Shown here piece after piece: positions 1 to 64,000 of a stretch of 64,000 bases of DNA (positions are counted from its first letter, which is position 1; the number at the start of each line of letters is the position of its first letter). Where the stretch lies: the IMG/VR virus record IMGVR_UViG_3300027985_000843, positions 1-64,000 of that record; one strand, written 5' to 3'. The notes under the pieces were generated by a model, which was not told the DNA's origin, searched no databases, and was given only the letters and a program-made list of their open reading frames with translations. A program made the translations under genes and the position numbers.

Positions 1-1
1 A

Positions 2-148
2 AAAGATTCCTCTTTGGGGTACACCCTCGAAAACTGTGTGCCGTGTTGTGGAACCTGTAACGTAGCGAAGTTGCACAGGCCCTACGATGATTTCATCAAC
101 GACATCAAGAGAAGATACGAGCATCTTAAAAACAAGGGTATCTTGTGA
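2..148 (+). CDS. HNH endonuclease, C-terminal fragment (5' end outside window)
   Basis: Frame 2 reads KDSSLGYTLENCVPCCGTCNVAK...KGIL*, the DSSxGY-x-N-CVPCC-xx-CN-xx-K signature of phage HNH nucleases. Confidence 0.8.
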   Translation, partial: KDSSLGYTLENCVPCCGTCNVAKLHRPYDDFINDIKRRYEHLKNKGIL

Positions 149-461
149 GAAACTTTACCTTGTCACTAGAAAAGACCTATTGCCTGGATACCAGGCGGTT
201 CAAGCATGCCACGCTATGGCCCAGTTTCAGGTAGACTTCCCCGAGGTTGCCAAGTTTTGGTACGAACAATCGAACTACCTCGCCCTCCTCGCGGCCCCTG
301 ACGAGGAGGCCCTCACGCAGCTCCTAGAACGGGCCTCGTGGCGAGGCATCCCCGCCGTGGGGTTCAGGGAGCCGGACCTCGACAACGCCCTCACAGCGGT
401 CGCTCTAGCTCCCGCAGGTAAGGGTTTGGTCCGGAGGCTCCCCCTGGCCCTGGCCGGCTGA
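87..461 (+). CDS. Peptidyl-tRNA hydrolase, PTH2-like
   Basis: KLYLVTRKDL..G..AVQACHA...FREPDLDNALTAVALAP motifs; start uncertain because it overlaps the HNH ORF. Confidence 0.8.
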   Translation: MISSTTSREDTSILKTRVSCEKLYLVTRKDLLPGYQAVQACHAMAQFQVDFPEVAKFWYEQSNYLALLAAPDEEALTQLLERASWRGIPAVGFREPDLDNALTAVALAPAGKGLVRRLPLALAG

Positions 462-536
462 CCTTGGTGTATGCTCCATGCCATGCGAGTAGACGAGCGT
501 TTTCTCAGGGCCGAAGCGGCCGCCCTGATCGGTTGA

Positions 537-546
537 TCTACCTATG
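537..546 (+). promoter_or_regulatory. Class III (putative late) promoter motif
   Basis: TCTACCTATG, 13 nt before ATG 560. Confidence 0.65.
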
Positions 547-559
547 CCGCCGTGATGGC

Positions 560-1309
560 ATGGAGTCGATCATCGCAAAAGCTGTCAATCGGTACCTCGT
601 GGCGAAAGTCATCAACCGCTACCTCGACCGAATTGGGAGGGCGCCCTTCCAGATGTCCATGGGCGGATGGGACGGAGTCGACCACTACTGGCCGACCTTC
701 AAGGACTTCGAGAACTGGTCCGAGAAGCGTGACCGTTGGGGCCACACCTACGAGGCCATGTACCAATACGACAGCACGAGCGAGAGCGGCTTCGGTCCCA
801 CGCTCAACCTGTTCGTCGACTTCGACGCCGCCAAGTACGTCGACACGAGCGGCAGCCAACCGATCAAGTGGGAAGCCACCTTCCACGGATCATCCAAGAA
901 GGGCACGGTTCGGAAGGTCGAGGACATCCGAGGGCTGATGGACAACCTGATCCGGGAAGCCAAGAAGGTCCGCGACAAGATCCAGGACCAGCTCAGCAGC
1001 GCAGGCGGCACCAACTGGGACACGCACTTCGATGGGTACGAGCTTTCGGCTCAGTTCCACAGCCCTCATCCTGAGAGCGAAGCCAGCATGACCGTGGTCT
1101 TCGACGAGCCCGACGAGGTCCTGTTCGGGACCAGCGGCGAGAAGGGGAATGCCCGCATCTGGTTCTCACTCGGATCCGATTACGAAGGACACTTTGGCAA
1201 GAAAGAAGTCACCAAGTCCTACAAGACCACAGGTGACGTCGAAAAGGTCCTCAAGGAAGCCGAAAAGCTCTTCGATAAGTGGTACCAGGAAGCCCAGCCG
1301 AAAGACTGA
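560..1309 (+). CDS. Hypothetical protein, putative virion-associated, with two N-terminal xV(I)NRYL motifs
   Basis: MESIIAKAVNRYLVAKVINRYL; start reassigned to 560 from class III motif spacing. Confidence 0.7.
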   Translation: MESIIAKAVNRYLVAKVINRYLDRIGRAPFQMSMGGWDGVDHYWPTFKDFENWSEKRDRWGHTYEAMYQYDSTSESGFGPTLNLFVDFDAAKYVDTSGSQPIKWEATFHGSSKKGTVRKVEDIRGLMDNLIREAKKVRDKIQDQLSSAGGTNWDTHFDGYELSAQFHSPHPESEASMTVVFDEPDEVLFGTSGEKGNARIWFSLGSDYEGHFGKKEVTKSYKTTGDVEKVLKEAEKLFDKWYQEAQPKD

Positions 1310-1336
1310 CTCGGCCTCCACCCCTTCCCAGCCAAC

Positions 1337-1343
1337 CGGTGTA
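1337..1343 (+). promoter_or_regulatory. Class II promoter motif upstream of tRNA
   Basis: CGGTGTA, 11 nt before tRNA 5' end. Confidence 0.65.
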
Positions 1344-1354
1344 TGTTCTGACCT

Positions 1355-1430
1355 GGGTCCGTCGTCCAGTGGTTAGGGCAGCGAATTTTAATCTCGCCTA
1401 TCGGGGGTTCGAATCCCCTCGGACCCGCCA
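1355..1430 (+). tRNA. tRNA with apparent TTA anticodon (ochre suppressor); Glu/Gln-like body; encoded CCA
   Basis: Acceptor GGGTCCG/CGGACCC, D arm GTCC-AGTGGTTA-GGGC, anticodon arm GCGAA-TTTTAAT-CTCGC, T arm GGGGG-TTCGAAT-CCCCT, 3' GCCA. The tRNA call is firm; the anticodon register is less so. Confidence 0.88.
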
Positions 1431-1449
1431 GAGCGAAAGGGTGGTTACC

Positions 1450-2349
1450 ATGGCAACGTTCGAAGACAGGGCACGGCTCCTGGACAGTATCGACATACAG
1501 TACATCCAGGCGTCTAAGTGGAAAGACAAGCGACGTCAGGACCTGGAGCTGTTCGAATCGGTCGAGCTGCCCCTGGACCCCGACCACTGGTGTAGCCTGT
1601 GCATGAGCGAGGGAGCCTCCTACGTCGGAGGCTGCTGCGGGACCATGTCCCACGTCCAGGACCTGCTCGAACATGTCTTCCGCATGGGTAACGGATACAT
1701 CCGGATGAATCAGTTCGCCAATCTCGTCGAAGCCATCCTCGATCACGGCGACTTCGAAGGGAAGATCCGGTTCGACAAGTTGGATCGGTCCATCGAAGAC
1801 ATCGCGGCAGAAGCCAAGGACTGTAGCGTGTGGGAGAGCTACAGCCCCTGGGATCTCATCGCCCTCACCTGGCACCTGACCAAGGACTTCTACTCCCCCA
1901 AGACGCCTACTCCGTACAACCAAGACTTCTCCGAGGTCGAGAAGGCCATCCACACCCTGCATCACGGGGCGTCGACCCTGAGCTGGGCCCTTCTGTGTCA
2001 AAAAACCAGTACCCCCGACGGCGAGTTCGATCTGGCGAGCCAGAGCCGGGGCAACCGTTCCGTGCTGCTGTACCGGCTCATCCCCGCCCTCAGGACGCTG
2101 TTCAATCGAATCGACGAGCTTGACGCTGGCCCCTTCGATGGCGTGGCACTCGTGGACACAGAGATCGACCGCAACGCCATCGCCCACAACAACCTCGGGC
2201 TGTGCATCTTCGGTTCGGAAGAAGACGCTCGCAAGCTCGTTGCCTTGTTGGACGAGGACGAAGCCAAGAAGATCGAACTGCGCCCCGTACAGGTCTCGAA
2301 AGAAAACGGCGTCGTTTTCAAAGATTCTTCCGAACCTGCCAAGCTCTAG
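1450..2349 (+). CDS. Hypothetical protein
   Basis: Long ORF; ATG 1450 follows the tRNA with an AAAGGG SD-like element. Confidence 0.7.
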   Translation: MATFEDRARLLDSIDIQYIQASKWKDKRRQDLELFESVELPLDPDHWCSLCMSEGASYVGGCCGTMSHVQDLLEHVFRMGNGYIRMNQFANLVEAILDHGDFEGKIRFDKLDRSIEDIAAEAKDCSVWESYSPWDLIALTWHLTKDFYSPKTPTPYNQDFSEVEKAIHTLHHGASTLSWALLCQKTSTPDGEFDLASQSRGNRSVLLYRLIPALRTLFNRIDELDAGPFDGVALVDTEIDRNAIAHNNLGLCIFGSEEDARKLVALLDEDEAKKIELRPVQVSKENGVVFKDSSEPAKL

Positions 2350-2364
2350 CCCCGTAGTAGGGGC
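2330..2364 (+). promoter_or_regulatory. Class I (putative early) promoter
   Basis: CCGAAC-N17-CGTAGTA-N5-ATG(2365); only copy with a 17-nt spacer. Confidence 0.8.
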
Positions 2365-2877
2365 ATGACTACCTCAAACACCGAAATCAAGGTTGGCGAC
2401 TACGTCCGAAGCTTCGACTTTGCGAATCCTCGCGATGCTGAAGAAAACCGCGACCTGACCGGCCCGAACGCCTCCTACGTCGAGGGTACCGTCGTCGAAA
2501 TCGGCAAGGGCGACCCCGACGAGAACCCTGCGGGCTACACCTGCTACAAGATTCTCGTCCAAAAGTGGGTCTTGCATGGTAAGCCCATGAAGACCGGCGG
2601 CCACGTGTACCCGCCCGTCAACGGAACCCCCTCTTGGCTCGGTGGCTTCACTAATGGTGTCGAGAAGATCACCGTCACTCCGGTCACCGTCGAGCTGGGC
2701 GCCTACAATGGCAGCCCTTCCATCATCGCCAAAATGGAAGAAACCCTCAAATACATCGAGGATGGAGCCAAGTCGTGGGCCGGGACCCAAGAGGAATACG
2801 AAAAGTGGGCCCTGGACATCGCCAGCGGCATGCTCGTCTCAATCTCCACCAAGCTCGTGACGAAGGCAGCAAAATGA
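2365..2877 (+). CDS. Hypothetical early protein
   Basis: ORF directly after class I motif; N-terminal SH3-like IKVGDYV pattern. Confidence 0.75.
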   Translation: MTTSNTEIKVGDYVRSFDFANPRDAEENRDLTGPNASYVEGTVVEIGKGDPDENPAGYTCYKILVQKWVLHGKPMKTGGHVYPPVNGTPSWLGGFTNGVEKITVTPVTVELGAYNGSPSIIAKMEETLKYIEDGAKSWAGTQEEYEKWALDIASGMLVSISTKLVTKAAK

Positions 2878-3044
2878 GCAGCAATCAGCAAGCTCTGAGG
2901 TCCTTTGACGCCTACTGCGACTCCCTTCCGTCCAAGAAGAGAGCCGCCGTCCGACAAGCCTACGAGAAGGCTCGGGAGACGCACAACATCGCGGAGTCCA
3001 TCCGCATTGCCCTCAACTCCCCAGAAGCACAGACCAAACGATGA
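2874..3044 (+). CDS. Small hypothetical protein
   Basis: ATGA overlaps at both ends. Confidence 0.55.
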   Translation: MSSNQQALRSFDAYCDSLPSKKRAAVRQAYEKARETHNIAESIRIALNSPEAQTKR

Positions 3045-3262
3045 CCCAAGAAGAGCTGGAACAAGCCGCCAAGGAATTCTTGGCGGACAAGGACGGCTAT
3101 TCCCTGTGGTGTATAGCCACTGGGGGCCTTAGTTTCACGACGTACGAAGACGAGCTGGAGGCCAAGTACGGTGAGAGTGAACTTCAAGCCGTAAAGAACG
3201 CGATCTATCGAGAGGTGGATCGCATGAAGAATTCTCCGAACTCTTCTGAGCCGGGAGCGTAG
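3041..3262 (+). CDS. Small hypothetical protein
   Basis: ATGA overlap with upstream ORF. Confidence 0.6.
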   Translation: MTQEELEQAAKEFLADKDGYSLWCIATGGLSFTTYEDELEAKYGESELQAVKNAIYREVDRMKNSPNSSEPGA

Positions 3263-3269
3263 TAGGGAC
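3236..3269 (+). promoter_or_regulatory. Class I promoter
   Basis: CCGAAC-N16-CGTAGTA-GGGAC-ATG(3270). Confidence 0.85.
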
Positions 3270-3629
3270 ATGGCTACCCTCCTCGTCACTGACAAAAGCG
3301 GACTGGTTATCGGGCGCGTGTCGGCGAAAGCCGGAATGGTCACCCGCCACTGCGGAACCGTCACCCGATCGACGGCCATGGCCGTGTGGACTGACAAGCC
3401 GTCCTCACGCCTTCATGGCATGCATCGGCCCATCGCGTGTACCGTGAACTACACCAAGGAAATCGCGAACGATTCCACATTCGTTCCGTGCGGCTTCCTC
3501 AGTCAGAGGTCGGCGGACGAGCTTCGCGGGCAGCTCGCCAAGGGGCTGAGTGTTCGCGAAATCGCACGCAATTACGCGACCTACGTCGATACCGTCAAGC
3601 TGGTGCTCAACAGCTACCCCGCCAACTGA
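3270..3629 (+). CDS. Hypothetical protein, possible C-terminal HTH
   Basis: KGLSVREIARNYATYVDTVK resembles an HTH. Confidence 0.65.
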   Translation: MATLLVTDKSGLVIGRVSAKAGMVTRHCGTVTRSTAMAVWTDKPSSRLHGMHRPIACTVNYTKEIANDSTFVPCGFLSQRSADELRGQLAKGLSVREIARNYATYVDTVKLVLNSYPAN

Positions 3630-3682
3630 ATGAAGGGGGTGCGATCGTTCTCAGGGCCGACTCAACCAAGACACCGAAAATT

Positions 3683-3716
3683 CCGAACCTCTTCCGAGAT
3701 GGAGCGTAGTAGGGAC
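3683..3716 (+). promoter_or_regulatory. Class I promoter
   Basis: CCGAAC-N16-CGTAGTA-GGGAC-ATG(3717). Confidence 0.85.
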
Positions 3717-4259
3717 ATGAGCATCGAATTCACCTCTGACTGCCCCACCACCGAAACCACGAAGCCTGAGCCCTGCCTCTGTGCCCAGATGGCGGAACGG
3801 TGGATCGATGCCATGGATGGCGACTGGTCCGAGGCCGTCAAGGTCAACCTCAAGGCGGAAGCCAACCCCGCGTGCCCCTTCTGCAAGGGCACGGGTATTG
3901 AGGGATTCACCCGCGACGACCGCCCCCACATCAACTGGGCGAACGACAACGGTGTCCGCGTCCTCGCGACCCTGGGCATTGTTGGCGAAGATGCCCCCTA
4001 CGGCGAGATGACCATTGCGGAGGCCAGAAGGGCCGTCATGCGGGCCCGCTCTCGCTCCGACCTCTCTGCCTACACCCGGGAGGAAGAAGTTCGCCACGGG
4101 GCCCCCAGGGCCGACGAGAACGGTGTAGTAGAGCTGAAGCCCCTTCGGGTCTACAGCCCCTCCCTGGACGAGAACTCTATCCAGGATCGTATCGAGCAGT
4201 TCGCTCACTTCGTCGAGGAGTCTGCCGCCCGAGGAGCCACCCTCGTTCGTTGGGGTTAA
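3717..4259 (+). CDS. Hypothetical protein with CxxCxGxG zinc motif
   Basis: CPFCKGTG; start reassigned from class I motif. Confidence 0.7.
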   Translation: MSIEFTSDCPTTETTKPEPCLCAQMAERWIDAMDGDWSEAVKVNLKAEANPACPFCKGTGIEGFTRDDRPHINWANDNGVRVLATLGIVGEDAPYGEMTIAEARRAVMRARSRSDLSAYTREEEVRHGAPRADENGVVELKPLRVYSPSLDENSIQDRIEQFAHFVEESAARGATLVRWG

Positions 4260-4262
4260 GCC

Positions 4263-4484
4263 ATGAACAAGACACATCGAGCCGGAGTTCGGTACTCAGA
4301 CGGAAAGCAATGGTTCGCTCGCGGCAACTATCGGTCCTTCCTGACTGCGGAAGCTGCCGCAACCCGGTTGGCAAGGCCCACAGGGTCCCTGCCTCTCGTG
4401 AAGACCCCAGAGGGCAGCATCTTCTCTATCTGGGGCCCCGATCTGCCTTCGTACTGTTTCGGGTTGAAAGTTCCGAACCCTTGA
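4263..4484 (+). CDS. Small hypothetical protein
   Basis: ORF 3 nt after the upstream TAA, in frame with it. Confidence 0.55.
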   Translation: MNKTHRAGVRYSDGKQWFARGNYRSFLTAEAAATRLARPTGSLPLVKTPEGSIFSIWGPDLPSYCFGLKVPNP

Positions 4485-4506
4485 CGGCCGGGAGCGTAGT
4501 AGAAGC
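4473..4506 (+). promoter_or_regulatory. Class I promoter
   Basis: CCGAAC-N16-CGTAGTA-GAAGC-ATG(4507). Confidence 0.85.
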
Positions 4507-4788
4507 ATGAACACCAACAGCGAACTGCGGGCCATTGTCGAGAACCTCTGCACCAATCTCTCTACCAACAAGGTCCCCTGCAAGACCAACCACGTCGTTC
4601 TGAGCTTCGGCTGTGCCAATGGTGAATGGGCCTGGGGTATCGTGGTTGCAGCCGTCGGGAGCGTCGCCTCCAAGCATAAGGGCTACCGCCCTCGCCTCTG
4701 CGGAGAGGGTGAGACTCCTTCGGCAGCCATCGACGACATGCTGTCCGCACCGGCCTACGGTCGATGGCGTAAGGACCTCGCAAAATAA
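4507..4788 (+). CDS. Hypothetical early protein
   Basis: ORF directly after class I motif. Confidence 0.65.
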   Translation: MNTNSELRAIVENLCTNLSTNKVPCKTNHVVLSFGCANGEWAWGIVVAAVGSVASKHKGYRPRLCGEGETPSAAIDDMLSAPAYGRWRKDLAK

Positions 4789-4790
4789 TT

Positions 4791-4824
4791 CCGAACCCTT
4801 GACCTCCGGGAGCGTAGTAGAGAC
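4791..4824 (+). promoter_or_regulatory. Class I promoter
   Basis: CCGAAC-N16-CGTAGTA-GAGAC-ATG(4825). Confidence 0.85.
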
Positions 4825-4959
4825 ATGACGACCTCAACCAACCCCACCTACACCGCTGCCCAACGCCGCTTCTGGGCCCCCAAGGGACAGCGGAACTACT
4901 ACCAGCATGCTGTCGCCCGTTACCGCCGTCCTTCCGATGCGGCTGTCCTTCTTTCGTAA
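4825..4959 (+). CDS. 44-aa early microprotein (absent from ORF track)
   Basis: MTTSTNPTYTAAQRRFWAPKGQRNYYQHAVARYRRPSDAAVLLS*, ATG at exact class I spacing. Confidence 0.6.
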   Translation: MTTSTNPTYTAAQRRFWAPKGQRNYYQHAVARYRRPSDAAVLLS

Positions 4960-5257
4960 GCTGTTTCGTAACCCGTACCGAGTTCCGGCAGAGCAGGCCG
5001 TAACGCCCGAGCCCCCTCCCGTGGTTCACGCAAGGACAAGCAAGGATCGAGAACACGTTACCGAGTTCGAGATGACTCTCTTTCAGGCCAACAAGTGCCC
5101 AGACTGCGAGCAGGAAGGGTTCCTGGAAGGGCCTCACGGTGGGCTGTGCGTCAACTTCAAGTGTGCCAACCCTCAGTGCGGGAGCCGGTTCAACCACATG
5201 GGCCCCTTTGGGATCGATCGCATCTCCGATGCCAGCCCAGACAAGGTATCTCAGTGA
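4937..5257 (+). CDS. Zinc-ribbon protein
   Basis: CPDC...EGPHGG...C..PQCGSRFN. Confidence 0.6.
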   Translation: MRLSFFRKLFRNPYRVPAEQAVTPEPPPVVHARTSKDREHVTEFEMTLFQANKCPDCEQEGFLEGPHGGLCVNFKCANPQCGSRFNHMGPFGIDRISDASPDKVSQ

Positions 5258-5448
5258 ACTACTACGTCGCGTGCCGAGACGACCGCCGACCTGACGGCAC
5301 CAAAGGCCGTTATGTTATGTCCTCTCGCACATTCACTCAACTTCGAGACGCTGTTGAGTACAAGAAAAGCATTTCTCCCTCGCGGGAGCCCATGATCCTC
5401 GTCGAGGTCAAAGTGTCCGACGAGAATGTTCAGGAGTTCGTCGGATGA
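5254..5448 (+). CDS. Small hypothetical protein
   Basis: GTGA/ATGA overlaps with neighbours. Confidence 0.5.
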   Translation: MNYYVACRDDRRPDGTKGRYVMSSRTFTQLRDAVEYKKSISPSREPMILVEVKVSDENVQEFVG

Positions 5449-5990
5449 CCACCCTCAAGCCTCCGTACCGATTCCGAGACATTCCATGCTTCACGCCCTT
5501 CACGGGCTATTCGGTGGACGTCTCGTGGCAGCATTTGGAGTCTCACATCAAGGCTGAGACGGAAGGGGCCAACGTCGACTTCAACCCCGACTTCCAGCGG
5601 GGCCATGTGTGGCCGATGAGCAAGCGGATCGCCTATGTCGAGTTCGTTCTGCGAGGTGGCAACTCAGCCAACAACCTGTACTTCAATTGCGGATCGTATC
5701 AGTTGGTGAGCGGGCCGCCCCGGGAGTACGTCCTTGTGGACGGCAAACAACGGCTGACCAGCGTCCGGATGTTCCTCAACGATGAGGTACCCATCTTCGG
5801 TGGCCTCGTCCGCAGTGACTTCGTGGACAGGCCCGACTTCCTCAAGGCCCGGTTCCGGTGGAACGTCAACAGTCTCCAGACGCGGGCAGAGATCCTCCAA
5901 TGGTACCTCGATCTCAACACCGGTGGTGTAGTCCATACGGACGCAGAGATCGAGCGGGTCCGCAAGCTGCTGGAAGCGGAGAAGGCGTGA
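5445..5990 (+). CDS. DUF262 (GmrSD N-terminal, ParB/Srx-like) domain protein
   Basis: NPDFQRGHVW and VLVDGKQRLTSV motifs, LNTGG. Confidence 0.85.
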   Translation: MTTLKPPYRFRDIPCFTPFTGYSVDVSWQHLESHIKAETEGANVDFNPDFQRGHVWPMSKRIAYVEFVLRGGNSANNLYFNCGSYQLVSGPPREYVLVDGKQRLTSVRMFLNDEVPIFGGLVRSDFVDRPDFLKARFRWNVNSLQTRAEILQWYLDLNTGGVVHTDAEIERVRKLLEAEKA

Positions 5991-6042
5991 TGACCCCAAA
6001 GGTGGCCCACAACCTATTGAATGGTGGGACTACGAGGCAGCC

Positions 6043-6351
6043 ATGAGCACACCACACCACCCAACCTTCGTTGTGTTTGACGACCGCGAGCCCGATGGGC
6101 TCGGGCGCCGCGCCTTCACCCTCTTCTGGCTCTCGGACGGGATCTTCCGTCCGGAGCTGCATAAGGACGGCAAGCCCGTCGGGTACCGCCGAGCCCAGTG
6201 CTTCTGTACACAGCCTGATCGGTTCCTCAAGGATGGGGCCGAGGTCGTGACAGAACCAGAGGCCGAGTCGCAAATGGCTGAGCTACACGAGGAGCTGATT
6301 CATGCTCGTGACGCATACCGAGCCGCACGAGGAGATGATTCATGCCCGTGA
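6043..6351 (+). CDS. Hypothetical protein
   Basis: ORF with GAGG SD, in operon. Confidence 0.55.
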   Translation: MSTPHHPTFVVFDDREPDGLGRRAFTLFWLSDGIFRPELHKDGKPVGYRRAQCFCTQPDRFLKDGAEVVTEPEAESQMAELHEELIHARDAYRAARGDDSCP

Positions 6352-7646
6352 CACATCATGAGCTGAGGTGGCGTTGCTCAATCTCGACCTGTTGTCACGA
6401 AAACCGTGGTCGGGACAAGAATTGCCGGAACTGTGGCAAGCCAAAGGAAGGGGAGGTGTTCTACGACCCCGAAGAGGGCGAGGGCCCCGCCCTCACGGAT
6501 GCGGTCCTCATCCAGCAAGCAACAGCTGGAACTGACTGGCAGTGCACTTTCTGTGGCTCGCATCAACGACGCAGCAGCGGAGAGTGCGCCAACTGCGGAG
6601 CTGAGCAAGCCATGAGCCGCGACCAGGCGACCAAGTGGGACGATGGTCACGTGGGTGAGGGTGGCCTAAGCCCGGCAGAAGAGGAACGTGTCGAGGCCCT
6701 GCTGAAGGCTGCGAAGCGTGTCGAGGCCCTGCCCAAGCCCAAGCGTCGCCCCAAGCTGACAGATGAGGACGTCGAGGAGATCTGCTCGGAAGACCCCTCC
6801 CCATCTTCCACTGTCATTGCAACCCCGGTGCCCGTCTACCGGCGAAACTATCGGCCTTTGGCCCTTGGCAGTGCCTTGTTCTTCGGAATTCTACTTCTTG
6901 GGGCCCTGGTCTTCTTCTTAGTTCGGCCTGTGGAAGTGGATGCCCGTGTTCAGGGCGTCTCATGGAAATACACGGTCCAGGTGGAGCGGGAGAAGACTGT
7001 GCACGAGGAAGGGTTCGACGCTCCCATCGGGGCCTTCGATGTGCTTCCCATGGGGGAGAGGCATCACCACTACCGACAGGTGCCGGACGGCTTCAGGACG
7101 GTGAGCTACCTGGAGGAATACCAGTGTGGGACTATTCCTCGGACCTGTACGCGCACACCCAGGACCTGCACACGCACGCCTCGAACCTGCACGAACAACC
7201 AAAACGGTTTCAAGACGTGCATGGGTGGGGATGAAATATGCTCGGGAGGACAGGAGAGTTGCACCGGCGGCGGCCCAAGGTATTGCACTCGCCCGGCCAC
7301 AAGGCAGGAGCCCAAGTTCCGGGACGAGTCGGTCACGGCCATGTGGTACTCGTGGAACGTGTGGCGATGGGTCCTGGACCGGCAGGTGAAGGCAGAGGGC
7401 TCAACAGACAAGCCTCATTGGCCGTCAGCCGAGAAGATTGCCCTCAACAAGAATCTGCCCAATGGTGTCCGGGCGGAGAGGGAGGAAAGGGTCACGAGCT
7501 ATACGGTGACCTTCCGGGATGACGAAGGAGAGAGCTACACGTACCACCCGAAAGAGATTGGCGAGTTCGAGAGCTTCCACGCTGGTGAGCCCCAGCTCAT
7601 CAAGGTCAACAAGCTGGGCAGTGTCGAGATTGTGAGGGCCCAGTGA
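6342..7646 (+). CDS. Zinc-finger, single-TM, Cys-rich membrane protein
   Basis: Two N-terminal W-x-C..C..N..C..CG fingers, TM LALGSALFFGILLLGALVFFLV, Cys-rich distal region. Confidence 0.75.
   Translation: MPVTHHELRWRCSISTCCHENRGRDKNCRNCGKPKEGEVFYDPEEGEGPALTDAVLIQQATAGTDWQCTFCGSHQRRSSGECANCGAEQAMSRDQATKWDDGHVGEGGLSPAEEERVEALLKAAKRVEALPKPKRRPKLTDEDVEEICSEDPSPSSTVIATPVPVYRRNYRPLALGSALFFGILLLGALVFFLVRPVEVDARVQGVSWKYTVQVEREKTVHEEGFDAPIGAFDVLPMGERHHHYRQVPDGFRTVSYLEEYQCGTIPRTCTRTPRTCTRTPRTCTNNQNGFKTCMGGDEICSGGQESCTGGGPRYCTRPATRQEPKFRDESVTAMWYSWNVWRWVLDRQVKAEGSTDKPHWPSAEKIALNKNLPNGVRAEREERVTSYTVTFRDDEGESYTYHPKEIGEFESFHAGEPQLIKVNKLGSVEIVRAQ
7137..7193 (+). repeat. Degenerate 21-nt tandem repeat encoding (PRTCTRT)x~3
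   Basis: Protein reads PRTCTRTPRTCTRTPRTCT with synonymous divergence between units. Confidence 0.8.
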
Positions 7647-7954
7647 CTCCCGCTGAATTCTACGGTAAATGCTGGAACATCCTCGTGGAGCACGCAGGGG
7701 CAAACCCGAAGCCGATCGCTAAAAAGGACTTCGTTCTCAGCATGTTGGGATCTTGCCACGAGTATCGGTTTTGCGGCAGCCTCGGATTCGGAGGTAAATT
7801 TTATCGATTCAGCCCAGACTTCTACGTCCAGTGCTACCCTGAGGACGTGACCCCTGAGCGGCAGAAAGCGATCGACAAGGTCAACCATTTGCTCAAGGCA
7901 TTGGTGGGTGACCTGGTACACGAACAAGGCCCGAATGACCGCCAGCGTCTTTGA
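7643..7954 (+). CDS. Hypothetical protein
   Basis: GTGA overlap; EYRFCGSLGFGGKF. Confidence 0.6.
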   Translation: MTPAEFYGKCWNILVEHAGANPKPIAKKDFVLSMLGSCHEYRFCGSLGFGGKFYRFSPDFYVQCYPEDVTPERQKAIDKVNHLLKALVGDLVHEQGPNDRQRL

Positions 7955-8270
7955 CGTCGCCCTCGCCATCCTCCAGAAGCATGGCCCCATGACGGCCATG
8001 AAGCTCCAAAAGCTCGTCTACTACTGCCAAGCCTGGCACCTCGTGTGGGAGGGTCGGCCCATGTTCCGCGAACGCATCGAGGCATGGGCAAGTGGCCCTG
8101 TTGTGCCTGAGCTGTACGAGGCTCATCGAGGCAAATTCATGGTGAGCTTCGATGACATCCTTCTGTATTGCGTCGATCACCACTGGGATGCCATCATCGA
8201 GGCTTACGACCGGTACCGCAGGGAGCTGACAGGTATCCCTTCCGGGACACAGATGCTCCTGTTCCCCTAG
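7935..8270 (+). CDS. Panacea/DUF4065 (SocA/GepA-like) antitoxin-domain protein
   Basis: VFDVA...MTAMKLQKLVYYCQAWHL...IEAWASGPVVPELY; C-terminus appears shortened. Confidence 0.85.
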   Translation: MTASVFDVALAILQKHGPMTAMKLQKLVYYCQAWHLVWEGRPMFRERIEAWASGPVVPELYEAHRGKFMVSFDDILLYCVDHHWDAIIEAYDRYRRELTGIPSGTQMLLFP

Positions 8271-8987
8271 CTCTTTTTTGGCAGGTCATCAACGGTCGGC
8301 GATTCCGGGGCCCACAGGGCCTTCTCAACACGCACGAAGCTTGGACGGGACCCGTGCTCCGATCCGTCTGAGAAGAGCCTCCAGGCCCCTTCCCGGGCTG
8401 TTATGACGGTGATCAGGTCGGGCTCGCCACCCTTGTCTCCCTCAAAGTCCAAAATGAGTCTGCGGATTCCCGACATCGTCAGGAACGTCACCACCTTGCC
8501 ACCTACTATGTACCGGTTCATGGTACCGGAGCGAGGGCATAAAAAGACTTGCACTCTATCCAAATTCGGATTCATACTACACCTGAAGCAGCAATCTCCG
8601 CGAGAAGGGCGGCACTTCGCACAACCTAGGAGATAGTCATGGTCATCAGTACAATTCCAGGCCAACCTTCCGTTCTACCCGACAACGCCGAGGTCCAGCT
8701 TATTCGTGGGGCCTATAATCCGGACGGCTTCCTTGACAGCACCCTCTTGGAGATTTGGGTGCAAGTGCCTAAGGGGTCTGTGCCTTCCTCGGCTTGTGGG
8801 GTGTACGGGCCCAAATACAACTACTGCCAGCTTCAAACGTTTGGAAGCCTCAGGGTTAAGGTTGTCGATCGTGAAGTGATCGTCCGCGCACGCAAGACTG
8901 GAGAGGTCCAGGTTGATGGCGTCACCGTGACGCATTGCCGAGCCGCTGTAAAAGGCGAGGCGAGTGCAGATTTTGCTGTCGCTCAAT

Positions 8988-9923
8988 CTACTCGGCGTCC
9001 TGTCTTGCGCCCTGTGCGATCAGAGCCCATGGCTCAAGCATGAAGGTAGGGTCGTCCAAAGCCTTCTTAATGACCTCCACGCAGTCGGCCACCCTCTCAC
9101 GAAGGTCGTGCTCCCAGAACCGAAAGATTCTCCACCCAGGAGCGTGGGCTAGGTTCCTCTCGTGTTTGGTTCTGGTGACGGCTCTCCGTTTCTTGTAGCG
9201 GCTGGCGTGCTCTGGGCAACCGTGCCAAAAGCACCCGTCTACCTCGATGGCAATCTGCTTTTCTGGATGAGCTTCATCCACGAAATACAAGAGCTGGTAC
9301 TCCGTCTGGAACCCGTCGTATAGGCGGGCTTCTTGAAGAGCTGCGATCAAGTCACGGTGTGGCTTGGTGAGGGTGTAGATCGGCTGTAGTCGTCCCTCTC
9401 GGTGCATCTTGGTCGTGGCTGCACTGATCTTGGCTCGAACCTCCAATCGACTCTGTGGGGCAACGTAGCCAGGTTGGGCTCGTAGTTGAGCGAGGGCTTC
9501 TTGTGAAGCTTGCACCATACAAGCCACATCCTCTCGGGCTTTCGGTGTCTTCTGGTACCCCTCTTTTCGGGTGGCTCCGCACTTCTGATGATCGATCTGC
9601 TGCCGTGCCGTGTCCAGTTGAGCACGCCCTTCTGGAGTCGAAGCTCTAGCTTTTGCCGATCGACTCAGTTTTGCCCGAACCTCGGGGCGTTTCATGTGGT
9701 GCTTGTCCCCCTTGGCCCGTTGTGCTCGGGAGACTCCAGCCCCCACCTTCTGGCGGATCTCCTCACTTCTCTCGATGGGGGCTAGGTAGTCCGGAGCCTT
9801 GAGGGATGACTTCCCGAACCTCTCAGCGTACTCCTCTCGGGTCAACCCGTGTTCCCGCTGGAGGTGTTTCCTGGTGATGTACTGGCCGAAGGGCTTACCG
9901 CATAGCTGACAGATTGCTGGCAT
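8988..9923 (-). CDS. Vsr/DUF559-like putative homing endonuclease with N-terminal zinc finger and NUMOD3-like repeats
   Basis: CQLCGK..KHLQREHG; repeated EVRAKIS/EVRAKLS; IAIEVDGCFWHGCPEH...GWRIFRFWEHD. Confidence 0.8.
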   Translation of the reverse strand: MPAICQLCGKPFGQYITRKHLQREHGLTREEYAERFGKSSLKAPDYLAPIERSEEIRQKVGAGVSRAQRAKGDKHHMKRPEVRAKLSRSAKARASTPEGRAQLDTARQQIDHQKCGATRKEGYQKTPKAREDVACMVQASQEALAQLRAQPGYVAPQSRLEVRAKISAATTKMHREGRLQPIYTLTKPHRDLIAALQEARLYDGFQTEYQLLYFVDEAHPEKQIAIEVDGCFWHGCPEHASRYKKRRAVTRTKHERNLAHAPGWRIFRFWEHDLRERVADCVEVIKKALDDPTFMLEPWALIAQGARQDAE

Positions 9924-9966
9924 AACCTACCGTTACATGAGAAGATTCCCATGTCAAGTCGGCAAG

Positions 9967-10842
9967 TCAGACCGTCGCCACCAACTCATCAGGCTGTTGA
10001 ACACCCATCCTCTCCCATCGAACCCGAAGCCCTTTACCTGGAATCCATTCCAAGTAGTGGTTCGCCACGAGCCACATGATTCGGAGGATGATTGTGACGG
10101 GGAGAGCCCCATAGCCAAGCCCCATCATCGACAGTAGAAGGCCGATGCCTGACTCCGGCAGGGAGGTCAGAAGCTCCGTGAAACTGATGGCCCCTGTGAA
10201 GCCTTGTAACAAACTTTCAATGTCCCAGGAAATCTCTGCCACATTTGCCCACACAAAAATGAAGATGGCCGCGAGAAGGGGCCTCTTCAACGTCGGCAGG
10301 TACTTGTGAAGCCACGCGTCTACCTTCTGTGCCCCGCCCTTGATCTTCTGGACGGCGGCCCAGATGCGCGGCGACTGCTTGGCGATTCGCACCATGAGGT
10401 CTGTGAGGCTCGGAGCCTTATGCTTGGCGACGAAGTAGATGCTGAGGGGAAAGGTCTCCTGGATCTTCTTGCCGAGCCATTGAATACCCTGCAACCCTGT
10501 CTTGGCGAGTTCCTTGGCTCGGGTGGCGATGATCTTGGCCTTCTCCATCAGGGACATGTTGCTCATATCTGGCAGGCCCAGAGCACGACTCAAGACTTCC
10601 CATGCCCGCCCAGGGGCGGCCTTGAACAGGTCCAGGAGCCGCTTGACGCCCCGGAGGATACCGAGGGCCGCCTCACGGTCGGAGCTGCCCTCACGGGTTT
10701 GCCAGAAGCCTTGGGCGAGGGCTTCCACACACTCCATGGGCGGGGCCCAGGACGCAGTTCGAACGCCGTGATCGGTGTACTGTTCCTCAACTGCCAAACG
10801 GATGAGGTACCGGTCCCGGACTCGTAGGGCGAGATCGCTCAT
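9967..10842 (-). CDS. Membrane protein with N-terminal RVRDRYL motif (putative late)
   Basis: MSDLALRVRDRYL; hydrophobic C-terminal helices; class III motif TTCTCTTGTC (10856-10865) 13 nt upstream. Confidence 0.7.
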   Translation of the reverse strand: MSDLALRVRDRYLIRLAVEEQYTDHGVRTASWAPPMECVEALAQGFWQTREGSSDREAALGILRGVKRLLDLFKAAPGRAWEVLSRALGLPDMSNMSLMEKAKIIATRAKELAKTGLQGIQWLGKKIQETFPLSIYFVAKHKAPSLTDLMVRIAKQSPRIWAAVQKIKGGAQKVDAWLHKYLPTLKRPLLAAIFIFVWANVAEISWDIESLLQGFTGAISFTELLTSLPESGIGLLLSMMGLGYGALPVTIILRIMWLVANHYLEWIPGKGLRVRWERMGVQQPDELVATV

Positions 10843-10855
10843 ACTTTCCGCAACA

Positions 10856-10903
10856 GACAAGAGAAAAAGCCGAACTCTGCCGGCCGGCGACCGTAGTAGA
10901 GGC
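10856..10903. promoter_or_regulatory. Divergent class III (-) and class I (+) promoters
   Basis: Minus: TTCTCTTGTC-N13-ATG(10842). Plus: CCGAAC(10870)-N16-CGTAGTA-GAGGC-ATG(10904). Confidence 0.8.
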
Positions 10904-11155
10904 ATGAGAACACGACTCGGAACCAAGCCTTTTCAGGCAGCAGCCGTGCTGTTGCTGAACCTTCGCGTATCTCGGAACACGTGTAACCCCTTTGTCAAGG
11001 CAGGCTTCACCTTGCTCGAAAAACGTGGCCTGGTTGAACTACGAAAAGGGGTGTACCGCCCAGCAGGGAACTTCTTTGATGTGTGCGAAGAAGTGGGGTT
11101 GACTTCCGACGGGTACGCCACTGATGAGGCCAAAAACGAGGCCAAGAAGAGCTAA
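10904..11155 (+). CDS. Hypothetical early protein
   Basis: Start reassigned from class I motif. Confidence 0.65.
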   Translation: MRTRLGTKPFQAAAVLLLNLRVSRNTCNPFVKAGFTLLEKRGLVELRKGVYRPAGNFFDVCEEVGLTSDGYATDEAKNEAKKS

Positions 11156-11157
11156 AA

Positions 11158-11337
11158 ATGGGCAAAAAAGCTGCCGTGGACAAGTTGCTGCACCTGCTGC
11201 ACCTGTATACAGGGCACAAGGTCGACTCCCGTGGCCCTTATGGCCTCATCCTGGACACCATCGAGGAATTGAACCCGAAGGTCGCCAAGGGTCTTCGGAA
11301 CGGCGAACCCCCTGACAAGTTCATGAAGAAAGAGTGA
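11158..11337 (+). CDS. 59-aa hypothetical protein (absent from ORF track)
   Basis: MGKKAAVDKLLHLLHLYTGH...KKE*, fills the gap before class II motif at 11339. Confidence 0.55.
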   Translation: MGKKAAVDKLLHLLHLYTGHKVDSRGPYGLILDTIEELNPKVAKGLRNGEPPDKFMKKE

Positions 11338-11444
11338 GCGGTGTATGTTCTTCGGATGAAGATTCGCATCCGAAGGGAAGACATCACCCGGGCGGGCTAC
11401 CAGCTCCCCGGCGGGGGAAGCGTCCTCAACACCGGAGACATCGA

Positions 11445-11903
11445 ATGGACCTCTTGAACTGCTGCGAGTGCGGCAAGGACTACCCTCCCTACGTGTTGAG
11501 CAAGCGGACGAGCAAGCGAGTGGGAAACGCCGGACCTACGTGTCCATTCTGTCTGTCGGAGTTGCTCGGTCGATACCTCACCTCCGAGGATTTTGACCTT
11601 CAGAGTCCTGTCAACATGCTCATCACCGTCGGCACCTTCATAGGGATTTCGAACCGAAACCGTATCCCTACCTTCGCGGTCTGGGCAAACAACGACTCGT
11701 CTGTGAGCTATGACTATGACGAGAACGAGGTGTCGACCGCAACGCATGCTGCCCTGAAGTTCCACCAAACCCATGACCTCCGGGACGGGTCGGTCATCCG
11801 TGTGCAAGGCAGCGCAGAGGGAGGAATCATCCACCTCTACCACCTGTTGGACGGCCGATTGTCGGCCATCGGACACTCCACCAGCGGAGGCCGCAATGGC
11901 TGA
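11445..11903 (+). CDS. Zinc-binding hypothetical protein
   Basis: CCECGK...CPFC. Confidence 0.6.
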   Translation: MDLLNCCECGKDYPPYVLSKRTSKRVGNAGPTCPFCLSELLGRYLTSEDFDLQSPVNMLITVGTFIGISNRNRIPTFAVWANNDSSVSYDYDENEVSTATHAALKFHQTHDLRDGSVIRVQGSAEGGIIHLYHLLDGRLSAIGHSTSGGRNG

Positions 11904-12648
11904 CCGAACGAATCTCCGCAAGGTGTACATCCGCTATCGAGAGGATCTGCCCGAGAGCGAAATGATGTTTTCCGCCCTCGAAGGCTTTCAGTTACGTGGC
12001 GCCGAGACCGCCCCCTTCTTTGGGTTTGGCGACATTCAAGACATTCAAGACCTCGGTCCGGACGTCGGGATCGTGGGGTATATCGGCGACGTGTGGCGGG
12101 CCATGCGTAAGCTCGGCCTGCCCAAGCCCGAACCCCTCGACTACCCCGAACCCCTGCGCTATTTGCTCGGGCGGTACGTCGAGCGGGCCGTGTTGGAAGA
12201 CGTTCGCAACCGCGTCAACCCCGGGATCTTCGTCAAACCGGTCAACCACAAGGTGTTCACCGGCTTCGTGATGACCGGTTCGTTCGACGACGCCATCACT
12301 CTCGCCCCCTATCCACCAGATACGGAGGTGTGGCTCAGTCAGGCCGTGACGTTCATCTCCGAATACCGTTGCTTCGTCCTAGACAGGGGCATCCTGGACG
12401 TCAGACTCTACAAGGGGGACTGGTCCGTGGCCCCAGACCGAAAGGTCGTAGAAGGGGCCGTCAAGGCGTGGGAAGAGCAGCCCGTGGCCTGGACCCTCGA
12501 CGTCGGTATCACCCCCGAGGGCCAAACCCTCTTGGTCGAGGTGAACGACGGCTATTCGTTCGGGGGCTACGGTCTTCTGTCAACCTCTTACGCCCAGATG
12601 ATCGAAGCCCGATGGCAGGAACTGATTCGACCTCCCATGTTCGGATGA
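11896..12648 (+). CDS. ATP-grasp domain protein (DUF4343/R2K-type)
   Basis: FVKP...KVFTG, SEYRCFV, WTLDVG...LLVEVNDGYSFG. Confidence 0.85.
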   Translation: MADRTNLRKVYIRYREDLPESEMMFSALEGFQLRGAETAPFFGFGDIQDIQDLGPDVGIVGYIGDVWRAMRKLGLPKPEPLDYPEPLRYLLGRYVERAVLEDVRNRVNPGIFVKPVNHKVFTGFVMTGSFDDAITLAPYPPDTEVWLSQAVTFISEYRCFVLDRGILDVRLYKGDWSVAPDRKVVEGAVKAWEEQPVAWTLDVGITPEGQTLLVEVNDGYSFGGYGLLSTSYAQMIEARWQELIRPPMFG

Positions 12649-13010
12649 TCGCAGGAGCTGATTCGATGAAAAAAGCAGTGTGGAAGGCATACGCGCAGAA
12701 GCTGGAGCACAAGCTCCACCAGACCAAGACGGAAAGCAAAGCGCAACTGTTCCGCCTGAGAGCTTCTCAGGAATCCGTCGATCAGGCAACATCCGCCATG
12801 ACTGCCATTCGGGCCGAGGTTGCTCACCAGGCTGTCGGCCTCGGAGGTGTCACCGGTTGCGGCGTGACCTTCCAAACCATCCTGGACATCGTCGACAAGT
12901 TCGAGGCGAACCTCGCCAAGAGGAAACAGGAGCCGCCCAGCTCCGACTCCGACAAGCCCTGCGCCTTCTGCGGCGAGCCAGGGTGCAACAAATTCCGGCA
13001 CCGCGTGTGA
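12645..13010 (+). CDS. Coiled-coil hypothetical protein
   Basis: ATGA overlap; C-terminal CAFCGEPGC. Confidence 0.55.
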   Translation: MIAGADSMKKAVWKAYAQKLEHKLHQTKTESKAQLFRLRASQESVDQATSAMTAIRAEVAHQAVGLGGVTGCGVTFQTILDIVDKFEANLAKRKQEPPSSDSDKPCAFCGEPGCNKFRHRV

Positions 13011-13015
13011 TTCTT

Positions 13016-13049
13016 CCGAACCCGTTCGCTCGGGGAGCGTAGTACAGGC
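13016..13049 (+). promoter_or_regulatory. Class I promoter
   Basis: CCGAAC-N16-CGTAGTA-CAGGC-ATG(13050). Confidence 0.85.
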
Positions 13050-13322
13050 ATGAGTATGGACGATTGGCTCGAAGAGCAGATCATGGATCGCTTCCCTGAC
13101 GACGTGCCGGACATCGGGGCTGGCCGCCTGAGGGTGCGTATCTTCAAGCTTTGCCACGACCTTCTGGCAAAGGCCCTCCCGAGCAAGCTGCCCAACCGCA
13201 GTGCCCGTTCCCGTCGTTGTGCCATAGCCTTGCGGCGTTCCCTTGCGATCCTTGCCATCTCTGGAAGGGACTCGGGCAGGGCGCGGATGAACTCAGGCGT
13301 CACCACGGTCATTCGACCTTGA
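13050..13322 (+). CDS. Hypothetical early protein
   Basis: ORF directly after class I motif. Confidence 0.55.
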   Translation: MSMDDWLEEQIMDRFPDDVPDIGAGRLRVRIFKLCHDLLAKALPSKLPNRSARSRRCAIALRRSLAILAISGRDSGRARMNSGVTTVIRP

Positions 13323-13605
13323 CCAACCTTCCAAACACCTGACGAGTCCATCCGTTCACATGACCATGTGCATTTGAGATCTGCACGGCTCCGTCCTCCC
13401 GCCTACCCGTGCACAGGTGCAAGTAGTAGCTGCCCCGAACTCGGCAGAAGACGGCATCACCCACCTTCACGTCCTCGATCTTGACGGGCTCCACCGTCAC
13501 CTTCTGCCCGCTGCGGACAATCGGAGTCATCGAGTTGCCGTGAGGGCGGTAGGACACCGTCTCCCCGCGACTCAGCTGTTCTGCTATCAGTGTATTGCGT
13601 CCCAT
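13309..13605 (-). CDS. Peptidase S24/S26-like protein
   Basis: HGNSMTP...SG..V.V..P...KVGDAVF...YYLH. Confidence 0.75.
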   Translation of the reverse strand: MGRNTLIAEQLSRGETVSYRPHGNSMTPIVRSGQKVTVEPVKIEDVKVGDAVFCRVRGSYYLHLCTGRREDGAVQISNAHGHVNGWTRQVFGRLVKVE

Positions 13606-14102
13606 TAGAATGGTATGTCGTCGATGTCCTCGGAGGCGTAGACCACCTCACCGCCCATTTCGGTGTGTCGGCCCGGAGGCATACGATCCAGTTGGAGGTT
13701 GGCCCAGTTCAAGTCCTTGCGCAGGTCGGATAGATTACGATTGACACGATTCAGCTCTTGCTGGAGATCGTAGGCTTTCTGTACGAGCTTGACCTCTTCC
13801 TGGTTGAGGGCACCCCGGAAGGCCCAGAGGGCTTTCATGAAGTGTTCCTCAGCCTCTTCACAGGTCTTGAAGACTCCAGGCGTGTCTGGCTTCACGGTGT
13901 CCGGGGTGGAGTGGACCTCTCGGCCTCGAACGGAAGAGTGACTGGGGGTTATCCAGTTGCCATCGTTGTCGACTCCCTTGACGCCCATCTTGACGACAGC
14001 GATGTTACTGACACTGGAACCAATCACCAACCATACGTTCTCTGGAACGGGTTGGGGGCGGATCATCCTCCAGTCAGCTTCCAGGTCCCACTCGTCAGTC
14101 AT
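13605..14102 (-). CDS. Hypothetical protein with SSB-like DDIPF tail
   Basis: Ends EDIDDIPF; N-terminus DEWDLEADWRMIRPQP; coiled coil. Confidence 0.7.
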   Translation of the reverse strand: MTDEWDLEADWRMIRPQPVPENVWLVIGSSVSNIAVVKMGVKGVDNDGNWITPSHSSVRGREVHSTPDTVKPDTPGVFKTCEEAEEHFMKALWAFRGALNQEEVKLVQKAYDLQQELNRVNRNLSDLRKDLNWANLQLDRMPPGRHTEMGGEVVYASEDIDDIPF

Positions 14103-14111
14103 GCTGGACTC

Positions 14112-14306
14112 CTAGAGCCAGCCGCGTTGCTCGGCCAGCCAATCAGTGACGATCAAGGCTCCCTTGTCCCCCTTCTTCCAGACCTCGCTCTCATCCGTGA
14201 TCTGGGACTGAGGGATGAAGGTTCTCTCGCTCAGATCAGCGGCCTCCACCCAGATGCCCTTGTCCGTCTCGCTCACTGCCTCGGCACCTTCGATTTCGTA
14301 GCTCAT
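14112..14306 (-). CDS. Small hypothetical protein
   Basis: ETDKGI...FIPQSQI...VTDWLA; class II motif (14317-14323) 10 nt upstream. Confidence 0.7.
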   Translation of the reverse strand: MSYEIEGAEAVSETDKGIWVEAADLSERTFIPQSQITDESEVWKKGDKGALIVTDWLAEQRGWL

Positions 14307-14584
14307 CCTGCCACCATACACCGGGCGCCGTCGCGAACCTCACCTGTACAGTGTTGCCCCTTGGAAGAATCGAGCCGTTCGAAGTACACCTCTCCTGCGA
14401 GCCCATAGAAGTCGATCATGCCTTGGGCAACCTTCTCAGCCCCTTCCTTGAGACGAGGATCTTCGCTGGTGGCCCGCGATCCTTGAATGCTGTCGACCCA
14501 CAGGTCCACAAGCATCGAGGCCCGGTCCATCACCTCGTGAAACTCCCCGTCGTTCACAATGTCCTCGTCCCAGTGCGTCGTCAT
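14303..14584 (-). CDS. Hypothetical protein
   Basis: ORF in minus-strand operon with ATGA overlaps. Confidence 0.55.
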   Translation of the reverse strand: MTTHWDEDIVNDGEFHEVMDRASMLVDLWVDSIQGSRATSEDPRLKEGAEKVAQGMIDFYGLAGEVYFERLDSSKGQHCTGEVRDGARCMVAG

Positions 14585-15192
14585 TCTCTCCAGCTCCGTT
14601 CTAGACAGAGGGTGCAAGAAACCTCGGCTATGTCTGTCGTCAGCAGAGGGAAGTCACTCCGAACCGTCGGGTTGTCCACACACAGTCGCTGCCCGTCGCA
14701 GTCCTGGTAGTGCACCTTTTTCGAAGTGTGCACGCCTATCAGGCGCATGTTCAGCAGACATCTGACGCAGGTAACCTCTTCGACAACGTTCGTGTACAGA
14801 GGCTCTTTCCCGTGAGAGATTCCGCAAGGCTTCTCCCGATAATGCACCTTCTGGGTGGGCATCACCGGGACCTCGAACAGAGGGCGGCTGTATCGAGGTT
14901 TGAGAAGGATAGGGGGAGGCTCTTTCCCGTTGGCCTTGAGATAGTCCAACGCGAGACGCCGCTTGCCCTCCAGCAAGGCTTCCTTGGCGTTGTCGATAGC
15001 GAGGACCTCGATGAGCCGCAACTCGGGGACTGCTTCCCTACGCTCCACGCCACACACAGGGCACTTGCGAAAGGTCGACTTGACCCACTTGTACCGCTGA
15101 TAAAGGGCGTGGTTGCATTCCAACACATCAAAGGTGCGCCCTTGATGGTCGTAAACCGTCTGTATGACCTTCCGAACAACTCCGGGTCGCAC
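14581..15192 (-). CDS. Cys/His-rich zinc-binding protein with duplicated KVHY..C..EV[TS]CxxCL module
   Basis: Two internal repeats, KVHY...C...EVTCVRCL and KVHY...C...EVSCTLCL. Confidence 0.6.
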   Translation of the reverse strand: MRPGVVRKVIQTVYDHQGRTFDVLECNHALYQRYKWVKSTFRKCPVCGVERREAVPELRLIEVLAIDNAKEALLEGKRRLALDYLKANGKEPPPILLKPRYSRPLFEVPVMPTQKVHYREKPCGISHGKEPLYTNVVEEVTCVRCLLNMRLIGVHTSKKVHYQDCDGQRLCVDNPTVRSDFPLLTTDIAEVSCTLCLERSWRE

Positions 15193-15193
15193 G

Positions 15194-15694
15194 TCAATCT
15201 TCCATGTCTATGTCGAGGAATGGTATTCGGCGAGCCCCGGGAGAAGCAGCAGGAGCAACGGGCTTCGCTCCGAGCTTCTGCCGGCCCGGCCGCAACGTCG
15301 CCCAAGCCTCCTCCAGGGTGCCACTCTCGTATTCGTAGAATGTGGGGAATTCCTTGAGGGCCTGCTCAGCTCGGCACCGTAGGCACACGACCCCTCCCGG
15401 GGCGCAATCACACCCGATCCGATCAGCTATCGCAGACAGCAGCATGTGTAGGTCCTGAAAGGTCTCCTCACGGCTCACGCGGACTTCAGTTCGGTCCCCC
15501 GCTCGAAGCTCCTCCCCCACCACGATCTTCCGCCCTGTTGGGTACAGTTCGTGATGGCATCGGGGACAGTCTTCGAATCCCACATCGTCGTCTCGAACCC
15601 ATACCCGACCGCAGCCCGGGCAGTGCACCACCTCGGCCGGTAGTGTCTTGGTGGGAGACTTGGAGCGGCGAGCAACCACTTTCATGTCAGGCAT
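15194..15694 (-). CDS. Zinc-ribbon hypothetical protein
   Basis: HCPGCG...DCPRC; class II motif (15705-15711) 10 nt upstream. Confidence 0.65.
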   Translation of the reverse strand: MPDMKVVARRSKSPTKTLPAEVVHCPGCGRVWVRDDDVGFEDCPRCHHELYPTGRKIVVGEELRAGDRTEVRVSREETFQDLHMLLSAIADRIGCDCAPGGVVCLRCRAEQALKEFPTFYEYESGTLEEAWATLRPGRQKLGAKPVAPAASPGARRIPFLDIDMED

Positions 15695-16082
15695 CTTCAA
15701 TGTCTACACCACCGAGCCGGCTCCAGAAGGAAGAAACTTTGGCCTTGTGCGCCTCTTCCAGCTGCTGCATCCACTCAGGCAGGTTAATCACCCCGAAAGA
15801 ACACAGGCTGCTATCCCGACTCCGAACGATTCCGAGTTGGATGCTGCCCACATCGTTTGGCGCCCACATGACCAGGACGTGCTGGCGTGGGTTGGAACGG
15901 GCGGCCGCCCGCACCCTCTCGCGGGCAATCGCGGGAGGGTCCCCCGACCCGAGCCACCCACCCCGCCGCCCTGTGTAGGATGGCAGGATCGTGCACCACT
16001 CGTCGCCCCGAGCACTCAGTCGCTCAGTGCCCGCAGGCAAGTCGTCGACGGTCCCCTCGTAGAACGACAGGCTCAGAGGCAT
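15687..16082 (-). CDS. Hypothetical protein with C-terminal SFWSRL..VD motif
   Basis: Ends SSFWSRLGGVDIEDA. Confidence 0.6.
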   Translation of the reverse strand: MPLSLSFYEGTVDDLPAGTERLSARGDEWCTILPSYTGRRGGWLGSGDPPAIARERVRAAARSNPRQHVLVMWAPNDVGSIQLGIVRSRDSSLCSFGVINLPEWMQQLEEAHKAKVSSFWSRLGGVDIEDA

Positions 16083-16549
16083 GGCAGCCTCTCAGGCAGG
16101 CTTCGCTGAATTCGATGGCGAATATCAGGGGTCGTGTGCATCAGCCAGGGAATTCGCTCGGGGATGTCCTTCCACGAAGGGAACTCCACGAGAGGTGAGG
16201 TCGGTCCCCTATGCCGGTAGTGGGCCAGCCCCAAGTTGAAGGTCAGTTCGTTGTAGAACACTTCGATCTTGACCAGCGCGAGATACTCGCCGCCCGAACG
16301 GGGAAGCTGAAGGGCCCGCCGTCGGAGGAATGCTTTCGCTCCGCCCTCCTTGATGAGGGCGTAGCTCGCGTAGGGGAAGCTGAGGTGCCCCGCACCCTTC
16401 CTCAGGTGCGGAACCCACCCCTTGGGCGGGTCGTTCGGGAAATACTTGTCCGGACCCGGTCGCCAAAACATGAAGTTGGAGGAGTTGAGGAGGTCGGCCA
16501 AGGGCAAATCCCCCGCCGTTGTCAACCAATACCGTACTGGGATCATCAT
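16073..16549 (-). CDS. Hypothetical protein
   Basis: ORF in minus-strand operon. Confidence 0.55.
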   Translation of the reverse strand: MMIPVRYWLTTAGDLPLADLLNSSNFMFWRPGPDKYFPNDPPKGWVPHLRKGAGHLSFPYASYALIKEGGAKAFLRRRALQLPRSGGEYLALVKIEVFYNELTFNLGLAHYRHRGPTSPLVEFPSWKDIPERIPWLMHTTPDIRHRIQRSLPERLPCL

Positions 16550-16965
16550 GGCACCACCCGATAGCGAGAGGACCCTCCACACACTCGATTGCGGACGCTA
16601 GGGCGCCCGCCAAGCCCCCTTTTGGATTCCAGGGGTGTCCGAGGTCGTAGAGGGCTGTCGTCGCCCCTGAGGGCCGCCTGAGCGTCGAGAGTGTCGAACA
16701 GACTTCGGAGCTTCAGAATCTCTCGGTCATGATCATGGGAGGGCCGTTCACCTTTGAGCCAGAAGATCTGTTCGGGAGGGCTGCATCGGGAACACGGGCA
16801 GGGACGGCCGCCCCTTCTCTCGTGCCACCTGCCGTCAACCGTCTGCCAGATCTCATCCCCCGTCACGTCGTGTCTGATGGTGACGATGACGGGGTCGGTG
16901 ATGGTGGCCGACGTCGTGCTGGTGATGACGGTCGACGTTGTGTTCGTGGCGCTGTAGGGAATCAT
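16546..16965 (-). CDS. Hypothetical protein
   Basis: Thr-rich N-terminus, CPCSRC. Confidence 0.5.
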   Translation of the reverse strand: MIPYSATNTTSTVITSTTSATITDPVIVTIRHDVTGDEIWQTVDGRWHERRGGRPCPCSRCSPPEQIFWLKGERPSHDHDREILKLRSLFDTLDAQAALRGDDSPLRPRTPLESKRGLGGRPSVRNRVCGGSSRYRVVP

Positions 16966-16986
16966 TCGCGTTCTTCCAGAGCTAGG

Positions 16987-17343
16987 TCAGCCATACTTCC
17001 CCACAGGGTAGCAGCCGGTGACGTAGTGGTACGCGCGGAACAGCTTGCCGTTTTGCTCGTTGCTGTTGAGGTACTCTCGCAACCTCTCTTCGGTCACGCC
17101 GGCATACTCGGCCACGTCTTTGATGGCACGATCGGACATGGACACGAAGCTCAGCGAGACGAGTTTGAAGTCAGAGATTTCCTTAACCCTTTCCTTGACT
17201 TCTTCCGGCACAGGGGTGCCACCAGATTCGGAGCATCGAGGACAGAGGGCGTGCTGGATTTGGCAGCCCATGCTCAACCTGGCGAAAAAGGGGCTGTCCG
17301 GATCGAATGGGGCTAGGTCTAGAGGAAGATGCTTCTTGGGCAT
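16987..17343 (-). CDS. Hypothetical protein, possible HTH
   Basis: IKDVAEYAGVTEERLREYL; class II motif (17355-17361) 11 nt upstream. Confidence 0.6.
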   Translation of the reverse strand: MPKKHLPLDLAPFDPDSPFFARLSMGCQIQHALCPRCSESGGTPVPEEVKERVKEISDFKLVSLSFVSMSDRAIKDVAEYAGVTEERLREYLNSNEQNGKLFRAYHYVTGCYPVGKYG

Positions 17344-17348
17344 GCCCC

Positions 17349-17645
17349 CTATTCTACACCGTATCGCTCGCGTTGTCGGGCTCGACGTTCCTGGAGGCTC
17401 GTTCCATGGTGGCGTCGGGTGCGACTGCACATCATGCAGGAGCACGGACAGCAGTGGGTCGATGCGAAGAGGCCAACCAGCTTCTTTGAGGGGTCGTACC
17501 ACTTCCCGAGGCCCACACCGTTGCGGGACTGGTTGGGGCCAGACCCGTTCGTGCTGGCAGCCGTGAGCCACACCTTGCCAAGGAATTGGTGGGCCTTGAC
17601 CTTCATGCGCCTGGCATGGTGTCGTCTGAACGCTCGGCTCCTCAT
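17349..17645 (-). CDS. Basic hypothetical protein
   Basis: RAFRRHH...CPCSCMMC. Confidence 0.55.
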   Translation of the reverse strand: MRSRAFRRHHARRMKVKAHQFLGKVWLTAASTNGSGPNQSRNGVGLGKWYDPSKKLVGLFASTHCCPCSCMMCSRTRRHHGTSLQERRARQRERYGVE

Positions 17646-17820
17646 GTCACGCCTGGAGTTCGGCCTTCTTGGGCTTCTCGAACTTCACGCCACGCTGACT
17701 GTCCTTGGCCTTGGCCGCACACGTCGAGCACAAGGGTAGGGTTCCGTTGGAGGTGGTTGCTGGGCGCTGCCCGCAACCGAAACACATCTGTCTGTCCTTC
17801 GTCGCCATACCACAGAGTCC

Positions 17821-18393
17821 TCACAAGAAGATGGACGGATCTTCGCACAGTTGCTTGAGTTGTTCAACCTTCCACGGGTCCACGTCTTCCGCCGCCGGCA
17901 ATGGGGGCATCAGGAAGGGGCCCGCCGCCCGAGCGACAACGACCTCTTGAGCTGCGGCGCCTTGGTCCGATGTGGGAAACACCAGGGTATTCTTGAGCCC
18001 GGACACCTCCAGCATGTACTTGAGGTGCTCCTCGTCCTGTTCGCTGCCCGTCGGCCACCCCTCGTCGCGAGGCCACACACGGCCGTCCCACCCGTAGCGG
18101 TCCAGGGCGGCCACGATGTTGTTGAGCGTCTCCTCGAAGACGGGCAGCTCGACTTGCAAGGTACCCCCCGGCTTCGAATCGACGGGATTTTTGGGCAGGA
18201 GCAAGACGGACAGCATCACGAGAGGTGTTTCCGTGGCCTCTCTGACCCCAATCCACCCAAAGAGGGGGAGCGACAGGAATGTTCCCTTGACCGGCTCGGA
18301 CAGAACTTTGCCCACGGGCAGCATTCGGTGATCGACGCCGGTCGCACCCGTGGGACGGGCCATCTTGTTTTTTCGCTTGTCACTGATCTTCAT
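17821..18393 (-). CDS. Hypothetical protein
   Basis: Class II motif (18405-18411) 11 nt upstream. Confidence 0.65.
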   Translation of the reverse strand: MKISDKRKNKMARPTGATGVDHRMLPVGKVLSEPVKGTFLSLPLFGWIGVREATETPLVMLSVLLLPKNPVDSKPGGTLQVELPVFEETLNNIVAALDRYGWDGRVWPRDEGWPTGSEQDEEHLKYMLEVSGLKNTLVFPTSDQGAAAQEVVVARAAGPFLMPPLPAAEDVDPWKVEQLKQLCEDPSIFL

Positions 18394-18414
18394 GGGGCCT
18401 TCTATACACCGGTC

Positions 18415-19011
18415 TCAGTCGAAGTCGAAGTCGTCTTTACCCAACCGGTTCCAAGCTGTTTTAGGTTCGGGATTGACGCTCTGGTAAGTCGGGCGAGAAG
18501 CCAGACCGTTCAATGGAACCGAACCCCTGGGAGGTATCATTACCCCTCCGATGTACAAGGTCTGACCTGTCAGATTCTGAAGGTTCAGACCGTCGAAGCT
18601 TGTGGCCGCCGTGCCGTTGGCGATAGCCATCTGGGCTTCTGATATGTGCACCACGACTGGAGTGCTGTCGTTGGAGGCGGGAGTATCGCGATAGGGGTGG
18701 GATGAAGATACGTGAAAGACAGTGTCAGGCTCAGGGTCCCTGTCGTAGATGGGGCGAGCCCCATCAGGCAGCGAAGGGATGCCACCGGGTACGGGCCTGG
18801 GCCTGGGCCTGGGCTGGGTCTGACGACTATTTTCGACCTCGACAACGTGCCTCATGTGCTGTTGGCAGGCGAAACAGAAGTCGCCTCCAAACCTTCCGGT
18901 GGCATGAAGCGCCAGCGCTTCGGTGCCGTGTGTGCTCAGCCTGCTCCGGCATATGTCGCAGACGACATAGTACCTAACCGTGCCGTCTAGTGTCGCAGTC
19001 TCGATCGCCAT
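18415..19011 (-). CDS. Zinc-binding protein with C-terminal TAWxRL motif
   Basis: CDIC..CFAC, PRPRPRP linker, ends KTAWNRLGKDDFDFD. Confidence 0.65.
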   Translation of the reverse strand: MAIETATLDGTVRYYVVCDICRSRLSTHGTEALALHATGRFGGDFCFACQQHMRHVVEVENSRQTQPRPRPRPVPGGIPSLPDGARPIYDRDPEPDTVFHVSSSHPYRDTPASNDSTPVVVHISEAQMAIANGTAATSFDGLNLQNLTGQTLYIGGVMIPPRGSVPLNGLASRPTYQSVNPEPKTAWNRLGKDDFDFD

Positions 19012-19023
19012 TTGATCTGAGCA

Positions 19024-19040
19024 TACACCAAATCGGTGTA
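19024..19040. promoter_or_regulatory. Back-to-back class II promoters
   Basis: TACACCA-aat-CGGTGTA; 12 nt to ATG 19011(-), 10 nt to ATG 19051(+). Confidence 0.8.
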
Positions 19041-19050
19041 GAATCTAAGC

Positions 19051-19479
19051 ATGACGCAACACGTACAAGCGAGGCTCATCGATGATGCCCGGCGTGCTTT
19101 TCTTAATTCTCCTGCTCGTGGTGGACGACATCTACAACAACCAACGACACAAGTGAGCAACATGACCATCGAATGTGTCTTCAGCGGGCACAGCCTTCGA
19201 GAAGGCTTGTGCGACGGCAAGGCGACATCGTTCTTTCGCAGTGCCAAGGGGACCGTTTGGGCGCTGTGTACCTCCTGCGCTGATCAACACAAGCGGGTGA
19301 GCATCGGTCTGGCGAAGCAAGGCCGGTTGGCGATCAAGCCCCTCGCGGGAGCCACCTTCGACATACCCTTGGACGACCCCGAGACCCTCGCCATCTGGGA
19401 GAGTCAGGGACCGGAGACCGTCCAGGGTATCATCCAAGCTGTGGACTACGTGACCAAGCGGTCGGTGACCAAAGGCTAG
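19051..19479 (+). CDS. Hypothetical protein
   Basis: ORF after class II motif. Confidence 0.65.
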   Translation: MTQHVQARLIDDARRAFLNSPARGGRHLQQPTTQVSNMTIECVFSGHSLREGLCDGKATSFFRSAKGTVWALCTSCADQHKRVSIGLAKQGRLAIKPLAGATFDIPLDDPETLAIWESQGPETVQGIIQAVDYVTKRSVTKG

Positions 19480-19790
19480 CGGTCAGCCGCTGCCGCCGCG
19501 ACCAACAGCATCGCCTTGTTCTCGGCGATCTCTCGATCTACCTTCTCAATCTCGTCCCGAAGTGCCCGACCCGTCTTGCCGATGGCAGCCAGCTCGTTGC
19601 CGGCCACTCCCCGGGCCCGCCCCCGAAGCGCCTTGTTGGCTTCCTTCTTCAGGGCGTACGCCTTGCGAAGCGCGTCTAGCTCGACCTTGGCCTGCTCCAG
19701 GACCTTGGCACTCACAGTAGTGCCCCAGCAATGAGGGCACAGCACCATCTTGATTCTGCCGGCCTCACAATGTCCGCAAGTGTTCCGCAT
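19476..19790 (-). CDS. Zinc-finger coiled-coil early protein
   Basis: CGHC...CPHCWG; class I motif upstream. Confidence 0.7.
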   Translation of the reverse strand: MRNTCGHCEAGRIKMVLCPHCWGTTVSAKVLEQAKVELDALRKAYALKKEANKALRGRARGVAGNELAAIGKTGRALRDEIEKVDREIAENKAMLLVAAAAADR

Positions 19791-19837
19791 GTCCCTACTA
19801 CGATCGTTCTGGACGATAGTTCGGAAAAATCGGTGTA
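19791..19837. promoter_or_regulatory. Divergent class I (-) and class II (+) promoters
   Basis: Minus: CCGAAC(19824)-N16-CGTAGTA-GGGAC-ATG(19790). Plus: CGGTGTA(19831)-N10-ATG(19848). Confidence 0.85.
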
Positions 19838-19847
19838 CCTAGCCAAC

Positions 19848-20108
19848 ATGAGGGAAGACATCATCATCGCCCAAGAACTTGAGGCCATGCGGAACGTGCA
19901 CGGAATGGACACTGCCCAGGCACTTCTCAAGGCCAATGGCTTCATCCTGCTTGCTTTCGGTCCCCGAAAGGTCACCTTCTACCCCGAGGACACGAAGATG
20001 ACCGACCGAGGCAGAATTCCACGAGAGGCCATCATCACCCAGACAGGCGTTCAATACCAAGAGTTCGCCAAAACTCTGAAAAAACCGGCCAAGAAGACGA
20101 GCAAATGA
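19848..20108 (+). CDS. Hypothetical protein
   Basis: Start reassigned from class II spacing. Confidence 0.6.
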   Translation: MREDIIIAQELEAMRNVHGMDTAQALLKANGFILLAFGPRKVTFYPEDTKMTDRGRIPREAIITQTGVQYQEFAKTLKKPAKKTSK

Positions 20109-20614
20109 TCTATTTCGCTGGGGGATTCAATAACCAGGGCAAGATGCTTGCCGTCGCCATTGGATCCAGCGACGACCCTGAACGCGCAGTTGAGAGACTC
20201 CGAGAGACGGCCCCATTCAAGACGCGCCTGCTTGCTGTCGAGGACGGCTCCGGAGAGGCTCTTGAGCGGCTCAGGAATCGATTCCGCACGGCCAGGCTAC
20301 AAGGACCCTGGTTCAAAGGCACGGAGGCCCTCACGGCCTACCTGGACGCCCTGCCACCCCTCTCTGTGTCGGGGAAGACCACCCGCATCTCCCTCGACGT
20401 AACAGCTCGGGAGTTCCAGCAGATCGAATCGGCCAGGTTGATGCTAGGAGTCAAGACCAAGGCCAAGTTCATCCGCCGAGCCATACGCTTCTTCGTCAGG
20501 GTTGTCACTCTCCAGAGCCAGGGCTTCTTGATTCAGGCAATCAAGGACGGGACCCTCTACCAGTTCCAGGACCTCGACCACGACCCCACACGCCCCGACG
20601 CACACCCCAAATAG
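20105..20614 (+). CDS. Degenerate GIY-YIG/T5orf172-like domain plus RHH-like C-terminus
   Basis: MIYF...AIGSSDDPE.....L.....R..GPWF; TTRISLDV...KAKFIRRAI. Confidence 0.6.
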   Translation: MIYFAGGFNNQGKMLAVAIGSSDDPERAVERLRETAPFKTRLLAVEDGSGEALERLRNRFRTARLQGPWFKGTEALTAYLDALPPLSVSGKTTRISLDVTAREFQQIESARLMLGVKTKAKFIRRAIRFFVRVVTLQSQGFLIQAIKDGTLYQFQDLDHDPTRPDAHPK

Positions 20615-20619
20615 GACGA

Positions 20620-20644
20620 CCCCGTGGGGAAGGAACCCACGGGG
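20620..20644. terminator. GC hairpin between convergent genes
   Basis: CCCCGTGGG-gaaggaa-CCCACGGGG perfect 9-bp stem; no clear U-tract. Confidence 0.5.
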
Positions 20645-20695
20645 CCATGGAGGAAACGGGACCTACCTAAACCATTCCACAGTTAGGGTGGATGG

Positions 20696-21154
20696 TCAAG
20701 GGGTCATATCAAAGGGGTCATTGTCCAAGAGACGGCCCCAAGCTGTGCGGTCCCCTTGGAAGTCGTACTTGGGGTTGTAGTCCGACAGGACGGCCGCGAA
20801 CTTCGTACTGTGTCCGTCTTCTGTCAGGTGAACGGTGACTTCCCACAACCCTCGGTCCTGTCGGTGGAAAAGGGACACGCCCCCTTCGCGCCTTGTGACC
20901 AACTTGACCCGCTGGTTATGGTCGAGGGCCACTGTGGATCCCACCTGGAAAGACGCGACCCTTCGATCGTCGAATGGTCGAAGCAAGTACAGTTGCCAGT
21001 CCCGGTGCATGTCCAGCTTCTCGACCAGCCCCTCTGTCTCGTCCGTCGGACGTACGAGGTCCTTCGAGTCTCGATGAAGGATGACCACCCCAAGGGCACA
21101 CCTCAGGGAGGTGCTGTCCAAGCGGACGTACGCGGGCGATAGCTCAATCAGCAT
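20696..21154 (-). CDS. Hypothetical protein with C-terminal TAWxRL motif
   Basis: Ends RTAWGRLLDNDPFDMTP. Confidence 0.65.
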   Translation of the reverse strand: MLIELSPAYVRLDSTSLRCALGVVILHRDSKDLVRPTDETEGLVEKLDMHRDWQLYLLRPFDDRRVASFQVGSTVALDHNQRVKLVTRREGGVSLFHRQDRGLWEVTVHLTEDGHSTKFAAVLSDYNPKYDFQGDRTAWGRLLDNDPFDMTP

Positions 21155-21767
21155 CAGGACTCCGAATGAAGTCAGATCGTGTGAAGAGGGACCGAACAGT
21201 AAGCCCCGTCTCCGTTGTGATGCGGCCCACGCCGCCCTCCTTGCGGTCGACCACAACGCACACCCCCACGACATTGTGGCCGGCCTCACGCAGAGCTTGA
21301 ATGGCCCGAATGGTCGAGCCTCCCGTGGTGACCACATCCTCCAGGAGCACGACACGTGCACACGTGACATTTCCTTCCTCGTCCGCTCCGTACGGGAAAG
21401 GAGCTTCCACGATTTTACCCATGCCGTGCCCCTTTGGAGCTTTCCGGATGTAGAAGGCGGGTAGCAGCGGGATGTTCTGGGGGCCCCCGAGTTCACCCGT
21501 CAGAACACGATCGAGAGCTGACGTGTAGGATACAGCACTCGCGAGCGGGCACCCTCCCAGCTCCACGCCCGCAATAGCTTGAACGTTGTCGAACGTCTTG
21601 ACCATCTCGTACAGCAGACGCCCCAGCTTCCAGTGCCCATCAGCAGACAGGGCCACCGGCCGAACGTCGATGTAGAAGTCACTGGTCTTGCCAGAGGCAA
21701 GAGTGAACTCCCCTCGCTTGAACCCCCACAGCTTGAGCATCCCCAGAAGCGATTGTTTCATCTTCAT
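21144..21767 (-). CDS. pyrE: Orotate phosphoribosyltransferase
   Basis: GEFTLASGKTSDFYID, RKAPKGHG, PRPP-binding LLEDVVTTGGS, VVDR. Confidence 0.93.
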   Translation of the reverse strand: MKMKQSLLGMLKLWGFKRGEFTLASGKTSDFYIDVRPVALSADGHWKLGRLLYEMVKTFDNVQAIAGVELGGCPLASAVSYTSALDRVLTGELGGPQNIPLLPAFYIRKAPKGHGMGKIVEAPFPYGADEEGNVTCARVVLLEDVVTTGGSTIRAIQALREAGHNVVGVCVVVDRKEGGVGRITTETGLTVRSLFTRSDFIRSPDAD

Positions 21768-21783
21768 CTCCTTGCCTATCTGG

Positions 21784-21819
21784 TACACCGGGTCGGGTGC
21801 CGTGGGCAATCTTCTTGTG
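21784..21819. promoter_or_regulatory. Divergent class II (-) and class III (+) promoters
   Basis: TACACCG (21784-21790) toward pyrE; TCTTCTTGTG(21810)-N13-ATG(21833). Confidence 0.7.
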
Positions 21820-21832
21820 ACTTTCCCCAAGC

Positions 21833-22489
21833 ATGGATTCCGTTGGACGCGTCATCCGCATTTTTCTGGCTACGAGAACTCACTACAAGGTGGACTTTCG
21901 CAAGCTCAGGGAAATGAACAGCCCCGCCTTCCGCCAAGAGCAGATGCGGATGGAGGGGGGCTACAACAAGTGGCGCGTTGAACTCGTCCCCATCCGAGAC
22001 ATCCGGGTGCCCAAGGTCTGGAACCCCGGCCGGTTCGACCAAGCCAAGAAGCTCATCGACAAGGGCACGCCCCTCGACCCCATCCGAGCCACGAAGGTCG
22101 GGGGTAAGTGGGAGATCGATGACGGCATCCACCGAACCAACGTGAGCATCGCCAAAGGATACACGCACGTTCCGGTTTTGGTGCCCGAGTGGGTCGCAAC
22201 CCCCGAAGCATACGAAGCTCCCGAACCAGAAAAGAAGCAACTTACCAAGGGCACATGGATCAAGCTGCGCGAGCCCTTCGACGGCCGGTCCGTCGGATGG
22301 GTGGACGAACAGCTTGGAAGCAACCAACCACGAGGCGTCCGCCGATGGCGCTATGGGCTCGCCCTCATCGGCCCCGGCGAAGACTGGCCCGACACAGGGG
22401 ACTTCTCTGATGATGAGCTGGACGTCAGATCCCCGCCTCCGTGGGCCATCGAAGCTCGTCTAAAGGCCGAAGCGGCGGGCTGGGCTTAG
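21833..22489 (+). CDS. ParB/Srx-like domain protein with N-terminal RVIRIFL motif
   Basis: LDPI...WEIDDGIHR...GYTHVPV. Confidence 0.75.
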   Translation: MDSVGRVIRIFLATRTHYKVDFRKLREMNSPAFRQEQMRMEGGYNKWRVELVPIRDIRVPKVWNPGRFDQAKKLIDKGTPLDPIRATKVGGKWEIDDGIHRTNVSIAKGYTHVPVLVPEWVATPEAYEAPEPEKKQLTKGTWIKLREPFDGRSVGWVDEQLGSNQPRGVRRWRYGLALIGPGEDWPDTGDFSDDELDVRSPPPWAIEARLKAEAAGWA

Positions 22490-22647
22490 TTCCAGCAGGG
22501 CTTCGAAGGCTTGGTTGCGTTCAGATCGAACAGAGGGAGCAGACGCCCCAGCTCCTGCAACCGGTCCACCACCATCTCGGTGTTCTCGACGATCTGAAGG
22601 GTCGGGAGGTCTTCGATGCTGGGGGGCGGGTTGCTCTTGGTGCTCAT
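22486..22647 (-). CDS. 53-aa early microprotein (absent from ORF track)
   Basis: MSTKSNPPPSIEDLPTLQIV...CWN*, ATG at exact class I spacing. Confidence 0.6.
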   Translation of the reverse strand: MSTKSNPPPSIEDLPTLQIVENTEMVVDRLQELGRLLPLFDLNATKPSKPCWN

Positions 22648-22681
22648 GGCTCTACTACGTCAGGAACTAGGAGGAGTTCGG
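22648..22681 (-). promoter_or_regulatory. Class I promoter
   Basis: CCGAAC-N16-CGTAGTA-GAGCC-ATG(22647). Confidence 0.85.
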
Positions 22682-22978
22682 AAAGAGTTGCTTCTGGTAG
22701 GAGTGGAACACTTCGAGGACTTCCCGGGCCGATAGCGACTCGTCCACCTCGAAGCTCACCGACTTGGTTGCTACGACCACCGCGTAGCCCCTGCCGATCC
22801 ATACACCGGAAGTGACCTCCGGCCCAAGACGAACACGATGCAGCTCCTGAGCTGACAGGCCCATCCTGTACAGCTCAAGCTCGAACTTCACCCGGAACGC
22901 ATGGTGCTCCTGGATCCACTCGACGAGGGGTAGGCGATTCGAGATAGGTATTGTAGCCATTATCAATTCTTTGGTCAT
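22667..22978 (-). CDS. Hypothetical protein
   Basis: ATGA overlap with upstream ORF. Confidence 0.55.
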   Translation of the reverse strand: MTKELIMATIPISNRLPLVEWIQEHHAFRVKFELELYRMGLSAQELHRVRLGPEVTSGVWIGRGYAVVVATKSVSFEVDESLSAREVLEVFHSYQKQLFPNSS

Positions 22979-23472
22979 GGTTCATCTGGCTCCCCCTCAA
23001 TAATGTCCTCGGTTAAGCGTTCGAACGCCGTCGGGACGTGGTCGGGGATGTCGATGGGCTCCCACAGGATGTCCATCTGATCGGCGGCACACACGTACTG
23101 ACCTTCCAGGCCCGGCCGGCGAACGTTCTGGATGGTGATCTGCCCCCTGTGGGACTGCACCACCCGACCCTCTACATCTCGGTTGTCGTCTCCGACACCA
23201 ATGACCCATGAGCCTACGCTGAAAGGATCCTGTCCAGCCTCCAGAGTACCGTGAGATGCGAACCGCCTCAGGATCGGCAAAAGCTCCTGAGCATGGTCCC
23301 GCGTCAAGTGCATCCGGCCGTGCTGAATCTCCTCGCCCTCAAAGCTCACATCTACGCCAAGCCACACACAATCTTCCCCAGGAATGGAGGACTCCTGAAG
23401 ACTGCACAGGGCGCCATAGCGGTCTTGAAACTCAGCTCGCAGGAGCCCCTTCTTCGTCGGCTTGAACAACAT
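22975..23472 (-). CDS. Hypothetical phage protein with C-terminal TAFxRL motif
   Basis: F.DRYG..CSLQESS...CVWLG...RMHLTR; ends PTAFERLTEDIIEGEPDEP. Confidence 0.7.
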   Translation of the reverse strand: MLFKPTKKGLLRAEFQDRYGALCSLQESSIPGEDCVWLGVDVSFEGEEIQHGRMHLTRDHAQELLPILRRFASHGTLEAGQDPFSVGSWVIGVGDDNRDVEGRVVQSHRGQITIQNVRRPGLEGQYVCAADQMDILWEPIDIPDHVPTAFERLTEDIIEGEPDEP

Positions 23473-23526
23473 CTGCCAAAGATGTTCAAGAAGAACATCT
23501 TCGATAGAGAATTCGGGAAAGTACGA

Positions 23527-23934
23527 CTATCCCGACAGGGATTGTTTCGGCGCCGGCAATCGCCACACCATTGGCGTGACGTTCAGGCTTCGACAGGCTA
23601 CGAGGCACAGATTGCCCGTCATGAGGTAGGGCCTGCCAGGCTCCGCCCTGTCGAGGACCACGGGAGCTGGCAAAGTAGCTTCCCTGGACAGTGCTAGCGT
23701 TACAACACTCAGGTCCTCCCCGAGTCGTGCCGCGACCCTCTCGGCCTCTACCAAGCTGAACGTGTCGTTGGAGTCCGTGTTATCCAGCCGGCACCAAGTG
23801 TATCCGTCGAGGCGTTCCAGCTTGCCTCTGTCCAGATAAGAGTTCAGCTCGTCCAGAGACATCCGGAAGTCGAAGGCTGCTCTCTCGAACGACTTTCGGT
23901 CGTCGGCCACATTCGGACGTCGCCACTTTGCCAT
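23527..23934 (-). CDS. ParB/Srx-like protein (degenerate)
   Basis: LPAPVVL...PYLMTGNLCL. Confidence 0.5.
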   Translation of the reverse strand: MAKWRRPNVADDRKSFERAAFDFRMSLDELNSYLDRGKLERLDGYTWCRLDNTDSNDTFSLVEAERVAARLGEDLSVVTLALSREATLPAPVVLDRAEPGRPYLMTGNLCLVACRSLNVTPMVWRLPAPKQSLSG

Positions 23935-23967
23935 GATACCCTCCCCCTGATAAGTTGGTATGTTGGA

Positions 23968-26175
23968 TCAATCGATGATGAGGGACCACACCGCCGTCGG
24001 GTTGGCCTCCCAACTCTTGCATCGACGAACCTCGTATACACCGGCGGGCATGTCTTGGATTGGATCATGCTCCGGATGGTCGACCATGAAACTGCTCTCG
24101 CACCGAATGAATCCGAGGCGGTTCTTCACGCTCTTGGCCGTGTTCTGGACGAGCTTGATGGGGGCACCCCCAGTAGGCACGAACGCGTGGCTCTCGAAGT
24201 CCTTCACGCTCTGACCTTCCGCGTCCCAGTCGAAGGTCTGCGTCGTGTTCTGAATGAAGATGAGATCACCCTGCTGAGCAAAGATCTCCTCCGCTCGGAT
24301 GTTGCCCGCCATGTAGCGGTACCCCTCTTGGATGAGTCGGTTGGCCGGAGTGGGAACGCCGTTCTTGCTTCGGCACGGATGCACACGGTGGAAGTGCACG
24401 CGGGTGCGATAGCTCCCCAGCCGCTCGAAGATGATCAGGAACGCCGGGTACCCTTGGTTCATGGCCGAACCCGTGAGGGTGTAGTACATCATTCCGTAAT
24501 CGTCCCGACCGTTGAGCCCCTTCTCCAGTTCGTTGACGACGGGGCTGCTCGACTGAAGATCGATCGTGTTCGCCTCGAACACCTGGTACAGGTGTGAGTA
24601 GCAATAGGTCGTGGAGTACCCCTGCACGGCCATCGACACATAGGGGACCTCGACGGTCCGCGTCTCATTGTCCACGATAGGCGTCAGCGCACTTCGACGC
24701 TTCGAGGTCCCCTCTTCCGTCGCCTCGTCCATCTCCAGTTCCCACTGTGACTGCACGAACTTCGGCACGCACTTCCACTGGGGAAGCTTCGAGCCTTTCG
24801 GCCCGCGCTTCGGCGTGTTGCGGTTGAGGTACTCTTCCAGTCGGGGGAGGAAAGAGATGAAAGGCGTCACGGCCCGGCTGTACTGTTTGCGGCCCCCTGC
24901 CGACTGAGCGATCTCGCAAAGCGTGTCGCCCCATCCACGAGCGAACGCGTCTTCCCACAGGTCGAACTCGGTGTTGATCAGGTGCGTCTTCTCTGCTGAG
25001 TCGTGGAACACCGAGAAGGGGATCTTGCCCTCTTCGATGGCGGCGAACAGCTTCTTGTGCTTGCTGGGGTCGATACCCAGGCCCTCGGCCTTCGCCTTGT
25101 TGCCTTTGCGATAGCTCCAGTCCTTCTTGGCCTTCTTCTCGTTGAACTGCTCAACCGCTTCGGGCAGCTTGTAGCACAGGTTCCGGTGGTGCAGGCCCCA
25201 GTCGGCCTCGTGGTAGTAGCCCCCTGGCTCGTCGGACTTATCGACGAGCATAGCTGCCCGAAGACCTGCAACCAGCTTGTCGTAGTCGACACCGTCCTTC
25301 TTGAGGAAGGCTGCGACGAGTTGGTTGTTGCTCACGCCTTCGCGTACCTTGTCGTCTTGGAGCCAAGAGAGGAAGCGGAACAAGAGCGGCTCTTCCTTCT
25401 CCAGACGATCGAGGTTGGGCTTGATGTCCTTGCGGTTCTTGACGCTCTTGATGCCCTTTTCACCGCCTGTGGGCTGATCGTCGAAGAACGCGTTCCACAG
25501 AGCGTCGACGTCGTCGATCTCGTAGTGCGTGAGAAGGTTCCACAGGTTGTGCCAACCGTCCTGCTCGTGGCCGCTGCCGTGCCTGTCAATGAGGGGGACG
25601 TCCCACTCGTACGCCATGCCGAACACTTCGGCCTCGACATGAGGAGTACCGTGCCTCAACGTCACCTTCCCCGCGTTGGGGCGACAGAACCGCAGCTCCG
25701 CGTCCTCGGACTTGCCACCACACTTCACACGGACCTTGAGGTAGGCATATGGAACCAGGATCGTGTCCACGTTCCGATAGTGATAGTAGTTGTAGTAGCG
25801 AGGATCGTACGAGTCGATTTCCTGGTAGGTCCGTACCCTTCCCCCGCCTTGCCAGTAATACTGCCTGTCCTCGCGGGTGACCTTTTTCGTACGAGCCACC
25901 TCGCCCTCGATGGGCTCGACTTCGAAGAAGGGCTCGTCGACCTCTTCCGTAGTCGCCTGTCGGGAGTAGATGTAGGAGTTGGTGTGATCTTCGCCAATGA
26001 CGATGAGGTTGTCACCCCACAGCCAACCGTGGACAACGAGCCCTTTCAACTCGACGGAGCACTTCAGAACAGCCGTCTCGGCAGGCGGGTGCCTGTCCTC
26101 AGGTACGATGTTGTTGATGTAGTTTAGGGTGTTGCCGTTCTCGTCAAGGGCTCTGTAGAAATGGATATCCTGCAT
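23968..26175 (-). CDS. Large hypothetical protein
   Basis: 735-aa ORF; C-terminal QQGDLIF..SH..HPEH..GVYEVRR His-cluster domain; class II motif 10 nt upstream. Confidence 0.85.
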   Translation of the reverse strand: MQDIHFYRALDENGNTLNYINNIVPEDRHPPAETAVLKCSVELKGLVVHGWLWGDNLIVIGEDHTNSYIYSRQATTEEVDEPFFEVEPIEGEVARTKKVTREDRQYYWQGGGRVRTYQEIDSYDPRYYNYYHYRNVDTILVPYAYLKVRVKCGGKSEDAELRFCRPNAGKVTLRHGTPHVEAEVFGMAYEWDVPLIDRHGSGHEQDGWHNLWNLLTHYEIDDVDALWNAFFDDQPTGGEKGIKSVKNRKDIKPNLDRLEKEEPLLFRFLSWLQDDKVREGVSNNQLVAAFLKKDGVDYDKLVAGLRAAMLVDKSDEPGGYYHEADWGLHHRNLCYKLPEAVEQFNEKKAKKDWSYRKGNKAKAEGLGIDPSKHKKLFAAIEEGKIPFSVFHDSAEKTHLINTEFDLWEDAFARGWGDTLCEIAQSAGGRKQYSRAVTPFISFLPRLEEYLNRNTPKRGPKGSKLPQWKCVPKFVQSQWELEMDEATEEGTSKRRSALTPIVDNETRTVEVPYVSMAVQGYSTTYCYSHLYQVFEANTIDLQSSSPVVNELEKGLNGRDDYGMMYYTLTGSAMNQGYPAFLIIFERLGSYRTRVHFHRVHPCRSKNGVPTPANRLIQEGYRYMAGNIRAEEIFAQQGDLIFIQNTTQTFDWDAEGQSVKDFESHAFVPTGGAPIKLVQNTAKSVKNRLGFIRCESSFMVDHPEHDPIQDMPAGVYEVRRCKSWEANPTAVWSLIID

Positions 26176-26185
26176 GCCATGAACC

Positions 26186-26207
26186 TACACCGGAGACCCC
26201 CGGTGTA
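26186..26207. promoter_or_regulatory. Back-to-back class II promoters
   Basis: TACACCG-N8-CGGTGTA. Confidence 0.8.
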
Positions 26208-26701
26208 TGATCGATTTCGTGCCTCTCACTTCCAATCAGATCACGGCCATCTATGCCCTAGATTGGCTGCTCGACGTGAGCGAAGACCGTCGCCGTTCGG
26301 GTCGCTCACTTGCGTGGGGCGCGGCCCTCATCAGACAAGCCCTGCGCCACCCAGGCAGACGTATCGCCTACTGTGACCACATCACCTCGATGGGCGGGGA
26401 GGAAGGGTACGAAAACCAACGCCGTATCATGTACCATGTCGTGCGCAACCTCATAGCCAGACACCCGGAACTCGACAGGCTCCAATGGGAGTTCCCCAAC
26501 ATGCGGTATTTTTGGCTGGCGTCTGATCAACTTGTGGACACCGACTGGATGCCGATGCCCCACGGCACAATGGACCCTGTCGTGTTGGGTCCCGAACCCG
26601 AGCCCCCACCTGAACCCGAGCTATCCGAACCGGCGTTCCCGGCCCCTACCTGCTGGGAGAGACTACTCGCGGAGAAAAAGGGCGACAACCCGTTCGATTG
26701 A
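26207..26701 (+). CDS. Hypothetical protein with C-terminal TCWxRL motif (likely GTG start at 26219)
   Basis: RRSGRS P-loop-like stretch, Pro-rich linker, ends PTCWERLLAEKKGDNPFD. Confidence 0.65.
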   Translation: MIDFVPLTSNQITAIYALDWLLDVSEDRRRSGRSLAWGAALIRQALRHPGRRIAYCDHITSMGGEEGYENQRRIMYHVVRNLIARHPELDRLQWEFPNMRYFWLASDQLVDTDWMPMPHGTMDPVVLGPEPEPPPEPELSEPAFPAPTCWERLLAEKKGDNPFD

Positions 26702-26863
26702 TGCCTTCTTGGGCTTGCCGTTCTCCGTCTTGAACTCGTAATCCGGCTTCATTTTCTTGTAGATCCCCATGATGAAGTCGTATTCCTCAGCACGACCCTG
26801 CTCCTTGGCGATCTCCTTGGCCTTCTGCCACTTCTCTTCGTCTCGCTTGGTCTTCGTCGGCAT
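26663..26863 (-). CDS. Small putative late protein with C-terminal RVVALFL motif
   Basis: DEEKWQKAK...IMGIYKKM...ASIERVVALFL; class III motif TTCTCTTGTG (26877-26886) 13 nt upstream. Confidence 0.7.
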   Translation of the reverse strand: MPTKTKRDEEKWQKAKEIAKEQGRAEEYDFIMGIYKKMKPDYEFKTENGKPKKASIERVVALFLRE

Positions 26864-26873
26864 ATCTCTGGCG

Positions 26874-27215
26874 TCACACAAGAGAACTAGGCGGCATGGC
26901 CTCCAGCTGTACTACGTGGATACCCTCCCGACCCTCCCGCCAAGCTCGAATCAACCGATGACACCCGTCGCCAATGAATCCCTCTGGTGTCAGAATGATG
27001 GGGTAGCTCAAGTCCGCATTCTCGATGCGGTTCAAGTGATCAAGGATCTCACGCACAGACAGAGGACCTGCCGACCAGGTGTGGCTGTCTAGCAGCTCCT
27101 CGATGTCGACCACTTCGTCAAGCGACAACCATACGGGCTCGATACCCTCAGCAGCCGCCCACAGGTCTTTCACATCCCACGTCTCTTCGCCGTTGCTGTA
27201 GGTGTGGGGTTCCAT
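26874..27215 (-). CDS. ParB/Srx-like domain protein
   Basis: ADLSYPIIL...IGDGCHRLIRA. Confidence 0.8.
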   Translation of the reverse strand: MEPHTYSNGEETWDVKDLWAAAEGIEPVWLSLDEVVDIEELLDSHTWSAGPLSVREILDHLNRIENADLSYPIILTPEGFIGDGCHRLIRAWREGREGIHVVQLEAMPPSSLV

Positions 27216-27505
27216 CAGAACGACCCTCGCAGAACGATCTTGGCTATCGCAGCCCTGGCTTCCTCAGGACAGACTCCGATGATGACAGTCACAAGGCACA
27301 CGCACCGACCGAAGTTGTCGACCTCCTCCAGTAGCTTCGGTGGCATGAGCACGCACTCGGGCAAGAGGCCCGTCAAGTGCGAGCCCAGCTCCTCTGCCCT
27401 GTCGAGAACCGACGCCTCCGTGGGGGCCGCGACCTTGATATTGGCCCGCTGAAGGGCCGTCTGGTACGTCACGCCCAGGACCGTCTTGCGCATCTCTGCT
27501 CGCAT
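27215..27505 (-). CDS. Hypothetical protein
   Basis: Class II-like AGGTGTA 11 nt upstream. Confidence 0.55.
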   Translation of the reverse strand: MRAEMRKTVLGVTYQTALQRANIKVAAPTEASVLDRAEELGSHLTGLLPECVLMPPKLLEEVDNFGRCVCLVTVIIGVCPEEARAAIAKIVLRGSF

Positions 27506-27516
27506 GTCATTTACCC

Positions 27517-27540
27517 TACACCTGCCGGCCCGCCGGTGTA
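27517..27540. promoter_or_regulatory. Back-to-back class II promoters
   Basis: TACACCT-N10-CGGTGTA. Confidence 0.75.
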
Positions 27541-27549
27541 AGGAGGAAC

Positions 27550-27912
27550 ATGGACAAGAAATGCGACGGCAAGGATTACTTGGTCCTCGGCAGTGTCGAT
27601 GAGACCGGCGGCCGCCGGTGCGTCATTCATCGGGCCGACCATCGGATAGAACAGGGCCGCGTCTTTCCGCTCCGAGATGGACAGCCCGTCCAACACGCCC
27701 TGGTGGTCAACGCGCCCGATGAGCACGGGCGGTTGGAAGTAGTGGCTGAGATCATCACCAATGGCCCTCCCAAGGTCGTATCCAACAAGTACCGCGAAGG
27801 CTGGGATCGAATCTTCGGCGCACCCGAGGAACCTTCCGACGACATCACCTCGATGATGATCAATCCCTGCTGCCATTACGGTCCCGACCTCGATCCGAAG
27901 GACATGAACTGA
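27550..27912 (+). CDS. Hypothetical protein
   Basis: AGGAGG SD; GPPKVVSNKYREGWDRIFG. Confidence 0.7.
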   Translation: MDKKCDGKDYLVLGSVDETGGRRCVIHRADHRIEQGRVFPLRDGQPVQHALVVNAPDEHGRLEVVAEIITNGPPKVVSNKYREGWDRIFGAPEEPSDDITSMMINPCCHYGPDLDPKDMN

Positions 27913-28442
27913 TGAAATGGCGAAAGGGCGACCTCGGACGGTTCGAATCCGAAGACAGGAACCTGCCTCGATTCGAAGTCATTCGAGCTGTGAAGGATGA
28001 GCACGTCGAGGTGTGGTACGGTGGGACCGATAAGACCACGCTCGTGCCGTGGAGCATCTTTTTCAAGGAGTGCACCAACCTGTGGAATTGGAAGCTCGAT
28101 GTGACCATCCCCCCATGGTTGGCCCCTGGTAGGGAGTTCACGGCCATGGGAAGCTTCAAGCAGGCGCTCATCAAATACAGTGTCGGACACCACATCGGGC
28201 ACAAGGTGTTCTACGGTACGTCGGAGCACGAGCACCTGTACGAGGCGGACAACGCCCGCCTCCTGGTTCGGAACATCCGGCACGACCATGCATCATGCCT
28301 CGTGCTCCCTGAGGGTCCTCTCGTGCTCGTGAGTATCGAAGATGCTGTTCGGTTTCGTCGAACCACTGCATGGTCCCGCCTGCTGGATACCAACGACATC
28401 TTCGAAGAGGAAGTTGACGATCTGGCGGAGATCTTTGGCTAG
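27912..28442 (+). CDS. Hypothetical protein with C-terminal TAWxRL motif
   Basis: Ends TTAWSRLLDTNDIFEEEVDDLAEIFG. Confidence 0.7.
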   Translation: MKWRKGDLGRFESEDRNLPRFEVIRAVKDEHVEVWYGGTDKTTLVPWSIFFKECTNLWNWKLDVTIPPWLAPGREFTAMGSFKQALIKYSVGHHIGHKVFYGTSEHEHLYEADNARLLVRNIRHDHASCLVLPEGPLVLVSIEDAVRFRRTTAWSRLLDTNDIFEEEVDDLAEIFG

Positions 28443-28633
28443 GCGTCCTTCAGTCTCTGAGCCCACGTCATGGGCTTCTTGCTCTCCTCCAGCTCAGCTT
28501 TCAACGACTGGTTTTCTTCTCGCAGGGCGCGGTTCTCCGCTTCCAAGGCGCGAACCCTGGTACGCAGGGCTTCGATCTGAGGTTGGAGATCCCTGCCGTC
28601 TTGCGGCCACAGGTCTAGGTCAACACAGGTCAT
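28439..28633 (-). CDS. Short coiled-coil protein with C-terminal TWAQRL motif
   Basis: Heptad repeats; ends KPMTWAQRLKDA. Confidence 0.65.
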   Translation of the reverse strand: MTCVDLDLWPQDGRDLQPQIEALRTRVRALEAENRALREENQSLKAELEESKKPMTWAQRLKDA

Positions 28634-28643
28634 GTTGTGAAAA

Positions 28644-28660
28644 TACACCGACTCGGTGTA
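28644..28660. promoter_or_regulatory. Back-to-back class II promoters (perfect palindrome)
   Basis: TACACCG-act-CGGTGTA. Confidence 0.8.
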
Positions 28661-28710
28661 TGCTTAGGGGAGGGAGACTCAGTATCGAGCCCCGCATCAG
28701 GAGAAGAGAG

Positions 28711-28869
28711 TTGGATCTAGACTTCGGAAAGCTGACATCGCAAGACCTCAAGGCACTGTCCAAGGCTGTGGACACAGAACGCAAGAGGCGCGGGAAGCGC
28801 AGTCCGGACAACCATGAACCACCCCGGTGGGCCGTCCCGAAGGCAGTCCTGGTGAACCCCAAGGACTGA
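28711..28869 (+). CDS. Small hypothetical protein
   Basis: TTG start after AGGAG; LTSQDLKALSKAVDTERKRR. Confidence 0.5.
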   Translation: MDLDFGKLTSQDLKALSKAVDTERKRRGKRSPDNHEPPRWAVPKAVLVNPKD

Positions 28870-28870
28870 C

Positions 28871-29728
28871 TCAGCTTTTCTGGAATCGACTGTAGTTCGC
28901 TTGGATCTCGCTCGGTGTGAGGATCTTGGCGACCTCGAAGTGCATACCGTCGAGGCGGTCGTACTTCGGAGGCCACCCCCAACCTCCCCACCAGAAGCCC
29001 CAGCGAGCTGCAATGGGGACGATCTCTCGGACGCTGTTATCTGCCCCCACGAGGGCGGGACGCTGCCCGAGATAGTTGCCGTGCGTGTTGATGTCGAACG
29101 CCGTCCCCCACGCGTGGTTGCTCAGAGTCGTTCGAGACCCTCGAACGAAACGAGGAGCCCAGCTGCCACCCCACTGGTGGATGAGGACGGTTAGGTTCTC
29201 GTGTTCAATCTCCTCGAAGAGACCCAGGAGCTGGTCCTTGACCTTCGCGTTCCAGTAGATACGGCCGCTGGCCGGGAACCCGTTGATCATCGTACCTTTG
29301 AGAGTCGGAAGAACCATCTGGGTCAGGTTCTGACGCTTCCACTCAGCAGAGATGCTCACGCCCTCGGGGTTTGCCTTCGTTGGTGTCGGCGTGTGGGGGA
29401 TGTCGCCGAAAAGGGTGATACGACGCTGCCAGGTGGCCGGCTTCATGTCCGTGGGCATCGGGGGCCATGCAGGACCTTCCTTGTCGTTGTTCCCGGGCCC
29501 GACAATGACGAGGCCGTCAGCCATGGCCGAGCCCCACGTCTGGTTGCCCACGATCCCGTCCACGGGCTCCAGGTACGACTGTCTCTGGTAGGACATGGTC
29601 GCTTGGCGGGTCTTGTCTCCGAAGCTACCGTCGACGGCTCCGGCATAATAGCCAAGCCCCAGCAGGAAATTCTGCCACTTGCGTACGAGGGGGCCTCTGG
29701 ACCCCTTCATGATGGGTTCTAGTGTCAT
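28871..29728 (-). CDS. Endolysin-like protein: PG-binding domain plus M15 peptidase
   Basis: GSRGPLVRKWQ..L..LGY..VDGSFG..T..A...YQ..VDGIVG; R..SNHAWGTAFDIN...DGMHFE. Confidence 0.9.
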   Translation of the reverse strand: MTLEPIMKGSRGPLVRKWQNFLLGLGYYAGAVDGSFGDKTRQATMSYQRQSYLEPVDGIVGNQTWGSAMADGLVIVGPGNNDKEGPAWPPMPTDMKPATWQRRITLFGDIPHTPTPTKANPEGVSISAEWKRQNLTQMVLPTLKGTMINGFPASGRIYWNAKVKDQLLGLFEEIEHENLTVLIHQWGGSWAPRFVRGSRTTLSNHAWGTAFDINTHGNYLGQRPALVGADNSVREIVPIAARWGFWWGGWGWPPKYDRLDGMHFEVAKILTPSEIQANYSRFQKS

Positions 29729-29809
29729 TTCACTTTCCTTCGTTGATTTGTGCCACCTGAAGCCGCTGGCCGGTGTCTTTTACTACATCGACTATACACC
29801 ACGGGAACC

Positions 29810-30136
29810 ATGACAACAGACGACCACAAACCAGAAGCACCCCTGAGTAGTCCACCTGTGTCCCAGACGATTTTGAGGCTACGGCAGCAAATCGAAGAAG
29901 CTCGAACCCCAGAGGAGAAGATGGCGTTGATGCTGACCCTCGCGGCTCAGTTCGACCTTGAGCACAGCCTTCTCGACGACGGCTACAACGAGAACTACCA
30001 CAGCTACTTCGAAGAATACGAAGAAGCCCGCATGCACTTCCAGCATACGGCCCTTCGCCTCGCACGCCTGGCCCTCAGCGTGATCGATGACGAAGTGCCG
30101 AACACCTCGCCGCCTCCCCCCAAGAACGTCAACTAG
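29810..30136 (+). CDS. Hypothetical protein
   Basis: Helical acidic ORF. Confidence 0.55.
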   Translation: MTTDDHKPEAPLSSPPVSQTILRLRQQIEEARTPEEKMALMLTLAAQFDLEHSLLDDGYNENYHSYFEEYEEARMHFQHTALRLARLALSVIDDEVPNTSPPPPKNVN

Positions 30137-31020
30137 AAGTCATCGAAATCTCGACCGAGACGAGAGAAAGCCGTCGGTGCCGGCCCTCTGGGGGGCTCTG
30201 GCGGGGCCGGGCGCCTCGCAGGGGGCTCTGGCCGTCTCGGAGTCGAAGCGGGCCGTGTAGGGGGCTCTACGGCTCGAATAGGCCGAACAGCAGCGACCCT
30301 GGTCCCAGTGGCGTGGAACCTTCCGTCCTCACCCCTTTGACTGACCACGGTACCCCCGCCCCCGAAGCTCCCGCCGTATCGGCGGCCGTAATTCGGAGAG
30401 TCGTCGATGTCGATGTCCGGCATCGGCAGTTGGAATGGGCTGCCGGCACCCAGGGCTTCTTGGGCCTGCAAAGCTTCCCGGTTCATGAACAGGGACGACA
30501 GATCGGGGCTGGGAACAGAAGCAAGGTCATCAGCAAAGTTCGCATCCCCTCCAAGTTCCCAATCATCGTCGGTCGAGGTCGAGGTCGAAACCCCCGCTTG
30601 CTGCAACCGGGCGGCCCGATTCGCTATCGCAATGGCACGGGCGTCATGCTGCTCTACAATGGCAGCCGTGACCCGTTGTGTCGCCTGCGACAGAGCGTTG
30701 GCAACACTCTCGATGTTCGGTGTAAAGTCAATGTTGATGTCATCGGCGGCGAACGTAGTGAACTCCACCTCGAAGGGGACCTGCGCTTGTGATGCCTCAA
30801 CCTCGGCCAAAGGTTCGTAGGTGGGCATCTTGGGCCTGCCAAAGGTGGACGCGAATTGGGAGGACTGGACAGCCCTCATTTCCCTCACTGCGCCCGCAGA
30901 CAAGAGCATCTCCGGAGTGAGATCAGGGAGGACAGCTTCTCTGGCAGCACTGCCGTTCCGCTGACGCTCTGCCTCGACAAGTTCTTGGAGTCGTTTTTCG
31001 AGTTCGGAAGCCATGGTCAC
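30133..31020 (-). CDS. Low-complexity protein with C-terminal TAFxRL motif
   Basis: Pro/Arg-rich linker, ends PTAFSRLGRDFDDF. Confidence 0.7.
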   Translation of the reverse strand: MTMASELEKRLQELVEAERQRNGSAAREAVLPDLTPEMLLSAGAVREMRAVQSSQFASTFGRPKMPTYEPLAEVEASQAQVPFEVEFTTFAADDINIDFTPNIESVANALSQATQRVTAAIVEQHDARAIAIANRAARLQQAGVSTSTSTDDDWELGGDANFADDLASVPSPDLSSLFMNREALQAQEALGAGSPFQLPMPDIDIDDSPNYGRRYGGSFGGGGTVVSQRGEDGRFHATGTRVAAVRPIRAVEPPTRPASTPRRPEPPARRPAPPEPPRGPAPTAFSRLGRDFDDF

Positions 31021-31049
31021 ACAGTAGAGATCTAATCAGAGGATTTTCG

Positions 31050-31493
31050 ATGGGTTACCTGATAGACGATCAGTCAGTACCTCCCGTGAGAGATCGGAAA
31101 TGGCGGATATGGTCCGCCCCGGTGTACCGGTTTCTGAGCAAACCCAGATCCTGGTCTGAACTCAAGCAGTGGTCACGACAGATGAAGGTCATGAGCATCC
31201 CACGGATGACTCAGTGCCTGGCTTGGCTGGACCACATGAAGGTGGCCTACACGACCGGCCACGAGGTGAGGGACATTCGGTGGGTGTCAGTCGTCACGGA
31301 CATGTTTGACAGTGTTCCGGACGTCCTCTCCCACGAAAAAGCCGAGGATGATGGTGAAGGCGCCGGTGGTGAGAGCGACGCCCAAGGGCCCCTTGATGAA
31401 GAGGTAGATGGTGGCGGAGAAGAAGAGGACGAGCAGGATGACGGTGATGATCTTGGCGACGACTTTCACGATCTGCTCTCCAGGAACCGTTGA
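31050..31493 (+). CDS. Hypothetical protein (3' part overlaps an opposite-strand ORF)
   Basis: Plausible N-terminal domain; acidic tail is antisense to 31287-31469. Confidence 0.4.
   Translation: MGYLIDDQSVPPVRDRKWRIWSAPVYRFLSKPRSWSELKQWSRQMKVMSIPRMTQCLAWLDHMKVAYTTGHEVRDIRWVSVVTDMFDSVPDVLSHEKAEDDGEGAGGESDAQGPLDEEVDGGGEEEDEQDDGDDLGDDFHDLLSRNR
31287..31469 (-). CDS. Small 2-TM membrane protein (holin-like topology)
   Basis: Two hydrophobic helices, charged C-terminus, GTGA overlap with the 2H gene. Confidence 0.6.
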   Translation of the reverse strand: MKVVAKIITVILLVLFFSATIYLFIKGPLGVALTTGAFTIILGFFVGEDVRNTVKHVRDD

Positions 31494-32014
31494 ACCACTC
31501 GGGCAGCCTTCGTTGTCAGCACGAACGGGAAGGACACCACGAGCTTGTCATCCCCTGAGTTGCCTCCCCACAGCACCAGCTCGTGGGCGCCCCACTCGAC
31601 AGTGGGAATGCTCCGGTCCGAGAAATCCTCACCGCTGTCATCGTAGGCCAACGTCACGTGCGGCTTGAACTCGGGGTGGCGCTGGCTGTATTCGACGCCC
31701 TCTTCGTCGAACACCTTGCGGATGCGTTCCCGCAGAGCATGCAGCTCATCGGATTCCACCCGGCAGATGATGGGCTTGTTGCCGTCACTGGGGAAGCTCG
31801 TAACCAACGAGGTACCCACGGTGAATGGCTTCGTCTGTGAGGTCACTCCGAACGCCACCCGAATAATCTCGGCCAACTCGTTGATGTCCAAGTCGTCGCC
31901 GAAGAAAAACAGGGTCACATGGAAGTGTGACGTGGGCTCTCTGTCACCCGGTACATCGATCCCGCCGAGCAGACGGGCCGTTTCGTGCGGCACAGCCAAA
32001 CCAAGAAATGCCAT
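31466..32014 (-). CDS. 2H phosphoesterase (ThpR/Acb1-like) with C-terminal RVVQRFL motif
   Basis: Two HxT motifs, FHVTL and FKPHVTLAY. Confidence 0.88.
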   Translation of the reverse strand: MAFLGLAVPHETARLLGGIDVPGDREPTSHFHVTLFFFGDDLDINELAEIIRVAFGVTSQTKPFTVGTSLVTSFPSDGNKPIICRVESDELHALRERIRKVFDEEGVEYSQRHPEFKPHVTLAYDDSGEDFSDRSIPTVEWGAHELVLWGGNSGDDKLVVSFPFVLTTKAARVVQRFLESRS

Positions 32015-32021
32015 CAGTTCC

Positions 32022-33278
32022 TCACTTCCACATGATCTCGGGCTGGTAGCTCAAGAGCATCGCCTGAAGGGCTCGCTCGTAGTTGCCAGCGATCCTGTGG
32101 TTCTCGTAGATCTTGCGCTTGATGCCCATGGCCGGACTCTTGGCGTAGGCCACCAGGTCCACGCCCTTCGAGGGGTCGTACTTGAAGACGAGCTGCAAGG
32201 ACGACAACACAGGCTTCTTGCCCTCTTGGACAGGAATGGCCTTCGGGAACTCGTAGCCGATCCAAGCTTCGGCATCCCACTCCCCGTCACGACCGGCTCG
32301 GGCCCGGAAGCTTTCGAGATGCACGGGGAAGTCCTTCACCTTGCGCTTGGTCAGGGTCTTGAGGATGTCCCTGAGCGTGGCCGGGTCGAGTCCGGTGCTC
32401 ACATCTCGGCCGCCTGCCCCCATCATTGTCTCGAACGTGCTCACGATGGCGGAGTCCCAGCTGCCCTCTTGGCCCATGTGCCCGATGGCGAACAGTTCTG
32501 CGAACACTCTTCGAGGATCCTGGGCCCGGTCGGAGGCGTACTTGGTCACCTGCCACTTGGGGTCACTGAAGTCAGCTCGGCAGCCATGCAGGACGTCGTA
32601 CCGTCGACCCAGCTCTCGCAGCACCTGGTAGGTGGCGGACCCGTACTTGTCCGGGGCCAGAAGGCTGATGCTGGCCTTGACGTAAATGGTGTCGTCTGAC
32701 TCTCGATAGATGGCCGTCAGAGGGGCCTCTTGTGGGCGCACTAGGGCAATCTTCAGGCTTCCTGACAGAGCCTTGGTCCTCCACCCCTGAAGGCTGTCGA
32801 GCAGCGTGTTGAGGCGGGCAGCGTACCGGTCCAGGGTGTACTGTGAGAACCCTGCCTCGTTGAGGTAGGTCCTCGTGCACACGTCTTCTTGGAGCTTCGG
32901 GCCGCCCACCCACAGCTGGTAGCCTCCAGAGGTGCCGGCCTTGCGTGCCAACCCCTGGGCTTCGAGCTTTGCCATGCCCTCGTGTTCGGCGTCGGTCTTC
33001 GTTGAAGCGACTCCGCCGGCCCGGAGAATCTGAAGTTGTTGATCCATTCCCGTACGTCTCCAATTGCCGCCGAACCCGTTGTATTGCTTGACTGCCCAAG
33101 CAGACGCAGGTGGCGACGGCCATATGTACTTGTCCGCCGGCCTGTGGATGGTCCTTCCACCAACGGTCAGTTCCTCGACATCCCCCCGCGCGACTTCCTT
33201 GACCCTCTCCCAAAGAGCAGGGTTCGTCGGCTCGTACTCATCCGTCAGATGAGGGTAGGACGGGGCGTTCTTGGTCAT
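32022..33278 (-). CDS. Multi-domain putative late protein with degenerate zincin-like region
   Basis: PALW.RVK...WPS..AS.WAVKQY..GG.W N-terminal module; RELGR in place of HELGH followed by YA...FAELFA. Confidence 0.65.
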   Translation of the reverse strand: MTKNAPSYPHLTDEYEPTNPALWERVKEVARGDVEELTVGGRTIHRPADKYIWPSPPASAWAVKQYNGFGGNWRRTGMDQQLQILRAGGVASTKTDAEHEGMAKLEAQGLARKAGTSGGYQLWVGGPKLQEDVCTRTYLNEAGFSQYTLDRYAARLNTLLDSLQGWRTKALSGSLKIALVRPQEAPLTAIYRESDDTIYVKASISLLAPDKYGSATYQVLRELGRRYDVLHGCRADFSDPKWQVTKYASDRAQDPRRVFAELFAIGHMGQEGSWDSAIVSTFETMMGAGGRDVSTGLDPATLRDILKTLTKRKVKDFPVHLESFRARAGRDGEWDAEAWIGYEFPKAIPVQEGKKPVLSSLQLVFKYDPSKGVDLVAYAKSPAMGIKRKIYENHRIAGNYERALQAMLLSYQPEIMWK

Positions 33279-33281
33279 GAC

Positions 33282-33467
33282 CTAGTCCTTCCCGCGATTC
33301 CTGGACTTGGTGAGGTCCAGGAACAACTTGGGGACACAGACCTTCTCCCCGGTCTTCTTGCGCACGACCACGCCTCCGTCGGGCAGCTCATGCGTGACCT
33401 CCAGAGGTTCTCCCCCGAGGGCTCCTGTACGCAACCACTTGTCGGCTTCAAGATCGCTTGTGCTCAC
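33282..33467 (-). CDS. Small hypothetical protein, first gene of putative late operon
   Basis: GTG 33467 lies 13 nt from TCTTCTTGAA (33481-33490). Confidence 0.55.
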   Translation of the reverse strand: MSTSDLEADKWLRTGALGGEPLEVTHELPDGGVVVRKKTGEKVCVPKLFLDLTKSRNRGKD

Positions 33468-33490
33468 ACAGGAGCCGAAATTCAAGAAGA

Positions 33491-34174
33491 TTAGCTCTTT
33501 AGAATGGCGTGAATTCGTCGGAAGCGGCTGCGAGAGACGTTCCGGAGCTTCGTAAGGTCCAAGGGCCGAACTGGTTGGTCAAGCCACTCCTGAACTGTGT
33601 TCGGAGCCTTCACCCTCCCGAGATGCAGGTAGTGCGGCTTGGCCGGGAGAAGCTCCCGCACGAGGGCCTTGTTGTGGGTCACCACGAAGATGCCCATCGT
33701 CTTCTTGGGCGGATCGAGAGCGAAGTCTCGAATGTACTGGCCCATCCCAGCTGCCCAGCTGTCGGACAGCCCAAGGTCGGGCTCATCCCAGAAAATGGCG
33801 TGCTTGTGCTCACGTCCCCGACACGTGCGAACCCCTGCTATCACCGTGACGGTGGAGTTCTCCCCCGTCGCCTGCCATTGCTCGTTGCCGTAGACCATGC
33901 TCCGCAGCGCGTTGTACCCGTCAACCCGGCCTTGCATGCTCGGGTCCATGCATTCGATCTTGCTGTTCCTGTATGCCTGGCCGACGATCCGACGAAAGAA
34001 AGACTTGCCCCCAGCGTTGTCACCAACCACGATCACGAGCTTGCCCTTGCCAGGGGTCCAGACAGCTGGAATGGCCGGGAGGCCGCCGTCCTCCGGGTTG
34101 AAGTATTCGAGACCGTCCAGCAGATCTTCTACGAGAGCCTGGGGGCTGGAACAATCGAATTTGATGTTCGACAT
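33491..34174 (-). CDS. ABC-type ATPase
   Basis: Walker A GDNAGGKS, ATGE signature-like, Walker B/D-loop WDEPDLGLS, H-loop VVTHN. Confidence 0.85.
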   Translation of the reverse strand: MSNIKFDCSSPQALVEDLLDGLEYFNPEDGGLPAIPAVWTPGKGKLVIVVGDNAGGKSFFRRIVGQAYRNSKIECMDPSMQGRVDGYNALRSMVYGNEQWQATGENSTVTVIAGVRTCRGREHKHAIFWDEPDLGLSDSWAAGMGQYIRDFALDPPKKTMGIFVVTHNKALVRELLPAKPHYLHLGRVKAPNTVQEWLDQPVRPLDLTKLRNVSRSRFRRIHAILKS

Positions 34175-34184
34175 GCTCTAGAAC

Positions 34185-34210
34185 TACACCGGGGAGGCCG
34201 CTTCGGTGTA
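34185..34210. promoter_or_regulatory. Back-to-back class II promoters
   Basis: TACACCG-N12-CGGTGTA, each exactly 10 nt from an ATG (34174, 34221). Confidence 0.85.
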
Positions 34211-34220
34211 GAGTTTTCGC

Positions 34221-35021
34221 ATGACTCCGGAGACTGCTGCTCTAGCGACCCTTGCCGTCATCATAGGCCCTGCGCTGCTCCTGCCCGCCTATCGTATGAT
34301 CAAGCGTCGACAAAAGGCACGTCGGGCAGCTCAGAAGGTCGAACCCCCGAAAGAGGTTCCCAAGAAATCACCCGAGGTGTCGCTTGAGCCTATCGGGGGT
34401 ATCTACTACACCCGCCAGCAGATTTCTTTGGCCCACAGGGTCGTACCCTCGGCATGCATCGTCGGGATCGAAGGGCTGTCCCTTTATCTATCGGAGGGCC
34501 CTGGAACTATGGAAGTCACCCCCACAGACATCAATCTTCTCCGAACGGCCGTGTCGAACGGGTGGCTCACCAAGATCGACTCGGATTTGCCTCCACAACA
34601 AGTACCTGGAATTCGAGCCAGGCTGTCTGAAATAGGCGAAACCTTCCGACGTCGAATTGACGCCTTCCAGCGTCAATTCGATAGCGGATTGGATGCATTG
34701 CGTCGGGCTGAATCTCTGTCGGACGTGGAGCACATTGTCTACACTCCTGGAGAGGCACGCATCTACCGGGCAACCCGGGACTTCGCGCTTCGATCCGTGG
34801 AAGGCGCTACAGTGCACATTCAGAAGGGCGAGCTTCTCCGGTTCGACGGTATGACGGTCACCACTCAACACCATCAGCAAGACGCTCCGGGCCTTCGAGG
34901 GGCCGTACGCAATGGGTGGATCCGGCTTGAACCCGAAGCTGTGTCGATTCGTCAGCCGGCTCAGCCATCTCGAACAGCGACCCAGCGACTCCTCGATGAC
35001 GACGTGTGGGAGGATGCATGA
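34221..35021 (+). CDS. N-terminal TM protein with C-terminal TATxRL motif
   Basis: TM, duplicated LRxAVxNGW[LI] module, ends RTATQRLLDDDVWEDA. Confidence 0.7.
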   Translation: MTPETAALATLAVIIGPALLLPAYRMIKRRQKARRAAQKVEPPKEVPKKSPEVSLEPIGGIYYTRQQISLAHRVVPSACIVGIEGLSLYLSEGPGTMEVTPTDINLLRTAVSNGWLTKIDSDLPPQQVPGIRARLSEIGETFRRRIDAFQRQFDSGLDALRRAESLSDVEHIVYTPGEARIYRATRDFALRSVEGATVHIQKGELLRFDGMTVTTQHHQQDAPGLRGAVRNGWIRLEPEAVSIRQPAQPSRTATQRLLDDDVWEDA

Positions 35022-35371
35022 GCGACCTGATTTTTGGCTTCTTGATCGCAGTCATGGGCTTCCTATTCCTCGCAGCCGTGGTCAGGTGCGTTCTGCTGAC
35101 CCGGCAAAACCTGCTACAAGCGCAGCAGATGGATAAGCTTCGGGATGAAAACCAGCGGCTTCAAGAGTCAGCTGAGCAGCTACGAGACTCAAACGATCGG
35201 CTGAGGAGTCGCATGTTCGATCTTCGCCGCCGAAGTCGTGATCTGGCAACCAAACCGTGTACAGGGGGCGACGCGATGAAGTATCCGTCCGTCGAGACGG
35301 TCCAGCTGAAGCCGAAGCCCATCAAAACAGCCACTGCCCGCCTCCTAGATGGTGATGTGTGGGCGAAATGA
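35018..35371 (+). CDS. TM plus coiled-coil protein with C-terminal TATxRL motif
   Basis: Ends KTATARLLDGDVWAK. Confidence 0.7.
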   Translation: MSDLIFGFLIAVMGFLFLAAVVRCVLLTRQNLLQAQQMDKLRDENQRLQESAEQLRDSNDRLRSRMFDLRRRSRDLATKPCTGGDAMKYPSVETVQLKPKPIKTATARLLDGDVWAK

Positions 35372-35826
35372 ACCCTGATATCCTCGTGGATGCCCTGGCT
35401 GTGTTCGTCCTTTTGGCGGCCTTTGCCGTAGTGAAGTGGTCTCGCAAGTGGCTCAATCAAATCACCAGCCTTAATAACCAAGTCGGCGGTCTTGAGAGCC
35501 AGATTAGGATCCTCAAGGAAACGGTCCGCAGCAGGGAACAAGATCTCAACATCCTCAAAGAGGTCTCTGAGCATCGATGCTCCGAGTTCGAAGCCCGGCG
35601 GGCCGATCAAGCAGTGGAAAACGATCGACTGCGAAGGTACATTGCGTCTTTGCAGCGAGAAATTCAATCATTAAAGCGAGTCGACCAACACCAGATGAAT
35701 GTGCGGCACGACGCAAACGTGCCTCGCGAACCCCAACCACCCTCCGAACCACCACCGTCAGTCTTTCAACGTCTCGAACGCGATGATATATGGGACGCTG
35801 GCCCATGGGACACCGATCCGTCATGA
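35368..35826 (+). CDS. TM plus coiled-coil protein with C-terminal SVFxRL motif
   Basis: Ends PPSVFQRLERDDIWDAGPWDTDPS. Confidence 0.7.
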   Translation: MNPDILVDALAVFVLLAAFAVVKWSRKWLNQITSLNNQVGGLESQIRILKETVRSREQDLNILKEVSEHRCSEFEARRADQAVENDRLRRYIASLQREIQSLKRVDQHQMNVRHDANVPREPQPPSEPPPSVFQRLERDDIWDAGPWDTDPS

Positions 35827-37514
35827 AAAAGCGTATTCTTGCTGCCGTAGCAGTCTTTGCTTCTATCTCAGCTGCTGTCGTCTATGCACCCGACGCCGTT
35901 CGCTGGTACATCGAGGACACCTATCCCGACGTCGACCTTCATGGGGACGTTCACCTCGTGTGGGGCGGCGTGGAACTGACCAATGTCGCGGTCCATCGGC
36001 CGGGGCTCGACGCCACGCTGGACCGCGTGCACGTCAGTGCCGAGAAACGGGTCACTGTGCGTGGTGGAAGGGTCGCCCTGAACCTGGACACCCTTGAGGG
36101 CGGAGAAGGCCAGGAAGGGGTACCAGGGGGCGGGCATGAGGGCGTTTCAATCACCGCCTCCGAACTCAATGTCGAAGCGAAGCGAGGGGACATCCACGCC
36201 CGGCTCACAGACGTCGACGTGAATCCCTCTCGCGTGTGCTTTCGCGTCGGTGCTGTGTTCCGAGGCGACCTTCTTGCGAACGTGTGGCAAGGGTGCATGC
36301 CTCGGGACAGGTCGAAGCTGACAGCATGGCGGGTAGAAGTCCCGGTGAAGCTGCCCTTTGATGTTCCCCGAGTCGACACTCAACAGGTCGTTCGCGTGTC
36401 GAATGCGGAAGTCGTCTTGGCGGACAAGCTCGTGAGGTTCGCTTCCGCCTCCATGGGGCCATTCACAGTGATCGGGCCCGCCACGGTCAAGCTGTCGGAC
36501 GACACCGTGTTCTTCGATGCCCCACAGATTTCTGTCGATCACCCGTGGGTGTCCCCCACCCTCGCCACGTTCGACCACGCGTCTCTCACAGCACCCCTCA
36601 GCCTGTTCCAAACGGGGAAGGGGGCCTTCCGAGTTCGGATTGGGAACGCCACCATCCATCTCGACCCGGAGACTCATTCCGTGCGAGGCGACGAGGCTTG
36701 CGGAGATTGGCTGGACATCCTACCGCACCCCCTGCCCGAGGCCATGGACGACATGCAAGAGCACTTCCACGGCCGTCTGAGGTTCGAGGTGGGGGCCAAG
36801 CCCACGCCCTACCTCAACATCAAGCACAACTGCACTTACGATTGCAGTGCCCAGCCGATTGCGGACATTCGAAAAGGGTCCACAAGCTACATGGCCTACG
36901 GCTCGGACGGATCGCTCTTTGAGCGGCGTGTCGGGCGAAACACCCCAGGATGGGTTCGGATAGCGGACCTACCCCCTCATGTGCCCCGCGCGTTCATTCT
37001 GCTGGAGGACCCCGGGTTCCAAAGCCATCACGGGATTCACGTCATGGCCCTCCAGAACAGCCTGATCGCTAACCTTGAGAAGGGCGAGTTCGTAAAGGGC
37101 GGGTCCACCATCTCGATGCAGCTCTCGAAGAACCTGTGGCTTCGCCGGCACAAGACCGTCGGCCGCAAGGCTCATGAAGCCCTGCTCACAGTCGCTCTGG
37201 AATCGTGTCTCAGCAAGGCAGACATCCTGGAGTGGTACGTCAACGTGGTCGAATACGGTCCGGACCTGTACGGGCTAGGGCCCGCCGCGAAGCATTACTT
37301 CGACAAGTCTGCGCAGAACCTCGAACCCGACGAGGCATTCTACCTCGCCAGTCTTCTGCCCCGGCCTTCTCGGGCAGTCCCTCCGAAGCAAGGTGGGCTC
37401 GCCCGAGCCCACCGCCTCATGAGGATGCTCGCTCGCAGTGGCTTCATTTCTGAACATCTCATCCCAATTGAGCCCGGCGAAGTCAACGCTACTGGCTGGG
37501 AGGTGAATGAGTAA
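35823..37514 (+). CDS. Peptidoglycan transglycosylase (GT51, monofunctional/MtgA-like)
   Basis: EDPGFQSHHG, GGSTISMQLSKNL, RKAHE, KADILEWYVN, LASLLP motifs; N-terminal signal anchor. Confidence 0.9.
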   Translation: MKKRILAAVAVFASISAAVVYAPDAVRWYIEDTYPDVDLHGDVHLVWGGVELTNVAVHRPGLDATLDRVHVSAEKRVTVRGGRVALNLDTLEGGEGQEGVPGGGHEGVSITASELNVEAKRGDIHARLTDVDVNPSRVCFRVGAVFRGDLLANVWQGCMPRDRSKLTAWRVEVPVKLPFDVPRVDTQQVVRVSNAEVVLADKLVRFASASMGPFTVIGPATVKLSDDTVFFDAPQISVDHPWVSPTLATFDHASLTAPLSLFQTGKGAFRVRIGNATIHLDPETHSVRGDEACGDWLDILPHPLPEAMDDMQEHFHGRLRFEVGAKPTPYLNIKHNCTYDCSAQPIADIRKGSTSYMAYGSDGSLFERRVGRNTPGWVRIADLPPHVPRAFILLEDPGFQSHHGIHVMALQNSLIANLEKGEFVKGGSTISMQLSKNLWLRRHKTVGRKAHEALLTVALESCLSKADILEWYVNVVEYGPDLYGLGPAAKHYFDKSAQNLEPDEAFYLASLLPRPSRAVPPKQGGLARAHRLMRMLARSGFISEHLIPIEPGEVNATGWEVNE

Positions 37515-37878
37515 CTGGATAGATCTCACCGGTCAGAGATTCGGGCACCTTCGAGTGATCCGGCACCTAGACCAAAGGAACGGCCAGACCCTGTGGGTTT
37601 GCTGCTGTGACTGCGGAAGGATTGTGCACCGAGCCTCTCACAGTTTGCAGATAGGCAACGAGAACACGGCCTGCGAACACTGCCATCGGTCAGAGGGTCG
37701 CCTCGTCGGATGGCAGCTCCTGTACCGAAAGCAGAAAGGGCAGACAATACAGGCTCTAGAGGTGCAAGCTTTCCTGGAAGCCCTCGAAAACGAGAGCTTC
37801 GACAATGAGCAGGTCGACCCTTCTTGGACAGAACAGCCGGATCTGATCTTTCAGATGATCTGGGAAATGGACGACTAG
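37507..37878 (+). CDS. HNH-associated N-terminal domain protein (no nuclease domain seen)
   Basis: IDLTGQRFGHLRVI...WVCCCDCG. Confidence 0.65.
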   Translation: MSNWIDLTGQRFGHLRVIRHLDQRNGQTLWVCCCDCGRIVHRASHSLQIGNENTACEHCHRSEGRLVGWQLLYRKQKGQTIQALEVQAFLEALENESFDNEQVDPSWTEQPDLIFQMIWEMDD

Positions 37879-38273
37879 GTCGAGGACGTGATCTGCGTAG
37901 CGGCTTCGTAGAGCTGTTCGACGACTTCTCGCGTTCGGTGTGCGTCACACAGGTTGAGGACCTTGTACTGCACGGAAGCCGTCCCTCCCGTGAACTCCTC
38001 ACAGTCAGGGTGCTCACACACCCGGAGCACCCGCGCACCTTCCCCGGCATCGAATCTCAGGTGATTGTCGAGCTGGTACTGCCTGTAGCACTCGGCAGCT
38101 TCCTCGGCGGTCGCATGCCCGCCGTCGTGGTACTTGTCGGCGTGCTCCCCCTTGGCTTGACACCATACTTGGCCGCCCGCGCAGTAGCCCACAGGAAAGA
38201 TTCGACCGTCGTTTTTGCAGGTAAAATCCCATCGAAGGGAGTCCTTGCGTTGTCGCGCCATGTAGTAGTTCAT
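37875..38273 (-). CDS. Cys/His-rich hypothetical protein
   Basis: PVGYC..GHATAEEA.ECY..C..C..LCDAH. Confidence 0.65.
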   Translation of the reverse strand: MNYYMARQRKDSLRWDFTCKNDGRIFPVGYCAGGQVWCQAKGEHADKYHDGGHATAEEAAECYRQYQLDNHLRFDAGEGARVLRVCEHPDCEEFTGGTASVQYKVLNLCDAHRTREVVEQLYEAATQITSST

Positions 38274-38291
38274 CGTTAGACCTCGGTCTGT

Positions 38292-39143
38292 ATGATTGAT
38301 GTCGTACAACTAGTCAGGGATGGGCACGGGTACTTCGAGTGGGTTGAGGTGGTGAGCGAGTACCAGGGCTATCAGCTGCACATCAGCGTCATGCGGGACG
38401 CGTTGAAGTTCGACACCATACCTGCCCTGAATTACAAAAGGGTTCCTATTTCAGGGGACTCTCGCGTGTTCAATGGCGTGCGCCTCCCAGCCACGGCTCA
38501 CGAGATGCAACAGATCGCCGACCTCCTCGGGTGCCTGCTGATGACCCCCAAGGTCATCGACCTCGTGTGGCTCAATGCGGGCCTGCGGTTCGACTCTATC
38601 GTCAACGTGAAGGGGCAGATCGTCGCCACCAGCAACATCCACGACGTGCACGAGGCCATCGAAGCCGCCATTGCCAAGATGGGCGGGGACGACGGCACCA
38701 AGCTCGTGTCATGCGTCGGCAAATACTGGTGCCTCATGGAGCTGCTGGCCCTCAAGGGCATGGTTCAGGGGGACTACGCCGCGTGCAACTACGGGTGGTT
38801 CGCCGTGAAGGCGAGCGGGCCCGGCCTCACCCCAGGGACCCAGTGCTGGCAGAGACCAGGCTACGCCCACAACAAGCAACACGTCGACCCTTCCCAGACG
38901 ATCCGGCTCATGAGCCGGTACGCCGTGCTGACCCACCCCGACGGGTCAGAGGAGAATGTCGACCTGCTGGACATCCTCCAGAGCGACCAGCTCTGTCCGC
39001 TGCTCACCCACGATGGCAAGCCCATGACCTATCTGCGTCAAGCGGGAGTCCCCGAGGAATCGCCCATCGAATACAGTGCCCCCATCGTGTTGCCCGAGAT
39101 TGTGGTCAACGGCTACCGACAGGCAAAGCTCCCCTACGTCTAA
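38292..39143 (+). CDS. Hypothetical protein
   Basis: 283-aa ORF; QQIAD.LGCLL.TPKV.D...GKYW...NYGW...H...HVD.SQ. Confidence 0.7.
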   Translation: MIDVVQLVRDGHGYFEWVEVVSEYQGYQLHISVMRDALKFDTIPALNYKRVPISGDSRVFNGVRLPATAHEMQQIADLLGCLLMTPKVIDLVWLNAGLRFDSIVNVKGQIVATSNIHDVHEAIEAAIAKMGGDDGTKLVSCVGKYWCLMELLALKGMVQGDYAACNYGWFAVKASGPGLTPGTQCWQRPGYAHNKQHVDPSQTIRLMSRYAVLTHPDGSEENVDLLDILQSDQLCPLLTHDGKPMTYLRQAGVPEESPIEYSAPIVLPEIVVNGYRQAKLPYV

Positions 39144-39154
39144 CGGAGAATCAC

Positions 39155-39397
39155 ATGAACAAGAGCACCATCGTCTACATCGTCATCGCCACTGTCATAT
39201 CAACCGTCCTCGGGCTGGTCGCGTGGACCATCTTCAAGACCGACCCCTACGCCGAGACGGTGGAGGCCGCTTGCTACCCGGACCTCGTCAAGACTTGGCG
39301 GAAGGAACAGCCGGGCAACCACCTGTACGTGACGTGCATGGATTCCAAGGGCAACGTCACCAAAGAGGTCGAGGTCGAGCACAAGTCCGGCATGTAA
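39155..39397 (+). CDS. Small single-TM protein
   Basis: GGAG SD; hydrophobic N-terminus. Confidence 0.65.
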   Translation: MNKSTIVYIVIATVISTVLGLVAWTIFKTDPYAETVEAACYPDLVKTWRKEQPGNHLYVTCMDSKGNVTKEVEVEHKSGM

Positions 39398-39417
39398 CCT
39401 GGTGTATGGTACGGGGC

Positions 39418-39663
39418 ATGATCAACAGCCATACTGAAGAAGAAATGGTCGAGAAGGTCGTCGTCGATGACATCGTCTGCAACAAGTGCGGCGGTACCTG
39501 CAAAGACGAGTCCGACATGAACTTCGAGGGTCTCCTGGAAGTCACCGTGTGCGGTGGCTACGCGTCCCTTCTCGGAGACGGGAAGGCCCACACGTTCTCG
39601 ATCTGCGAATACTGCCTCCGGGACATGTTCAAGACCTTCAAGTTTCCTCCGAAAATAGGATGA
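39418..39663 (+). CDS. Zinc-binding small protein
   Basis: CNKCG...ICEYC; class II motif TGGTGTA(39400) 11 nt upstream. Confidence 0.65.
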   Translation: MINSHTEEEMVEKVVVDDIVCNKCGGTCKDESDMNFEGLLEVTVCGGYASLLGDGKAHTFSICEYCLRDMFKTFKFPPKIG

Positions 39664-39786
39664 AAGCACAGCTGCGAAGAGACTACATCCCCGTCGCGAC
39701 ATACAAGCTCCGCAACCCATGCAGAGTGGGGGCGCGATCCAAGAAGTGGTGGAAGCGACACCACCGACGAAAATGGAGACATCACC

Positions 39787-40923
39787 ATGGTGACACCTAG
39801 CGATATCGGCTGGGGCAAGTACAGCCAGTATGAAGGCCCCTACTTCAGAGGTACCCGCAAGTTCCAGCTCCCGGCCAAGCCCTCCGAGGAGCACAGACTG
39901 CTGGCGGTCATCACGAGCACCGAAGGCGGCTCCTTCGACGCCATCAACATGTACGATCGATGCATCTTGAGCACCGGCTTGCTTCAGTGGTGCGAGGCGA
40001 AATACTTCCTCACGTCGAACCTGCTCGGCGCCATTGCGGCCGCAGACCCCTCCCTTCTTCAGCCATTGCAGGCAGCCCTCCAGGCCGCCGATGCCCAGTT
40101 CGTCGAGAAGAGCCCAGGCAAGTGGCGGTTCTTCTGGCGGGAACCCCGCAATGAGGTCGACGATGCGGTAGAGCAGGCGAAGCTTTTCCTTCTCGACTCG
40201 TCCGGCCACCAAGGGAGCTGGAACGAGACGTCGAAGCACTACGCCAACCTGTGGGCCGCCAAAATTGCCAGCGTGCTCGCCCAGGATGCCGCGATCGAGA
40301 TCCAGACTCAGTACACGGCCAACCGAGTCAAGATGTTCGCCACCCCGGCCGCCTCCAGAATCCTCTTCGATGGTACCCCGTCCACGGGCTGGACGGGGGC
40401 CACACGGGCCATCTACCTGTCCTTTGCTGCCAACCTCCCTGCCGCCGCCTCGACGCAATTGCAGGCCGCTGTAGCCGAGACAGGAGCCGCCAAGTGGAGC
40501 AAGGAGTGGTGCATCCACATCTCCCGCCGCCTGACCTTCGGCCCGAACATCTCCATCTACCCTCACCGGTACAACGCCATCCGGCCCGTCGTCGAGAAGC
40601 TCTACGGCGTCGATCTGCCGGACATGGCCGGGGAGCTTCAGGTGTGGAAGGGCGAGCAGGGACTCGGGGACGTGTCCGACGAAGATATCCTGAGCGAGGA
40701 ACTGCACGAGCCGACCTTCACGACCGTCAAGGAGGTCCAGCGGCTCCTCGTCGACATGGGCTACGACCTCGGGCCCGCCGGGGCCGACGGGGTCATGGGT
40801 CGCAAGACGAAGGAAGCCCTCCTGGTCTTTCAGGGGAACGCAGGGCTGAAGGCTGACGGATTGATTGGGCCCAAGACGCGGGCCGCGATGGTCACGGCGT
40901 GGCGGGACAAGGTGTGCGCCTAG
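39787..40923 (+). CDS. Lysozyme-like domain plus C-terminal PG-binding domain (endolysin-like)
   Basis: TEGGSFDAINMYD...GLLQW; VKEVQRLL..GY...ADGVMG..T..A...FQ...LKADGLIGPKT. Confidence 0.8.
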   Translation: MVTPSDIGWGKYSQYEGPYFRGTRKFQLPAKPSEEHRLLAVITSTEGGSFDAINMYDRCILSTGLLQWCEAKYFLTSNLLGAIAAADPSLLQPLQAALQAADAQFVEKSPGKWRFFWREPRNEVDDAVEQAKLFLLDSSGHQGSWNETSKHYANLWAAKIASVLAQDAAIEIQTQYTANRVKMFATPAASRILFDGTPSTGWTGATRAIYLSFAANLPAAASTQLQAAVAETGAAKWSKEWCIHISRRLTFGPNISIYPHRYNAIRPVVEKLYGVDLPDMAGELQVWKGEQGLGDVSDEDILSEELHEPTFTTVKEVQRLLVDMGYDLGPAGADGVMGRKTKEALLVFQGNAGLKADGLIGPKTRAAMVTAWRDKVCA

Positions 40924-40929
40924 CAGGGC

Positions 40930-43506
40930 TCAGACGGAGACGGGGACGTCTGCCTTGGCTTTCTCGATGTCGCGGTGCTTGAGTGCGAGCCCTCGTGCGG
41001 CTCGCACGACGTATTGCAGTGTGGCTGCGTACTTCTTGTGCACCTGCTGTTTCAACGTCTTGCTGGCTTCCGCGTCGTCGATGTATTCCTCTTCGATTTG
41101 CCCGCGAGCCATATCACAGGCGGCACAGAAAGTGATCTCTTGGTCGAAGATCTTCTGGAACACTTCGTGCAAGCCCTTGTTCCGCATCTCGTTCAAGGTG
41201 TCAGCAAACGCCTTGATGTCGCTGTTGTAGCGGACCCAGAACTTATTGCGAGTCCGGTCTGTCACGAGAAAGTAACCCTCGCTCTCGGTATCCTGGCCCC
41301 AATCCATCATCGACCAGTTCTCGTCGTTCAAACGGACAGCCTCCGGAGCGTCAGGCCGCATACCCGACAAGACCGTGGTGACGGTGGTCTCAACCGTGCG
41401 CCCACCATTGATCTTCTTTCCCTTCGGGCATGGAGTCCGTTCTCGCTGGGCCTCCACTTCCACCGTCAACGTGGCCGTGCTGATGATATCGCCATCATCC
41501 GAGTAGAGAGTCAAGAAGACCTCTCGGTACTCCCCCACCACCGCATCCTCGGGACACAGAATCCGACACTTCACCCGCTGATTCTGCATCTCTTCCCGGC
41601 TCTTCACAACGAGCCCGTTCGTGGAGACCACGATCTTGCTCTTCGGACGCATACCGCTGATGTCCCAGTATCGAGGAGTGGCGTCCGTTTCGAAGAACCA
41701 CGTGTACGACTGTCCCGGATACAGACGGACCCTGGCATTAAAGGGGTCCTTCGTCATCTCGTTGTGGATGGCCCACCTGATGAAGGTGGGCACGTCCGAA
41801 GCCTTGATCTTGTCCAGCTTCTCGGGGCCCCTCGGAATCATTCGGTGCGTGGCCACCTCGACCAGGTTGTCCGAGAGGATGCCCGCCTTCATCAGCTGGT
41901 CAGTCATCTCTTTCTCGAAACCCTTGTCCTCCTTGGTTCGAGGCGGTCGGTTGTACTCGCTATCCCACTTTGCGAGGATAGTGTCCTGCTTGAGGCAGTG
42001 TACGATCGCATTGAAGATCTCCTTCTGCACAGGAGTCGCCTTCATCCGATCTCGGGTCGACGTGAACAGCTCGTGACGCGCCATCGGATGCAGGTCATCA
42101 CAGATAACCTGCACCATCATCCACCCACCAACAGCGTAGAGACCCGCGCCTTCAGTCTGGTTGGTCAGCCAGGCCCTGGGCCCTTCGGCGTGGTTCTGCC
42201 CATCCAGGTTGAAGTGGATGGGGAGTTCCTGGTGCATGTAATTCTTCACGGCATCCTTCACGGCAGCCCGTTCAGTATCCTTGAGTTCGTTCTTTCGATC
42301 CCTCTGATCTCGTCCGATGACCCAGACCTTGATCTTGATGGTCCCCATCTTGTCAACCATGTCGTCCGGGTTGGGACCGAACCTGTGCGGGTCCAGCGTG
42401 TACTCATAGCCGTGCGAATACACGACGGTGATGCCTTCGTCGGGAGCCAACCGACTCCGGTCGAGCTGCACGAAGGCCCCCTTGACGGTGTGCGGTGTCG
42501 GATGATACGCGGCGTACTTCTTATCGGAATTCTTCTTGCCGCCGGACTGGAAACAAGCCTCCGTCCGGAAAGGCATCACGCATTCCCCGAGCATACGGTT
42601 GCCGAGAGCATAGGTGCTCTTCCGGCCGTTCCACTCCTTCGCATAGGAGTTGTCGTAGCCGATATGCCGGATGAACGTTCCGTGGGTGAAGCCCTTCGGC
42701 GCCTTCATGCGAGGGATCTTGCCATCGACCGTCATGTACAAGAAGACAGGAAGGGTCTTCGTGCTCCCGTCGGGGTTTTTCTCCCAGACCTTCTTCACGA
42801 CAGTGAACCCCACCTCATCAGAGTCGACGTGCCGAGTGGCAATGACCGTGAGTTTACTGTAGTTGAAGGTGGCAGAAGCCCCGTACCCGTGTTTACCGAT
42901 GAGATAGGGCTTCTGGGCCTTATTCCCCTTATGCAAAGAGAGAATGGTCTTAGCCATGTTGTCCGGGAGAATTCCGATTCCGTGGTCGCGGATGTCGTAG
43001 ATGCCAACATCCCATGACCGGACCAACAGATTCTTCGACACTTCCAGAAGGTGGTCATCGCAAGCCTTGTCCCGCATGGCTTCCGGAGTGACCCCGAAGT
43101 ATCGTTTGACGGCCTCAGCAGGAGACGCCGGGACAGGGTCACCCGACTTGTCCTGGTACACCTTCAGCTCGATATTGGCATCCATGCCATTCGTAAACCT
43201 CTCGGCCAGTGCTCGCCCGGCGCAAGCGTTTGAGGCAACGGCTGACTCGTTGTTGGGGTTGTCGTCGAGAGGAACCCACTTGACATTGGGATGGTGGTTG
43301 ATGAAGTAGTCCAGTCGATTGGACCCGACCTCCCATGCCGCCGCGAGTTCCTTTTCGGTGGGCTTTTTAGGCGGGGTGGTCCACTGCGGGAAAGGGTGGA
43401 TAGCGTCCACCACTGTCTTCCCCCTCGTGTTCTTCTTGGTGATCACGTGAGGGGTGGCGATGGCAGCAAACAGATCTTCGATAGTGGTGGGGTGAGTTAC
43501 GCTCAT
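40930..43506 (-). CDS. GHKL (HATPase-fold) ATPase, 858 aa
   Basis: ERFTNGMDA (ExxxNxxDA), IRDHGIGI (DxGxG), GKHGYGASA, GTFI. Confidence 0.85.
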   Translation of the reverse strand: MSVTHPTTIEDLFAAIATPHVITKKNTRGKTVVDAIHPFPQWTTPPKKPTEKELAAAWEVGSNRLDYFINHHPNVKWVPLDDNPNNESAVASNACAGRALAERFTNGMDANIELKVYQDKSGDPVPASPAEAVKRYFGVTPEAMRDKACDDHLLEVSKNLLVRSWDVGIYDIRDHGIGILPDNMAKTILSLHKGNKAQKPYLIGKHGYGASATFNYSKLTVIATRHVDSDEVGFTVVKKVWEKNPDGSTKTLPVFLYMTVDGKIPRMKAPKGFTHGTFIRHIGYDNSYAKEWNGRKSTYALGNRMLGECVMPFRTEACFQSGGKKNSDKKYAAYHPTPHTVKGAFVQLDRSRLAPDEGITVVYSHGYEYTLDPHRFGPNPDDMVDKMGTIKIKVWVIGRDQRDRKNELKDTERAAVKDAVKNYMHQELPIHFNLDGQNHAEGPRAWLTNQTEGAGLYAVGGWMMVQVICDDLHPMARHELFTSTRDRMKATPVQKEIFNAIVHCLKQDTILAKWDSEYNRPPRTKEDKGFEKEMTDQLMKAGILSDNLVEVATHRMIPRGPEKLDKIKASDVPTFIRWAIHNEMTKDPFNARVRLYPGQSYTWFFETDATPRYWDISGMRPKSKIVVSTNGLVVKSREEMQNQRVKCRILCPEDAVVGEYREVFLTLYSDDGDIISTATLTVEVEAQRERTPCPKGKKINGGRTVETTVTTVLSGMRPDAPEAVRLNDENWSMMDWGQDTESEGYFLVTDRTRNKFWVRYNSDIKAFADTLNEMRNKGLHEVFQKIFDQEITFCAACDMARGQIEEEYIDDAEASKTLKQQVHKKYAATLQYVVRAARGLALKHRDIEKAKADVPVSV

Positions 43507-43544
43507 GGTATGTGCCTCTCTGGGCGTGCCAGCCCAGTAAAGGG

Positions 43545-43596
43545 GCCGCCGGACAGGCGGCCATCCTCAGTTACTGCCGCCGGACAGGCGGCCATC
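43545..43596. repeat. Two identical 21-bp direct repeats, each a hairpin
   Basis: GCCGCCGGACAGGCGGCCATC at 43545-43565 and 43576-43596; stem GCCGCC/GGCGGC. Confidence 0.9.
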
Positions 43597-43602
43597 TCTC
43601 TA

Positions 43603-43639
43603 TACACCGGTACTACGTCCGTCCGGTCAACAAGTTCGG
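43603..43639 (-). promoter_or_regulatory. Tandem class I plus class II promoters
   Basis: CCGAAC-N16-CGTAGTA-c-CGGTGTA on minus strand, upstream of the GHKL gene. Confidence 0.8.
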
Positions 43640-43644
43640 AAAAA

Positions 43645-44199
43645 TTATGTCTTGGTCTTCCACAGGACTTCTCTGACCCGCTCCTCCACGTCGCCGCAGT
43701 CCAGCGGCAGCGTCAGGAAGCTTCTGGGGCAAAATCTGTCCAGCAGCCCCGTCAGGACGATCTCGTAGATGTCGTGGTAGGTCCGCTCCTGGATACGGTG
43801 CGAGTCCCCGCTCGTGTCACAGAAGCTGTTGACGGAGAAGAAGAAGACGTGTGTGTACCGACCCATGCCGACCTCCACCTGACTGAGGAGGTCTTCATCC
43901 ACGGCCGAGATGTCATGGAGGACCGTGTAGCACAGGTTGTCGACGGTAGTTCGGTCCGAGACGAAGGCTTCGCGGGTGGTCTCCCAAGCCATCTTCTCGG
44001 TCACCAGACGTTTTTGGAACTCAGCCCGCTTACCCGCCTTGTCGACGTCGTACGGGTTCTCGAAGCCCATGCTACGGGCCACGGTTCTGCTGCCCACTGG
44101 ATTGAGGGGGAGCCCGAGGATGTCTGAGATACGTTTGGCGACGGTGGTTTTGCCGGTACCGGAGGCTCCGGCGAATGCGATTCTGACAGGGGTTTTCAT
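43645..44199 (-). CDS. AAA_28/NadR-Ttd14-like nucleotide kinase
   Basis: IAFAGASGTGKTT, FVSDRT.VD; class II motif (44210-44216) 10 nt upstream. Confidence 0.82.
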   Translation of the reverse strand: MKTPVRIAFAGASGTGKTTVAKRISDILGLPLNPVGSRTVARSMGFENPYDVDKAGKRAEFQKRLVTEKMAWETTREAFVSDRTTVDNLCYTVLHDISAVDEDLLSQVEVGMGRYTHVFFFSVNSFCDTSGDSHRIQERTYHDIYEIVLTGLLDRFCPRSFLTLPLDCGDVEERVREVLWKTKT

Positions 44200-44226
44200 G
44201 CCCCCAACATACACCGGACAGCTAGA

Positions 44227-44712
44227 TCAGCTGTGCTCTTCGTCGTAGTTGTACAAGGCGGCGATCAGCTCGTCCTTGCTCATGTTCGACCGGCCAGAGA
44301 TGCTGCGAGCCCTCGCTTCGGCGTACAGTTCCTTGGTGTCCCACTCTTCGTAGGGGGGCAGCTCTGGTTCGGGTTCAGGTTCTGGCTCCGTGACCTCGGG
44401 CTCCACAACTTCTGGTTCGGGCTCAGGCACCACCACGGGCTCGACGACCACGACCGGTTCCACAACCACGACGGGCTCGGGAGCAGGGCCGGGGGGCGCC
44501 TTGCCCGCTCGTTGGGCGAGAGCTTCCTCTACGAGATACAAGAGGTGCTGCGTCGAGCCCTTCCGAACACCGTCAGGGGCCTTGTTGGTCCGCGTCTCCG
44601 CCATGAGCTGAACGATCATGGTGGCTTCGTGGGCGATGATGTGCCCATACCCGACGGCCCGGATGCAGCGGCTCCGCAAGGTCTTGAGGTCGGCGTCGGT
44701 GTAGTTATCCAT
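44227..44712 (-). CDS. Protein with Rho N-terminal-like domain
   Basis: PE/VVEP-rich linker; YEEWDTKELYAEARARSISGRSNMSKDELIAAL. Confidence 0.8.
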   Translation of the reverse strand: MDNYTDADLKTLRSRCIRAVGYGHIIAHEATMIVQLMAETRTNKAPDGVRKGSTQHLLYLVEEALAQRAGKAPPGPAPEPVVVVEPVVVVEPVVVPEPEPEVVEPEVTEPEPEPEPELPPYEEWDTKELYAEARARSISGRSNMSKDELIAALYNYDEEHS

Positions 44713-44756
44713 GGTGGTCTCCTGTTGTCTGCTACCAGAAGACCACCATAAGTAGA
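44711..44756 (-). promoter_or_regulatory. Class III promoter overlapping an RBS-sequestering hairpin
   Basis: TCTACTTATG; stem ATGGTGGTCTTCTG/CAGGAGACCACCAT (14 bp, one G-U) covers AGGAG and the AUG. Confidence 0.75.
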
Positions 44757-44759
44757 TGA

Positions 44760-45515
44760 TCAATCCACGGATTCAGCCTTGCCGGCTGGAACCAAGGCAG
44801 ACCGCTCGTCGGCCTTGACAACAGGTTGGGAGGGCGGCCCGTTCTGAAGGGCTGCCTGGACGAGCTTCGAGATGCCAGCGTCCGTGAACGTCCGCTGAGG
44901 GGCCGAGTTGTGGAACCATCTGATAGCAGTGCCCATCCTCGCGGTGCTCCCCTCGGCTCCGGCTGTGCACTTGCCCGACGCGTAGACGCGCAACCGTTGA
45001 TCCAAAGGAAGGCCCATCCCATTGCAGGAAGAGAACGAGACCCTCAGCACCTTGAGCCCCTCGGCGATGCACTTCTTGCGGTCGTCCACCAACTCTTGGC
45101 CTGTGTACCCATCGGAGATGTCCGCCGGGTCATCCCCCCATCTGGGCAGACGATCGTGAGCGGTGTTCCATTTGAGGGTCCGACCACTTCCCACGTTGAT
45201 CTGCATCAGGCACCACGAGTTGCCCTTGTCGCCCCTCGCGTACTTGCCCACACCATAGTCGACGTTCTTCATGAACCCCGACTCGTGCAGCATGATCGAC
45301 AGAATGACAGAGACTGTCCGACTCCGACCATTGTCGCCTCGGAACAAGGGTTTGACCGACGGGTCGTAGACAACCTCGACGACGTCTTCTGCAATGCTCT
45401 TGTAGCGGGCTGTGGCCTCTACCTCTGTCTCTTGGGCTTCCTCATAGAAGGTCGTGCGGCCCGGCGGGGCTACGGCCACCATGAAGGCTAGAATCCAAGC
45501 AATAACAGGTTCCAT
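44760..45515 (-). CDS. Secreted lysozyme-fold/lytic transglycosylase-like protein
   Basis: Signal peptide; HESGF...GDKGNSWCLMQI...YASG; AAGGAG SD; class II motif at 45644-45650. Confidence 0.7.
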   Translation of the reverse strand: MEPVIAWILAFMVAVAPPGRTTFYEEAQETEVEATARYKSIAEDVVEVVYDPSVKPLFRGDNGRSRTVSVILSIMLHESGFMKNVDYGVGKYARGDKGNSWCLMQINVGSGRTLKWNTAHDRLPRWGDDPADISDGYTGQELVDDRKKCIAEGLKVLRVSFSSCNGMGLPLDQRLRVYASGKCTAGAEGSTARMGTAIRWFHNSAPQRTFTDAGISKLVQAALQNGPPSQPVVKADERSALVPAGKAESVD

Positions 45516-45593
45516 GACTTTCTCCTTGGAAGGGGACGTTACTAGAGGCCCGCTCAGCGTGCAAGTTTTTGAGCCTTGGTGTATGTAGCAGGT

Positions 45594-46055
45594 ATGCACC
45601 CACTTTCGTTGCACCATGGCCTTCTAGGTCGTGACCCCAAACATACACCGGAGAGTTATCAAGTCACTCCCCGCCAAAATAAGCTGTATTCTCTCTATCC
45701 CAAGGTCCATGGCATCGCCCAAACAGAGCAGAGCCACGAGGACTTTCTCGCAACCCTCATTCTGCTTCTGGTTCAGACTGACTACCAGAAAGCTCGGCAT
45801 GTTCTGCTATTCACCCCAAAGGCCATGCGGCCGTGGGTCGTGCAGCAAGTGGCAGAGGTGTTTCGGTATACCGTCCGGTGCCGAAAGGGCGACAAGGCCA
45901 ACCTGAAGATTCTCAAGGACGTGTTCGAGCAGATCTCCCTCAGCCACCAATTCCTCCAGGTGCCCAAAGAGCCTGACTACTGGGTGGCCTTCGGCCTAGG
46001 GCGCAACGCCGCCCTCCCCCAATGGCTCAACGCAGGACTGACAGATGACCTCTGA
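45594..46055 (+). CDS. Hypothetical protein
   Basis: TGGTGTA(45577)-N10-ATG. Confidence 0.6.
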   Translation: MHPLSLHHGLLGRDPKHTPESYQVTPRQNKLYSLYPKVHGIAQTEQSHEDFLATLILLLVQTDYQKARHVLLFTPKAMRPWVVQQVAEVFRYTVRCRKGDKANLKILKDVFEQISLSHQFLQVPKEPDYWVAFGLGRNAALPQWLNAGLTDDL

Positions 46056-46593
46056 CGACGGGTTCGACCTGGAGTCCGATTGGCAGCTGGTTCGGCCCCA
46101 GCCCCAAGCCACACCCCGGCCGGACATCTTCCAACGGACTCTCGCGGAGGCCCAGCAACGGGCCTTGGCCCGTATCAGCGAAAAGTACCAGGGGAAGGCA
46201 GCCACCGACGGATACCTCGTCGACAGCGTCCAGATCTTCATGGATGAGTGGTTCCAGTGCCTCCGCAGTCAGGACAGGGCGGGCCTCGTGGAAGCCATCA
46301 TCGAGGGGCAGAACATGTCATCCTCGGAGATACGAGGATTCGTCCGAGCCCTGCCCATGACCTTTCTCGTCAGGGTGTCTGAGGCGGCCCTCTCCGGGGC
46401 CAAGGGCATTCACGCTCTGCTTTCGGTGGAGTGCAACCGGCGGACAGGAGTGGTTCGGGACTACGAAATCAAGAGGATCGGTGATCGCATTCGCGTAGAT
46501 GTCTTCACGGGCGACCAAAAGACGTTTCACTTTTTCCTCGATGATGACTTTCAAGTAGACAACACCGACACAGATGATTCAGCCAACCCCTGA
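46045..46593 (+). CDS. Hypothetical protein with N-terminal DLExDWxxxRPQP motif
   Basis: MTSDDGFDLESDWQLVRPQP. Confidence 0.65.
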   Translation: MTSDDGFDLESDWQLVRPQPQATPRPDIFQRTLAEAQQRALARISEKYQGKAATDGYLVDSVQIFMDEWFQCLRSQDRAGLVEAIIEGQNMSSSEIRGFVRALPMTFLVRVSEAALSGAKGIHALLSVECNRRTGVVRDYEIKRIGDRIRVDVFTGDQKTFHFFLDDDFQVDNTDTDDSANP

Positions 46594-47248
46594 CAACCCT
46601 GTGCTGGTTTTCCAGCATGCCCACGCGGAAGTCCTGGACCACTTCCAAGCCCAAGGCGCCTACGGTCGCGAGGGCTGGCTCAGCATCGGAGCTGTCGAGA
46701 ACTTCGTTTTCCACGCCAGTCGGCTGAACGGTAACTGGGGTGTCGTATGGGGGCTCCTCGACACGGAGTACCTCGTGCTCGATGAGCCCCTTCGATCCAT
46801 GGTCGATTCGGGCAAGTACATCGACCTCTTCAGAGCCATATGGGAAGTCCGCTTCCAGCTCAGTGAGGGCGCCGACGTGCGACGTCTCGTCGATGATATC
46901 GCCCAGTGGCTCAACACAGGGGACCCCTGCCCACAACTCGGACTCGGGCAGCTCACCCAACAGCAACAACTCGACAACCTCCTGTTCCTACTCACCCTCG
47001 CTGCTCAGAACGAGCTGGTTCGGCCAGCCATGTTCGTCTACGCACGTATTGACCGGGCCGCTGAACAAGAAGACAAGGTGTTCAAAAAACGCCTTCTAAA
47101 CGGCTTACTTACCCTCATTAAGCTTATTGAACGCTGGGCCCCTTTGGGGAGTCCAGCATCTTTGCTGCTGAGCCTCTCTGACACGCACAAGCTCGATAGC
47201 CGCCTGCGAGCCAAGATCGAGTCTCTTCTTGTGCCCCCGGAAGTGTGA
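46574..47248 (+). CDS. Hypothetical protein
   Basis: 224-aa ORF in operon. Confidence 0.65.
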   Translation: MIQPTPDNPVLVFQHAHAEVLDHFQAQGAYGREGWLSIGAVENFVFHASRLNGNWGVVWGLLDTEYLVLDEPLRSMVDSGKYIDLFRAIWEVRFQLSEGADVRRLVDDIAQWLNTGDPCPQLGLGQLTQQQQLDNLLFLLTLAAQNELVRPAMFVYARIDRAAEQEDKVFKKRLLNGLLTLIKLIERWAPLGSPASLLLSLSDTHKLDSRLRAKIESLLVPPEV

Positions 47249-47249
47249 C

Positions 47250-47771
47250 ATGCCGGAGATTCTACGAACCAGGGACGTCGTGCTCTTTACGAAGGGTGCG
47301 ACGATGACCGTTGCTGCCAGCTCTGCCATGATCTCTCAAGGATGGGCTGGAGGACAAGGGGTCGCGTGGGCCGATTCGCCAAGCGACGAATTCATGGTGA
47401 CATTCGCCGATGGCGGGCGCGGGGCCGGGTACGTCCTGTGGGGCCACGATGAGGTGTCCGACCGGTACACGGCCATCACCGGACAGCAGGTGGCCTACGG
47501 CTATGTGACCATCGTGGCAGGCTCCAGCATCATGTCCACCGTGACCTACGAGAGGTACACCTATGCCAGCAGGCTGGCCGGCCCCCTTGTCGAGATCGAC
47601 TACACGCCCCCCGTCAAGCTTTACTGGTCCCTCCGAGGCTACTTCACGACCGAGGACGAGTGGACCTTGTCGGGCGACCCCCGCGCACCAAACGTGGATC
47701 CTGTTGGCTTCGTGACGCAGAAGCCCACGGCCTTGACCAATTACTTCCTCACCTTGCAGACGACACTATGA
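47250..47771 (+). CDS. Putative virion structural protein (decoration-like)
   Basis: Gly/Thr/aromatic beta-rich composition; class III motif TCTTCTTGTG (47224-47233) 16 nt upstream. Confidence 0.55.
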   Translation: MPEILRTRDVVLFTKGATMTVAASSAMISQGWAGGQGVAWADSPSDEFMVTFADGGRGAGYVLWGHDEVSDRYTAITGQQVAYGYVTIVAGSSIMSTVTYERYTYASRLAGPLVEIDYTPPVKLYWSLRGYFTTEDEWTLSGDPRAPNVDPVGFVTQKPTALTNYFLTLQTTL

Positions 47772-48412
47772 ATCAAGACACCCGCTTCGTGTTGGCAATC
47801 TGGATCGCCGCCCTCCCCATCCTCATTCCGAGCCTCGTTCTGTCGGCCTGTGGTGCCCCTCAGACGCCCTCAGATGCTCCCTATGGGGTCGAGGCCCCTC
47901 CGGAGTATGACCGGGCTTCCTGGGGCCGCTGGGTCGACCAGGACGGGGATTGCCAAGACACCCGACAGGAGGTTCTCATTCGAGACAGTCAAATTCCAGT
48001 CACTTTGGACGAAAGTGGTTGCAAAGTCTTGACAGGGAAGTGGATCTGCCCATACACTGGTGTTGAATTTTCTGAGCCAGACGATTTGGATATCGACCAC
48101 ACAGTAGCTTTGAAGGAAGCCCATGAGAGCGGTGGGTATGCTTGGGACACCTCCGAAAAGAAGGTGTACTTCAACGATCTTGGAGAGCTGCATCTTCAAG
48201 CGGTGTCACGATCAGCCAACCGTTCCAAAGGATCGAGGAACCCAAGTGCTTGGCTCCCACCTCGAAAAGCTGCCCGATGTGCGTACATTCACACTTGGGT
48301 TAGGCTAAAGGACCGGTGGCACCTTGAGACGGACCTCATCGAAGATGCTGTCATCACATACATGCTCAAGATCTGCGAAAAAGGGGGGATCCCAGTCACG
48401 CCGCAAGACTGA
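47768..48412 (+). CDS. Secreted/lipoprotein HNH-fold nuclease (DUF1524-like)
   Basis: Lipobox LSAC; DCQDTRQEVL.RDS, W.CPYTG, DIDHTVAL.EA..SG, NRSKG. Confidence 0.85.
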   Translation: MNQDTRFVLAIWIAALPILIPSLVLSACGAPQTPSDAPYGVEAPPEYDRASWGRWVDQDGDCQDTRQEVLIRDSQIPVTLDESGCKVLTGKWICPYTGVEFSEPDDLDIDHTVALKEAHESGGYAWDTSEKKVYFNDLGELHLQAVSRSANRSKGSRNPSAWLPPRKAARCAYIHTWVRLKDRWHLETDLIEDAVITYMLKICEKGGIPVTPQD

Positions 48413-49157
48413 GCCCATTTCCAGCCACCCTGTATTTGCAGAGTGGGACCACGCCAAAAACCAATTGGCTGGCCTTGATCCTGAAAAGATCACCAAAGCG
48501 TCGCAGACCCCTTGTTTTTGGGTCTGTTCTGTATGCGACCATAGGTGGAAGACAGCTCCCCACGCCCGTACCCGACAAACAAAAACAGCAGGCTGCCCCG
48601 AGTGTGCCAGGATAGCTAGAATCAAGGATATTCCTCCCGGGGCAAAGTTTGGGTCTTGGACAGTGCTATCACGAGATGATTCGAAGAAGGGTCTCGTGGG
48701 TATGGTCTACTGGCAGGTACAATGTGAGTGTGGGACGGTTTCCTCTATCCCTGGCACGCACTTGAGGGGCGGCCAGTCCACACGGTGTCGAATCTGTGCT
48801 GGCAAAGCTCAAAGAGTCACACAACAGATCACGGGTCTTCAGTGGCGATCAATGATAAACGGGGCTAAAGAAAGAGGTCTGGACTTCGAAGTCACCAAAG
48901 AAGAAGTGTTCCAGCTTTTTGAGGCTCAAGGAAGACGATGCTCTCTGTCAGGAGTTTCTATCACTCTGGCCTCGACTTACGAGGACCACCGTAATGGGGG
49001 GACAACCGCATCATTGGATCGGATTGACAGCTCCAAGGGCTACATCCTGGGCAATGTGCAGTGGGTGCACGTCGCCATCAACATGATGAAGGGACCGTTG
49101 ACGGACGAAGACTTTGTACGGTGGTGCCGAAAGGTTGTGCTGCACGCACCAGACTAG
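48324..49157 (+). CDS. HNH homing endonuclease with zinc-ribbon modules
   Basis: EWD..KN...W.CS.C.H.W...GCPEC; WQVQCECG; SLDRIDSSKGYILGNVQWVH..INMMK; lower GC; start uncertain. Confidence 0.85.
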   Translation: MRRTSSKMLSSHTCSRSAKKGGSQSRRKTEPISSHPVFAEWDHAKNQLAGLDPEKITKASQTPCFWVCSVCDHRWKTAPHARTRQTKTAGCPECARIARIKDIPPGAKFGSWTVLSRDDSKKGLVGMVYWQVQCECGTVSSIPGTHLRGGQSTRCRICAGKAQRVTQQITGLQWRSMINGAKERGLDFEVTKEEVFQLFEAQGRRCSLSGVSITLASTYEDHRNGGTTASLDRIDSSKGYILGNVQWVHVAINMMKGPLTDEDFVRWCRKVVLHAPD

Positions 49158-49348
49158 AGGAGCAGTGCCTCATCCCACGCTTCGTCAGTTCCCTTGAAAG
49201 CGTCGAAGTCGAACTCAACCCCTCGCTCACTCAAGTGCCGCATGAGTTCCCCGTAGAACAAGATCCTGTCCGGGATGCCCGGAACCTGTTCGGCTACCGT
49301 ATCCATGAGGGCCAGGATGGTATCGTTCACGTCTTTCGAGTTGCTCAC
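49154..49348 (-). CDS. Small hypothetical protein
   Basis: GTGA overlap in minus operon. Confidence 0.55.
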   Translation of the reverse strand: MSNSKDVNDTILALMDTVAEQVPGIPDRILFYGELMRHLSERGVEFDFDAFKGTDEAWDEALLL

Positions 49349-49635
49349 GGTTTCACCTCGTAGTGGCTCTCGTCCTCAAGGGGCTGGCCGCATCGGTCAC
49401 ATTGGAAATGGTGAGCCCCTGCCTCCCAGTCTTCCCTCTCGACCCAGGTAGTGCCCCCGCCGGGGCACTCATCTGACTCGTAGGTGTCGACGTTCTGCCA
49501 ATAGGGCTGGCCCACAGCGAGCCCACAGGACCACTCGACCTTTACCGGGTCGACCAGCTCGTTGGGGTCTGCACAGAGGGGCTCGGGGAGGTAAGGCGGG
49601 TCCTCAGGTTCTTCGAACGCTGTGAATTCGGTCAT
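49345..49635 (-). CDS. Zinc-binding small protein
   Basis: CPG...CDRCG. Confidence 0.6.
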   Translation of the reverse strand: MTEFTAFEEPEDPPYLPEPLCADPNELVDPVKVEWSCGLAVGQPYWQNVDTYESDECPGGGTTWVEREDWEAGAHHFQCDRCGQPLEDESHYEVKP

Positions 49636-49636
49636 G

Positions 49637-49996
49637 TCAGGTCAATCCTAGCTCGGCACGAATACGCCGAAGAAGGTCGATTTCCGTGTCGGAAGCACTG
49701 ACTTTCCTGCCCAACAGGTCGGCAACCTCCGTCAGCAGACTTCGTCGAGTGCTCTCTCGCTTGTTCCTGGCGCAGTCGCTGCACATGTCGCTGTCGTCGC
49801 CAGCGTAGATGTCCTCCATGAAGTCGCCACAGCCAGGGCAGGGATAGTGCCCGAACTCCCCGGGCTGCAACTTCTTGAAGGCTTTGATCTCGTCAACCGA
49901 CGCCTGCATGCAGAATTCCGAACAGAAGCCGAAGGTGTCTACCTTGAACCCGCAGTCAGGGCAATTTCCCTCGTCAGTTTTTCCCTTGATCGCCAT
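49637..49996 (-). CDS. Double zinc-finger protein
   Basis: CPDCG..FCSEFC, CPGCG..CSDC. Confidence 0.6.
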   Translation of the reverse strand: MAIKGKTDEGNCPDCGFKVDTFGFCSEFCMQASVDEIKAFKKLQPGEFGHYPCPGCGDFMEDIYAGDDSDMCSDCARNKRESTRRSLLTEVADLLGRKVSASDTEIDLLRRIRAELGLT

Positions 49997-50591
49997 CCTC
50001 GTCCTCGTCTTCCGGCAAGGGCTCATCGACGTCCTCTCCGACGCCTTCCTGCCCCTTGTAGTCGCTGTGCTCCGCTTCTTGGACCGACGTGGGTATCTCG
50101 CCCGGGAAGGCCGGCATGGGCACGCCTGGCCGGCGTATCAGGGCACGACCCAGCTCGATGGCCTCGTTCGCCACACGAGTCACTCGATTCACCGCCTCGA
50201 TAGCTCGGCGTTCGGCCTCCATGTCCGTCGGGCTGTTGGCTGCGATACGACGCGCACTCTCAGCTCGAATGTCTGCATCTCCAAGACGTGTGAGGACGGC
50301 TTCCATGTGATGGATCAACAACAGACGGTCCTCCATCTGAAGCCGGCGGCGGCCCATCTCCTCCCAGAACACCACGGCCGCCTCATTGGGTCGATACTCC
50401 GGCCCGTACTCCAGCGTACCGTCCGCGTGCACGATCACAAGAATGCGCTCTTTCGAGGTCCCGATGACCAGGTCCCCGGGGCGCACTCGGTCCCGCATGC
50501 TCATCTCGTGCGTGATGAATCGCCTGTGAGGCGCCACGCGGGCGTCATCCCAGAACAGCTTCATCACGTCGTCTTTCTTGTCGTCTGCCAT
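49974..50591 (-). CDS. Hypothetical protein
   Basis: Class II motif 10 nt upstream. Confidence 0.7.
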   Translation of the reverse strand: MADDKKDDVMKLFWDDARVAPHRRFITHEMSMRDRVRPGDLVIGTSKERILVIVHADGTLEYGPEYRPNEAAVVFWEEMGRRRLQMEDRLLLIHHMEAVLTRLGDADIRAESARRIAANSPTDMEAERRAIEAVNRVTRVANEAIELGRALIRRPGVPMPAFPGEIPTSVQEAEHSDYKGQEGVGEDVDEPLPEDEDEDGDQGKN

Positions 50592-50601
50592 GCGAGGAAC
50601 T

Positions 50602-50618
50602 TACACCAGACCGGTGTA
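50602..50618. promoter_or_regulatory. Back-to-back class II promoters
   Basis: TACACCA-gac-CGGTGTA, each 10 nt from an ATG (50591, 50629). Confidence 0.85.
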
Positions 50619-50628
50619 GGATCCCACC

Positions 50629-50802
50629 ATGCATATCGCTCACGTGGACGAAGTAAACAAGCGTCTCCTCTTGGTCGACGAATTCGAGACGGAGACAGAC
50701 GACGGCGGAACCGTGCTGGCGGAGCACCATATGGAGGTGGATCTCAAGGACTTGGAAGGGTGGGCCAACGCTCTAGGGTACCGTCTGGTAGGTAACCCGT
50801 GA
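50629..50802 (+). CDS. 57-aa protein (absent from ORF track)
   Basis: MHIAHVDEVNKRLLLVDEF...GYRLVGNP*, exact class II spacing, GTGA overlap with next ORF. Confidence 0.65.
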   Translation: MHIAHVDEVNKRLLLVDEFETETDDGGTVLAEHHMEVDLKDLEGWANALGYRLVGNP

Positions 50803-51083
50803 GGCCCTCCAAACCAAACGACCTCATAGAGGCCGCCGAACACTGGGAAAAACAGGCCGAAGAGGCCGAATGTATGGCAAAGTGGGACCGCGACCACGGA
50901 ATCGACATGTCTCAGCCGGGCCAGTCTGCTGGGGATCACAAGGCCGCAACATACCGCAAGGTCGCTCGAACACTTCGCCTTGAGGCCGCCACCGGCGAAC
51001 CTCATTGCCACTGCCACGAAAAACCAGTTCGCCAGTGCCCTTCCTCCGGGATGGGGGCTCGGATACCAGGAGTCAACGCGTGA
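50799..51083 (+). CDS. Hypothetical protein
   Basis: GEPHCHCH; operon overlaps. Confidence 0.6.
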   Translation: MRPSKPNDLIEAAEHWEKQAEEAECMAKWDRDHGIDMSQPGQSAGDHKAATYRKVARTLRLEAATGEPHCHCHEKPVRQCPSSGMGARIPGVNA

Positions 51084-51427
51084 AACGTCGAGCTTTTCTT
51101 CAGGTGCTTGCTGTCACAGCAGTGCCGCTGGTGGGGTCTTTCCAAGGCGACACTGAGGACGCCTACATTCAGCTCTACGACGGCGACAAGGCGGTGACCA
51201 AGCCGCTACCCACCAAGTTCAGGTGGAACAGCAAGATGACGGTCACGGTCCAACCCTCACAACCTATCCGAGTGACCCGTGCTGTCCTGTACTCCCCCAA
51301 GGTGGGCCGAAGGAATCACGACATCGACCCCCTCATCATCAAGCCTTCGACTGAATTAACGGTGACTTGGGAGATCGGCGCGGTTTCCTCAAAAGATTTT
51401 CCGAACTCCTCCCGACGGCGAGCGTAG
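51080..51427 (+). CDS. Putative Tat-exported protein
   Basis: GTG start after AGGAG: MKRRAFLQVLAVTAVPLVG, a twin-arginine RRxFL signal. Confidence 0.6.
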   Translation: MKRRAFLQVLAVTAVPLVGSFQGDTEDAYIQLYDGDKAVTKPLPTKFRWNSKMTVTVQPSQPIRVTRAVLYSPKVGRRNHDIDPLIIKPSTELTVTWEIGAVSSKDFPNSSRRRA

Positions 51428-51434
51428 TAGGGAC
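51401..51434 (+). promoter_or_regulatory. Class I promoter
   Basis: CCGAAC-N16-CGTAGTA-GGGAC-ATG(51435). Confidence 0.85.
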
Positions 51435-51812
51435 ATGGCGTGGATTGATACACTCAAGGTTGGGGACAAGGTGATCGTTGACCATGGCGGGTGGCCTAGC
51501 ACTTCACACCTGCGCACGGTTACGCGTCTGACGAAGACGCAGATCATCTTGAACAACGACGCGAAGTACAACCGAAAAACCGGTCATAAGGTCGGGACGG
51601 GGATCTACTACTCCTCATCCCTCCGGGAAGCCACGCCGGAAGCCCTCAAGGAAATGCAGCAGCTCAGGGCTCTCACGAAGGCCAAGCGAGAGCTTTGGGA
51701 CTTCGCGGAGAAGATCAACAGGATGTCAGTGCATGAGATCCATCGAGACGAGGCCCTGTCGAGCAAGCTGCAACAGATCACCGACAGCATCAGGGAAGGA
51801 TCGGAATCATGA
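51435..51812 (+). CDS. Hypothetical early protein
   Basis: LKVGDKV...VTRLTKTQI. Confidence 0.7.
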   Translation: MAWIDTLKVGDKVIVDHGGWPSTSHLRTVTRLTKTQIILNNDAKYNRKTGHKVGTGIYYSSSLREATPEALKEMQQLRALTKAKRELWDFAEKINRMSVHEIHRDEALSSKLQQITDSIREGSES

Positions 51813-52774
51813 CAGCCGAAGTCGAAACCATGTTCAGCGTTCGAGACGTCCCGTGGCACGGTATGGGGGTCATCCTCGACAACCCGCCGACCCCCGCTGA
51901 AGCCATCCGCCTCGCCGGCCTCGACTGGGAAGTTGCCAAGCAGCCCCTCTACTGCAAGCTGGAGGGACAGGAGAAGTCCGCCCCCGCTTACGCAACCGTG
52001 CGCCTGACGGATCAAAGCATTCTCGGGATCGTCGGGCCCTCCTACACAGTGGTCCAGAACGCCAAGGCGTTCGACTTCTTCCAACCCTTCATCGACTCCG
52101 GTGCCGTCACCATCGAAACGGCCGGAAGCCTCAAAGAAGGTCGCCGGGTCTGGATTCTCGCCCGGATCAAGGAAGATCCCGTTGAAATCCTGAAGAACGA
52201 CCCCGTCAAGCGCTACATGCTCCTGAGCAACAGCCACGACGGGACGCTCGCAGTACGTGCCGGATTCACCGGGATTCGAGTGGTGTGCTCGAACACCCTA
52301 CAGTGGGCCCACAAGGAAGGCGCAATCCTGCGCATCCGGCACAGCCGCAACGTGCACGACGCTCTCAGCCTCGTGCAGAACGTGATGGACGTCGCCAACC
52401 GCGAGTTTGCCGGGACCGTCGAGCAGATGAAGGCCATGGTCCGCAAGGGTGTCGTCGACGTGGACATCGCTAAGTACGTCCGCGAGGTCTTCCGCCCCAA
52501 GGTCTTCGTCACCAAGGGGGAGGAAGAGCGGTACGACAAGGAAGGCGCCGGCCAGATCATCGCCAAGGTGCTCCCTCTCTTCCAAGAGGAGAATGAGCGG
52601 ATGCCGGCGGCGAGTGGTACCGCCTGGACGATGTACAACGCCGTGACGGCCTTCCTTACCCACCAGCGGGGCCGAGATCAGTCCTCGCGGCTCGACTCCC
52701 AGTGGTACGGAGACTCGGCTGTCAAGAGCCGCAAGGCCCTCACGGTCGCCACCAAGTTCGCCGCTTTCGGGTGA
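51809..52774 (+). CDS. DUF932/DUF945 (phage/plasmid-like TIGR03299) protein
   Basis: PWHGMG, AGLDWEV, YTVVQN..AF.F, ETAGSL.EGRRVW, LSNSHDG, IRVVCSNTL, IRHS, GTAW..YNAVT. Confidence 0.9.
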   Translation: MTAEVETMFSVRDVPWHGMGVILDNPPTPAEAIRLAGLDWEVAKQPLYCKLEGQEKSAPAYATVRLTDQSILGIVGPSYTVVQNAKAFDFFQPFIDSGAVTIETAGSLKEGRRVWILARIKEDPVEILKNDPVKRYMLLSNSHDGTLAVRAGFTGIRVVCSNTLQWAHKEGAILRIRHSRNVHDALSLVQNVMDVANREFAGTVEQMKAMVRKGVVDVDIAKYVREVFRPKVFVTKGEEERYDKEGAGQIIAKVLPLFQEENERMPAASGTAWTMYNAVTAFLTHQRGRDQSSRLDSQWYGDSAVKSRKALTVATKFAAFG

Positions 52775-52792
52775 TTCGCCTCGGGGGAAACG

Positions 52793-53014
52793 ATGCGCGG
52801 TATCCTGCTTCTCCTCGCCATCAGCCTGTCGGCCCTGCCGACGGGCTCCCCCAAGGCCCACTGCCATTCCGCTTGCTACCAGTGCAGGGTTCGCTGCAAG
52901 CAACGTGCTCCGGACCCCACCACGTGTGTCCACGCCTGCCTGGAGGCCAAGCGTAGCTGCTGCGCCTCCTGCGGGCTTGGCCCCGGACCCCTAACCACCT
53001 GCGATTGCACATGA
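52793..53014 (+). CDS. Small secreted Cys-rich protein
   Basis: Signal peptide then CxxxCxxCxxxC...CxxxCxxxxxxCCxxC...CxC. Confidence 0.65.
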   Translation: MRGILLLLAISLSALPTGSPKAHCHSACYQCRVRCKQRAPDPTTCVHACLEAKRSCCASCGLGPGPLTTCDCT

Positions 53015-55188
53015 GCAAGAAAAACAAGAAGAAGCAGCCGAAGAGGGCCGGCCTCGATCCTGAGACGGAACGGCGTCTCAGCTTCCTCCGGGGCTTGCCC
53101 AACGGACTCATGGACCGCAGCACCTCCAAGGCGATCCGGCTGCGTCTGTGCGAGCTGAAGCTGGCCGGCACAACGGACACCCAAGAAGAAGCCGTCAGGT
53201 ACCTAGAGGACCATGGCGAGTTCACTCCGACCCAGATCAACATGTTCCACCGGGAGGACGTCGAAAGCCTGACCCTCCGGGACATCCGAGCCGAGGTCAG
53301 GCAGAAGATCATCGAGGGGCAGGCCATCGAGACCGTGACTCAGTGGGCCCTCAAGCAACCCCACCCCCTCATGACCAGCAAACAGCGGCAGGAGCATCAC
53401 TACCGCATCCTCAGGCTGGTCGCTCTGGAGAACACTCGCATCCAGGACTACGAGGGAGAAGTGCTGCTCGACATCCGGCGGGTTGCGTCATACGAAGACG
53501 ACGCAACCCCCGAGAAGGTCGAGCAACGTGTCGTGGATGCTCGACGCAAGCACTTCCTGGTCCTTGGAACCGTCGAAGAGGCCCCGTCCTTGAACCTGGT
53601 CCAGCGGTTTTTCAAGGAGGACGTGGGGGCTCTCGACATCGAAGAAGCTATCGAGAAGGCCATTCTCTACCTTCGCGACCAAACCAGGCAAGGCACCCCG
53701 GAGGTGGAAGCTCTCAAGGAGGCTATTGAGACCTTCGCGGATGACGTACAGGTCCGAATCTTCGACAAGGCCCTGGCAAAGCCGGACGTGTTCAAGAACT
53801 CCAAGCACACGGAGCTTCGGCAGATGCGGTTCCAGGACCCCGACGTCCAGAACCGACTCAAGGCCATCAGCTCGACCCTGCCCCTCGAAGAGCGCCTGCG
53901 CTACCTCTTGCACCTGAACATGACGGTAGATTCCTCTGTCGACGACAGCATCGACATGGACATGTTGGAGGACCGCTATCGGTCGAGGAATCGATCGGGC
54001 ACCTCTTGGGTCGTGGACTTCGCCAACATCCGTCGAAACCCCAAGGCGACCGATGAAGAGAAGACTGTCGAAATCTACATGACAGCCATGTCGATAGTCT
54101 TCTTCCTGTCGCGGCACGGGGAGAACAAGAAGGGGACCATCCACCTGTGGCGCCTTCTCCAAGAAGCTAAGATCTTTCACTTCGACCCCCAGACCTACCT
54201 CGGAATCCACAGGGAAGCTGATCGCTACACCACCGAGTCGCTGGCCGGCCTCAACTATCTGTCATCTGGTGTGGGGCACCCCACCGAGGACGAGACAAGC
54301 CACCTACTTGACACGATCTACTACGGGGCGAAGAAGGTACCCTTCCCCGAGAAGCTCCCCTTCCCCGTTGTGTTCTTCGGTTACGGAGACGGGCTAGATC
54401 TGTCCCAAGAGGCGCTTTCAATGAAGGCCCCTCCCGAACTCAAGGCCAAGGTGGTGCGAGGGAGTTTCGTCGGCCATCTGCTGTCCGACACAGGGCATGC
54501 ATTTGTGTTTCATATCGTCACTATTCACGATGAACGCGGGGCGCGGGAATCGTTCTGGGTCGAGAGCTGCCGGACGGACGACAGCCGCTTCTGGGTACCC
54601 TCTGACGTCGCACTGGAACCCTGGATCCTGACGTCCCTAGTCGACATCATCAACGATCACCGTACCTTTATGCTGGAATCCTATGTCACCGGACAGCAGC
54701 GGGCTCGGTACAAGGACGAGCGCAAGACGATGGGGCTCAAACCAAACTCCCCTGCCTACACGCCCCCGCCCTTCTATAAGCTCAAGCTGACCTCGAAGGT
54801 GATTCAGGAAAAGGTCCGCCTGGGATTCAGTCGCCCCCGCCTGCCCGTCTCCTATCGAACCGACGTGCGAGCCCACGAGCGGTGCCGGATTCGTCGGGGC
54901 ATCCTGCCAATCGATCCGGAAGTGGCCGCTGACCTCACCAAGCGGGGCTACCGCATCTTCGGGAACAACCCCCTGGACGCGGACACCCTCCGGCGTCTCT
55001 ACGAGCGTGGCGTGCCCTTCAAGCGGTCGGACGAGTGGCTCGCCATCAAGGTGTCGTGGGTCAGGGAACACTTCACGAGCAATGACCCGAACCTGCCCTA
55101 CGTCCCCGCTACTCGGGTATGTGGAAAAGTCCGGGTCAAAGCGAAGAACATCGACAGCAGTTGGCGGTTCGATCCCGCCTCAACATGA
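53011..55188 (+). CDS. Large hypothetical protein
   Basis: 725-aa ORF; C-terminal VRAH.R...WVREH motif. Confidence 0.8.
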   Translation: MSKKNKKKQPKRAGLDPETERRLSFLRGLPNGLMDRSTSKAIRLRLCELKLAGTTDTQEEAVRYLEDHGEFTPTQINMFHREDVESLTLRDIRAEVRQKIIEGQAIETVTQWALKQPHPLMTSKQRQEHHYRILRLVALENTRIQDYEGEVLLDIRRVASYEDDATPEKVEQRVVDARRKHFLVLGTVEEAPSLNLVQRFFKEDVGALDIEEAIEKAILYLRDQTRQGTPEVEALKEAIETFADDVQVRIFDKALAKPDVFKNSKHTELRQMRFQDPDVQNRLKAISSTLPLEERLRYLLHLNMTVDSSVDDSIDMDMLEDRYRSRNRSGTSWVVDFANIRRNPKATDEEKTVEIYMTAMSIVFFLSRHGENKKGTIHLWRLLQEAKIFHFDPQTYLGIHREADRYTTESLAGLNYLSSGVGHPTEDETSHLLDTIYYGAKKVPFPEKLPFPVVFFGYGDGLDLSQEALSMKAPPELKAKVVRGSFVGHLLSDTGHAFVFHIVTIHDERGARESFWVESCRTDDSRFWVPSDVALEPWILTSLVDIINDHRTFMLESYVTGQQRARYKDERKTMGLKPNSPAYTPPPFYKLKLTSKVIQEKVRLGFSRPRLPVSYRTDVRAHERCRIRRGILPIDPEVAADLTKRGYRIFGNNPLDADTLRRLYERGVPFKRSDEWLAIKVSWVREHFTSNDPNLPYVPATRVCGKVRVKAKNIDSSWRFDPAST

Positions 55189-55195
55189 GGACATT

Positions 55196-55603
55196 ATGAA
55201 CGAACAAGACATCCGCCGAGAAGCCGCTGAGAAGGCTCTGCCGAAGTTTGAGCGAGCCCTGGATAAGCTACGTGATGAAGAACATGTCCTGGTGGACTAT
55301 CGCCTCTTCAAGCTGATTCCCCAAGACGAAGTCATCGAATCCGTCGACAAGCAAGCCGCCGAACTGGGAAAGAGCTTCCAAGGAGCCATCTACTTCTGCA
55401 AGGAGAACTTCGACGCTCTTCGGGAAGGGCAGACCGCGCACCTGTCCTTCTATGGGTTGGGCGTACGGGACTCGGCCTCCCTCGGCCACCTTATCGTCAA
55501 GTATCTCTACGAGGAGGGTTTGAACGTCAAGTGGCCGGGAGACCCCTGCTTCACGATCAACGTGGACCCGTGCCCACAGCTCAACCAGACGGACGAGAAC
55601 TAG
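55196..55603 (+). CDS. Hypothetical protein (DUF6891-like)
   Basis: LG..IV..L..EGL.V.W.GD....I.V. Confidence 0.55.
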   Translation: MNEQDIRREAAEKALPKFERALDKLRDEEHVLVDYRLFKLIPQDEVIESVDKQAAELGKSFQGAIYFCKENFDALREGQTAHLSFYGLGVRDSASLGHLIVKYLYEEGLNVKWPGDPCFTINVDPCPQLNQTDEN

Positions 55604-56208
55604 TCTTCCTCGCCCTCGTCCATCAGCTCAAAGGCTGCGTCTTGAAGAGCTTCGTCCAGCTTCCTCGCCGCTGGGCCAGTCTTGCTCGCCACGTACTTCG
55701 ACAGGTCGCGAATGGTGAATCGAGGATCCACGAACAGCACGTCCCAGTCACCATCCCATGTGCCCACGCCCGCTCCCTGGTGTTCCATGTAGTACAGGAA
55801 GCCGGCGCCGCCGCGCAGGTCCATCATCACCTCGACCACGTGCTCTGGCTTCTTGGCACTGCGGAGAGGGCCGACGCCCATCTTGAACAGGCCGATGTTC
55901 TTCTTCACCCAGTCGAGGAGCGCCTTCTCCACGGTCTTCTCGTAGGCTTCGGCGGCGGCCTCCACCTCATGAGGGACATCGGGGCTCCGAGCATCGCCGC
56001 CAACGGACATGACCTCTGTCTCCAGCAGACCCGTGAGCGTAGCGTTGTCAGACAGCTTGGCCGTTCGATCCAACTTGCCTTCGACCATGTAGGCGAGACG
56101 GATGAGGTTGCGGGCGACAGCTTTCCGGCTCGTGGGCTGACTGCGCTGGAAGGCGAGCATGCGAGCAAGTTGGCCCTGAACCTCGTCGATAGAAGCGACT
56201 TTGTGCAT
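55600..56208 (-). CDS. Putative late protein with MHKVAS leader
   Basis: N-terminus similar to 63363-63761; class III-like TCTGTTTATG (56233-56242) and GAGG SD. Confidence 0.7.
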   Translation of the reverse strand: MHKVASIDEVQGQLARMLAFQRSQPTSRKAVARNLIRLAYMVEGKLDRTAKLSDNATLTGLLETEVMSVGGDARSPDVPHEVEAAAEAYEKTVEKALLDWVKKNIGLFKMGVGPLRSAKKPEHVVEVMMDLRGGAGFLYYMEHQGAGVGTWDGDWDVLFVDPRFTIRDLSKYVASKTGPAARKLDEALQDAAFELMDEGEED

Positions 56209-56384
56209 GAGGGTTCCTCTCCGACCACGAACCATAAACAGAAAGTTGGCCGTCTCGTCTCAGGAGCCTATCGTGGCGGCATGATGATCCAAATCACACT
56301 GCCCGCCGACGCCACCGCGCTCGAAGTCATGTACCTCAAAAATTCCCTGCCGCTTGGTTGGCGACTCCGGTGTATCCCTGAGGT

Positions 56385-56756
56385 ATGTGGGACCAAGGCA
56401 CCCTGGAACGAACAACCAAAGCAGCTGACTTCAGGGCTTCCTTGTGGGCCAACGCCACAGGGTGCAAACCCGTCCGGTTGAGGTTCCGTAGCAGTTTCCT
56501 CGCCTTTGTGCACGGCTACGGAGGCACCTTCAACCCACCAGAGGAAAACGTCATTGTCATCGACAGCCTCGACAGCCAGTCGATGAAGGTGGGCAGGAAG
56601 GCGGGCATGTCGACCTTGGAGGCGTCCAAGATGGCTTTCGCGGTGTTCGGCGACAAGCTCGGGCGCACCAAAGCGATAAACGAAGCGTTCAAGCTCATCT
56701 ACGGCACACCGCGAGAACACCCTCTGCACCTCATCGAGAACCCCCATGGCACTTGA
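56385..56756 (+). CDS. Hypothetical protein
   Basis: CGGTGTA(56368)-N10-ATG. Confidence 0.6.
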   Translation: MWDQGTLERTTKAADFRASLWANATGCKPVRLRFRSSFLAFVHGYGGTFNPPEENVIVIDSLDSQSMKVGRKAGMSTLEASKMAFAVFGDKLGRTKAINEAFKLIYGTPREHPLHLIENPHGT

Positions 56757-57156
56757 AGACACTGCGAAAGAATACACCTCCGTTCAGACCGTGAAGGCCG
56801 TCCACATCGAGAAGAAGGGGACTTGCGCCATCTACGGGACCAAGATCGAGATCACTGCCGACGACATGTTCGTCTTTCAGCTGGATGGGCAGGTCTACGT
56901 CATGCCAGGGGAGCGGTTCCGGAGGCGATTCCAAAGCTCTCCCCAAGAACGACCGCAGGATTTCCGAGCCCTCCGAGACTGCGTGTCCGTCATCAAAGGG
57001 GATTCGGAGATCAACGAGTGCTACTACGAGGTCCACGTGGCAAACCGCCGGATTTGGGACAAGGGTGGCCTCCGGAGTGTCGTGCCCGACGAGGCCCAAG
57101 CAGTTGCTGAGAACATCCGCAACGACCTGGTGAGGGCTGCCATGAGGCAATCATGA
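56746..57156 (+). CDS. Hypothetical protein
   Basis: Operon overlaps. Confidence 0.6.
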   Translation: MALEDTAKEYTSVQTVKAVHIEKKGTCAIYGTKIEITADDMFVFQLDGQVYVMPGERFRRRFQSSPQERPQDFRALRDCVSVIKGDSEINECYYEVHVANRRIWDKGGLRSVVPDEAQAVAENIRNDLVRAAMRQS

Positions 57157-57869
57157 AGCCGCAGAACATCAAGGACGCGGACAAGACCATCCAGTCCGTC
57201 AACGCGTACATCCAAGAGCACGAGATCAAGTTCGTCCTCGGCGTCGACGAGGCAGGCCGAGGAACGTGGGCCGGCCCCCTCGTGGCGGCCGCCGTCGCAG
57301 TGCAGCCGAACTGGACCCCGCCGGCCGGCCTCGGAGACTCCAAGGGACTCACCCGCGCCACCATCAGCAAGCTGTGGCAGAAATACTACCGCACCACGCG
57401 GCATGGTATTGGGGTGGTGCACGCCCCCGAAGTCGATTCCATGGGCCTCAACCCTGCCCAGGCACACGCGCAGGGACAAGCTATCCAAGAGGCTCTCAAG
57501 CACACACCCTCTTGGGTGCTGACCCGGGAGATCCTCGTGGTGGTCGACGGCAATCTACCGCCCGTTCTCGACAAGAGCCGAATTGGCAAGCTCATGCTCA
57601 TCCCCAAGGCAGACGCCCTCATCCCAGCCGTCTCTCTTGCGTCGGTCTTCGCCAAGATGACGCAGCTCAACTTCATGACGGAGTATGACGACAAATACCC
57701 GCAATACGGCTTCGGCCAGCATGCGGGCTACGGAGGCAGTCAGAAACATCGAGATGCCCTTGAGCAGTTCGGTGTATGTGACATTCATCGCCGAAGCTTT
57801 GGCCCGATCAAGAAGATCCTCGCCAAGGCTCAAAACCCCGAAAGGTCGTGGGAGCTGCTAGACGACTAA
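57153..57869 (+). CDS. rnhB: Ribonuclease HII
   Basis: GVDEAGRG.WAGP, DSK.L, VDGN, KAD...AVS.ASV.AK, YGF..H.GY, HRRSF. Confidence 0.95.
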   Translation: MKPQNIKDADKTIQSVNAYIQEHEIKFVLGVDEAGRGTWAGPLVAAAVAVQPNWTPPAGLGDSKGLTRATISKLWQKYYRTTRHGIGVVHAPEVDSMGLNPAQAHAQGQAIQEALKHTPSWVLTREILVVVDGNLPPVLDKSRIGKLMLIPKADALIPAVSLASVFAKMTQLNFMTEYDDKYPQYGFGQHAGYGGSQKHRDALEQFGVCDIHRRSFGPIKKILAKAQNPERSWELLDD

Positions 57870-57903
57870 CCAAGCCCTTCTCGCCACGATCTAGGAGACA
57901 CAC

Positions 57904-59031
57904 ATGGTTGCTTTCGAGCTATCCCAGAGTTTCGAGATGCCGGACGTCCTGCAAGCCGGGCGCCCCGACACCCGGCCCATCAGACGGGCGATCGACTTGT
58001 TCCGCCACCACTCCTCCAAGGATGAGTGGGACAAGCTATGCCAGTACACCGTCGAGGCCCTTTCCCGGAGCACGTCCCAAAAGGACGACCGCAAAATCAT
58101 GAGCATCCAAGCGATGCTCCTCGGAGACTGGGACAACATCAAGTCCACCGAAGGGAACAAGCGGATACAGGAGGGACGGTACAAGGTCTGGGTCGTCTGG
58201 GTGCAGACCGTCGCCCCGCACTGGTACAAGAACCTGCTCCGGTGCCACCTGGAGATGTGGAGCCTCCAGGTGCCCGAAGGGCCGGACCAAAACAACATCC
58301 GCAAGCTGTATCAGACGTTCGCCGTCGACTGCGGGTCCCTGCTGTGGGGATGGGACAACCACAACAACGCGGAGAGTCGGATCGCCGAACTCCAAAACCT
58401 CATCCTCCAAATCGAAACCCCTCAGCAGAGCTGGATAATGGAAGAACGCCACGTCTTCCAGTACAACTACGAAGTTTCCTTCATTTCTCGCTTGACAGAG
58501 GTTCCCCCCACCCCTGTCAACTCCACCAATACCCCCTACGCCGCTGAGCCGCCCTCTCGGCGAGAAGCTCGCAACGCCATCGAAGAAGCTGCCTACGACT
58601 ACGTCCTGAACCTGTTCCCCAACATCGACAACGCCGACGTGACAGCGTGGCCGATCGAACCCTGTTGGGTCTTGCTCCGGGCAGACGGGCAGATCCAGCG
58701 GCTTCTCATGGTGTTTCGCTACAACCAGGCATTCTCGCGAATCCCTAGGGTCGTGACGGCCTTCGGGGGCATGAACGTCATGGGACTCGTCAACGAGGAG
58801 GAATGCGATTCTAGCCACCCTCTGTTCGCCGGAGAGCTGCAATTCGCTGGCACCCGCCGAGTCGTGCTATTCAACCTCAAGGGAGCGAATACCACACTCG
58901 TTCGTACGTGGGTGAGTCGGTCGGTCCCCGCGAAAGAAGACATCGTCAAAGAGTTCTACCTTGCCAATGGCGATGGTATGCGTAAGGTCCGGCCCGACGT
59001 GTACGCGAAGGCGAAGAGTCTCAAGAAATGA
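57904..59031 (+). CDS. Hypothetical protein
   Basis: 375-aa ORF with AGGAG SD. Confidence 0.75.
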   Translation: MVAFELSQSFEMPDVLQAGRPDTRPIRRAIDLFRHHSSKDEWDKLCQYTVEALSRSTSQKDDRKIMSIQAMLLGDWDNIKSTEGNKRIQEGRYKVWVVWVQTVAPHWYKNLLRCHLEMWSLQVPEGPDQNNIRKLYQTFAVDCGSLLWGWDNHNNAESRIAELQNLILQIETPQQSWIMEERHVFQYNYEVSFISRLTEVPPTPVNSTNTPYAAEPPSRREARNAIEEAAYDYVLNLFPNIDNADVTAWPIEPCWVLLRADGQIQRLLMVFRYNQAFSRIPRVVTAFGGMNVMGLVNEEECDSSHPLFAGELQFAGTRRVVLFNLKGANTTLVRTWVSRSVPAKEDIVKEFYLANGDGMRKVRPDVYAKAKSLKK

Positions 59032-60011
59032 CCACAGCCCGTCCCTTTCTCAAGTGGGCCGGCGGCAAGCACCAGCTCTTGCCGCAACTCCTGAATATCT
59101 TCCCCAGACAATGCGGGACCTACTACGAGCCCTTTGTCGGGGGAGGGTCAGTGTTCTTCGAGGTAGCGTCCCGCAAGAGAATCAATTTCGGCCGGGCTGT
59201 CCTCAATGATGCCAACCAGGAGCTGATCGACTGCTATCAGGCGGTCAGAAGCTTCCCTCGCGATCTGATCCTCCAGCTCAAGAGGTGGGAAGTCAACAAG
59301 GAAACGTTCCATCGCGTCAGATCCATGCAACCTGAAGACCTGAGCCCAGCTCGCCGGGCCGCTCGCATGATCTATCTCAACAAGGTGTGCTTCAACGGGC
59401 TGTACCGCGTCAACAAGCAGGGGCAGTTCAACTCCCCCTTCGGTAGGTGGCCCCGGCCGCCCCGGCCCCTTGATGCCCCCAACCTACTGAGCTGCTCCGC
59501 TGTCCTCAATCGATACGCGGCCTTGTACAACCAGGACTTCGCACAGGCCGTGCTGGACGCCCAAGAGGACGACCTCGTCTACTTCGACCCGCCGTACGTC
59601 CCCCTCAACCCAACCTCGAACTTCACCAGCTACACCAAGGACGGGTTCTATCAGCAGGACCAGGAGCGCCTCGCGCTGCTCTTCCGGCAACTCGTGGCCC
59701 GAGGGGTGAAGGTGATACTCTCGAACTCCGATACGCCTCTAGTTCGAGAGCTGTACCACGGGTTCGAGATGCACGAGGTTCTGGTTCGGAGAAGCATCAA
59801 CTCCAAAGGGACGCAACGGGGAGGAGTTCCCGAGCTTATCGTTGTGGGCCGGCCCGAACTGTTGGTCGACCCCTACCCCGAATGGCTCGGCGGCCGCCCG
59901 CCCTCGCACGAACAAGTCGACTACGCCGCCTACATGGCCTCCCTCGAAGAGGCGGGCGAGCTGCGGGACGGCGACGAGTTCACCCTGAGCGACTTGGACG
60001 CACTTTTCTGA
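59028..60011 (+). CDS. dam: DNA adenine methyltransferase (Dam/D12 class)
   Basis: PFLKWAGGK, YYEPFVGGGSV, FNGLYRVN..G.FN.PFG, YFDPPY. Confidence 0.93.
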   Translation: MTTARPFLKWAGGKHQLLPQLLNIFPRQCGTYYEPFVGGGSVFFEVASRKRINFGRAVLNDANQELIDCYQAVRSFPRDLILQLKRWEVNKETFHRVRSMQPEDLSPARRAARMIYLNKVCFNGLYRVNKQGQFNSPFGRWPRPPRPLDAPNLLSCSAVLNRYAALYNQDFAQAVLDAQEDDLVYFDPPYVPLNPTSNFTSYTKDGFYQQDQERLALLFRQLVARGVKVILSNSDTPLVRELYHGFEMHEVLVRRSINSKGTQRGGVPELIVVGRPELLVDPYPEWLGGRPPSHEQVDYAAYMASLEEAGELRDGDEFTLSDLDALF

Positions 60012-60019
60012 GAGAATCC

Positions 60020-60053
60020 CCGAACTTCTTCCGTCGGCGGTCGTAGTACGACC
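60020..60053 (+). promoter_or_regulatory. Class I promoter
   Basis: CCGAAC-N16-CGTAGTA-CGACC-ATG(60054). Confidence 0.85.
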
Positions 60054-60617
60054 ATGCAGACCCCTCAAGATGCTCTTCAGCACGCCTGGATCAGCACCAC
60101 GCAAATCGTGCTCATCGCCGAGAAAGGCACGCGTTCGTTCCCAGCAAAGGCGTTCGACGCCTCCGGCAACTTCCATGATGCCGAAGTGATGAAGCGAGCC
60201 ACCAAGGAAGCGCTTGAAGCCCTGGAGGGGCCCGACGAGTTGGTGGGCCGGCTCCTCGGATACGCCACCTTCGGCACCCGTGGAATGACCTCGTACATGT
60301 TCACGGTGTATACCATCGTGAACGGCAGGGTCGTGGAGACCGGCCATGCACGGTACATCGACGAGGTTGAGCAGATGGTCGAGAGCCAGCACGCCCAGCT
60401 CCAGGGCACTGAGGATGAGCTGGCCGCCCGCCTCGACACAGAGCTGGGCCGCCACGACTGGTACGCCCACATGGCTGAGGGCTCCGCTTGGGCGGGGGCC
60501 GACAGCCACCTGATAGGGGTCATCAGGCCCCTGCTCGCAGCCCTGCCCGAAGAGCGCGGCTTGGCTATCTGGCAGAAGCACGCCCCCGAAGGCTACTCAA
60601 GGAACCCCTACGCATGA
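60054..60617 (+). CDS. Hypothetical early protein
   Basis: L..HDWY...W.KHAP. Confidence 0.7.
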   Translation: MQTPQDALQHAWISTTQIVLIAEKGTRSFPAKAFDASGNFHDAEVMKRATKEALEALEGPDELVGRLLGYATFGTRGMTSYMFTVYTIVNGRVVETGHARYIDEVEQMVESQHAQLQGTEDELAARLDTELGRHDWYAHMAEGSAWAGADSHLIGVIRPLLAALPEERGLAIWQKHAPEGYSRNPYA

Positions 60618-62911
60618 GCATCATCCGCCGAAGCGACATCCTGGACTCCTCCGATGAGGTCCTCGTCGGACAATGGTACTGGGTCAATAGCGAGGACGGC
60701 CGATGGCTCGGATGCGTCATCCGTCTGGGCTCGAACTTTGTTGCATTGGAAGGTCCGGGCACTTGGAGCGTCCGGATCCTCAACGATGACTTCTGGAAGT
60801 GTTGTGAACGGGAATACGACCCCGACAAGGTCATCCACAGCGAGATCAACAAATACCGCAACCAAGTAGCCGAACTCACCGGCCAGGTGCGCGAGCTGAC
60901 AGCCCAGCTTTCCGTCGCTCCCTCCGACATGCTCCCTGAGAACGGAGGGGAGACCTGCGCCCTCGCCAAGATCGGCATGGGGCAGGACATCCACCAGTAC
61001 AAGGCAGACCTCATCAAAGCCAAAAACGAGACTCTGCCCGACCTGTTTTCGAAGATCAAGAAGGCCACTGAAGGGATGGCCCATTGGATGGAGGCCAAGC
61101 TCATCCCCCTCAAGGCGGAGACGTCCGCCATGCAGTCGAGCATCGACCACATCAAAGAGCGAATCTTCCATGTCCAGCTCTATGCCGGCCTCACCGAAGA
61201 CATCGCCCTGATTCAGGACGGAAACCCTGCACCGACCGAGACCCCGATCCACCTCATGCAGCGGCGCTGCTACATGGATGAGGAATGCCTGCTGGACTAC
61301 AAGGCGGGCGGCATGGAGTTCAAAAATATCGGCGAGTTCGATGCGTGGCTCACCAAGCCCGGCAACCTCAACCGTATCTTGCCGTTCCCTCGCACCGTCG
61401 TGTCCTTTCGCGTCCGTCGAATACGCAAAGAGCACGAGATCAACGCAATCAGCGACATCATCCGGGTAGGCGACCTCATCCAAGCCGACTGCGCAACGTT
61501 CCTGTACATCCGGAACGGCGAGCAGGTCTTTCGGATGAACACAAGCATCGACTTTGGGCCGAGGCTCTTCCCGGACCTCAACGACCGGCAGCTCAAGGGA
61601 GACAAACTGTGGGCCAAGATGTGGAGTGAGGGTAACGTCGACCGTCTGATCACGGATCGCGAGTACCAGGCCATCTACGAGAGTGACCACAAGGAATTGG
61701 CCGAATGGGAGGTCCTCCGGAAAGAAGACGCACGCAATAGGGCCCAGTGGGAGGCCGACAAGGCCGCCGGCAAAAACGTGCCCAAACGGTTCGAGGGTAA
61801 TCATCGGGCATGGTTCGCCCCACACACGTCATACCAGGACTACAAGCCCTTCAACAAGTCGCACGTCTACTACGATGACATCTGCGAGAAGGTTGCTAGC
61901 GACATCAAAGAGCACAACCGGATCGTGCTCATCCTCCAGGGGCTGCTCGACCGTTCCCCCGTCTTCCAACCCCACCCCAAGTGGGAGCTGTGGACTGCCA
62001 GCGGATTCGAGGCAGCCTTCACCCTCGTTCTAGATGACACCCGCACACTGCCTGCTGGCGAGAAGCCCGACTTCGAAGCCTACCGCCGCAAGTGCAATGC
62101 CTCCCTTAAGGACGGATCGATCACCGTAGGGCAGGAATACATGTGGGAAAAGGAAGAGGCGAGGAAGGAAAACGACAAGATGGCTGGCCGAGGTTATCGT
62201 GACCGGAGCATCGGCTACCACCGGTACCGCCCCTACGGCAACCCCGGGCCGGGCCTCGTTGCCCGCGTTGCCAAGCACACTCGGTCAGGCAAGTGCACCT
62301 ACGCTTGGATGAAGGAGAAGAGTACCAGGGAGGGCACGATTCGTTGCACCTTCACGTGCAGCCAGAAGCATGTGCTCAACGTCGAAGCCTACAAGCCGGG
62401 GGACTACCACATCTTCTTCGACGATCCCCGCACACGGCAGGAATACCTCCAGTGGGCCCCTTTGCTTCTGACCGCAGAGGACTATCACGCGGAACTCCTG
62501 AAGGTGAAGGACGTCCCCGATCCCCAACCAAAGAAGCAAAGTTCCTGGGAGGGCAAGGAACGCTACCGCTACCGGAAGCTTCACAAGGAACTCAGCGGTA
62601 AGGTGGTGCAGCTTGTAAACGACATCGAGATGAAGAACGGCCGCGTTTACAAGGCCGGAACCGTTTGGCGGGTCAGGGAGGGTGGGAGCGGGCGAGACTT
62701 CAGCCTCTCAGGCATCGATACAGACGGCGAGCATCTCGCACGTTGGATCAACGGTGCCCAGGTGTACGACTTCAAGGTCGTCGACGATCTACAGAAAGCC
62801 CTCGGAGAGATTCCGGAGTGCCAAGTAGAGGATCCCCCCGAAGGGGAGGAGACTGAGGAAAAGGTATACGATGACGATGAGGAGGACGACATTGGTCTTC
62901 ACCTGCCGTAG
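60614..62911 (+). CDS. Large hypothetical protein (765 aa)
   Basis: ATGA overlap; long ORF with typical codon usage. Confidence 0.8.
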   Translation: MSIIRRSDILDSSDEVLVGQWYWVNSEDGRWLGCVIRLGSNFVALEGPGTWSVRILNDDFWKCCEREYDPDKVIHSEINKYRNQVAELTGQVRELTAQLSVAPSDMLPENGGETCALAKIGMGQDIHQYKADLIKAKNETLPDLFSKIKKATEGMAHWMEAKLIPLKAETSAMQSSIDHIKERIFHVQLYAGLTEDIALIQDGNPAPTETPIHLMQRRCYMDEECLLDYKAGGMEFKNIGEFDAWLTKPGNLNRILPFPRTVVSFRVRRIRKEHEINAISDIIRVGDLIQADCATFLYIRNGEQVFRMNTSIDFGPRLFPDLNDRQLKGDKLWAKMWSEGNVDRLITDREYQAIYESDHKELAEWEVLRKEDARNRAQWEADKAAGKNVPKRFEGNHRAWFAPHTSYQDYKPFNKSHVYYDDICEKVASDIKEHNRIVLILQGLLDRSPVFQPHPKWELWTASGFEAAFTLVLDDTRTLPAGEKPDFEAYRRKCNASLKDGSITVGQEYMWEKEEARKENDKMAGRGYRDRSIGYHRYRPYGNPGPGLVARVAKHTRSGKCTYAWMKEKSTREGTIRCTFTCSQKHVLNVEAYKPGDYHIFFDDPRTRQEYLQWAPLLLTAEDYHAELLKVKDVPDPQPKKQSSWEGKERYRYRKLHKELSGKVVQLVNDIEMKNGRVYKAGTVWRVREGGSGRDFSLSGIDTDGEHLARWINGAQVYDFKVVDDLQKALGEIPECQVEDPPEGEETEEKVYDDDEEDDIGLHLP

Positions 62912-62976
62912 GGGCAGGGGGTAGCCGTGGCACTGAACCCACATGACCGCTAGGTCCCGCCGGTACTGTTCAAGGC

Positions 62977-63360
62977 TTACTCCTTCGGGTCTTCGTGGTG
63001 GCCTAAATCCCATGACTCGACATCATACACCGAACCGCCCTCCCGCACGCCCAGCTCTTCCTCACTGAGGTATTCGGGGTGCCACCCGGCATGCACCTCT
63101 TGGTGGCAGTTGGAGCACAGCAGCACGCACTTGCTCAGCTCGGGCTCGATGGCCTGCCACGACAGCCGAGAGCTGATTTCGAAGTCCTTCTCCCGTGGGT
63201 CCATGTGATGGAACACCATGGCTGCCGGGCACTTGTCGTAGCCGCAGATACGGCACTTGCCACCGAGGTGAGCGATGGCCCTGTCTTTGACCTCTCGACG
63301 CCGCTGGGCTGCCTCGAAGTTTCGCTGCCAGCGGGCGTCAAGTTTCTCTGCGATCGTCAC
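62977..63360 (-). CDS. HNH endonuclease
   Basis: GGKCRICGY.KC.AA..FHH.DP..KDF...ELSKCVLLCSNCH.EVH. Confidence 0.88.
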   Translation of the reverse strand: MTIAEKLDARWQRNFEAAQRRREVKDRAIAHLGGKCRICGYDKCPAAMVFHHMDPREKDFEISSRLSWQAIEPELSKCVLLCSNCHQEVHAGWHPEYLSEEELGVREGGSVYDVESWDLGHHEDPKE

Positions 63361-63362
63361 TG

Positions 63363-63761
63363 CTAGCGAGCTGCCTTGTCGATTCGCTCTTCGGCTCCCT
63401 TGCTAGGAGCTTGCGGCATTGTCGTGCGGAGACGCTCGCCTGCCCACTTGGCTAGGAGCTGGAAGTCCGTGTAACCATCGAGACCATGCTTATCAGCAGC
63501 CCGACCGAGCCAGTAGTCTGCCGGCTTCTCCCGGTCGTCGCCCATCATCTTGATAGCTTCCGATCGAATCTTCTGGAACAGCTGCTTGTACTTCGCCTTG
63601 GGAAGTTGACCCCCGGCACCTGCAACCCGATCGGCGATGTCCCGCAGCTTACCTGCTAGGACGTCGCGGTCGGGCTTGCCGCCGGGGCCGTGGCCCTGGA
63701 TGAAGGCCATCAGGGAGCGGAGTTCCGCTTGCAGCTCCTGGGGAGACGCGATCTTCTGCAT
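63363..63761 (-). CDS. Putative late protein with MQKIAS leader
   Basis: TCTTCCTATG-N13-ATG; N-terminus similar to 55600-56208. Confidence 0.7.
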   Translation of the reverse strand: MQKIASPQELQAELRSLMAFIQGHGPGGKPDRDVLAGKLRDIADRVAGAGGQLPKAKYKQLFQKIRSEAIKMMGDDREKPADYWLGRAADKHGLDGYTDFQLLAKWAGERLRTTMPQAPSKGAEERIDKAAR

Positions 63762-63774
63762 AGCCATGGTACGG

Positions 63775-63795
63775 CATAGGAAGATCCTCGGTGTA
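63775..63795. promoter_or_regulatory. Divergent class III (-) and class II (+) promoters
   Basis: CATAGGAAGA-tcct-CGGTGTA-N10-ATG(63806). Confidence 0.8.
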
Positions 63796-63805
63796 TGATC
63801 TCCCC

Positions 63806-64000
63806 ATGGACCCAAACGAATGCCTTGCTCAGTTGCGGGAACTGGCCGCTAAGACGGTCGGCGAGCAACACCCCAACCTGGACGCTGAGGCCGCGTCAGC
63901 TTACCGCATGGCCGAACTGTTCGAAGGGCTCGACCAGTGGATCAAGCGGGGCGGTTTCCTCCCCGACGATTGGAAGCAGAAGCCCGACCAAGACGTGTCC
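63806..64000 (+). CDS. Small phage hypothetical protein (runs off window)
   Basis: MDPNECL...AELFEGLDQWIKRGGFLPDDW. Confidence 0.7.
   Translation, partial: MDPNECLAQLRELAAKTVGEQHPNLDAEAASAYRMAELFEGLDQWIKRGGFLPDDWKQKPDQDVS

What the first reader, a model, noticed from the sequence alone, without database searches (positions are those of the whole stretch)
1355..1430. tRNA with UUA anticodon (ochre suppressor) in an apparently standard-code genome
Seen: canonical cloverleaf spacing puts the loop at TTTTAAT, so positions 34-36 are TTA. The stem is GCGAA/CTCGC with an A31-C39 mismatch. The D arm and G73 look Glu/Gln-like (TTC or TTG are one change away). The alternative Lys(TTT) register needs two mismatches and loses base 26. 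ORFs end normally in TAA, TAG and TGA, so wholesale recoding is not evident. Inference: regulated read-through of UAA/UAG, or interference with host termination. It has its own class II promoter, and a peptidyl-tRNA hydrolase gene lies about 900 bp upstream.
Basis: partly seen in the sequence, partly recalled or inferred. Interest (0 to 1): 0.75.

Follow-up and report, generated by a model that had tools for sequence, protein, structure and literature searches.

The report
Phage tRNA that reads stop UAA
A giant virus of bacteria from a hydrothermal-vent sample carries a well-formed, promoter-equipped tRNA whose anticodon matches the stop codon UAA although the virus uses the ordinary genetic code; such lone "suppressor" tRNAs are known in phages, but this one shares an unusual anticodon arm with three unrelated phage tRNAs.

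Summary
Window 1355-1430 (+) is a canonical 76-nt tRNA (ARAGORN; Rfam tRNA 54.3 bits). Its anticodon is UUA (1388-1390), with an A31·C39 mismatch, G73 and an encoded CCA.

The window is the first 64 kb of a 372-kb jumbo-phage record from a hydrothermal-vent metagenome. The phage also has 46 tRNAs and a tmRNA in one array 246 kb away on the other strand.

The genome uses the standard code. Code 11 gives the highest coding density, TAA ends about 12% of genes, and no gene is interrupted by TAA. I found no read-through target, no release factor and no Glu/Gln synthetase.

The tRNA sits behind a perfect copy of a phage promoter motif (CGGTGTATGNT; 9 in the window, 0.04 expected). The spacing puts the predicted transcript start at tRNA base 1. 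No terminator lies before the next ORF.

Identity elements fit glutamine best (loop UUUUAAU, G73, G2-C71, G3-C70, G10).

New here: Sinorhizobium phage phiN3, a 39%-GC IMG/VR contig and a soil metagenome contig each carry a UUA tRNA with the same arm (N-CGAA-UUUUAAY-CUCG-N). The tRNA bodies are otherwise unrelated. Versions with 31-39 repaired were not found.

Most likely it is a real, weak ochre suppressor of unknown purpose. Function is untested.

The parts
1355..1430 (+). tRNA gene with anticodon UUA (ochre-suppressor type), 76 nt. It has a G73 discriminator and an encoded CCA.
   Evidence: ARAGORN. Rfam RF00005, 54.3 bits. Cloverleaf is the MFE fold. An independent assembly is identical.
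1381..1397 (+). Anticodon arm GCGAA-UUUUAAU-CUCGC. The anticodon TTA is 1388-1390. A31 (1385) and C39 (1393) are unpaired, so the arm is effectively a 4-bp stem with a 9-nt loop.
   Evidence: The same arm (N-CGAA-UUUUAAY-CUCG-N) occurs in three other phage or metagenome tRNA(UUA) genes with different bodies.
1337..1347 (+). Phage 'class II' promoter-like motif CGGTGTATGTT, with a -10-like TATGTT. tRNA base 1 lies 17 nt after the start of the GGTGTAT core. That is where the ATG of leaderless genes sits behind this motif.
   Evidence: The motif occurs 9 times in the window against 0.04 expected. The genome has 102 GGTGTAT sites, and 47 have an ATG exactly 16-17 nt downstream. The transcription start is inferred, not measured.
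1436..2349 (+). Shine-Dalgarno-like AAAGGGTGG (1436-1444) and an ORF of 299 aa (ATG 1450, TAG 2347-2349). It is probably co-transcribed with the tRNA. It is an ORFan.
   Evidence: No terminator-like site lies between the tRNA and the ORF. There are no Pfam, PHROG, IMG/VR or Atlas relatives. The same frame is open upstream across the tRNA to 1279, which I read as chance in a 59% GC genome.
147..461 (+). PTH2-type peptidyl-tRNA hydrolase gene. It is a neighbour with no demonstrated link to the tRNA.
   Evidence: PF01981, E 4.8e-07, 30.4 bits. phrog_1866 and phrog_3668 'hydrolase'.
533..1309 (+). Upstream ORFan (258 aa), which ends 46 nt before the tRNA. It has its own class II motif at 466.

Best explanation
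This is a genuine, transcribed phage tRNA gene whose anticodon UUA pairs with the stop codon UAA, and by wobble with UAG. In other words it is an ochre-suppressor-type tRNA, carried by a jumbo phage that otherwise uses the standard code.

Shown:
- The gene, its anticodon register and its intact tRNA architecture.
- A perfect copy of a phage promoter motif in front of it.
- The standard code of the genome.
- The same anticodon arm in three unrelated phage tRNA(UUA) genes.

Inferred:
- Transcription starts at or next to tRNA base 1, and the tRNA is the 5' part of a transcript that continues into ORF 1450-2349.
- A host synthetase charges it, most probably GlnRS with glutamine. The loop UUUUAAU is the tRNA-Gln(UUG) loop with G36 changed to A, and G73, G2-C71, G3-C70, G10, U35, A37 and U38 are E. 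coli GlnRS identity elements (my knowledge of the identity set, not tested here).
- It then competes with release factors at UAA, and less at UAG. This gives low-level C-terminal extension rather than a code change.
- The conserved 4-bp stem with unpaired A31·C39 is a functional feature of this class of phage tRNA, not decay. It may tune decoding or synthetase choice.

The selected benefit is unknown. Candidates are host sabotage, one read-through product, insurance against nonsense mutations, or a pre-adaptation to recoding.
For: A real tRNA in the UUA register:
- Searches agree on the gene and the register.
- All other hits to the tRNA model in this genome score 26-68 bits, so 54.3 bits is ordinary for this phage.
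- The 31-39 mismatch is not a sign of a pseudogene here. Two of the 46 other tRNAs (Ser-UGA, Thr-CGU) also lack that pair, and 5 lack 27-43.

Promoter:
- CGGTGTATGTT at 1337-1347 matches the consensus cCGGTGTATg.t.
- tRNA base 1 lies at motif+17, like the ATGs of 47 genes.
- There is no terminator before the next ORF.

Standard code:
- Coding density is 0.899 under code 11, against 0.880, 0.870 and 0.697 with TAA, TAG or TGA read through.

Gln-like body:
- The best blastn match of the central part is the tRNA-Gln(UUG) of cyanophage S-PM2.
- The variable loop has 5 nt, unlike the 4-nt loop typical of tRNA-Glu (my knowledge).

Shared anticodon arm:
- phiN3 tRNA-TERM (63.4 bits), IMG/VR contig G001 (62.8 bits) and metagenome contig L058 (52.9 bits) all have CGAA-UUUUAAC-CUCG with a non-canonical 31-39 in Infernal's alignment.
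- Arm identity is 14-16 of 17, while the other stems share 13-16 of 32.
- The same pattern with 31-39 changed to A-U, G-C or G-U gave 0 hits in IMG/VR.
- All 12 hits in 596 Gb of prokaryote genomes are not tRNAs.

Precedent in the literature:
- A crAss-like phage has tRNA-Gln TTG changed to TTA without any TAA reassignment (PMC7886860).
- Jumbo phage XacN1 has two CUA suppressors with no targets found (PMC5852040).
- tRNA-Sup(UUA) is among the bacterial tRNA species with the most 4-bp anticodon stems, 20.5% (PMC13092985).
- The 31-39 pair shifts U35 suppressors between LysRS and GlnRS (PMC1483225).
Against: No target or genomic adaptation was found:
- Same-frame coding after the stop is seen for 19% of TAA genes, against 16.5% for TAG and 10.5% for TGA. 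Every TAA junction shows an ordinary ATG or GTG start.
- The top gene pairs are separate genes by Pfam.
- There is no avoidance of TAA and no excess of tandem stops.

Other points against:
- G001 ends 69 of its 129 genes in TAA and has this tRNA as its only tRNA. An efficient UAA suppressor would hurt it, so either suppression is weak or the molecule does something else.
- The four tRNAs have different discriminators (G, A, U, A) and acceptor stems, so no common amino acid is evident.
- G1-C72 in place of U1-A72, and A36, weaken the case for Gln. A36-A37-U38 lacks the A36A37A38 context of tRNAs that read U-starting codons (my knowledge).
- There is no expression or charging data. No RNA run was listed.
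- The arm-sharing set was partly found by searching for the arm itself, which is an ascertainment bias, and it has only four members.
Confidence: 0.5

Rival explanations
1. A selectively neutral or decaying tRNA. A spare Glx-type tRNA picked up a G36-to-A change ('suppressor pre-emergence') and persists because weak ochre suppression costs little. It has no selected function.
For: - One base separates it from UUG.
- The phage already has tRNA-Gln UUG and CUG and tRNA-Glu UUC and CUC in its array.
- No targets or adaptations were found.
- The same scenario is described for a crAss-like phage (PMC7886860).
- Zeta crAss-like phages carry suppressors that appear inactive (PMC12386605).
Against: - It is not a recent copy of the phage's own Gln or Glu tRNAs. 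The best global match to any tRNA in the genome is 54-56 of 76.
- It lies alone, 246 kb from the array, behind a perfect promoter motif.
- All tertiary nucleotides are intact.
- The same arm, mismatch included, recurs in three unrelated phage tRNA(UUA) genes, while repaired versions were not found.
Confidence: 0.2
2. A tRNA that does not act as a suppressor. The conserved arm would be the working part, for example as a decoy or inhibitor of a host anticodon-arm nuclease. It could also be a nuclease-proof stand-in for tRNA-Lys(UUU), with the 9-nt loop A-UUUUAA-Y-C presenting UUU.
For: - The arm is conserved while the acceptor stems and discriminators differ.
- It is the only tRNA of G001, a genome with 53% TAA stops.
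- The window's arm contains UUUUAAUC, the same 8-mer as U33-C40 of E. coli tRNA-Lys (my recollection of that tRNA), which includes the U36AAUC40 stretch that PMC12409363 gives around the PARIS AriB cleavage site.
- Phage tRNAs that escape or neutralise tRNA-cutting defences are established (PMC11464382, PMC11555353, PMC12409363).
Against: - In the Lys register the stem pairs poorly: 3 of 5 pairs in the window, and fewer in the three others, which have C38 (read from the sequences).
- Infernal and ARAGORN both choose the UUA register in all four.
- G000 already has ordinary tRNA-Lys UUU and CUU.
- All four look like complete tRNAs that could be charged.
- No defence system or nuclease is linked to any of them here.
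Confidence: 0.15
3. Part of a hidden code change. TAA would be read as an amino acid in some genes, perhaps late genes or genes in the missing ~22% of the genome.
For: - Code-switching phages usually carry the matching suppressor tRNA (bioRxiv 10.1101/2021.08.26.457843).
- The record is only about 78% complete, and 39 kb more lies upstream of the window in another assembly.
Against: - Coding density falls when TAA is read through.
- TAA-terminated genes are spread over all regions and all gene lengths.
- Every candidate junction has a normal start codon and separate domains.
- No release-factor gene was found.
- A survey of 10,754 jumbo phages reported no TAA recoding (PMC13037316).
Confidence: 0.03
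4. Sequencing or assembly error. The true anticodon would be UUG (Gln) or UUC (Glu).
For: Only one base differs. No raw reads could be inspected. The two runs may be one data set and the source of the record.
Against: - A second assembler's 89-kb contig at about 10.5x word depth is identical over 5.5 kb, with no variant listed.
- Three other phage tRNAs have TTA in the same arm.
Confidence: 0.02

Closest known systems
Predicted suppressor tRNAs in standard-code phages: XacN1 (two CUA; PMC5852040), the crAss alpha-group tRNA-Gln TTG to TTA (PMC7886860), and the tRNA-TERM of Sinorhizobium phage phiN3 (KR052482)
   Same: A phage tRNA with a stop-codon anticodon in a genome with no sign of reassignment and no identifiable target. 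In the crAss case the tRNA is Gln-derived and has a TTA anticodon. phiN3 has the very same anticodon arm.
   Different: - It is not a one-step mutant of a neighbouring sense tRNA in an array.
- It stands alone with its own promoter, 246 kb from the array.
- It has an unpaired 31-39.
- It is a UAA reader in a 59% GC genome, where TAA is the rarest stop (12%).
E. coli ochre suppressor supB (tRNA-Gln with UUA) and phage T4 psu ochre suppressors
   Same: The anticodon is UUA on a Gln-type loop (UUUUAAU), with G73, G2-C71, G3-C70 and G10. The expected behaviour is weak insertion at UAA and UAG in competition with RF1 and RF2 (my knowledge of these classic suppressors).
   Different: Those are laboratory mutants of sense tRNAs with a paired 31-39 and U1-A72. 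This one is a natural gene with G1-C72 and A31·C39. Its charging is untested.
Suppressor tRNAs of code-switching phages (Lak, crAss-like, Jade, Agate and others; TAG to Q, TGA to W)
   Same: A phage-encoded tRNA cognate to a stop codon, expressed during infection.
   Different: Those genomes have in-frame recoded stops in late genes, higher coding density under the alternative code, and sometimes release-factor or synthetase genes. None of this is present here. Surveys do not report TAA recoding (PMC13037316).
tRNAs with 4-bp anticodon stems (Blastocrithidia-like tRNA-Trp CCA that reads UGA; bacterial survey PMC13092985)
   Same: One terminal pair of the anticodon stem is missing. The survey lists tRNA-Sup(UUA) among the species with the highest share of 4-bp stems (20.5%).
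   Different: In the studied cases the stem is open at the top (27-43), the loop keeps 7 nt, and the effect is near-cognate reading. Here the bottom pair (31-39) is open, which gives a 9-nt loop, and the anticodon is already cognate to UAA. The survey set aside the tRNA-Trp(CCA) genes whose stem is open at the bottom and did not study them.
Phage tRNAs that evade or neutralise tRNA-cutting defences (T5 tRNA-Lys versus PARIS AriB; retron and PrrC evasion)
   Same: A phage tRNA whose anticodon arm departs from the host norm. It contains a Lys-like UUUUAAUC stretch. It is a lone tRNA in two of the four carriers.
   Different: Those tRNAs keep a sense anticodon and replace a depleted host tRNA. 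This one reads as UUA in the only well-paired register. No link to any defence system was found.

Membership tests
tRNA (Rfam RF00005) | Covariance-model score above the gathering threshold, over the full-length cloverleaf | tested here: met
   54.3 bits against a threshold of 29, model positions 1-71 of 71. ARAGORN agrees. The MFE fold is the cloverleaf.
tRNA (Rfam RF00005) | Conserved tertiary and processing nucleotides: U8, A14, G18G19, U33, GTTC, A58, C61 and the 3' CCA | tested here: met
   All are present in the alignment and the sequence. CCA is encoded at 1428-1430.
Ochre (UAA) nonsense-suppressor tRNA | Anticodon UUA at positions 34-36 in the best-supported register | tested here: met
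   ARAGORN and Infernal place TTA at 1388-1390. The Lys register costs two stem pairs and base 26.
Ochre (UAA) nonsense-suppressor tRNA | It is aminoacylated and inserts an amino acid at UAA in vivo | not testable with these tools
   No expression or charging data. No RNA run was listed.
Stop-codon-recoding phage system (suppressor tRNA plus recoded genes) | In-frame stop codons of the matching kind inside genes, and higher coding density when that stop is read through | tested here: not met
   Density is 0.899 (code 11) against 0.880 with TAA read through. TAA junctions are ordinary gene boundaries.
Stop-codon-recoding phage system (suppressor tRNA plus recoded genes) | Accessory genes that shift termination (RF1 or RF2) or charging (a synthetase) | tested here: not met
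   PF00472, PF03462 and PF00749 are absent from the 372 kb held. The record is about 78% complete.
tRNA-Gln-type body (GlnRS substrate, supB-like) | E. coli GlnRS identity set: U35, G36, A37, U38, G73, weak U1-A72, G2-C71, G3-C70, G10 | tested here: inconclusive
   Present: U34, U35, A37, U38, G73, G2-C71, G3-C70, G10. Absent: G36 (it is A) and U1-A72 (it is G1-C72). The identity set comes from my knowledge and PMC9976931. The host and its synthetases are unknown.
tRNA-Glu-type body | U11-A24, U13·G22, a 4-nt variable loop (no base 47), U2-A71, C36 | tested here: not met
   The tRNA has U11·G24, C13-G22, a 5-nt variable loop CUAUC, G2-C71 and A36. Only the D-arm sequence resembles phage tRNA-Glu.
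4-bp anticodon-stem tRNAs (Blastocrithidia-like) | The stem is shortened by loss of the top pair (27-43), with a 7-nt loop kept | tested here: not met
   G27-C43 is paired. The lost pair is the bottom one, A31·C39.
Phage tRNA(UUA) group with the shared arm N-CGAA-UUUUAAY-CUCG-N (proposed here) | C28-G42, G29-C41, A30-U40, unpaired A31·C39 and loop UUUUAAY, in a full tRNA called UUA | tested here: met
   Window, phiN3, G001, L058. Only four members, partly found by searching for the arm.

The most novel reading that the evidence does not exclude
Phages of very different lineages and base composition (39-59% GC) carry a dedicated class of UAA-cognate tRNA. The class is defined not by its body but by one anticodon arm: a 4-bp stem CGA/UCG plus a variable 27-43 pair, an unpaired A31·C39, and the loop UUUUAAY. 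The arm was found in viral and metagenome contigs, but in none of the tRNAs of about 186,000 prokaryote species genomes. The arm would then be a selected module that spread by transfer or arose by convergence. It would make a tRNA act on UAA codons, or on a host factor that recognises this arm, during infection of standard-code hosts. That would be a translation-takeover or counter-defence device distinct from code switching.
Probability: 0.2. Interest if true: 0.8.

Novelty: new variant of a known kind. Interest (0 to 1): 0.5.

Why it matters
Lone suppressor tRNAs in phages that do not recode are a standing puzzle. They have been explained as inert leftovers, or as first steps toward a new genetic code. 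UAA readers are the least expected, because both release factors recognise UAA and no phage is reported to have reassigned it.

This case offers three things. It is a clean, promoter-driven example in a very large phage that brings nearly a full translation tRNA set. It gives a concrete, testable clue: an anticodon arm with an open 31-39 pair, shared by four unrelated phage tRNAs. And it links to recent work on shortened anticodon stems and stop-codon reading.

If the arm proves functional, it would define a new tool by which phages manipulate termination or tRNA-directed immunity. It would also be a natural scaffold for engineering ochre suppression. If it proves inert, that supports the 'pre-emergence' view of how code change begins.

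Tried and rejected
- **Relatives through flanking genes.** ORFs 533-1309 and 1450-2349 have no relatives in IMG/VR, so conservation of the anticodon at this position in related phages could not be tested.
- **Relatives through the tRNA body with a free anticodon.** No hits in IMG/VR.
- **Isotype by similarity to E. coli tRNAs.** Only the generic T-arm matched.
- **Klebsiella phage phiKp24 'tRNA-Sup-TTA' (PMC8386662).** It is a weak hit (26.8 bits, below threshold) with a different, poorly formed arm, so it is not comparable.
- **Prokaryote genomes.** All 12 hits to the arm pattern are non-tRNA chance matches. The second metagenome hit (L059) and GenBank MT837836 are also not tRNAs.
- **A shared neighbour gene among the four carriers.** The only shared protein is a sigma-70 family factor about 4 kb away in G001 and L058, which is too generic to mean anything.
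- **Read-through targets.** The best same-frame pairs after TAA are separate genes with ordinary starts. They include a baseplate-J protein, an SNF2 helicase and an N6/N4 methylase. ORF 1450-2349 ends in TAG with the next ORF in frame, but that ORF has its own promoter and ATG.
- **Lys(UUU) reading.** Rejected on pairing. A true tRNA-Lys(UUU) containing the string GAATTTTAATCTC pairs perfectly in the other register, which shows that the tools can tell the two apart.
- **Host identification.** The nearest clusters of a transglycosylase point loosely to Myxococcota and Acidobacteriota. I do not rely on this.
- **Expression.** No RNA run was listed.
- **Raw reads.** Only assembler contigs were available.

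Full report
**What is there.** The window holds one tRNA gene, at 1355-1430 on the + strand. ARAGORN calls it tRNA-Stop with anticodon tta at position 34. Infernal matches it to Rfam tRNA over the whole model at 54.3 bits, against a threshold of 29. Both use the same register:
- acceptor GGGUCCG/CGGACCC
- D arm GUCC-AGUGGUUA-GGGC
- anticodon stem GCGAA/CUCGC, with A31 (1385) facing C39 (1393)
- loop UUUUAAU, with U34-U35-A36 at 1388-1390
- a 5-nt variable loop, T arm GGGGG-UUCGAAU-CCCCU, discriminator G73 and an encoded CCA

The cloverleaf is also the minimum-free-energy fold. There the anticodon arm is drawn as a 4-bp stem with a 9-nt loop.

**Whose gene it is.** The window is the first 64 kb of a 371,739-bp IMG/VR virus record, linear and estimated 78% complete, with 59% GC. 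Two public runs labelled hydrothermal-vent metagenome hold it. A second assembler's 89-kb contig is identical over window 1-5500 and runs 39 kb further upstream. That is not a raw-read check, and the runs may be the source of the record.

The phage has 46 further tRNAs covering all 20 amino acids, plus a tmRNA. All lie on the minus strand between 247.5 and 276 kb. The UUA tRNA is therefore a loner, 246 kb away and on the other strand. It is no close copy of any array tRNA: the best global match is 54-56 of 76.

**Is the code changed? No.** I used a crude codon-usage gene caller of my own.
- Code 11 gives 479 genes and 89.9% coding. Reading TAA, TAG or TGA through lowers this to 88.0%, 87.0% and 69.7%.
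- Stops are TGA 295, TAG 127 and TAA 57.
- After a TAA, coding sequence continues in the same frame in 19% of cases, against 16.5% for TAG and 10.5% for TGA.
- Every such TAA junction shows an ordinary ATG or GTG start a few codons on.
- The four strongest pairs are distinct genes by Pfam, among them a baseplate-J protein, an SNF2 helicase and a DNA methylase.
- TAA use is even across regions and gene lengths. Backup stops are not enriched after TAA.
- The 372 kb held contain no release factor and no Glu/Gln-tRNA synthetase.

So there is no recoding, and I found no read-through target.

**Expression signals.**
- GGTGTAT occurs 102 times in the genome, and in 47 cases an ATG follows exactly 16-17 nt after its start. 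The consensus is cCGGTGTATg.t....gcATG.
- The longer form CGGTGTATGNT occurs 9 times in the window against 0.04 expected.
- With TATGnT read as a -10 element, the spacing puts the transcript start on the ATG, which implies leaderless mRNAs. This is inference.
- In front of the tRNA the motif is perfect (1337-1347), and tRNA base G1 lies at motif+17. The predicted primary transcript therefore begins at the mature 5' end.
- No terminator-like site follows. Twenty bases after the CCA, an ORF of 299 aa starts behind a Shine-Dalgarno-like AAAGGGTGG. The tRNA probably forms the 5' part of that transcript.
- That ORF and the one upstream have no relatives anywhere I looked.
- The PTH2-type peptidyl-tRNA hydrolase at 147-461 is confirmed, but nothing beyond proximity ties it to the tRNA.

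**Which amino acid?** By similarity the 5' half is closest to a cyanophage tRNA-Glu and the central part to phage tRNA-Gln(UUG). By identity elements (my knowledge of the E. coli sets, and PMC9976931) glutamine fits best.
- For Gln: the loop UUUUAAU is the Gln(UUG) loop with G36 changed to A, and U35, A37, U38, G73, G2-C71, G3-C70 and G10 are present. G1-C72 replaces the weak U1-A72.
- Against Glu: U11·G24, C13-G22, a 5-nt variable loop and G2-C71.
- Against Lys: G73.

The 31-39 pair is known to tip U35-containing suppressors between LysRS and GlnRS (PMC1483225). An A·C there has not been tested. The host is unknown, so this remains an inference.

**The unexpected part.** A blastn search of GenBank phages pulled out the annotated 'tRNA-TERM' of Sinorhizobium phage phiN3. 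It is also UUA, and it has the identical stem GCGAA/CUCGC, including the A31·C39 mismatch, on an otherwise different A73 body.

Pattern scans for the arm then found two more UUA tRNAs. One is in a 132.5-kb, 39%-GC IMG/VR contig (G001), where it is the only tRNA. The other is in a 13.6-kb, 46%-GC metagenome contig (L058). Infernal scores them at 63.4, 62.8 and 52.9 bits and marks 31-39 as non-canonical in each.

- Between the four tRNAs the 17-nt arm is 14-16 of 17 identical, while the other stems share 13-16 of 32. The discriminators are G, A, U and A.
- The 27-43 pair varies (G-C, G-C, A-U, A·G).
- The same pattern with 31-39 'repaired' to A-U, G-C or G-U gave no hit in IMG/VR.
- In 596 Gb of prokaryote genomes the arm pattern hit 12 places, none of them a tRNA.

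Caveats: the set is small, and two members were found by searching for the arm itself. Within this phage an open 31-39 is not unique either, since 2 of the 46 other tRNAs have one. Still, the recurrence of one mismatched arm on unrelated bodies argues that the mismatch is a feature and not decay.

It fits a recent survey in which tRNA-Sup(UUA) is among the bacterial tRNA species with the highest share of 4-bp anticodon stems (20.5%). That survey set aside tRNA-Trp genes whose stem is open at the bottom and did not study them (PMC13092985).

**What it most likely does.** The simplest reading is a real, expressed, chargeable tRNA that competes weakly with release factors at UAA, and less at UAG. 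That makes it an ochre suppressor in a standard-code phage.

This is a known kind of oddity. XacN1 has two CUA suppressors without targets (PMC5852040). A crAss-like phage has tRNA-Gln TTG changed to TTA with no reassignment (PMC7886860). Some zeta crAss-like phages carry suppressors that seem unused (PMC12386605). A survey of 10,754 jumbo phages saw no TAA recoding (PMC13037316).

Suppression must be weak or conditional. G001 ends 53% of its genes in TAA yet keeps this tRNA as its only one, and G000 shows no adaptation to read-through.

The rivals are:
- a neutral 'pre-emergent' suppressor
- a non-decoding role for the conserved arm, such as a decoy for, or escape from, tRNA-cutting defences. 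The window's arm contains the Lys-like UUUUAAUC, which includes the stretch PMC12409363 gives around the AriB cleavage site.
- hidden recoding in the missing part of the genome
- a base-call error

I rate these 0.20, 0.15, 0.03 and 0.02, and the suppressor reading about 0.5. None can be settled without expression, charging and reporter data.

**Verdict.** The proposed functions are plausible but unsupported by any target. As a lone suppressor tRNA it is a new example of a known phenomenon. The shared, mismatched anticodon arm is the part worth following up.

Noticed in passing
window 466, 1338, 11340, 14322(-), 26202, 28655, 44215(-), 45649(-), 63790 and about 90 more genome-wide: A promoter-like motif, cCGGTGTATg.t, sits a fixed 16-17 nt before the ATG of 47 genes. 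This implies that many phage mRNAs are leaderless. The sites are dense at 0-100 kb and 260-371 kb, and sparse at 100-240 kb, where Pfam hits include a baseplate-J protein.
   Followed up: partly
window 2325-2367, 3230-3272, 3677-3719, 19801(-), 51395-51437; also G000 at about 308994, 313787, 314000 and 369554(-): A second promoter class, TTCCGAAC-N15-CGTAGTAGGGrCATG, occurs about 12 times. It has an ECF-sigma-like -35 GAAC and -10 CGT, again placed directly before the ATG. I did not look for a phage sigma factor in G000.
   Followed up: partly
G000 247554-276034, minus strand (outside the window): An array of 46 tRNAs for all 20 amino acids, plus a tmRNA with tag ANDNSAMPVAA, interspersed with small ORFs that have their own promoters. 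Oddities: a tRNA with anticodon AUC (266398), an unassignable tRNA-like gene (248953), and a possible intron-bearing tRNA-Trp (262453-262541).
   Followed up: no
window 1279-2349 (+): The reading frame of ORF 1450-2349 stays open upstream across the whole tRNA gene. A naive ORF caller therefore swallows the tRNA: the ORF listing starts it at 1279, and my caller at 1369.
   Followed up: partly
window 5445-5990, 35790-37514, 39787-40923, 51809-52774, 59028-60011: The few genes that can be annotated in a window of ORFans: a GmrSD N-terminal-domain protein, a 574-aa protein with a peptidoglycan transglycosylase domain, a protein with a PG-binding domain, DUF932, and a Dam-type (D12) adenine methyltransferase.
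   Followed up: no
upstream of window position 1: Another assembly of the same sample has an 89,174-bp contig in which window base 1 is at position 39,472. The phage genome therefore continues at least 39 kb beyond the start of the record.
   Followed up: no
L051-L057 (G001, IMGVR_UViG_3300048997_000225), tRNA at 1624-1695: A 132-kb, 39%-GC virus contig, estimated 30% complete and using the standard code, with TAA as its main stop (69 of 129). Its only tRNA is the UUA tRNA with the shared arm, about 1.6 kb from the contig end. A sigma-70 family gene lies at 5567-6697.
   Followed up: partly
G000 tRNAs Lys-UUU (275831), Lys-CUU, Tyr-GUA, Glu-UUC, Arg-UCG: Five array tRNAs lack the top anticodon-stem pair (27-43). 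This is the 'Blastocrithidia-like' 4-bp-stem geometry discussed in PMC13092985.
   Followed up: no

What the first reader, a model, noticed from the sequence alone, without database searches (positions are those of the whole stretch)
2330..60053. Class I bipartite promoter CCGAAC-N16-CGTAGTA-N5-ATG, 12 near-invariant copies
Seen at 2330, 3236, 3683, 4473, 4791, 10870, 13016, 51401 and 60020 (+) and at 19824, 22681 and 43639 (-). The spacer is 16 nt in 11 of 12 copies. The ATG is exactly 5 nt downstream in 11 of 12, leaving no room for a spaced SD. An A/T-rich tract usually lies just upstream. Established: a -35 'AAC' and -10 'CGT(A)' with about 16-nt spacing is the architecture of ECF sigma promoters. 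Inference: early genes (mostly small hypotheticals, five promoters within 2.3-4.9 kb) are transcribed as leaderless mRNAs by an ECF-type sigma, either a hijacked host one or a phage-carried one, not by the housekeeping sigma.
Basis: partly seen in the sequence, partly recalled or inferred. Interest (0 to 1): 0.8.

Follow-up and report, generated by a model that had tools for sequence, protein, structure and literature searches.

The report
Phage sigma promoters driving leaderless genes
An uncultivated giant phage from a hydrothermal-vent metagenome carries about 55 near-identical copies of a two-part ECF-sigma-type promoter placed so that most transcripts should begin at the start codon, and the phage itself encodes two unusual sigma-like proteins, behind a copy of this promoter, that are the likeliest readers.

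Summary
CCGAAC-N16/17-CGTAGTA occurs 12 times in the window (0 expected). Eleven copies have ATG exactly 5 nt downstream. The window is the first 64 kb of a 372-kb IMG/VR phage contig. The whole contig holds 51 exact copies and 4 one-mismatch copies, all but one in its two small-gene arms. Two-mismatch matches are at noise level.

Forty-two copies sit 5 nt before an ATG that opens a real coding frame. Others drive SD-led genes or G-rich non-coding RNAs, so the motif is a transcription signal.

No phage RNA polymerase was detected. The phage encodes a tandem pair of divergent ECF-like sigma proteins (303 and 286 aa). Their operon lies behind a conserved sigma-A-like promoter (P1) followed by a Class I copy (P2). 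Distant relatives keep this layout and the -10 CGTA, but each has its own -35.

Best model (0.55): host sigma-A fires P1, then a phage sigma switches on Class I and its own P2. That makes Class I delayed-early, not immediate-early.

A second leaderless class, GGTG-TAnnnT-N6/7-ATG (61 copies), looks sigma-A dependent. Start sites, timing and host remain untested because no RNA run was listed.

This is a new variant of a known strategy (phiEco32 gp36, SPO1, T4).

The parts
2330..2877 (+). Class I promoter 2330-2359 (17-nt spacer), then leaderless ORF 2365-2877 (170 aa)
   Evidence: no Pfam hit
3236..3629 (+). Class I promoter 3236-3264, then leaderless ORF 3270-3629 (119 aa)
3683..4259 (+). Class I promoter 3683-3711, then leaderless ORF 3717-4259 (180 aa)
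4473..4788 (+). Class I promoter 4473-4501, then leaderless ORF 4507-4788 (93 aa)
4791..4959 (+). Class I promoter 4791-4819, then leaderless ORF 4825-4959 (44 aa). Promoter and first codons resemble those of minus-strand genes at 368-370 kb of the contig.
10870..11155 (+). Class I promoter 10870-10898, then leaderless ORF 10904-11155 (83 aa)
13016..13322 (+). Class I promoter 13016-13044, then leaderless ORF 13050-13322 (90 aa)
19476..19824 (-). Class I promoter 19824-19796, then leaderless ORF 19790-19476 (104 aa)
22486..22681 (-). Class I promoter 22681-22653, then leaderless ORF 22647-22486 (53 aa)
40930..43639 (-). Class I promoter 43639-43611 with no ATG at +5. A GGTGTAT element abuts the -10. 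A ~100-nt leader with two copies of a GGCCGCC..GGCGGC hairpin and an SD (GAGAGG) precedes the 858-aa gene 43506-40930.
   Evidence: the gene has no Pfam hit
51401..51812 (+). Class I promoter 51401-51429, then leaderless ORF 51435-51812 (125 aa, Phage_ProQ_C_like, 28.4 bits)
60020..60617 (+). Class I promoter 60020-60048, then leaderless ORF 60054-60617 (187 aa)

Best explanation
Class I is the cognate promoter of a phage-encoded ECF-like sigma factor that works with the host RNA polymerase core.

The proposed order of events:
1. The phage carries an operon of two paralogous, very divergent sigma-like genes outside the window: sigma-303 at contig 282948-283859(-) and sigma-286 at 282040-282900(-).
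2. After infection, the host housekeeping holoenzyme fires a sigma-A-like promoter that is unique to this operon (P1, TTGAC-N17/18-TAnnAC).
3. The new phage sigma reads CCGAAC at -35 and CGTAGTA at -10. It then turns on about 55 promoters in the two small-gene arms, including a copy in front of its own operon (P2), which gives positive feedback.
4. At most copies transcription starts on the A of an ATG 5 nt after the -10 element. The mRNA therefore has no leader and no Shine-Dalgarno sequence, and would have to be translated as a leaderless mRNA.

Shown here: the motif, its near-invariance, its distribution, its coupling to real ORFs and to non-coding RNAs, the sigma-like genes, the P1-P2 layout and its conservation.

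Inferred: that the motif is a promoter, which sigma reads it, where transcription starts, and when.
For: 1. Motif statistics. There are 51 exact and about 4 one-mismatch copies, with two-mismatch matches at noise level. The spacer length is fixed while its sequence varies, and there is an A/T-rich upstream tract.
2. The architecture matches the ECF hallmarks of AAC at -35 and CGT at -10 (PMC8103513).
3. Forty-two of 55 copies have ATG at +5, with ORFs of 44-804 codons. Their GC1/2/3 of 0.59/0.47/0.76 matches the 0.60/0.44/0.76 of long genes.
4. The same motif also precedes SD-led genes and a conserved G-rich non-coding 5' sequence, in this phage and in a relative. It is therefore a transcription signal, not a translation signal.
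5. No multisubunit or T7-like RNA polymerase was detected.
6. Sigma-303 matches Pfam Sigma70_r2 at 29 bits, and 41 of 66 family members hit r2. Its AF2 model has pLDDT 88, with Z of 7-7.7 to ECF sigmas and sigma-B.
7. Sigma-286 is a paralogue (hhalign 81%, E 1.2e-5). Its top structural matches are all sigma factors, the best being M. tuberculosis ECF sigma-L over both domains.
8. A Class I copy lies upstream of the sigma operon in G000, G001 and L026, behind a conserved TTGAC-N17/18-TAnnAC.
9. Distant relatives (sigma 36-43% identical) keep the tandem layout and the -10 CGTA(G/A)T. Each has its own -35 (CTAAAC, TCAACA, GTTCA), and in two relatives (L028 and L027) that motif is repeated elsewhere in the contig.
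10. The relative G001 has 51% GC against 59% here, and its sigma is 58% identical. It has 23 exact copies, clustered next to its sigma operon.
11. The sigma family was found in none of 185,579 species genomes. The motif with its ATG occurs in metagenomes only on contigs of this phage group.
12. Precedent: phiEco32 gp36, a two-domain phage sigma that reads middle and late promoters after sigma-70-driven early transcription (PMC12276001).
Against: - There is no transcript evidence at all. Start sites, timing and sigma dependence are inferred, and no RNA run was listed.
- Sigma-303 scores below NCBIfam's cut-off for the ECF superfamily (27.5 against 42.9 bits). Its C-terminal HTH looks truncated. 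The sigma-286 model has only moderate confidence (pLDDT 69, Z 5.4).
- Which paralogue reads Class I is unknown. A third protein, gp225, has the only canonical sigma-4 region.
- The -35 differences between lineages track overall divergence and could equally reflect different host sigmas.
- A sigma gene lying behind an early, host-read promoter would look the same.
- The -10 of P1 ends in C rather than the usual T.
- The contig is about 78% complete, so missing genes could matter.
Confidence: 0.55

Rival explanations
1. Class I promoters are true early promoters read by a host ECF-type sigma (the hijacked option). The phage sigma operon is simply one of the early genes, and its products read a different class, for example the -10-only GGTG-TAnnnT class or a late class.
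For: - The ECF-type architecture fits.
- Class I genes are small, unknown and clustered, each with its own promoter, as is typical of host-takeover genes.
- The sigma operon sits behind a Class I copy.
- Class I is almost absent from the 76-253 kb structural block, whereas GGTGTAT elements do occur there.
- A -10-only class would suit a sigma with a weak sigma-4, such as sigma-303.
Against: - ECF sigmas are usually held inactive and are present in small amounts, which makes a poor basis for about 55 early promoters (my own knowledge).
- The conserved sigma-A-like P1 in front of the operon would be redundant.
- The GGTG-TAnnnT class has a degenerate TAnnnT core, typical of housekeeping sigma promoters.
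- The host is unknown, so no host ECF regulon could be examined. Both genome scans found nothing.
Confidence: 0.2
2. Recognition is split between phage proteins. A sigma-2-bearing protein (sigma-303 or sigma-286) reads CGTAGTA, while the separately encoded gp225 (contig 218306-218983, minus strand) supplies a canonical sigma-4 that reads CCGAAC. Alternatively, gp225 remodels the holoenzyme.
For: - Sigma-303 matches only positions 3-86 of the ECF superfamily profile. gp225 matches only positions 97-162, above the cut-off at 48.7 bits, and Pfam Sigma70_r4 at E 2.8e-13.
- gp225 is 81% identical in G001, more conserved than sigma-303 at 58%.
- T4 gp55 with gp33, and phiEco32 gp36 with gp79, are precedents for multi-protein promoter recognition (PMC12276001).
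Against: - Sigma-303 family members and sigma-286 have their own C-terminal HTH.
- gp225 lies in the long minus-strand block next to replication genes, so it may act later.
- No interaction evidence exists.
Confidence: 0.1
3. Class I is read by an unrecognised phage RNA polymerase, or by a virion-delivered factor, encoded in the missing ~22% of the genome or too divergent to detect. That would make these genes immediate-early and independent of host sigma.
For: - The contig is about 78% complete.
- Near-invariant promoters are typical of phage polymerases.
- The searches used only two Pfam models, and the control for PF00940 rang in no genome.
Against: - A two-box motif with a 16-17-nt spacer of free sequence and AAC/CGT cores is a sigma signature, not that of known single-subunit or phiKZ/AR9-type phage polymerases (my own knowledge).
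- Two sigma-like genes lie directly behind a copy of the motif.
Confidence: 0.07
4. The motif is not a promoter. It could be a protein operator, a packaging or recombination site, or an RNA-level element in the 5' UTR of transcripts that start further upstream.
For: - No transcript data exist.
- Many copies lie in very short gaps after the preceding ORF, so read-through transcripts would contain them.
Against: - All 42 ATG-coupled copies point into an ORF.
- The two boxes are invariant while the spacer is free in sequence and fixed in length, so no RNA helix is conserved.
- The distance from the -10 to the ATG fits a start on the A.
- The copies in front of non-coding sequences and in front of the sigma operon are unrelated to translation.
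Confidence: 0.03

Closest known systems
Autoregulated ECF (group 4) sigma factors and their promoters, e.g. B. subtilis SigW (TGAAAC-N16-CGTA), E. coli RpoE, alphaproteobacterial EcfG (GGAAC-N16/17-CGTT)
   Same: - AAC core at -35, CGT core at -10 and a 16-17-nt spacer.
- High promoter specificity.
- A copy of the promoter in front of the sigma gene.
- A sigma-2 fold closest to ECF sigmas.
   Different: - Encoded by a phage.
- The proteins are 280-300 aa, not about 180.
- Sigma-303 has a ~80-aa insertion inside sigma-2 and a truncated C-terminal HTH, and scores below the family cut-off.
- No anti-sigma was recognised. Instead a second sigma paralogue is co-transcribed.
- The -10 is a 7-nt invariant CGTAGTA.
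- Most transcripts would be leaderless.
Escherichia phage phiEco32 gp36 (with gp79)
   Same: A distant two-domain sigma homologue encoded by a phage that has no polymerase of its own. Early genes are read by host sigma-70, then gp36 holoenzyme reads a conserved phage-specific promoter (PMC12276001).
   Different: - No detectable sequence relation. tblastn of sigma-303 against 50,697 phage records finds nothing.
- The phiEco32 consensus is AATGTA at -11.5, not an AAC/CGT pair.
- Its transcripts are not described as leaderless.
- phiEco32 is a 78-kb podovirus, against a phage of more than 370 kb here.
Sigma cascades of Bacillus phage SPO1 (gp28, gp33/34) and phage T4 (gp55/gp33)
   Same: Host sigma-A reads early promoters, and phage sigma-like proteins then redirect the host core to phage-specific promoters (my own knowledge; SPO1 summary in the abstract of PMC13401047).
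   Different: - The proteins and promoter sequences are different.
- T4 late promoters have a -10 only.
- Neither is of ECF type or leaderless.
Leaderless phage transcripts (lambda cI from PRM; Thermus phage P23-45 middle and late genes; actinophages)
   Same: Transcription starts at the start codon, with the -10 element a few nucleotides upstream of ATG (my own knowledge, not checked in the library).
   Different: In those cases the promoters are housekeeping-sigma promoters. That matches the second class found here (GGTG-TAnnnT-N6/7-ATG), not the ECF-type Class I.

Membership tests
ECF-sigma-dependent promoter | -35 box with an AAC core | tested here: met
   CCGAAC is invariant in 51 copies, followed by Y-n-T-T as in GGAACTT. 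Hallmark from PMC8103513.
ECF-sigma-dependent promoter | -10 box with a CGT core | tested here: met
   CGTAGTA is invariant. Only the 5th base varies, in 4 probable copies.
ECF-sigma-dependent promoter | Spacing of about 16-17 nt between the boxes | tested here: met
   44 copies have N16, 7 have N17 and none has N15.
ECF-sigma-dependent promoter | Transcription start a few nucleotides downstream that depends on an ECF holoenzyme | not testable with these tools
   No RNA run was listed. No biochemistry was possible.
ECF (group 4) sigma factor: sigma-303 | Sigma-2 domain | tested here: met
   - Pfam Sigma70_r2 at 29.3 bits, above the cut-off of 24.
- 41 of 66 family members hit r2.
- VIA Z of 7-7.7 to ECF sigmas over residues 20-188.
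- It carries a ~80-aa insertion.
ECF (group 4) sigma factor: sigma-303 | Sigma-4 domain, and no other promoter-binding domains | tested here: inconclusive
   - The C-terminal helices 243-301 form an HTH-like unit.
- Only a few family members hit Sigma70_r4, r4_2 or HTH models.
- No confident structural match covers this part.
ECF (group 4) sigma factor: sigma-303 | Score above the curated family threshold (NCBIfam TIGR02937) | tested here: not met
   27.5 bits against a cut-off of 42.9. Relatives score 20-28 bits.
ECF (group 4) sigma factor: sigma-303 / sigma-286 operon | Co-transcribed anti-sigma factor | tested here: not met
   The conserved downstream gene is a sigma paralogue, not a recognisable anti-sigma. 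The next gene is an N6/N4 DNA methylase.
ECF (group 4) sigma factor: sigma-303 / sigma-286 operon | Positive autoregulation (own promoter type upstream of the gene) | tested here: inconclusive
   The motif, or its lineage-specific variant, lies 45-70 nt upstream of the sigma ATG in all 8 lineages that have upstream sequence. Its dependence on the sigma itself is not shown.
Leaderless mRNA | Transcript 5' end at, or within a few nucleotides of, the start codon, with no SD | tested here: inconclusive
   The geometry fits: the -10 ends 5 nt before ATG in 42 of 55 copies, and C precedes ATG in 40 of 44. Other genes of the phage do use an SD, with a GGAG peak at -10. No 5'-end data exist.

The most novel reading that the evidence does not exclude
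A clade of uncultivated giant phages runs a self-contained, self-amplifying transcription programme. It is built on a previously undescribed family of tandem, paralogous ECF-like sigma proteins (232 metagenomic members, none found in cellular genomes or cultured phages). Their -35 specificity has diversified between lineages while the -10 stayed fixed. Their regulon consists almost entirely of leaderless mRNAs plus a family of G-rich small RNAs. The programme may be linked to the phage's own CRISPR system, because one relative has a lone CRISPR repeat in front of its sigma gene.
Probability: 0.3. Interest if true: 0.75.

Novelty: new variant of a known kind. Interest (0 to 1): 0.55.

Why it matters
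- If the model holds, this is a compact and highly specific sigma-promoter set from an unexplored phage clade. It comprises a 13-base invariant two-box promoter, two new sigma-like proteins, and natural -35 variants in relatives. Such sets are the raw material for orthogonal gene switches, as ECF sigmas already are.
- It would show that a giant phage without its own polymerase can organise a large part of its programme, about 100 of some 460 genes, around leaderless mRNAs from two promoter classes. That bears on how leaderless translation is used for takeover.
- The motif gives a ready annotation rule: it fixes the start codons of about 42 otherwise unannotatable small genes.
- It remains a variant of the known logic in which a phage sigma redirects the host core polymerase. 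Nothing here has been shown experimentally.

Tried and rejected
- Cultured-phage relatives. Megablast of 12 kb of the window found nothing, and tblastn of sigma-303 found nothing. A conserved vWA protein matched only Ackermannviridae and others at 35% identity, which says nothing about the host.
- Host identification. The phage CRISPR repeat is absent from 185,579 species genomes. The sigma family is absent too (the first attempt failed because the alignment was too diverse). 'Relatives' cannot be drawn for a virus record. An Atlas look-up of the transglycosylase gave only vague phylum hints: Myxococcota and Acidobacteriota. The host is unresolved, so host genomes could not be scanned for the motif.
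- Transcript evidence. Only DNA runs hold the sequence, from a hydrothermal vent metagenome. No RNA run was listed. Read laying was not used, since contigs of DNA runs cannot show start sites.
- A third 'sigma' candidate at 268 kb turned out to be a LAGLIDADG/HTH homing-endonuclease-like protein.
- A profile search of sigma-303 against PDB sequences gave only chance hits to myoglobin.
- No Rfam family matches the RNAs behind Class I promoters.
- No terminal repeat joins the contig ends, so the physical ends and the entry order are unknown.
- Stop-codon usage is ordinary, so the suppressor-like tRNA does not indicate recoding that would upset the ORF calls.
- Single hits of the motif in other viral or metagenome contigs (L004-L006, L009-L011, L013, L058-L060) are isolated and look like chance.

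Full report
**1. The observation**

None occurred in 100 dinucleotide-preserving shuffles. CGTAGTA-N5-ATG has 11 matches against 0.01 expected. Allowing two mismatches adds only one hit, at chance level.

The window is the first 64 kb of a single 371,739-bp IMG/VR virus contig. The contig has 59.4% GC, is classed 'linear' and is about 78% complete by CheckV. The DNA comes from a hydrothermal-vent metagenome.

Across the whole contig there are 51 exact copies (44 with N16, 7 with N17) and 7 one-mismatch hits. Four of the seven look real: they read CGTAATA or CGTACTA in the right context. The number of two-mismatch hits (33) equals that in shuffled sequence, which gave 20-35. The element is therefore all-or-none, with 13 invariant bases.

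Conservation extends beyond the two boxes:
- A at -6, A/T at -5 and -4, and T at -2 and -1, upstream of CCGAAC.
- Y-n-T-T after CCGAAC.
- R two bases before CGTAGTA.
- S-R-R-n-C-ATG-A after CGTAGTA.

**2. Genome context**

My own crude gene calls give 461 genes. From about 70 to 250 kb the contig is one minus-strand block of long genes. It includes the large terminase at 210.6-212.6 kb, the portal at 207.0-208.8 kb, and a replication and repair set: RecD2, UvrD, NAD ligase, class II RNR and GroEL. Genes in this block use Shine-Dalgarno sequences, with a GGAG peak at -10.

The two arms (0-70 kb and 250-372 kb) hold small genes on both strands. Every Class I copy but one lies in the arms (0-76 kb and 253-372 kb). 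They form clusters at 2.3-4.8 kb, 308.8-314.0 kb, 323.1-329.5 kb and 362.9-371.3 kb. The phage also carries 46 tRNA genes and a tmRNA gene at 247-276 kb.

**3. What the motif is coupled to**

Of the 55 copies, 42 have ATG exactly 5 nt after CGTAGTA. Each of these opens an ORF of 44-804 codons (median 92); only 40% of random ATGs open an ORF of at least 44 codons. Their GC content at codon positions 1, 2 and 3 (0.59, 0.47, 0.76) matches that of the phage's long genes (0.60, 0.44, 0.76).

If CGT occupies -12 to -10, as in ECF promoters, the A of ATG falls at +1. The preceding base is C in 40 of 44 copies, the usual pyrimidine-purine start (the numbering is inference).

The remaining copies show that the motif is a transcription signal, not a translation signal:
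- Some precede genes with a leader and an SD: 286287(-), 320477(+), the sigma operon, and window 43639(-). The last has a ~100-nt leader containing two hairpin repeats.
- Three in this phage and six in a relative precede a conserved G-rich non-coding sequence, G(G)GTGTGGYGGGYGGG, which begins 2-5 nt after the -10.

Window ORFs driven by Class I have no Pfam match, except one Phage_ProQ_C_like domain.

**4. The transcription machinery**

No multisubunit beta subunit and no T7-like RNA polymerase was detected. The second control was uninformative.

One ORF matches Sigma70_r2. This is sigma-303, at 282948-283859(-), scoring 29 bits.
- Its family has 232 members among 1.8 billion representative proteins.
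- 41 of 66 members hit Sigma70_r2, and a few hit Sigma70_r4, r4_2, ECF or HTH models at the C-terminus.
- The AF2 model (pLDDT 88) has a sigma-2 domain with a ~80-aa insertion. Its best matches are ECF sigmas (M. tuberculosis 9m9d_F, Bartonella RpoE, SigE N-terminal domain, E. coli sigma-E, CnrH) and S. aureus sigma-B, at Z 6.0-7.7.
- It scores below NCBIfam's ECF-superfamily cut-off, 27.5 against 42.9 bits.

The gene immediately downstream is sigma-286, at 282040-282900(-). It is adjacent in every relative examined.
- It is a distant paralogue of sigma-303: hhalign gives 81% probability and E 1.2e-5, from region 2.3/2.4 through the C-terminal HTH.
- Its orthologues hit HTH_23, and faintly r2 and r4_2.
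- All the top structural matches of its moderate model (pLDDT 69) are sigma factors. The best is M. tuberculosis ECF sigma-L, over 146 of 174 residues and both domains.

A third protein, gp225 at 218306-218983(-), contains only a canonical sigma-4 region. It scores 48.7 bits on positions 97-162 of the ECF profile, above the cut-off.

A fourth candidate proved to be a LAGLIDADG-type endonuclease.

**5. The sigma operon has two promoters, and this layout is conserved**

Upstream of sigma-303 lies TTGACT-N18-TAGGAC (P1). It is the only TTGAC-N17-20-TAnnAC in the contig. About 25 nt further on lies a Class I copy (P2), followed by a ~35-nt leader with an SD.

The same P1-P2 arrangement is found in these relatives:
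- G001, a 241-kb contig with 51% GC whose sigma is 58% identical.
- The fragment L026.

More distant relatives have sigmas 36-43% identical and share the synteny DCD-DnaJ-...-sigma-sigma'-methylase. They keep P1 (7 of 9 lineages) and a P2 with -10 CGTA (8 of 8 lineages with enough upstream sequence; the ninth, L024, has only 24 nt upstream). The -35 of P2 differs by lineage:

| Locus | P2 motif | Repeated elsewhere in the contig |
|---|---|---|
| L028 | CTAAA(C/T)-N16/17-CGTA(G/A)TA | yes, 4 copies in 16 kb |
| L027 | TCAACA-N15/16-CGTAGTG | yes |
| L052 | GTTCAC with CGTAGTC | only one copy seen |
| L053 | GTTCAT with CGTACGC | only one copy seen |

G001 has 23 exact Class I copies, all in the 47 kb that end at its sigma operon. 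A second contig from the same sample carries more.

The sigma family was found in none of 185,579 species genomes and in no cultured phage.

**6. A second leaderless class**

The commonest over-represented word in the contig is CGGTGTAT. Sixty-one copies of GTGTAnnnT are followed at 6-7 nt by an ATG that opens an ORF of at least 40 codons. They have no conserved -35. In G001 the TAnnnT core is degenerate: TATGGT, TACGAT, TAGGTT, TAAAAT.

A few full TTGAC-N17-TAGGnT-N6-ATG promoters also exist, at 162234(-), 255503(+) and 268297(-).

These look like housekeeping-sigma promoters with an extended -10. They occur in both arms, in the tRNA region and in the structural block. Leaderless starts are therefore a general habit of this phage, and presumably of its host. 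They are not a mark of Class I.

**7. The most likely mechanism**

Host sigma-A holoenzyme reads P1, and probably the GGTG-TAnnnT promoters. The sigma-303/sigma-286 operon is expressed. One of its products, with host core polymerase, then reads Class I, including P2, which gives positive feedback. That makes the Class I regulon delayed-early or middle.

This matches three of the four classical ECF hallmarks: the AAC/CGT promoter, a two-domain sigma, and a promoter copy upstream of the sigma gene. It also matches the logic of phiEco32, in which sigma-70 reads early genes and then gp36 takes over.

I put this at 0.55. The rivals are:

| Rival | Confidence |
|---|---|
| A hijacked host ECF sigma, with the phage sigmas serving another class | 0.20 |
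| Split or assisted recognition involving gp225 | 0.10 |
| An undetected phage polymerase or an injected factor | 0.07 |
| Not a promoter | 0.03 |

The comparative data do not separate the first two. A host sigma that differs between hosts would also give lineage-specific -35 boxes, and the recognition-helix differences I see track overall divergence.

**8. Limits**

No RNA run could be listed. Start sites, timing and sigma dependence are therefore inferences from sequence. The host is unknown. Gene calls are my own simple ones. The contig is incomplete and has no terminal repeat.

**9. Verdict**

The feature is real, strongly non-random and conserved in a relative. 'Early' and 'hijacked host sigma' are not supported.

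It is a new variant of a known strategy, found in an unexplored clade of giant phages.

Noticed in passing
window 1590(+), 14321(-), 17359(-), 19028(-), 19036(+), 22164(-), 26190(-), 27521(-), 28648(-), 34206(+), 39402(+), 44214(-), 50606(-), 50614(+), 63030(-), 63791(+); 61 copies in the contig: A second leaderless promoter class, (C/T)(C)GGTG-TAnnnT-N6/7-ATG, with no -35 box. It is often arranged as divergent palindromic pairs (ATACACCGGTGTAT). It looks like an extended -10 housekeeping-sigma promoter, with TG abutting the hexamer rather than one base away.
   Followed up: partly
window 5994-6030 (+); contig 351.6-352.9 kb and 349136; locus L025 about 60-95 nt upstream of its sigma gene: The phage carries a CRISPR array of about 18 repeats (CTCAAAGGTGGCCCACGACCTATTGAATGGTGGGAC, ~72-nt period). 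A lone repeat lies in the window between ORF 5445-5990 and ORF 6043-6351. A distant relative has a lone repeat of the same family, with compensatory changes, directly upstream of its sigma gene. The 764-aa ORF next to the array (349108-351402) has no Pfam or PHROG hit. The repeat is absent from 185,579 species genomes.
   Followed up: partly
contig 362857(+), 364795(+), 371331(-); G001 299(+), 2835(-), 3028(+), 13910(-), 15256(-), 15788(-) (loci L017, L018): Class I promoters that are not followed by ATG drive transcripts with a shared G-rich 5' end, G(G)GTGTGGYGGGYGGGR. It has four G-tracts, so a G-quadruplex or a 5' tag is possible. The rest of each transcript is variable. One forms a perfect 17-bp hairpin, and tandem 26-nt repeats follow it. 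No Rfam match.
   Followed up: partly
window 1355-1430 (+): A tRNA with anticodon TTA (an ochre-suppressor type; Rfam tRNA at 54 bits) sits just after a GGTGTATGTT -10 element at 1338. Stop-codon usage in the contig is ordinary (TGA 282, TAG 124, TAA 55), so there is no sign of recoding.
   Followed up: partly
contig 247-276 kb (-): A block of 46 tRNA genes and a tmRNA (tag ANDNSAMPVAA). It is interspersed with small ORFs and a LAGLIDADG/HTH endonuclease-like gene (268262-267324) that is expressed from a consensus TTGACA-N17-TAGGCT leaderless promoter.
   Followed up: partly
contig 166597-166630 (3 copies), 169363, 176079, 234261 (all minus strand): cCCAGATCCA(G/A)A occurs in gaps upstream of SD-led genes in the structural block. 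It may be a late-promoter or regulatory motif. There are too few copies to judge.
   Followed up: no
contig 218306-218983 (-), locus L002:1144-1821: gp225 has a very acidic N-terminus, a canonical sigma-70 region 4 (Pfam E 2.8e-13) and a second HTH, but no sigma-2. It is 81% identical in the relative G001 and lies next to a clamp-loader-like gene. It may be a sigma-4 mimic, an appropriator, or one half of a split sigma.
   Followed up: partly
window 35823-37514 (+); window 4791-4830 compared with contig 368-370 kb (-): A 563-aa protein has a strong peptidoglycan transglycosylase domain (Pfam E 1e-45). Separately, small Class I genes at the two contig ends share promoter-plus-N-terminus similarity (MNTN...), which suggests families of paralogous small genes.
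   Followed up: no
window 43520-43600 (-): The leader of the 858-aa gene behind the Class I copy at 43639 contains two direct copies of GATGGCCGCCTGTCCGGCGGC, each a GC-rich hairpin. It may be an attenuator or a protein-binding site.
   Followed up: no
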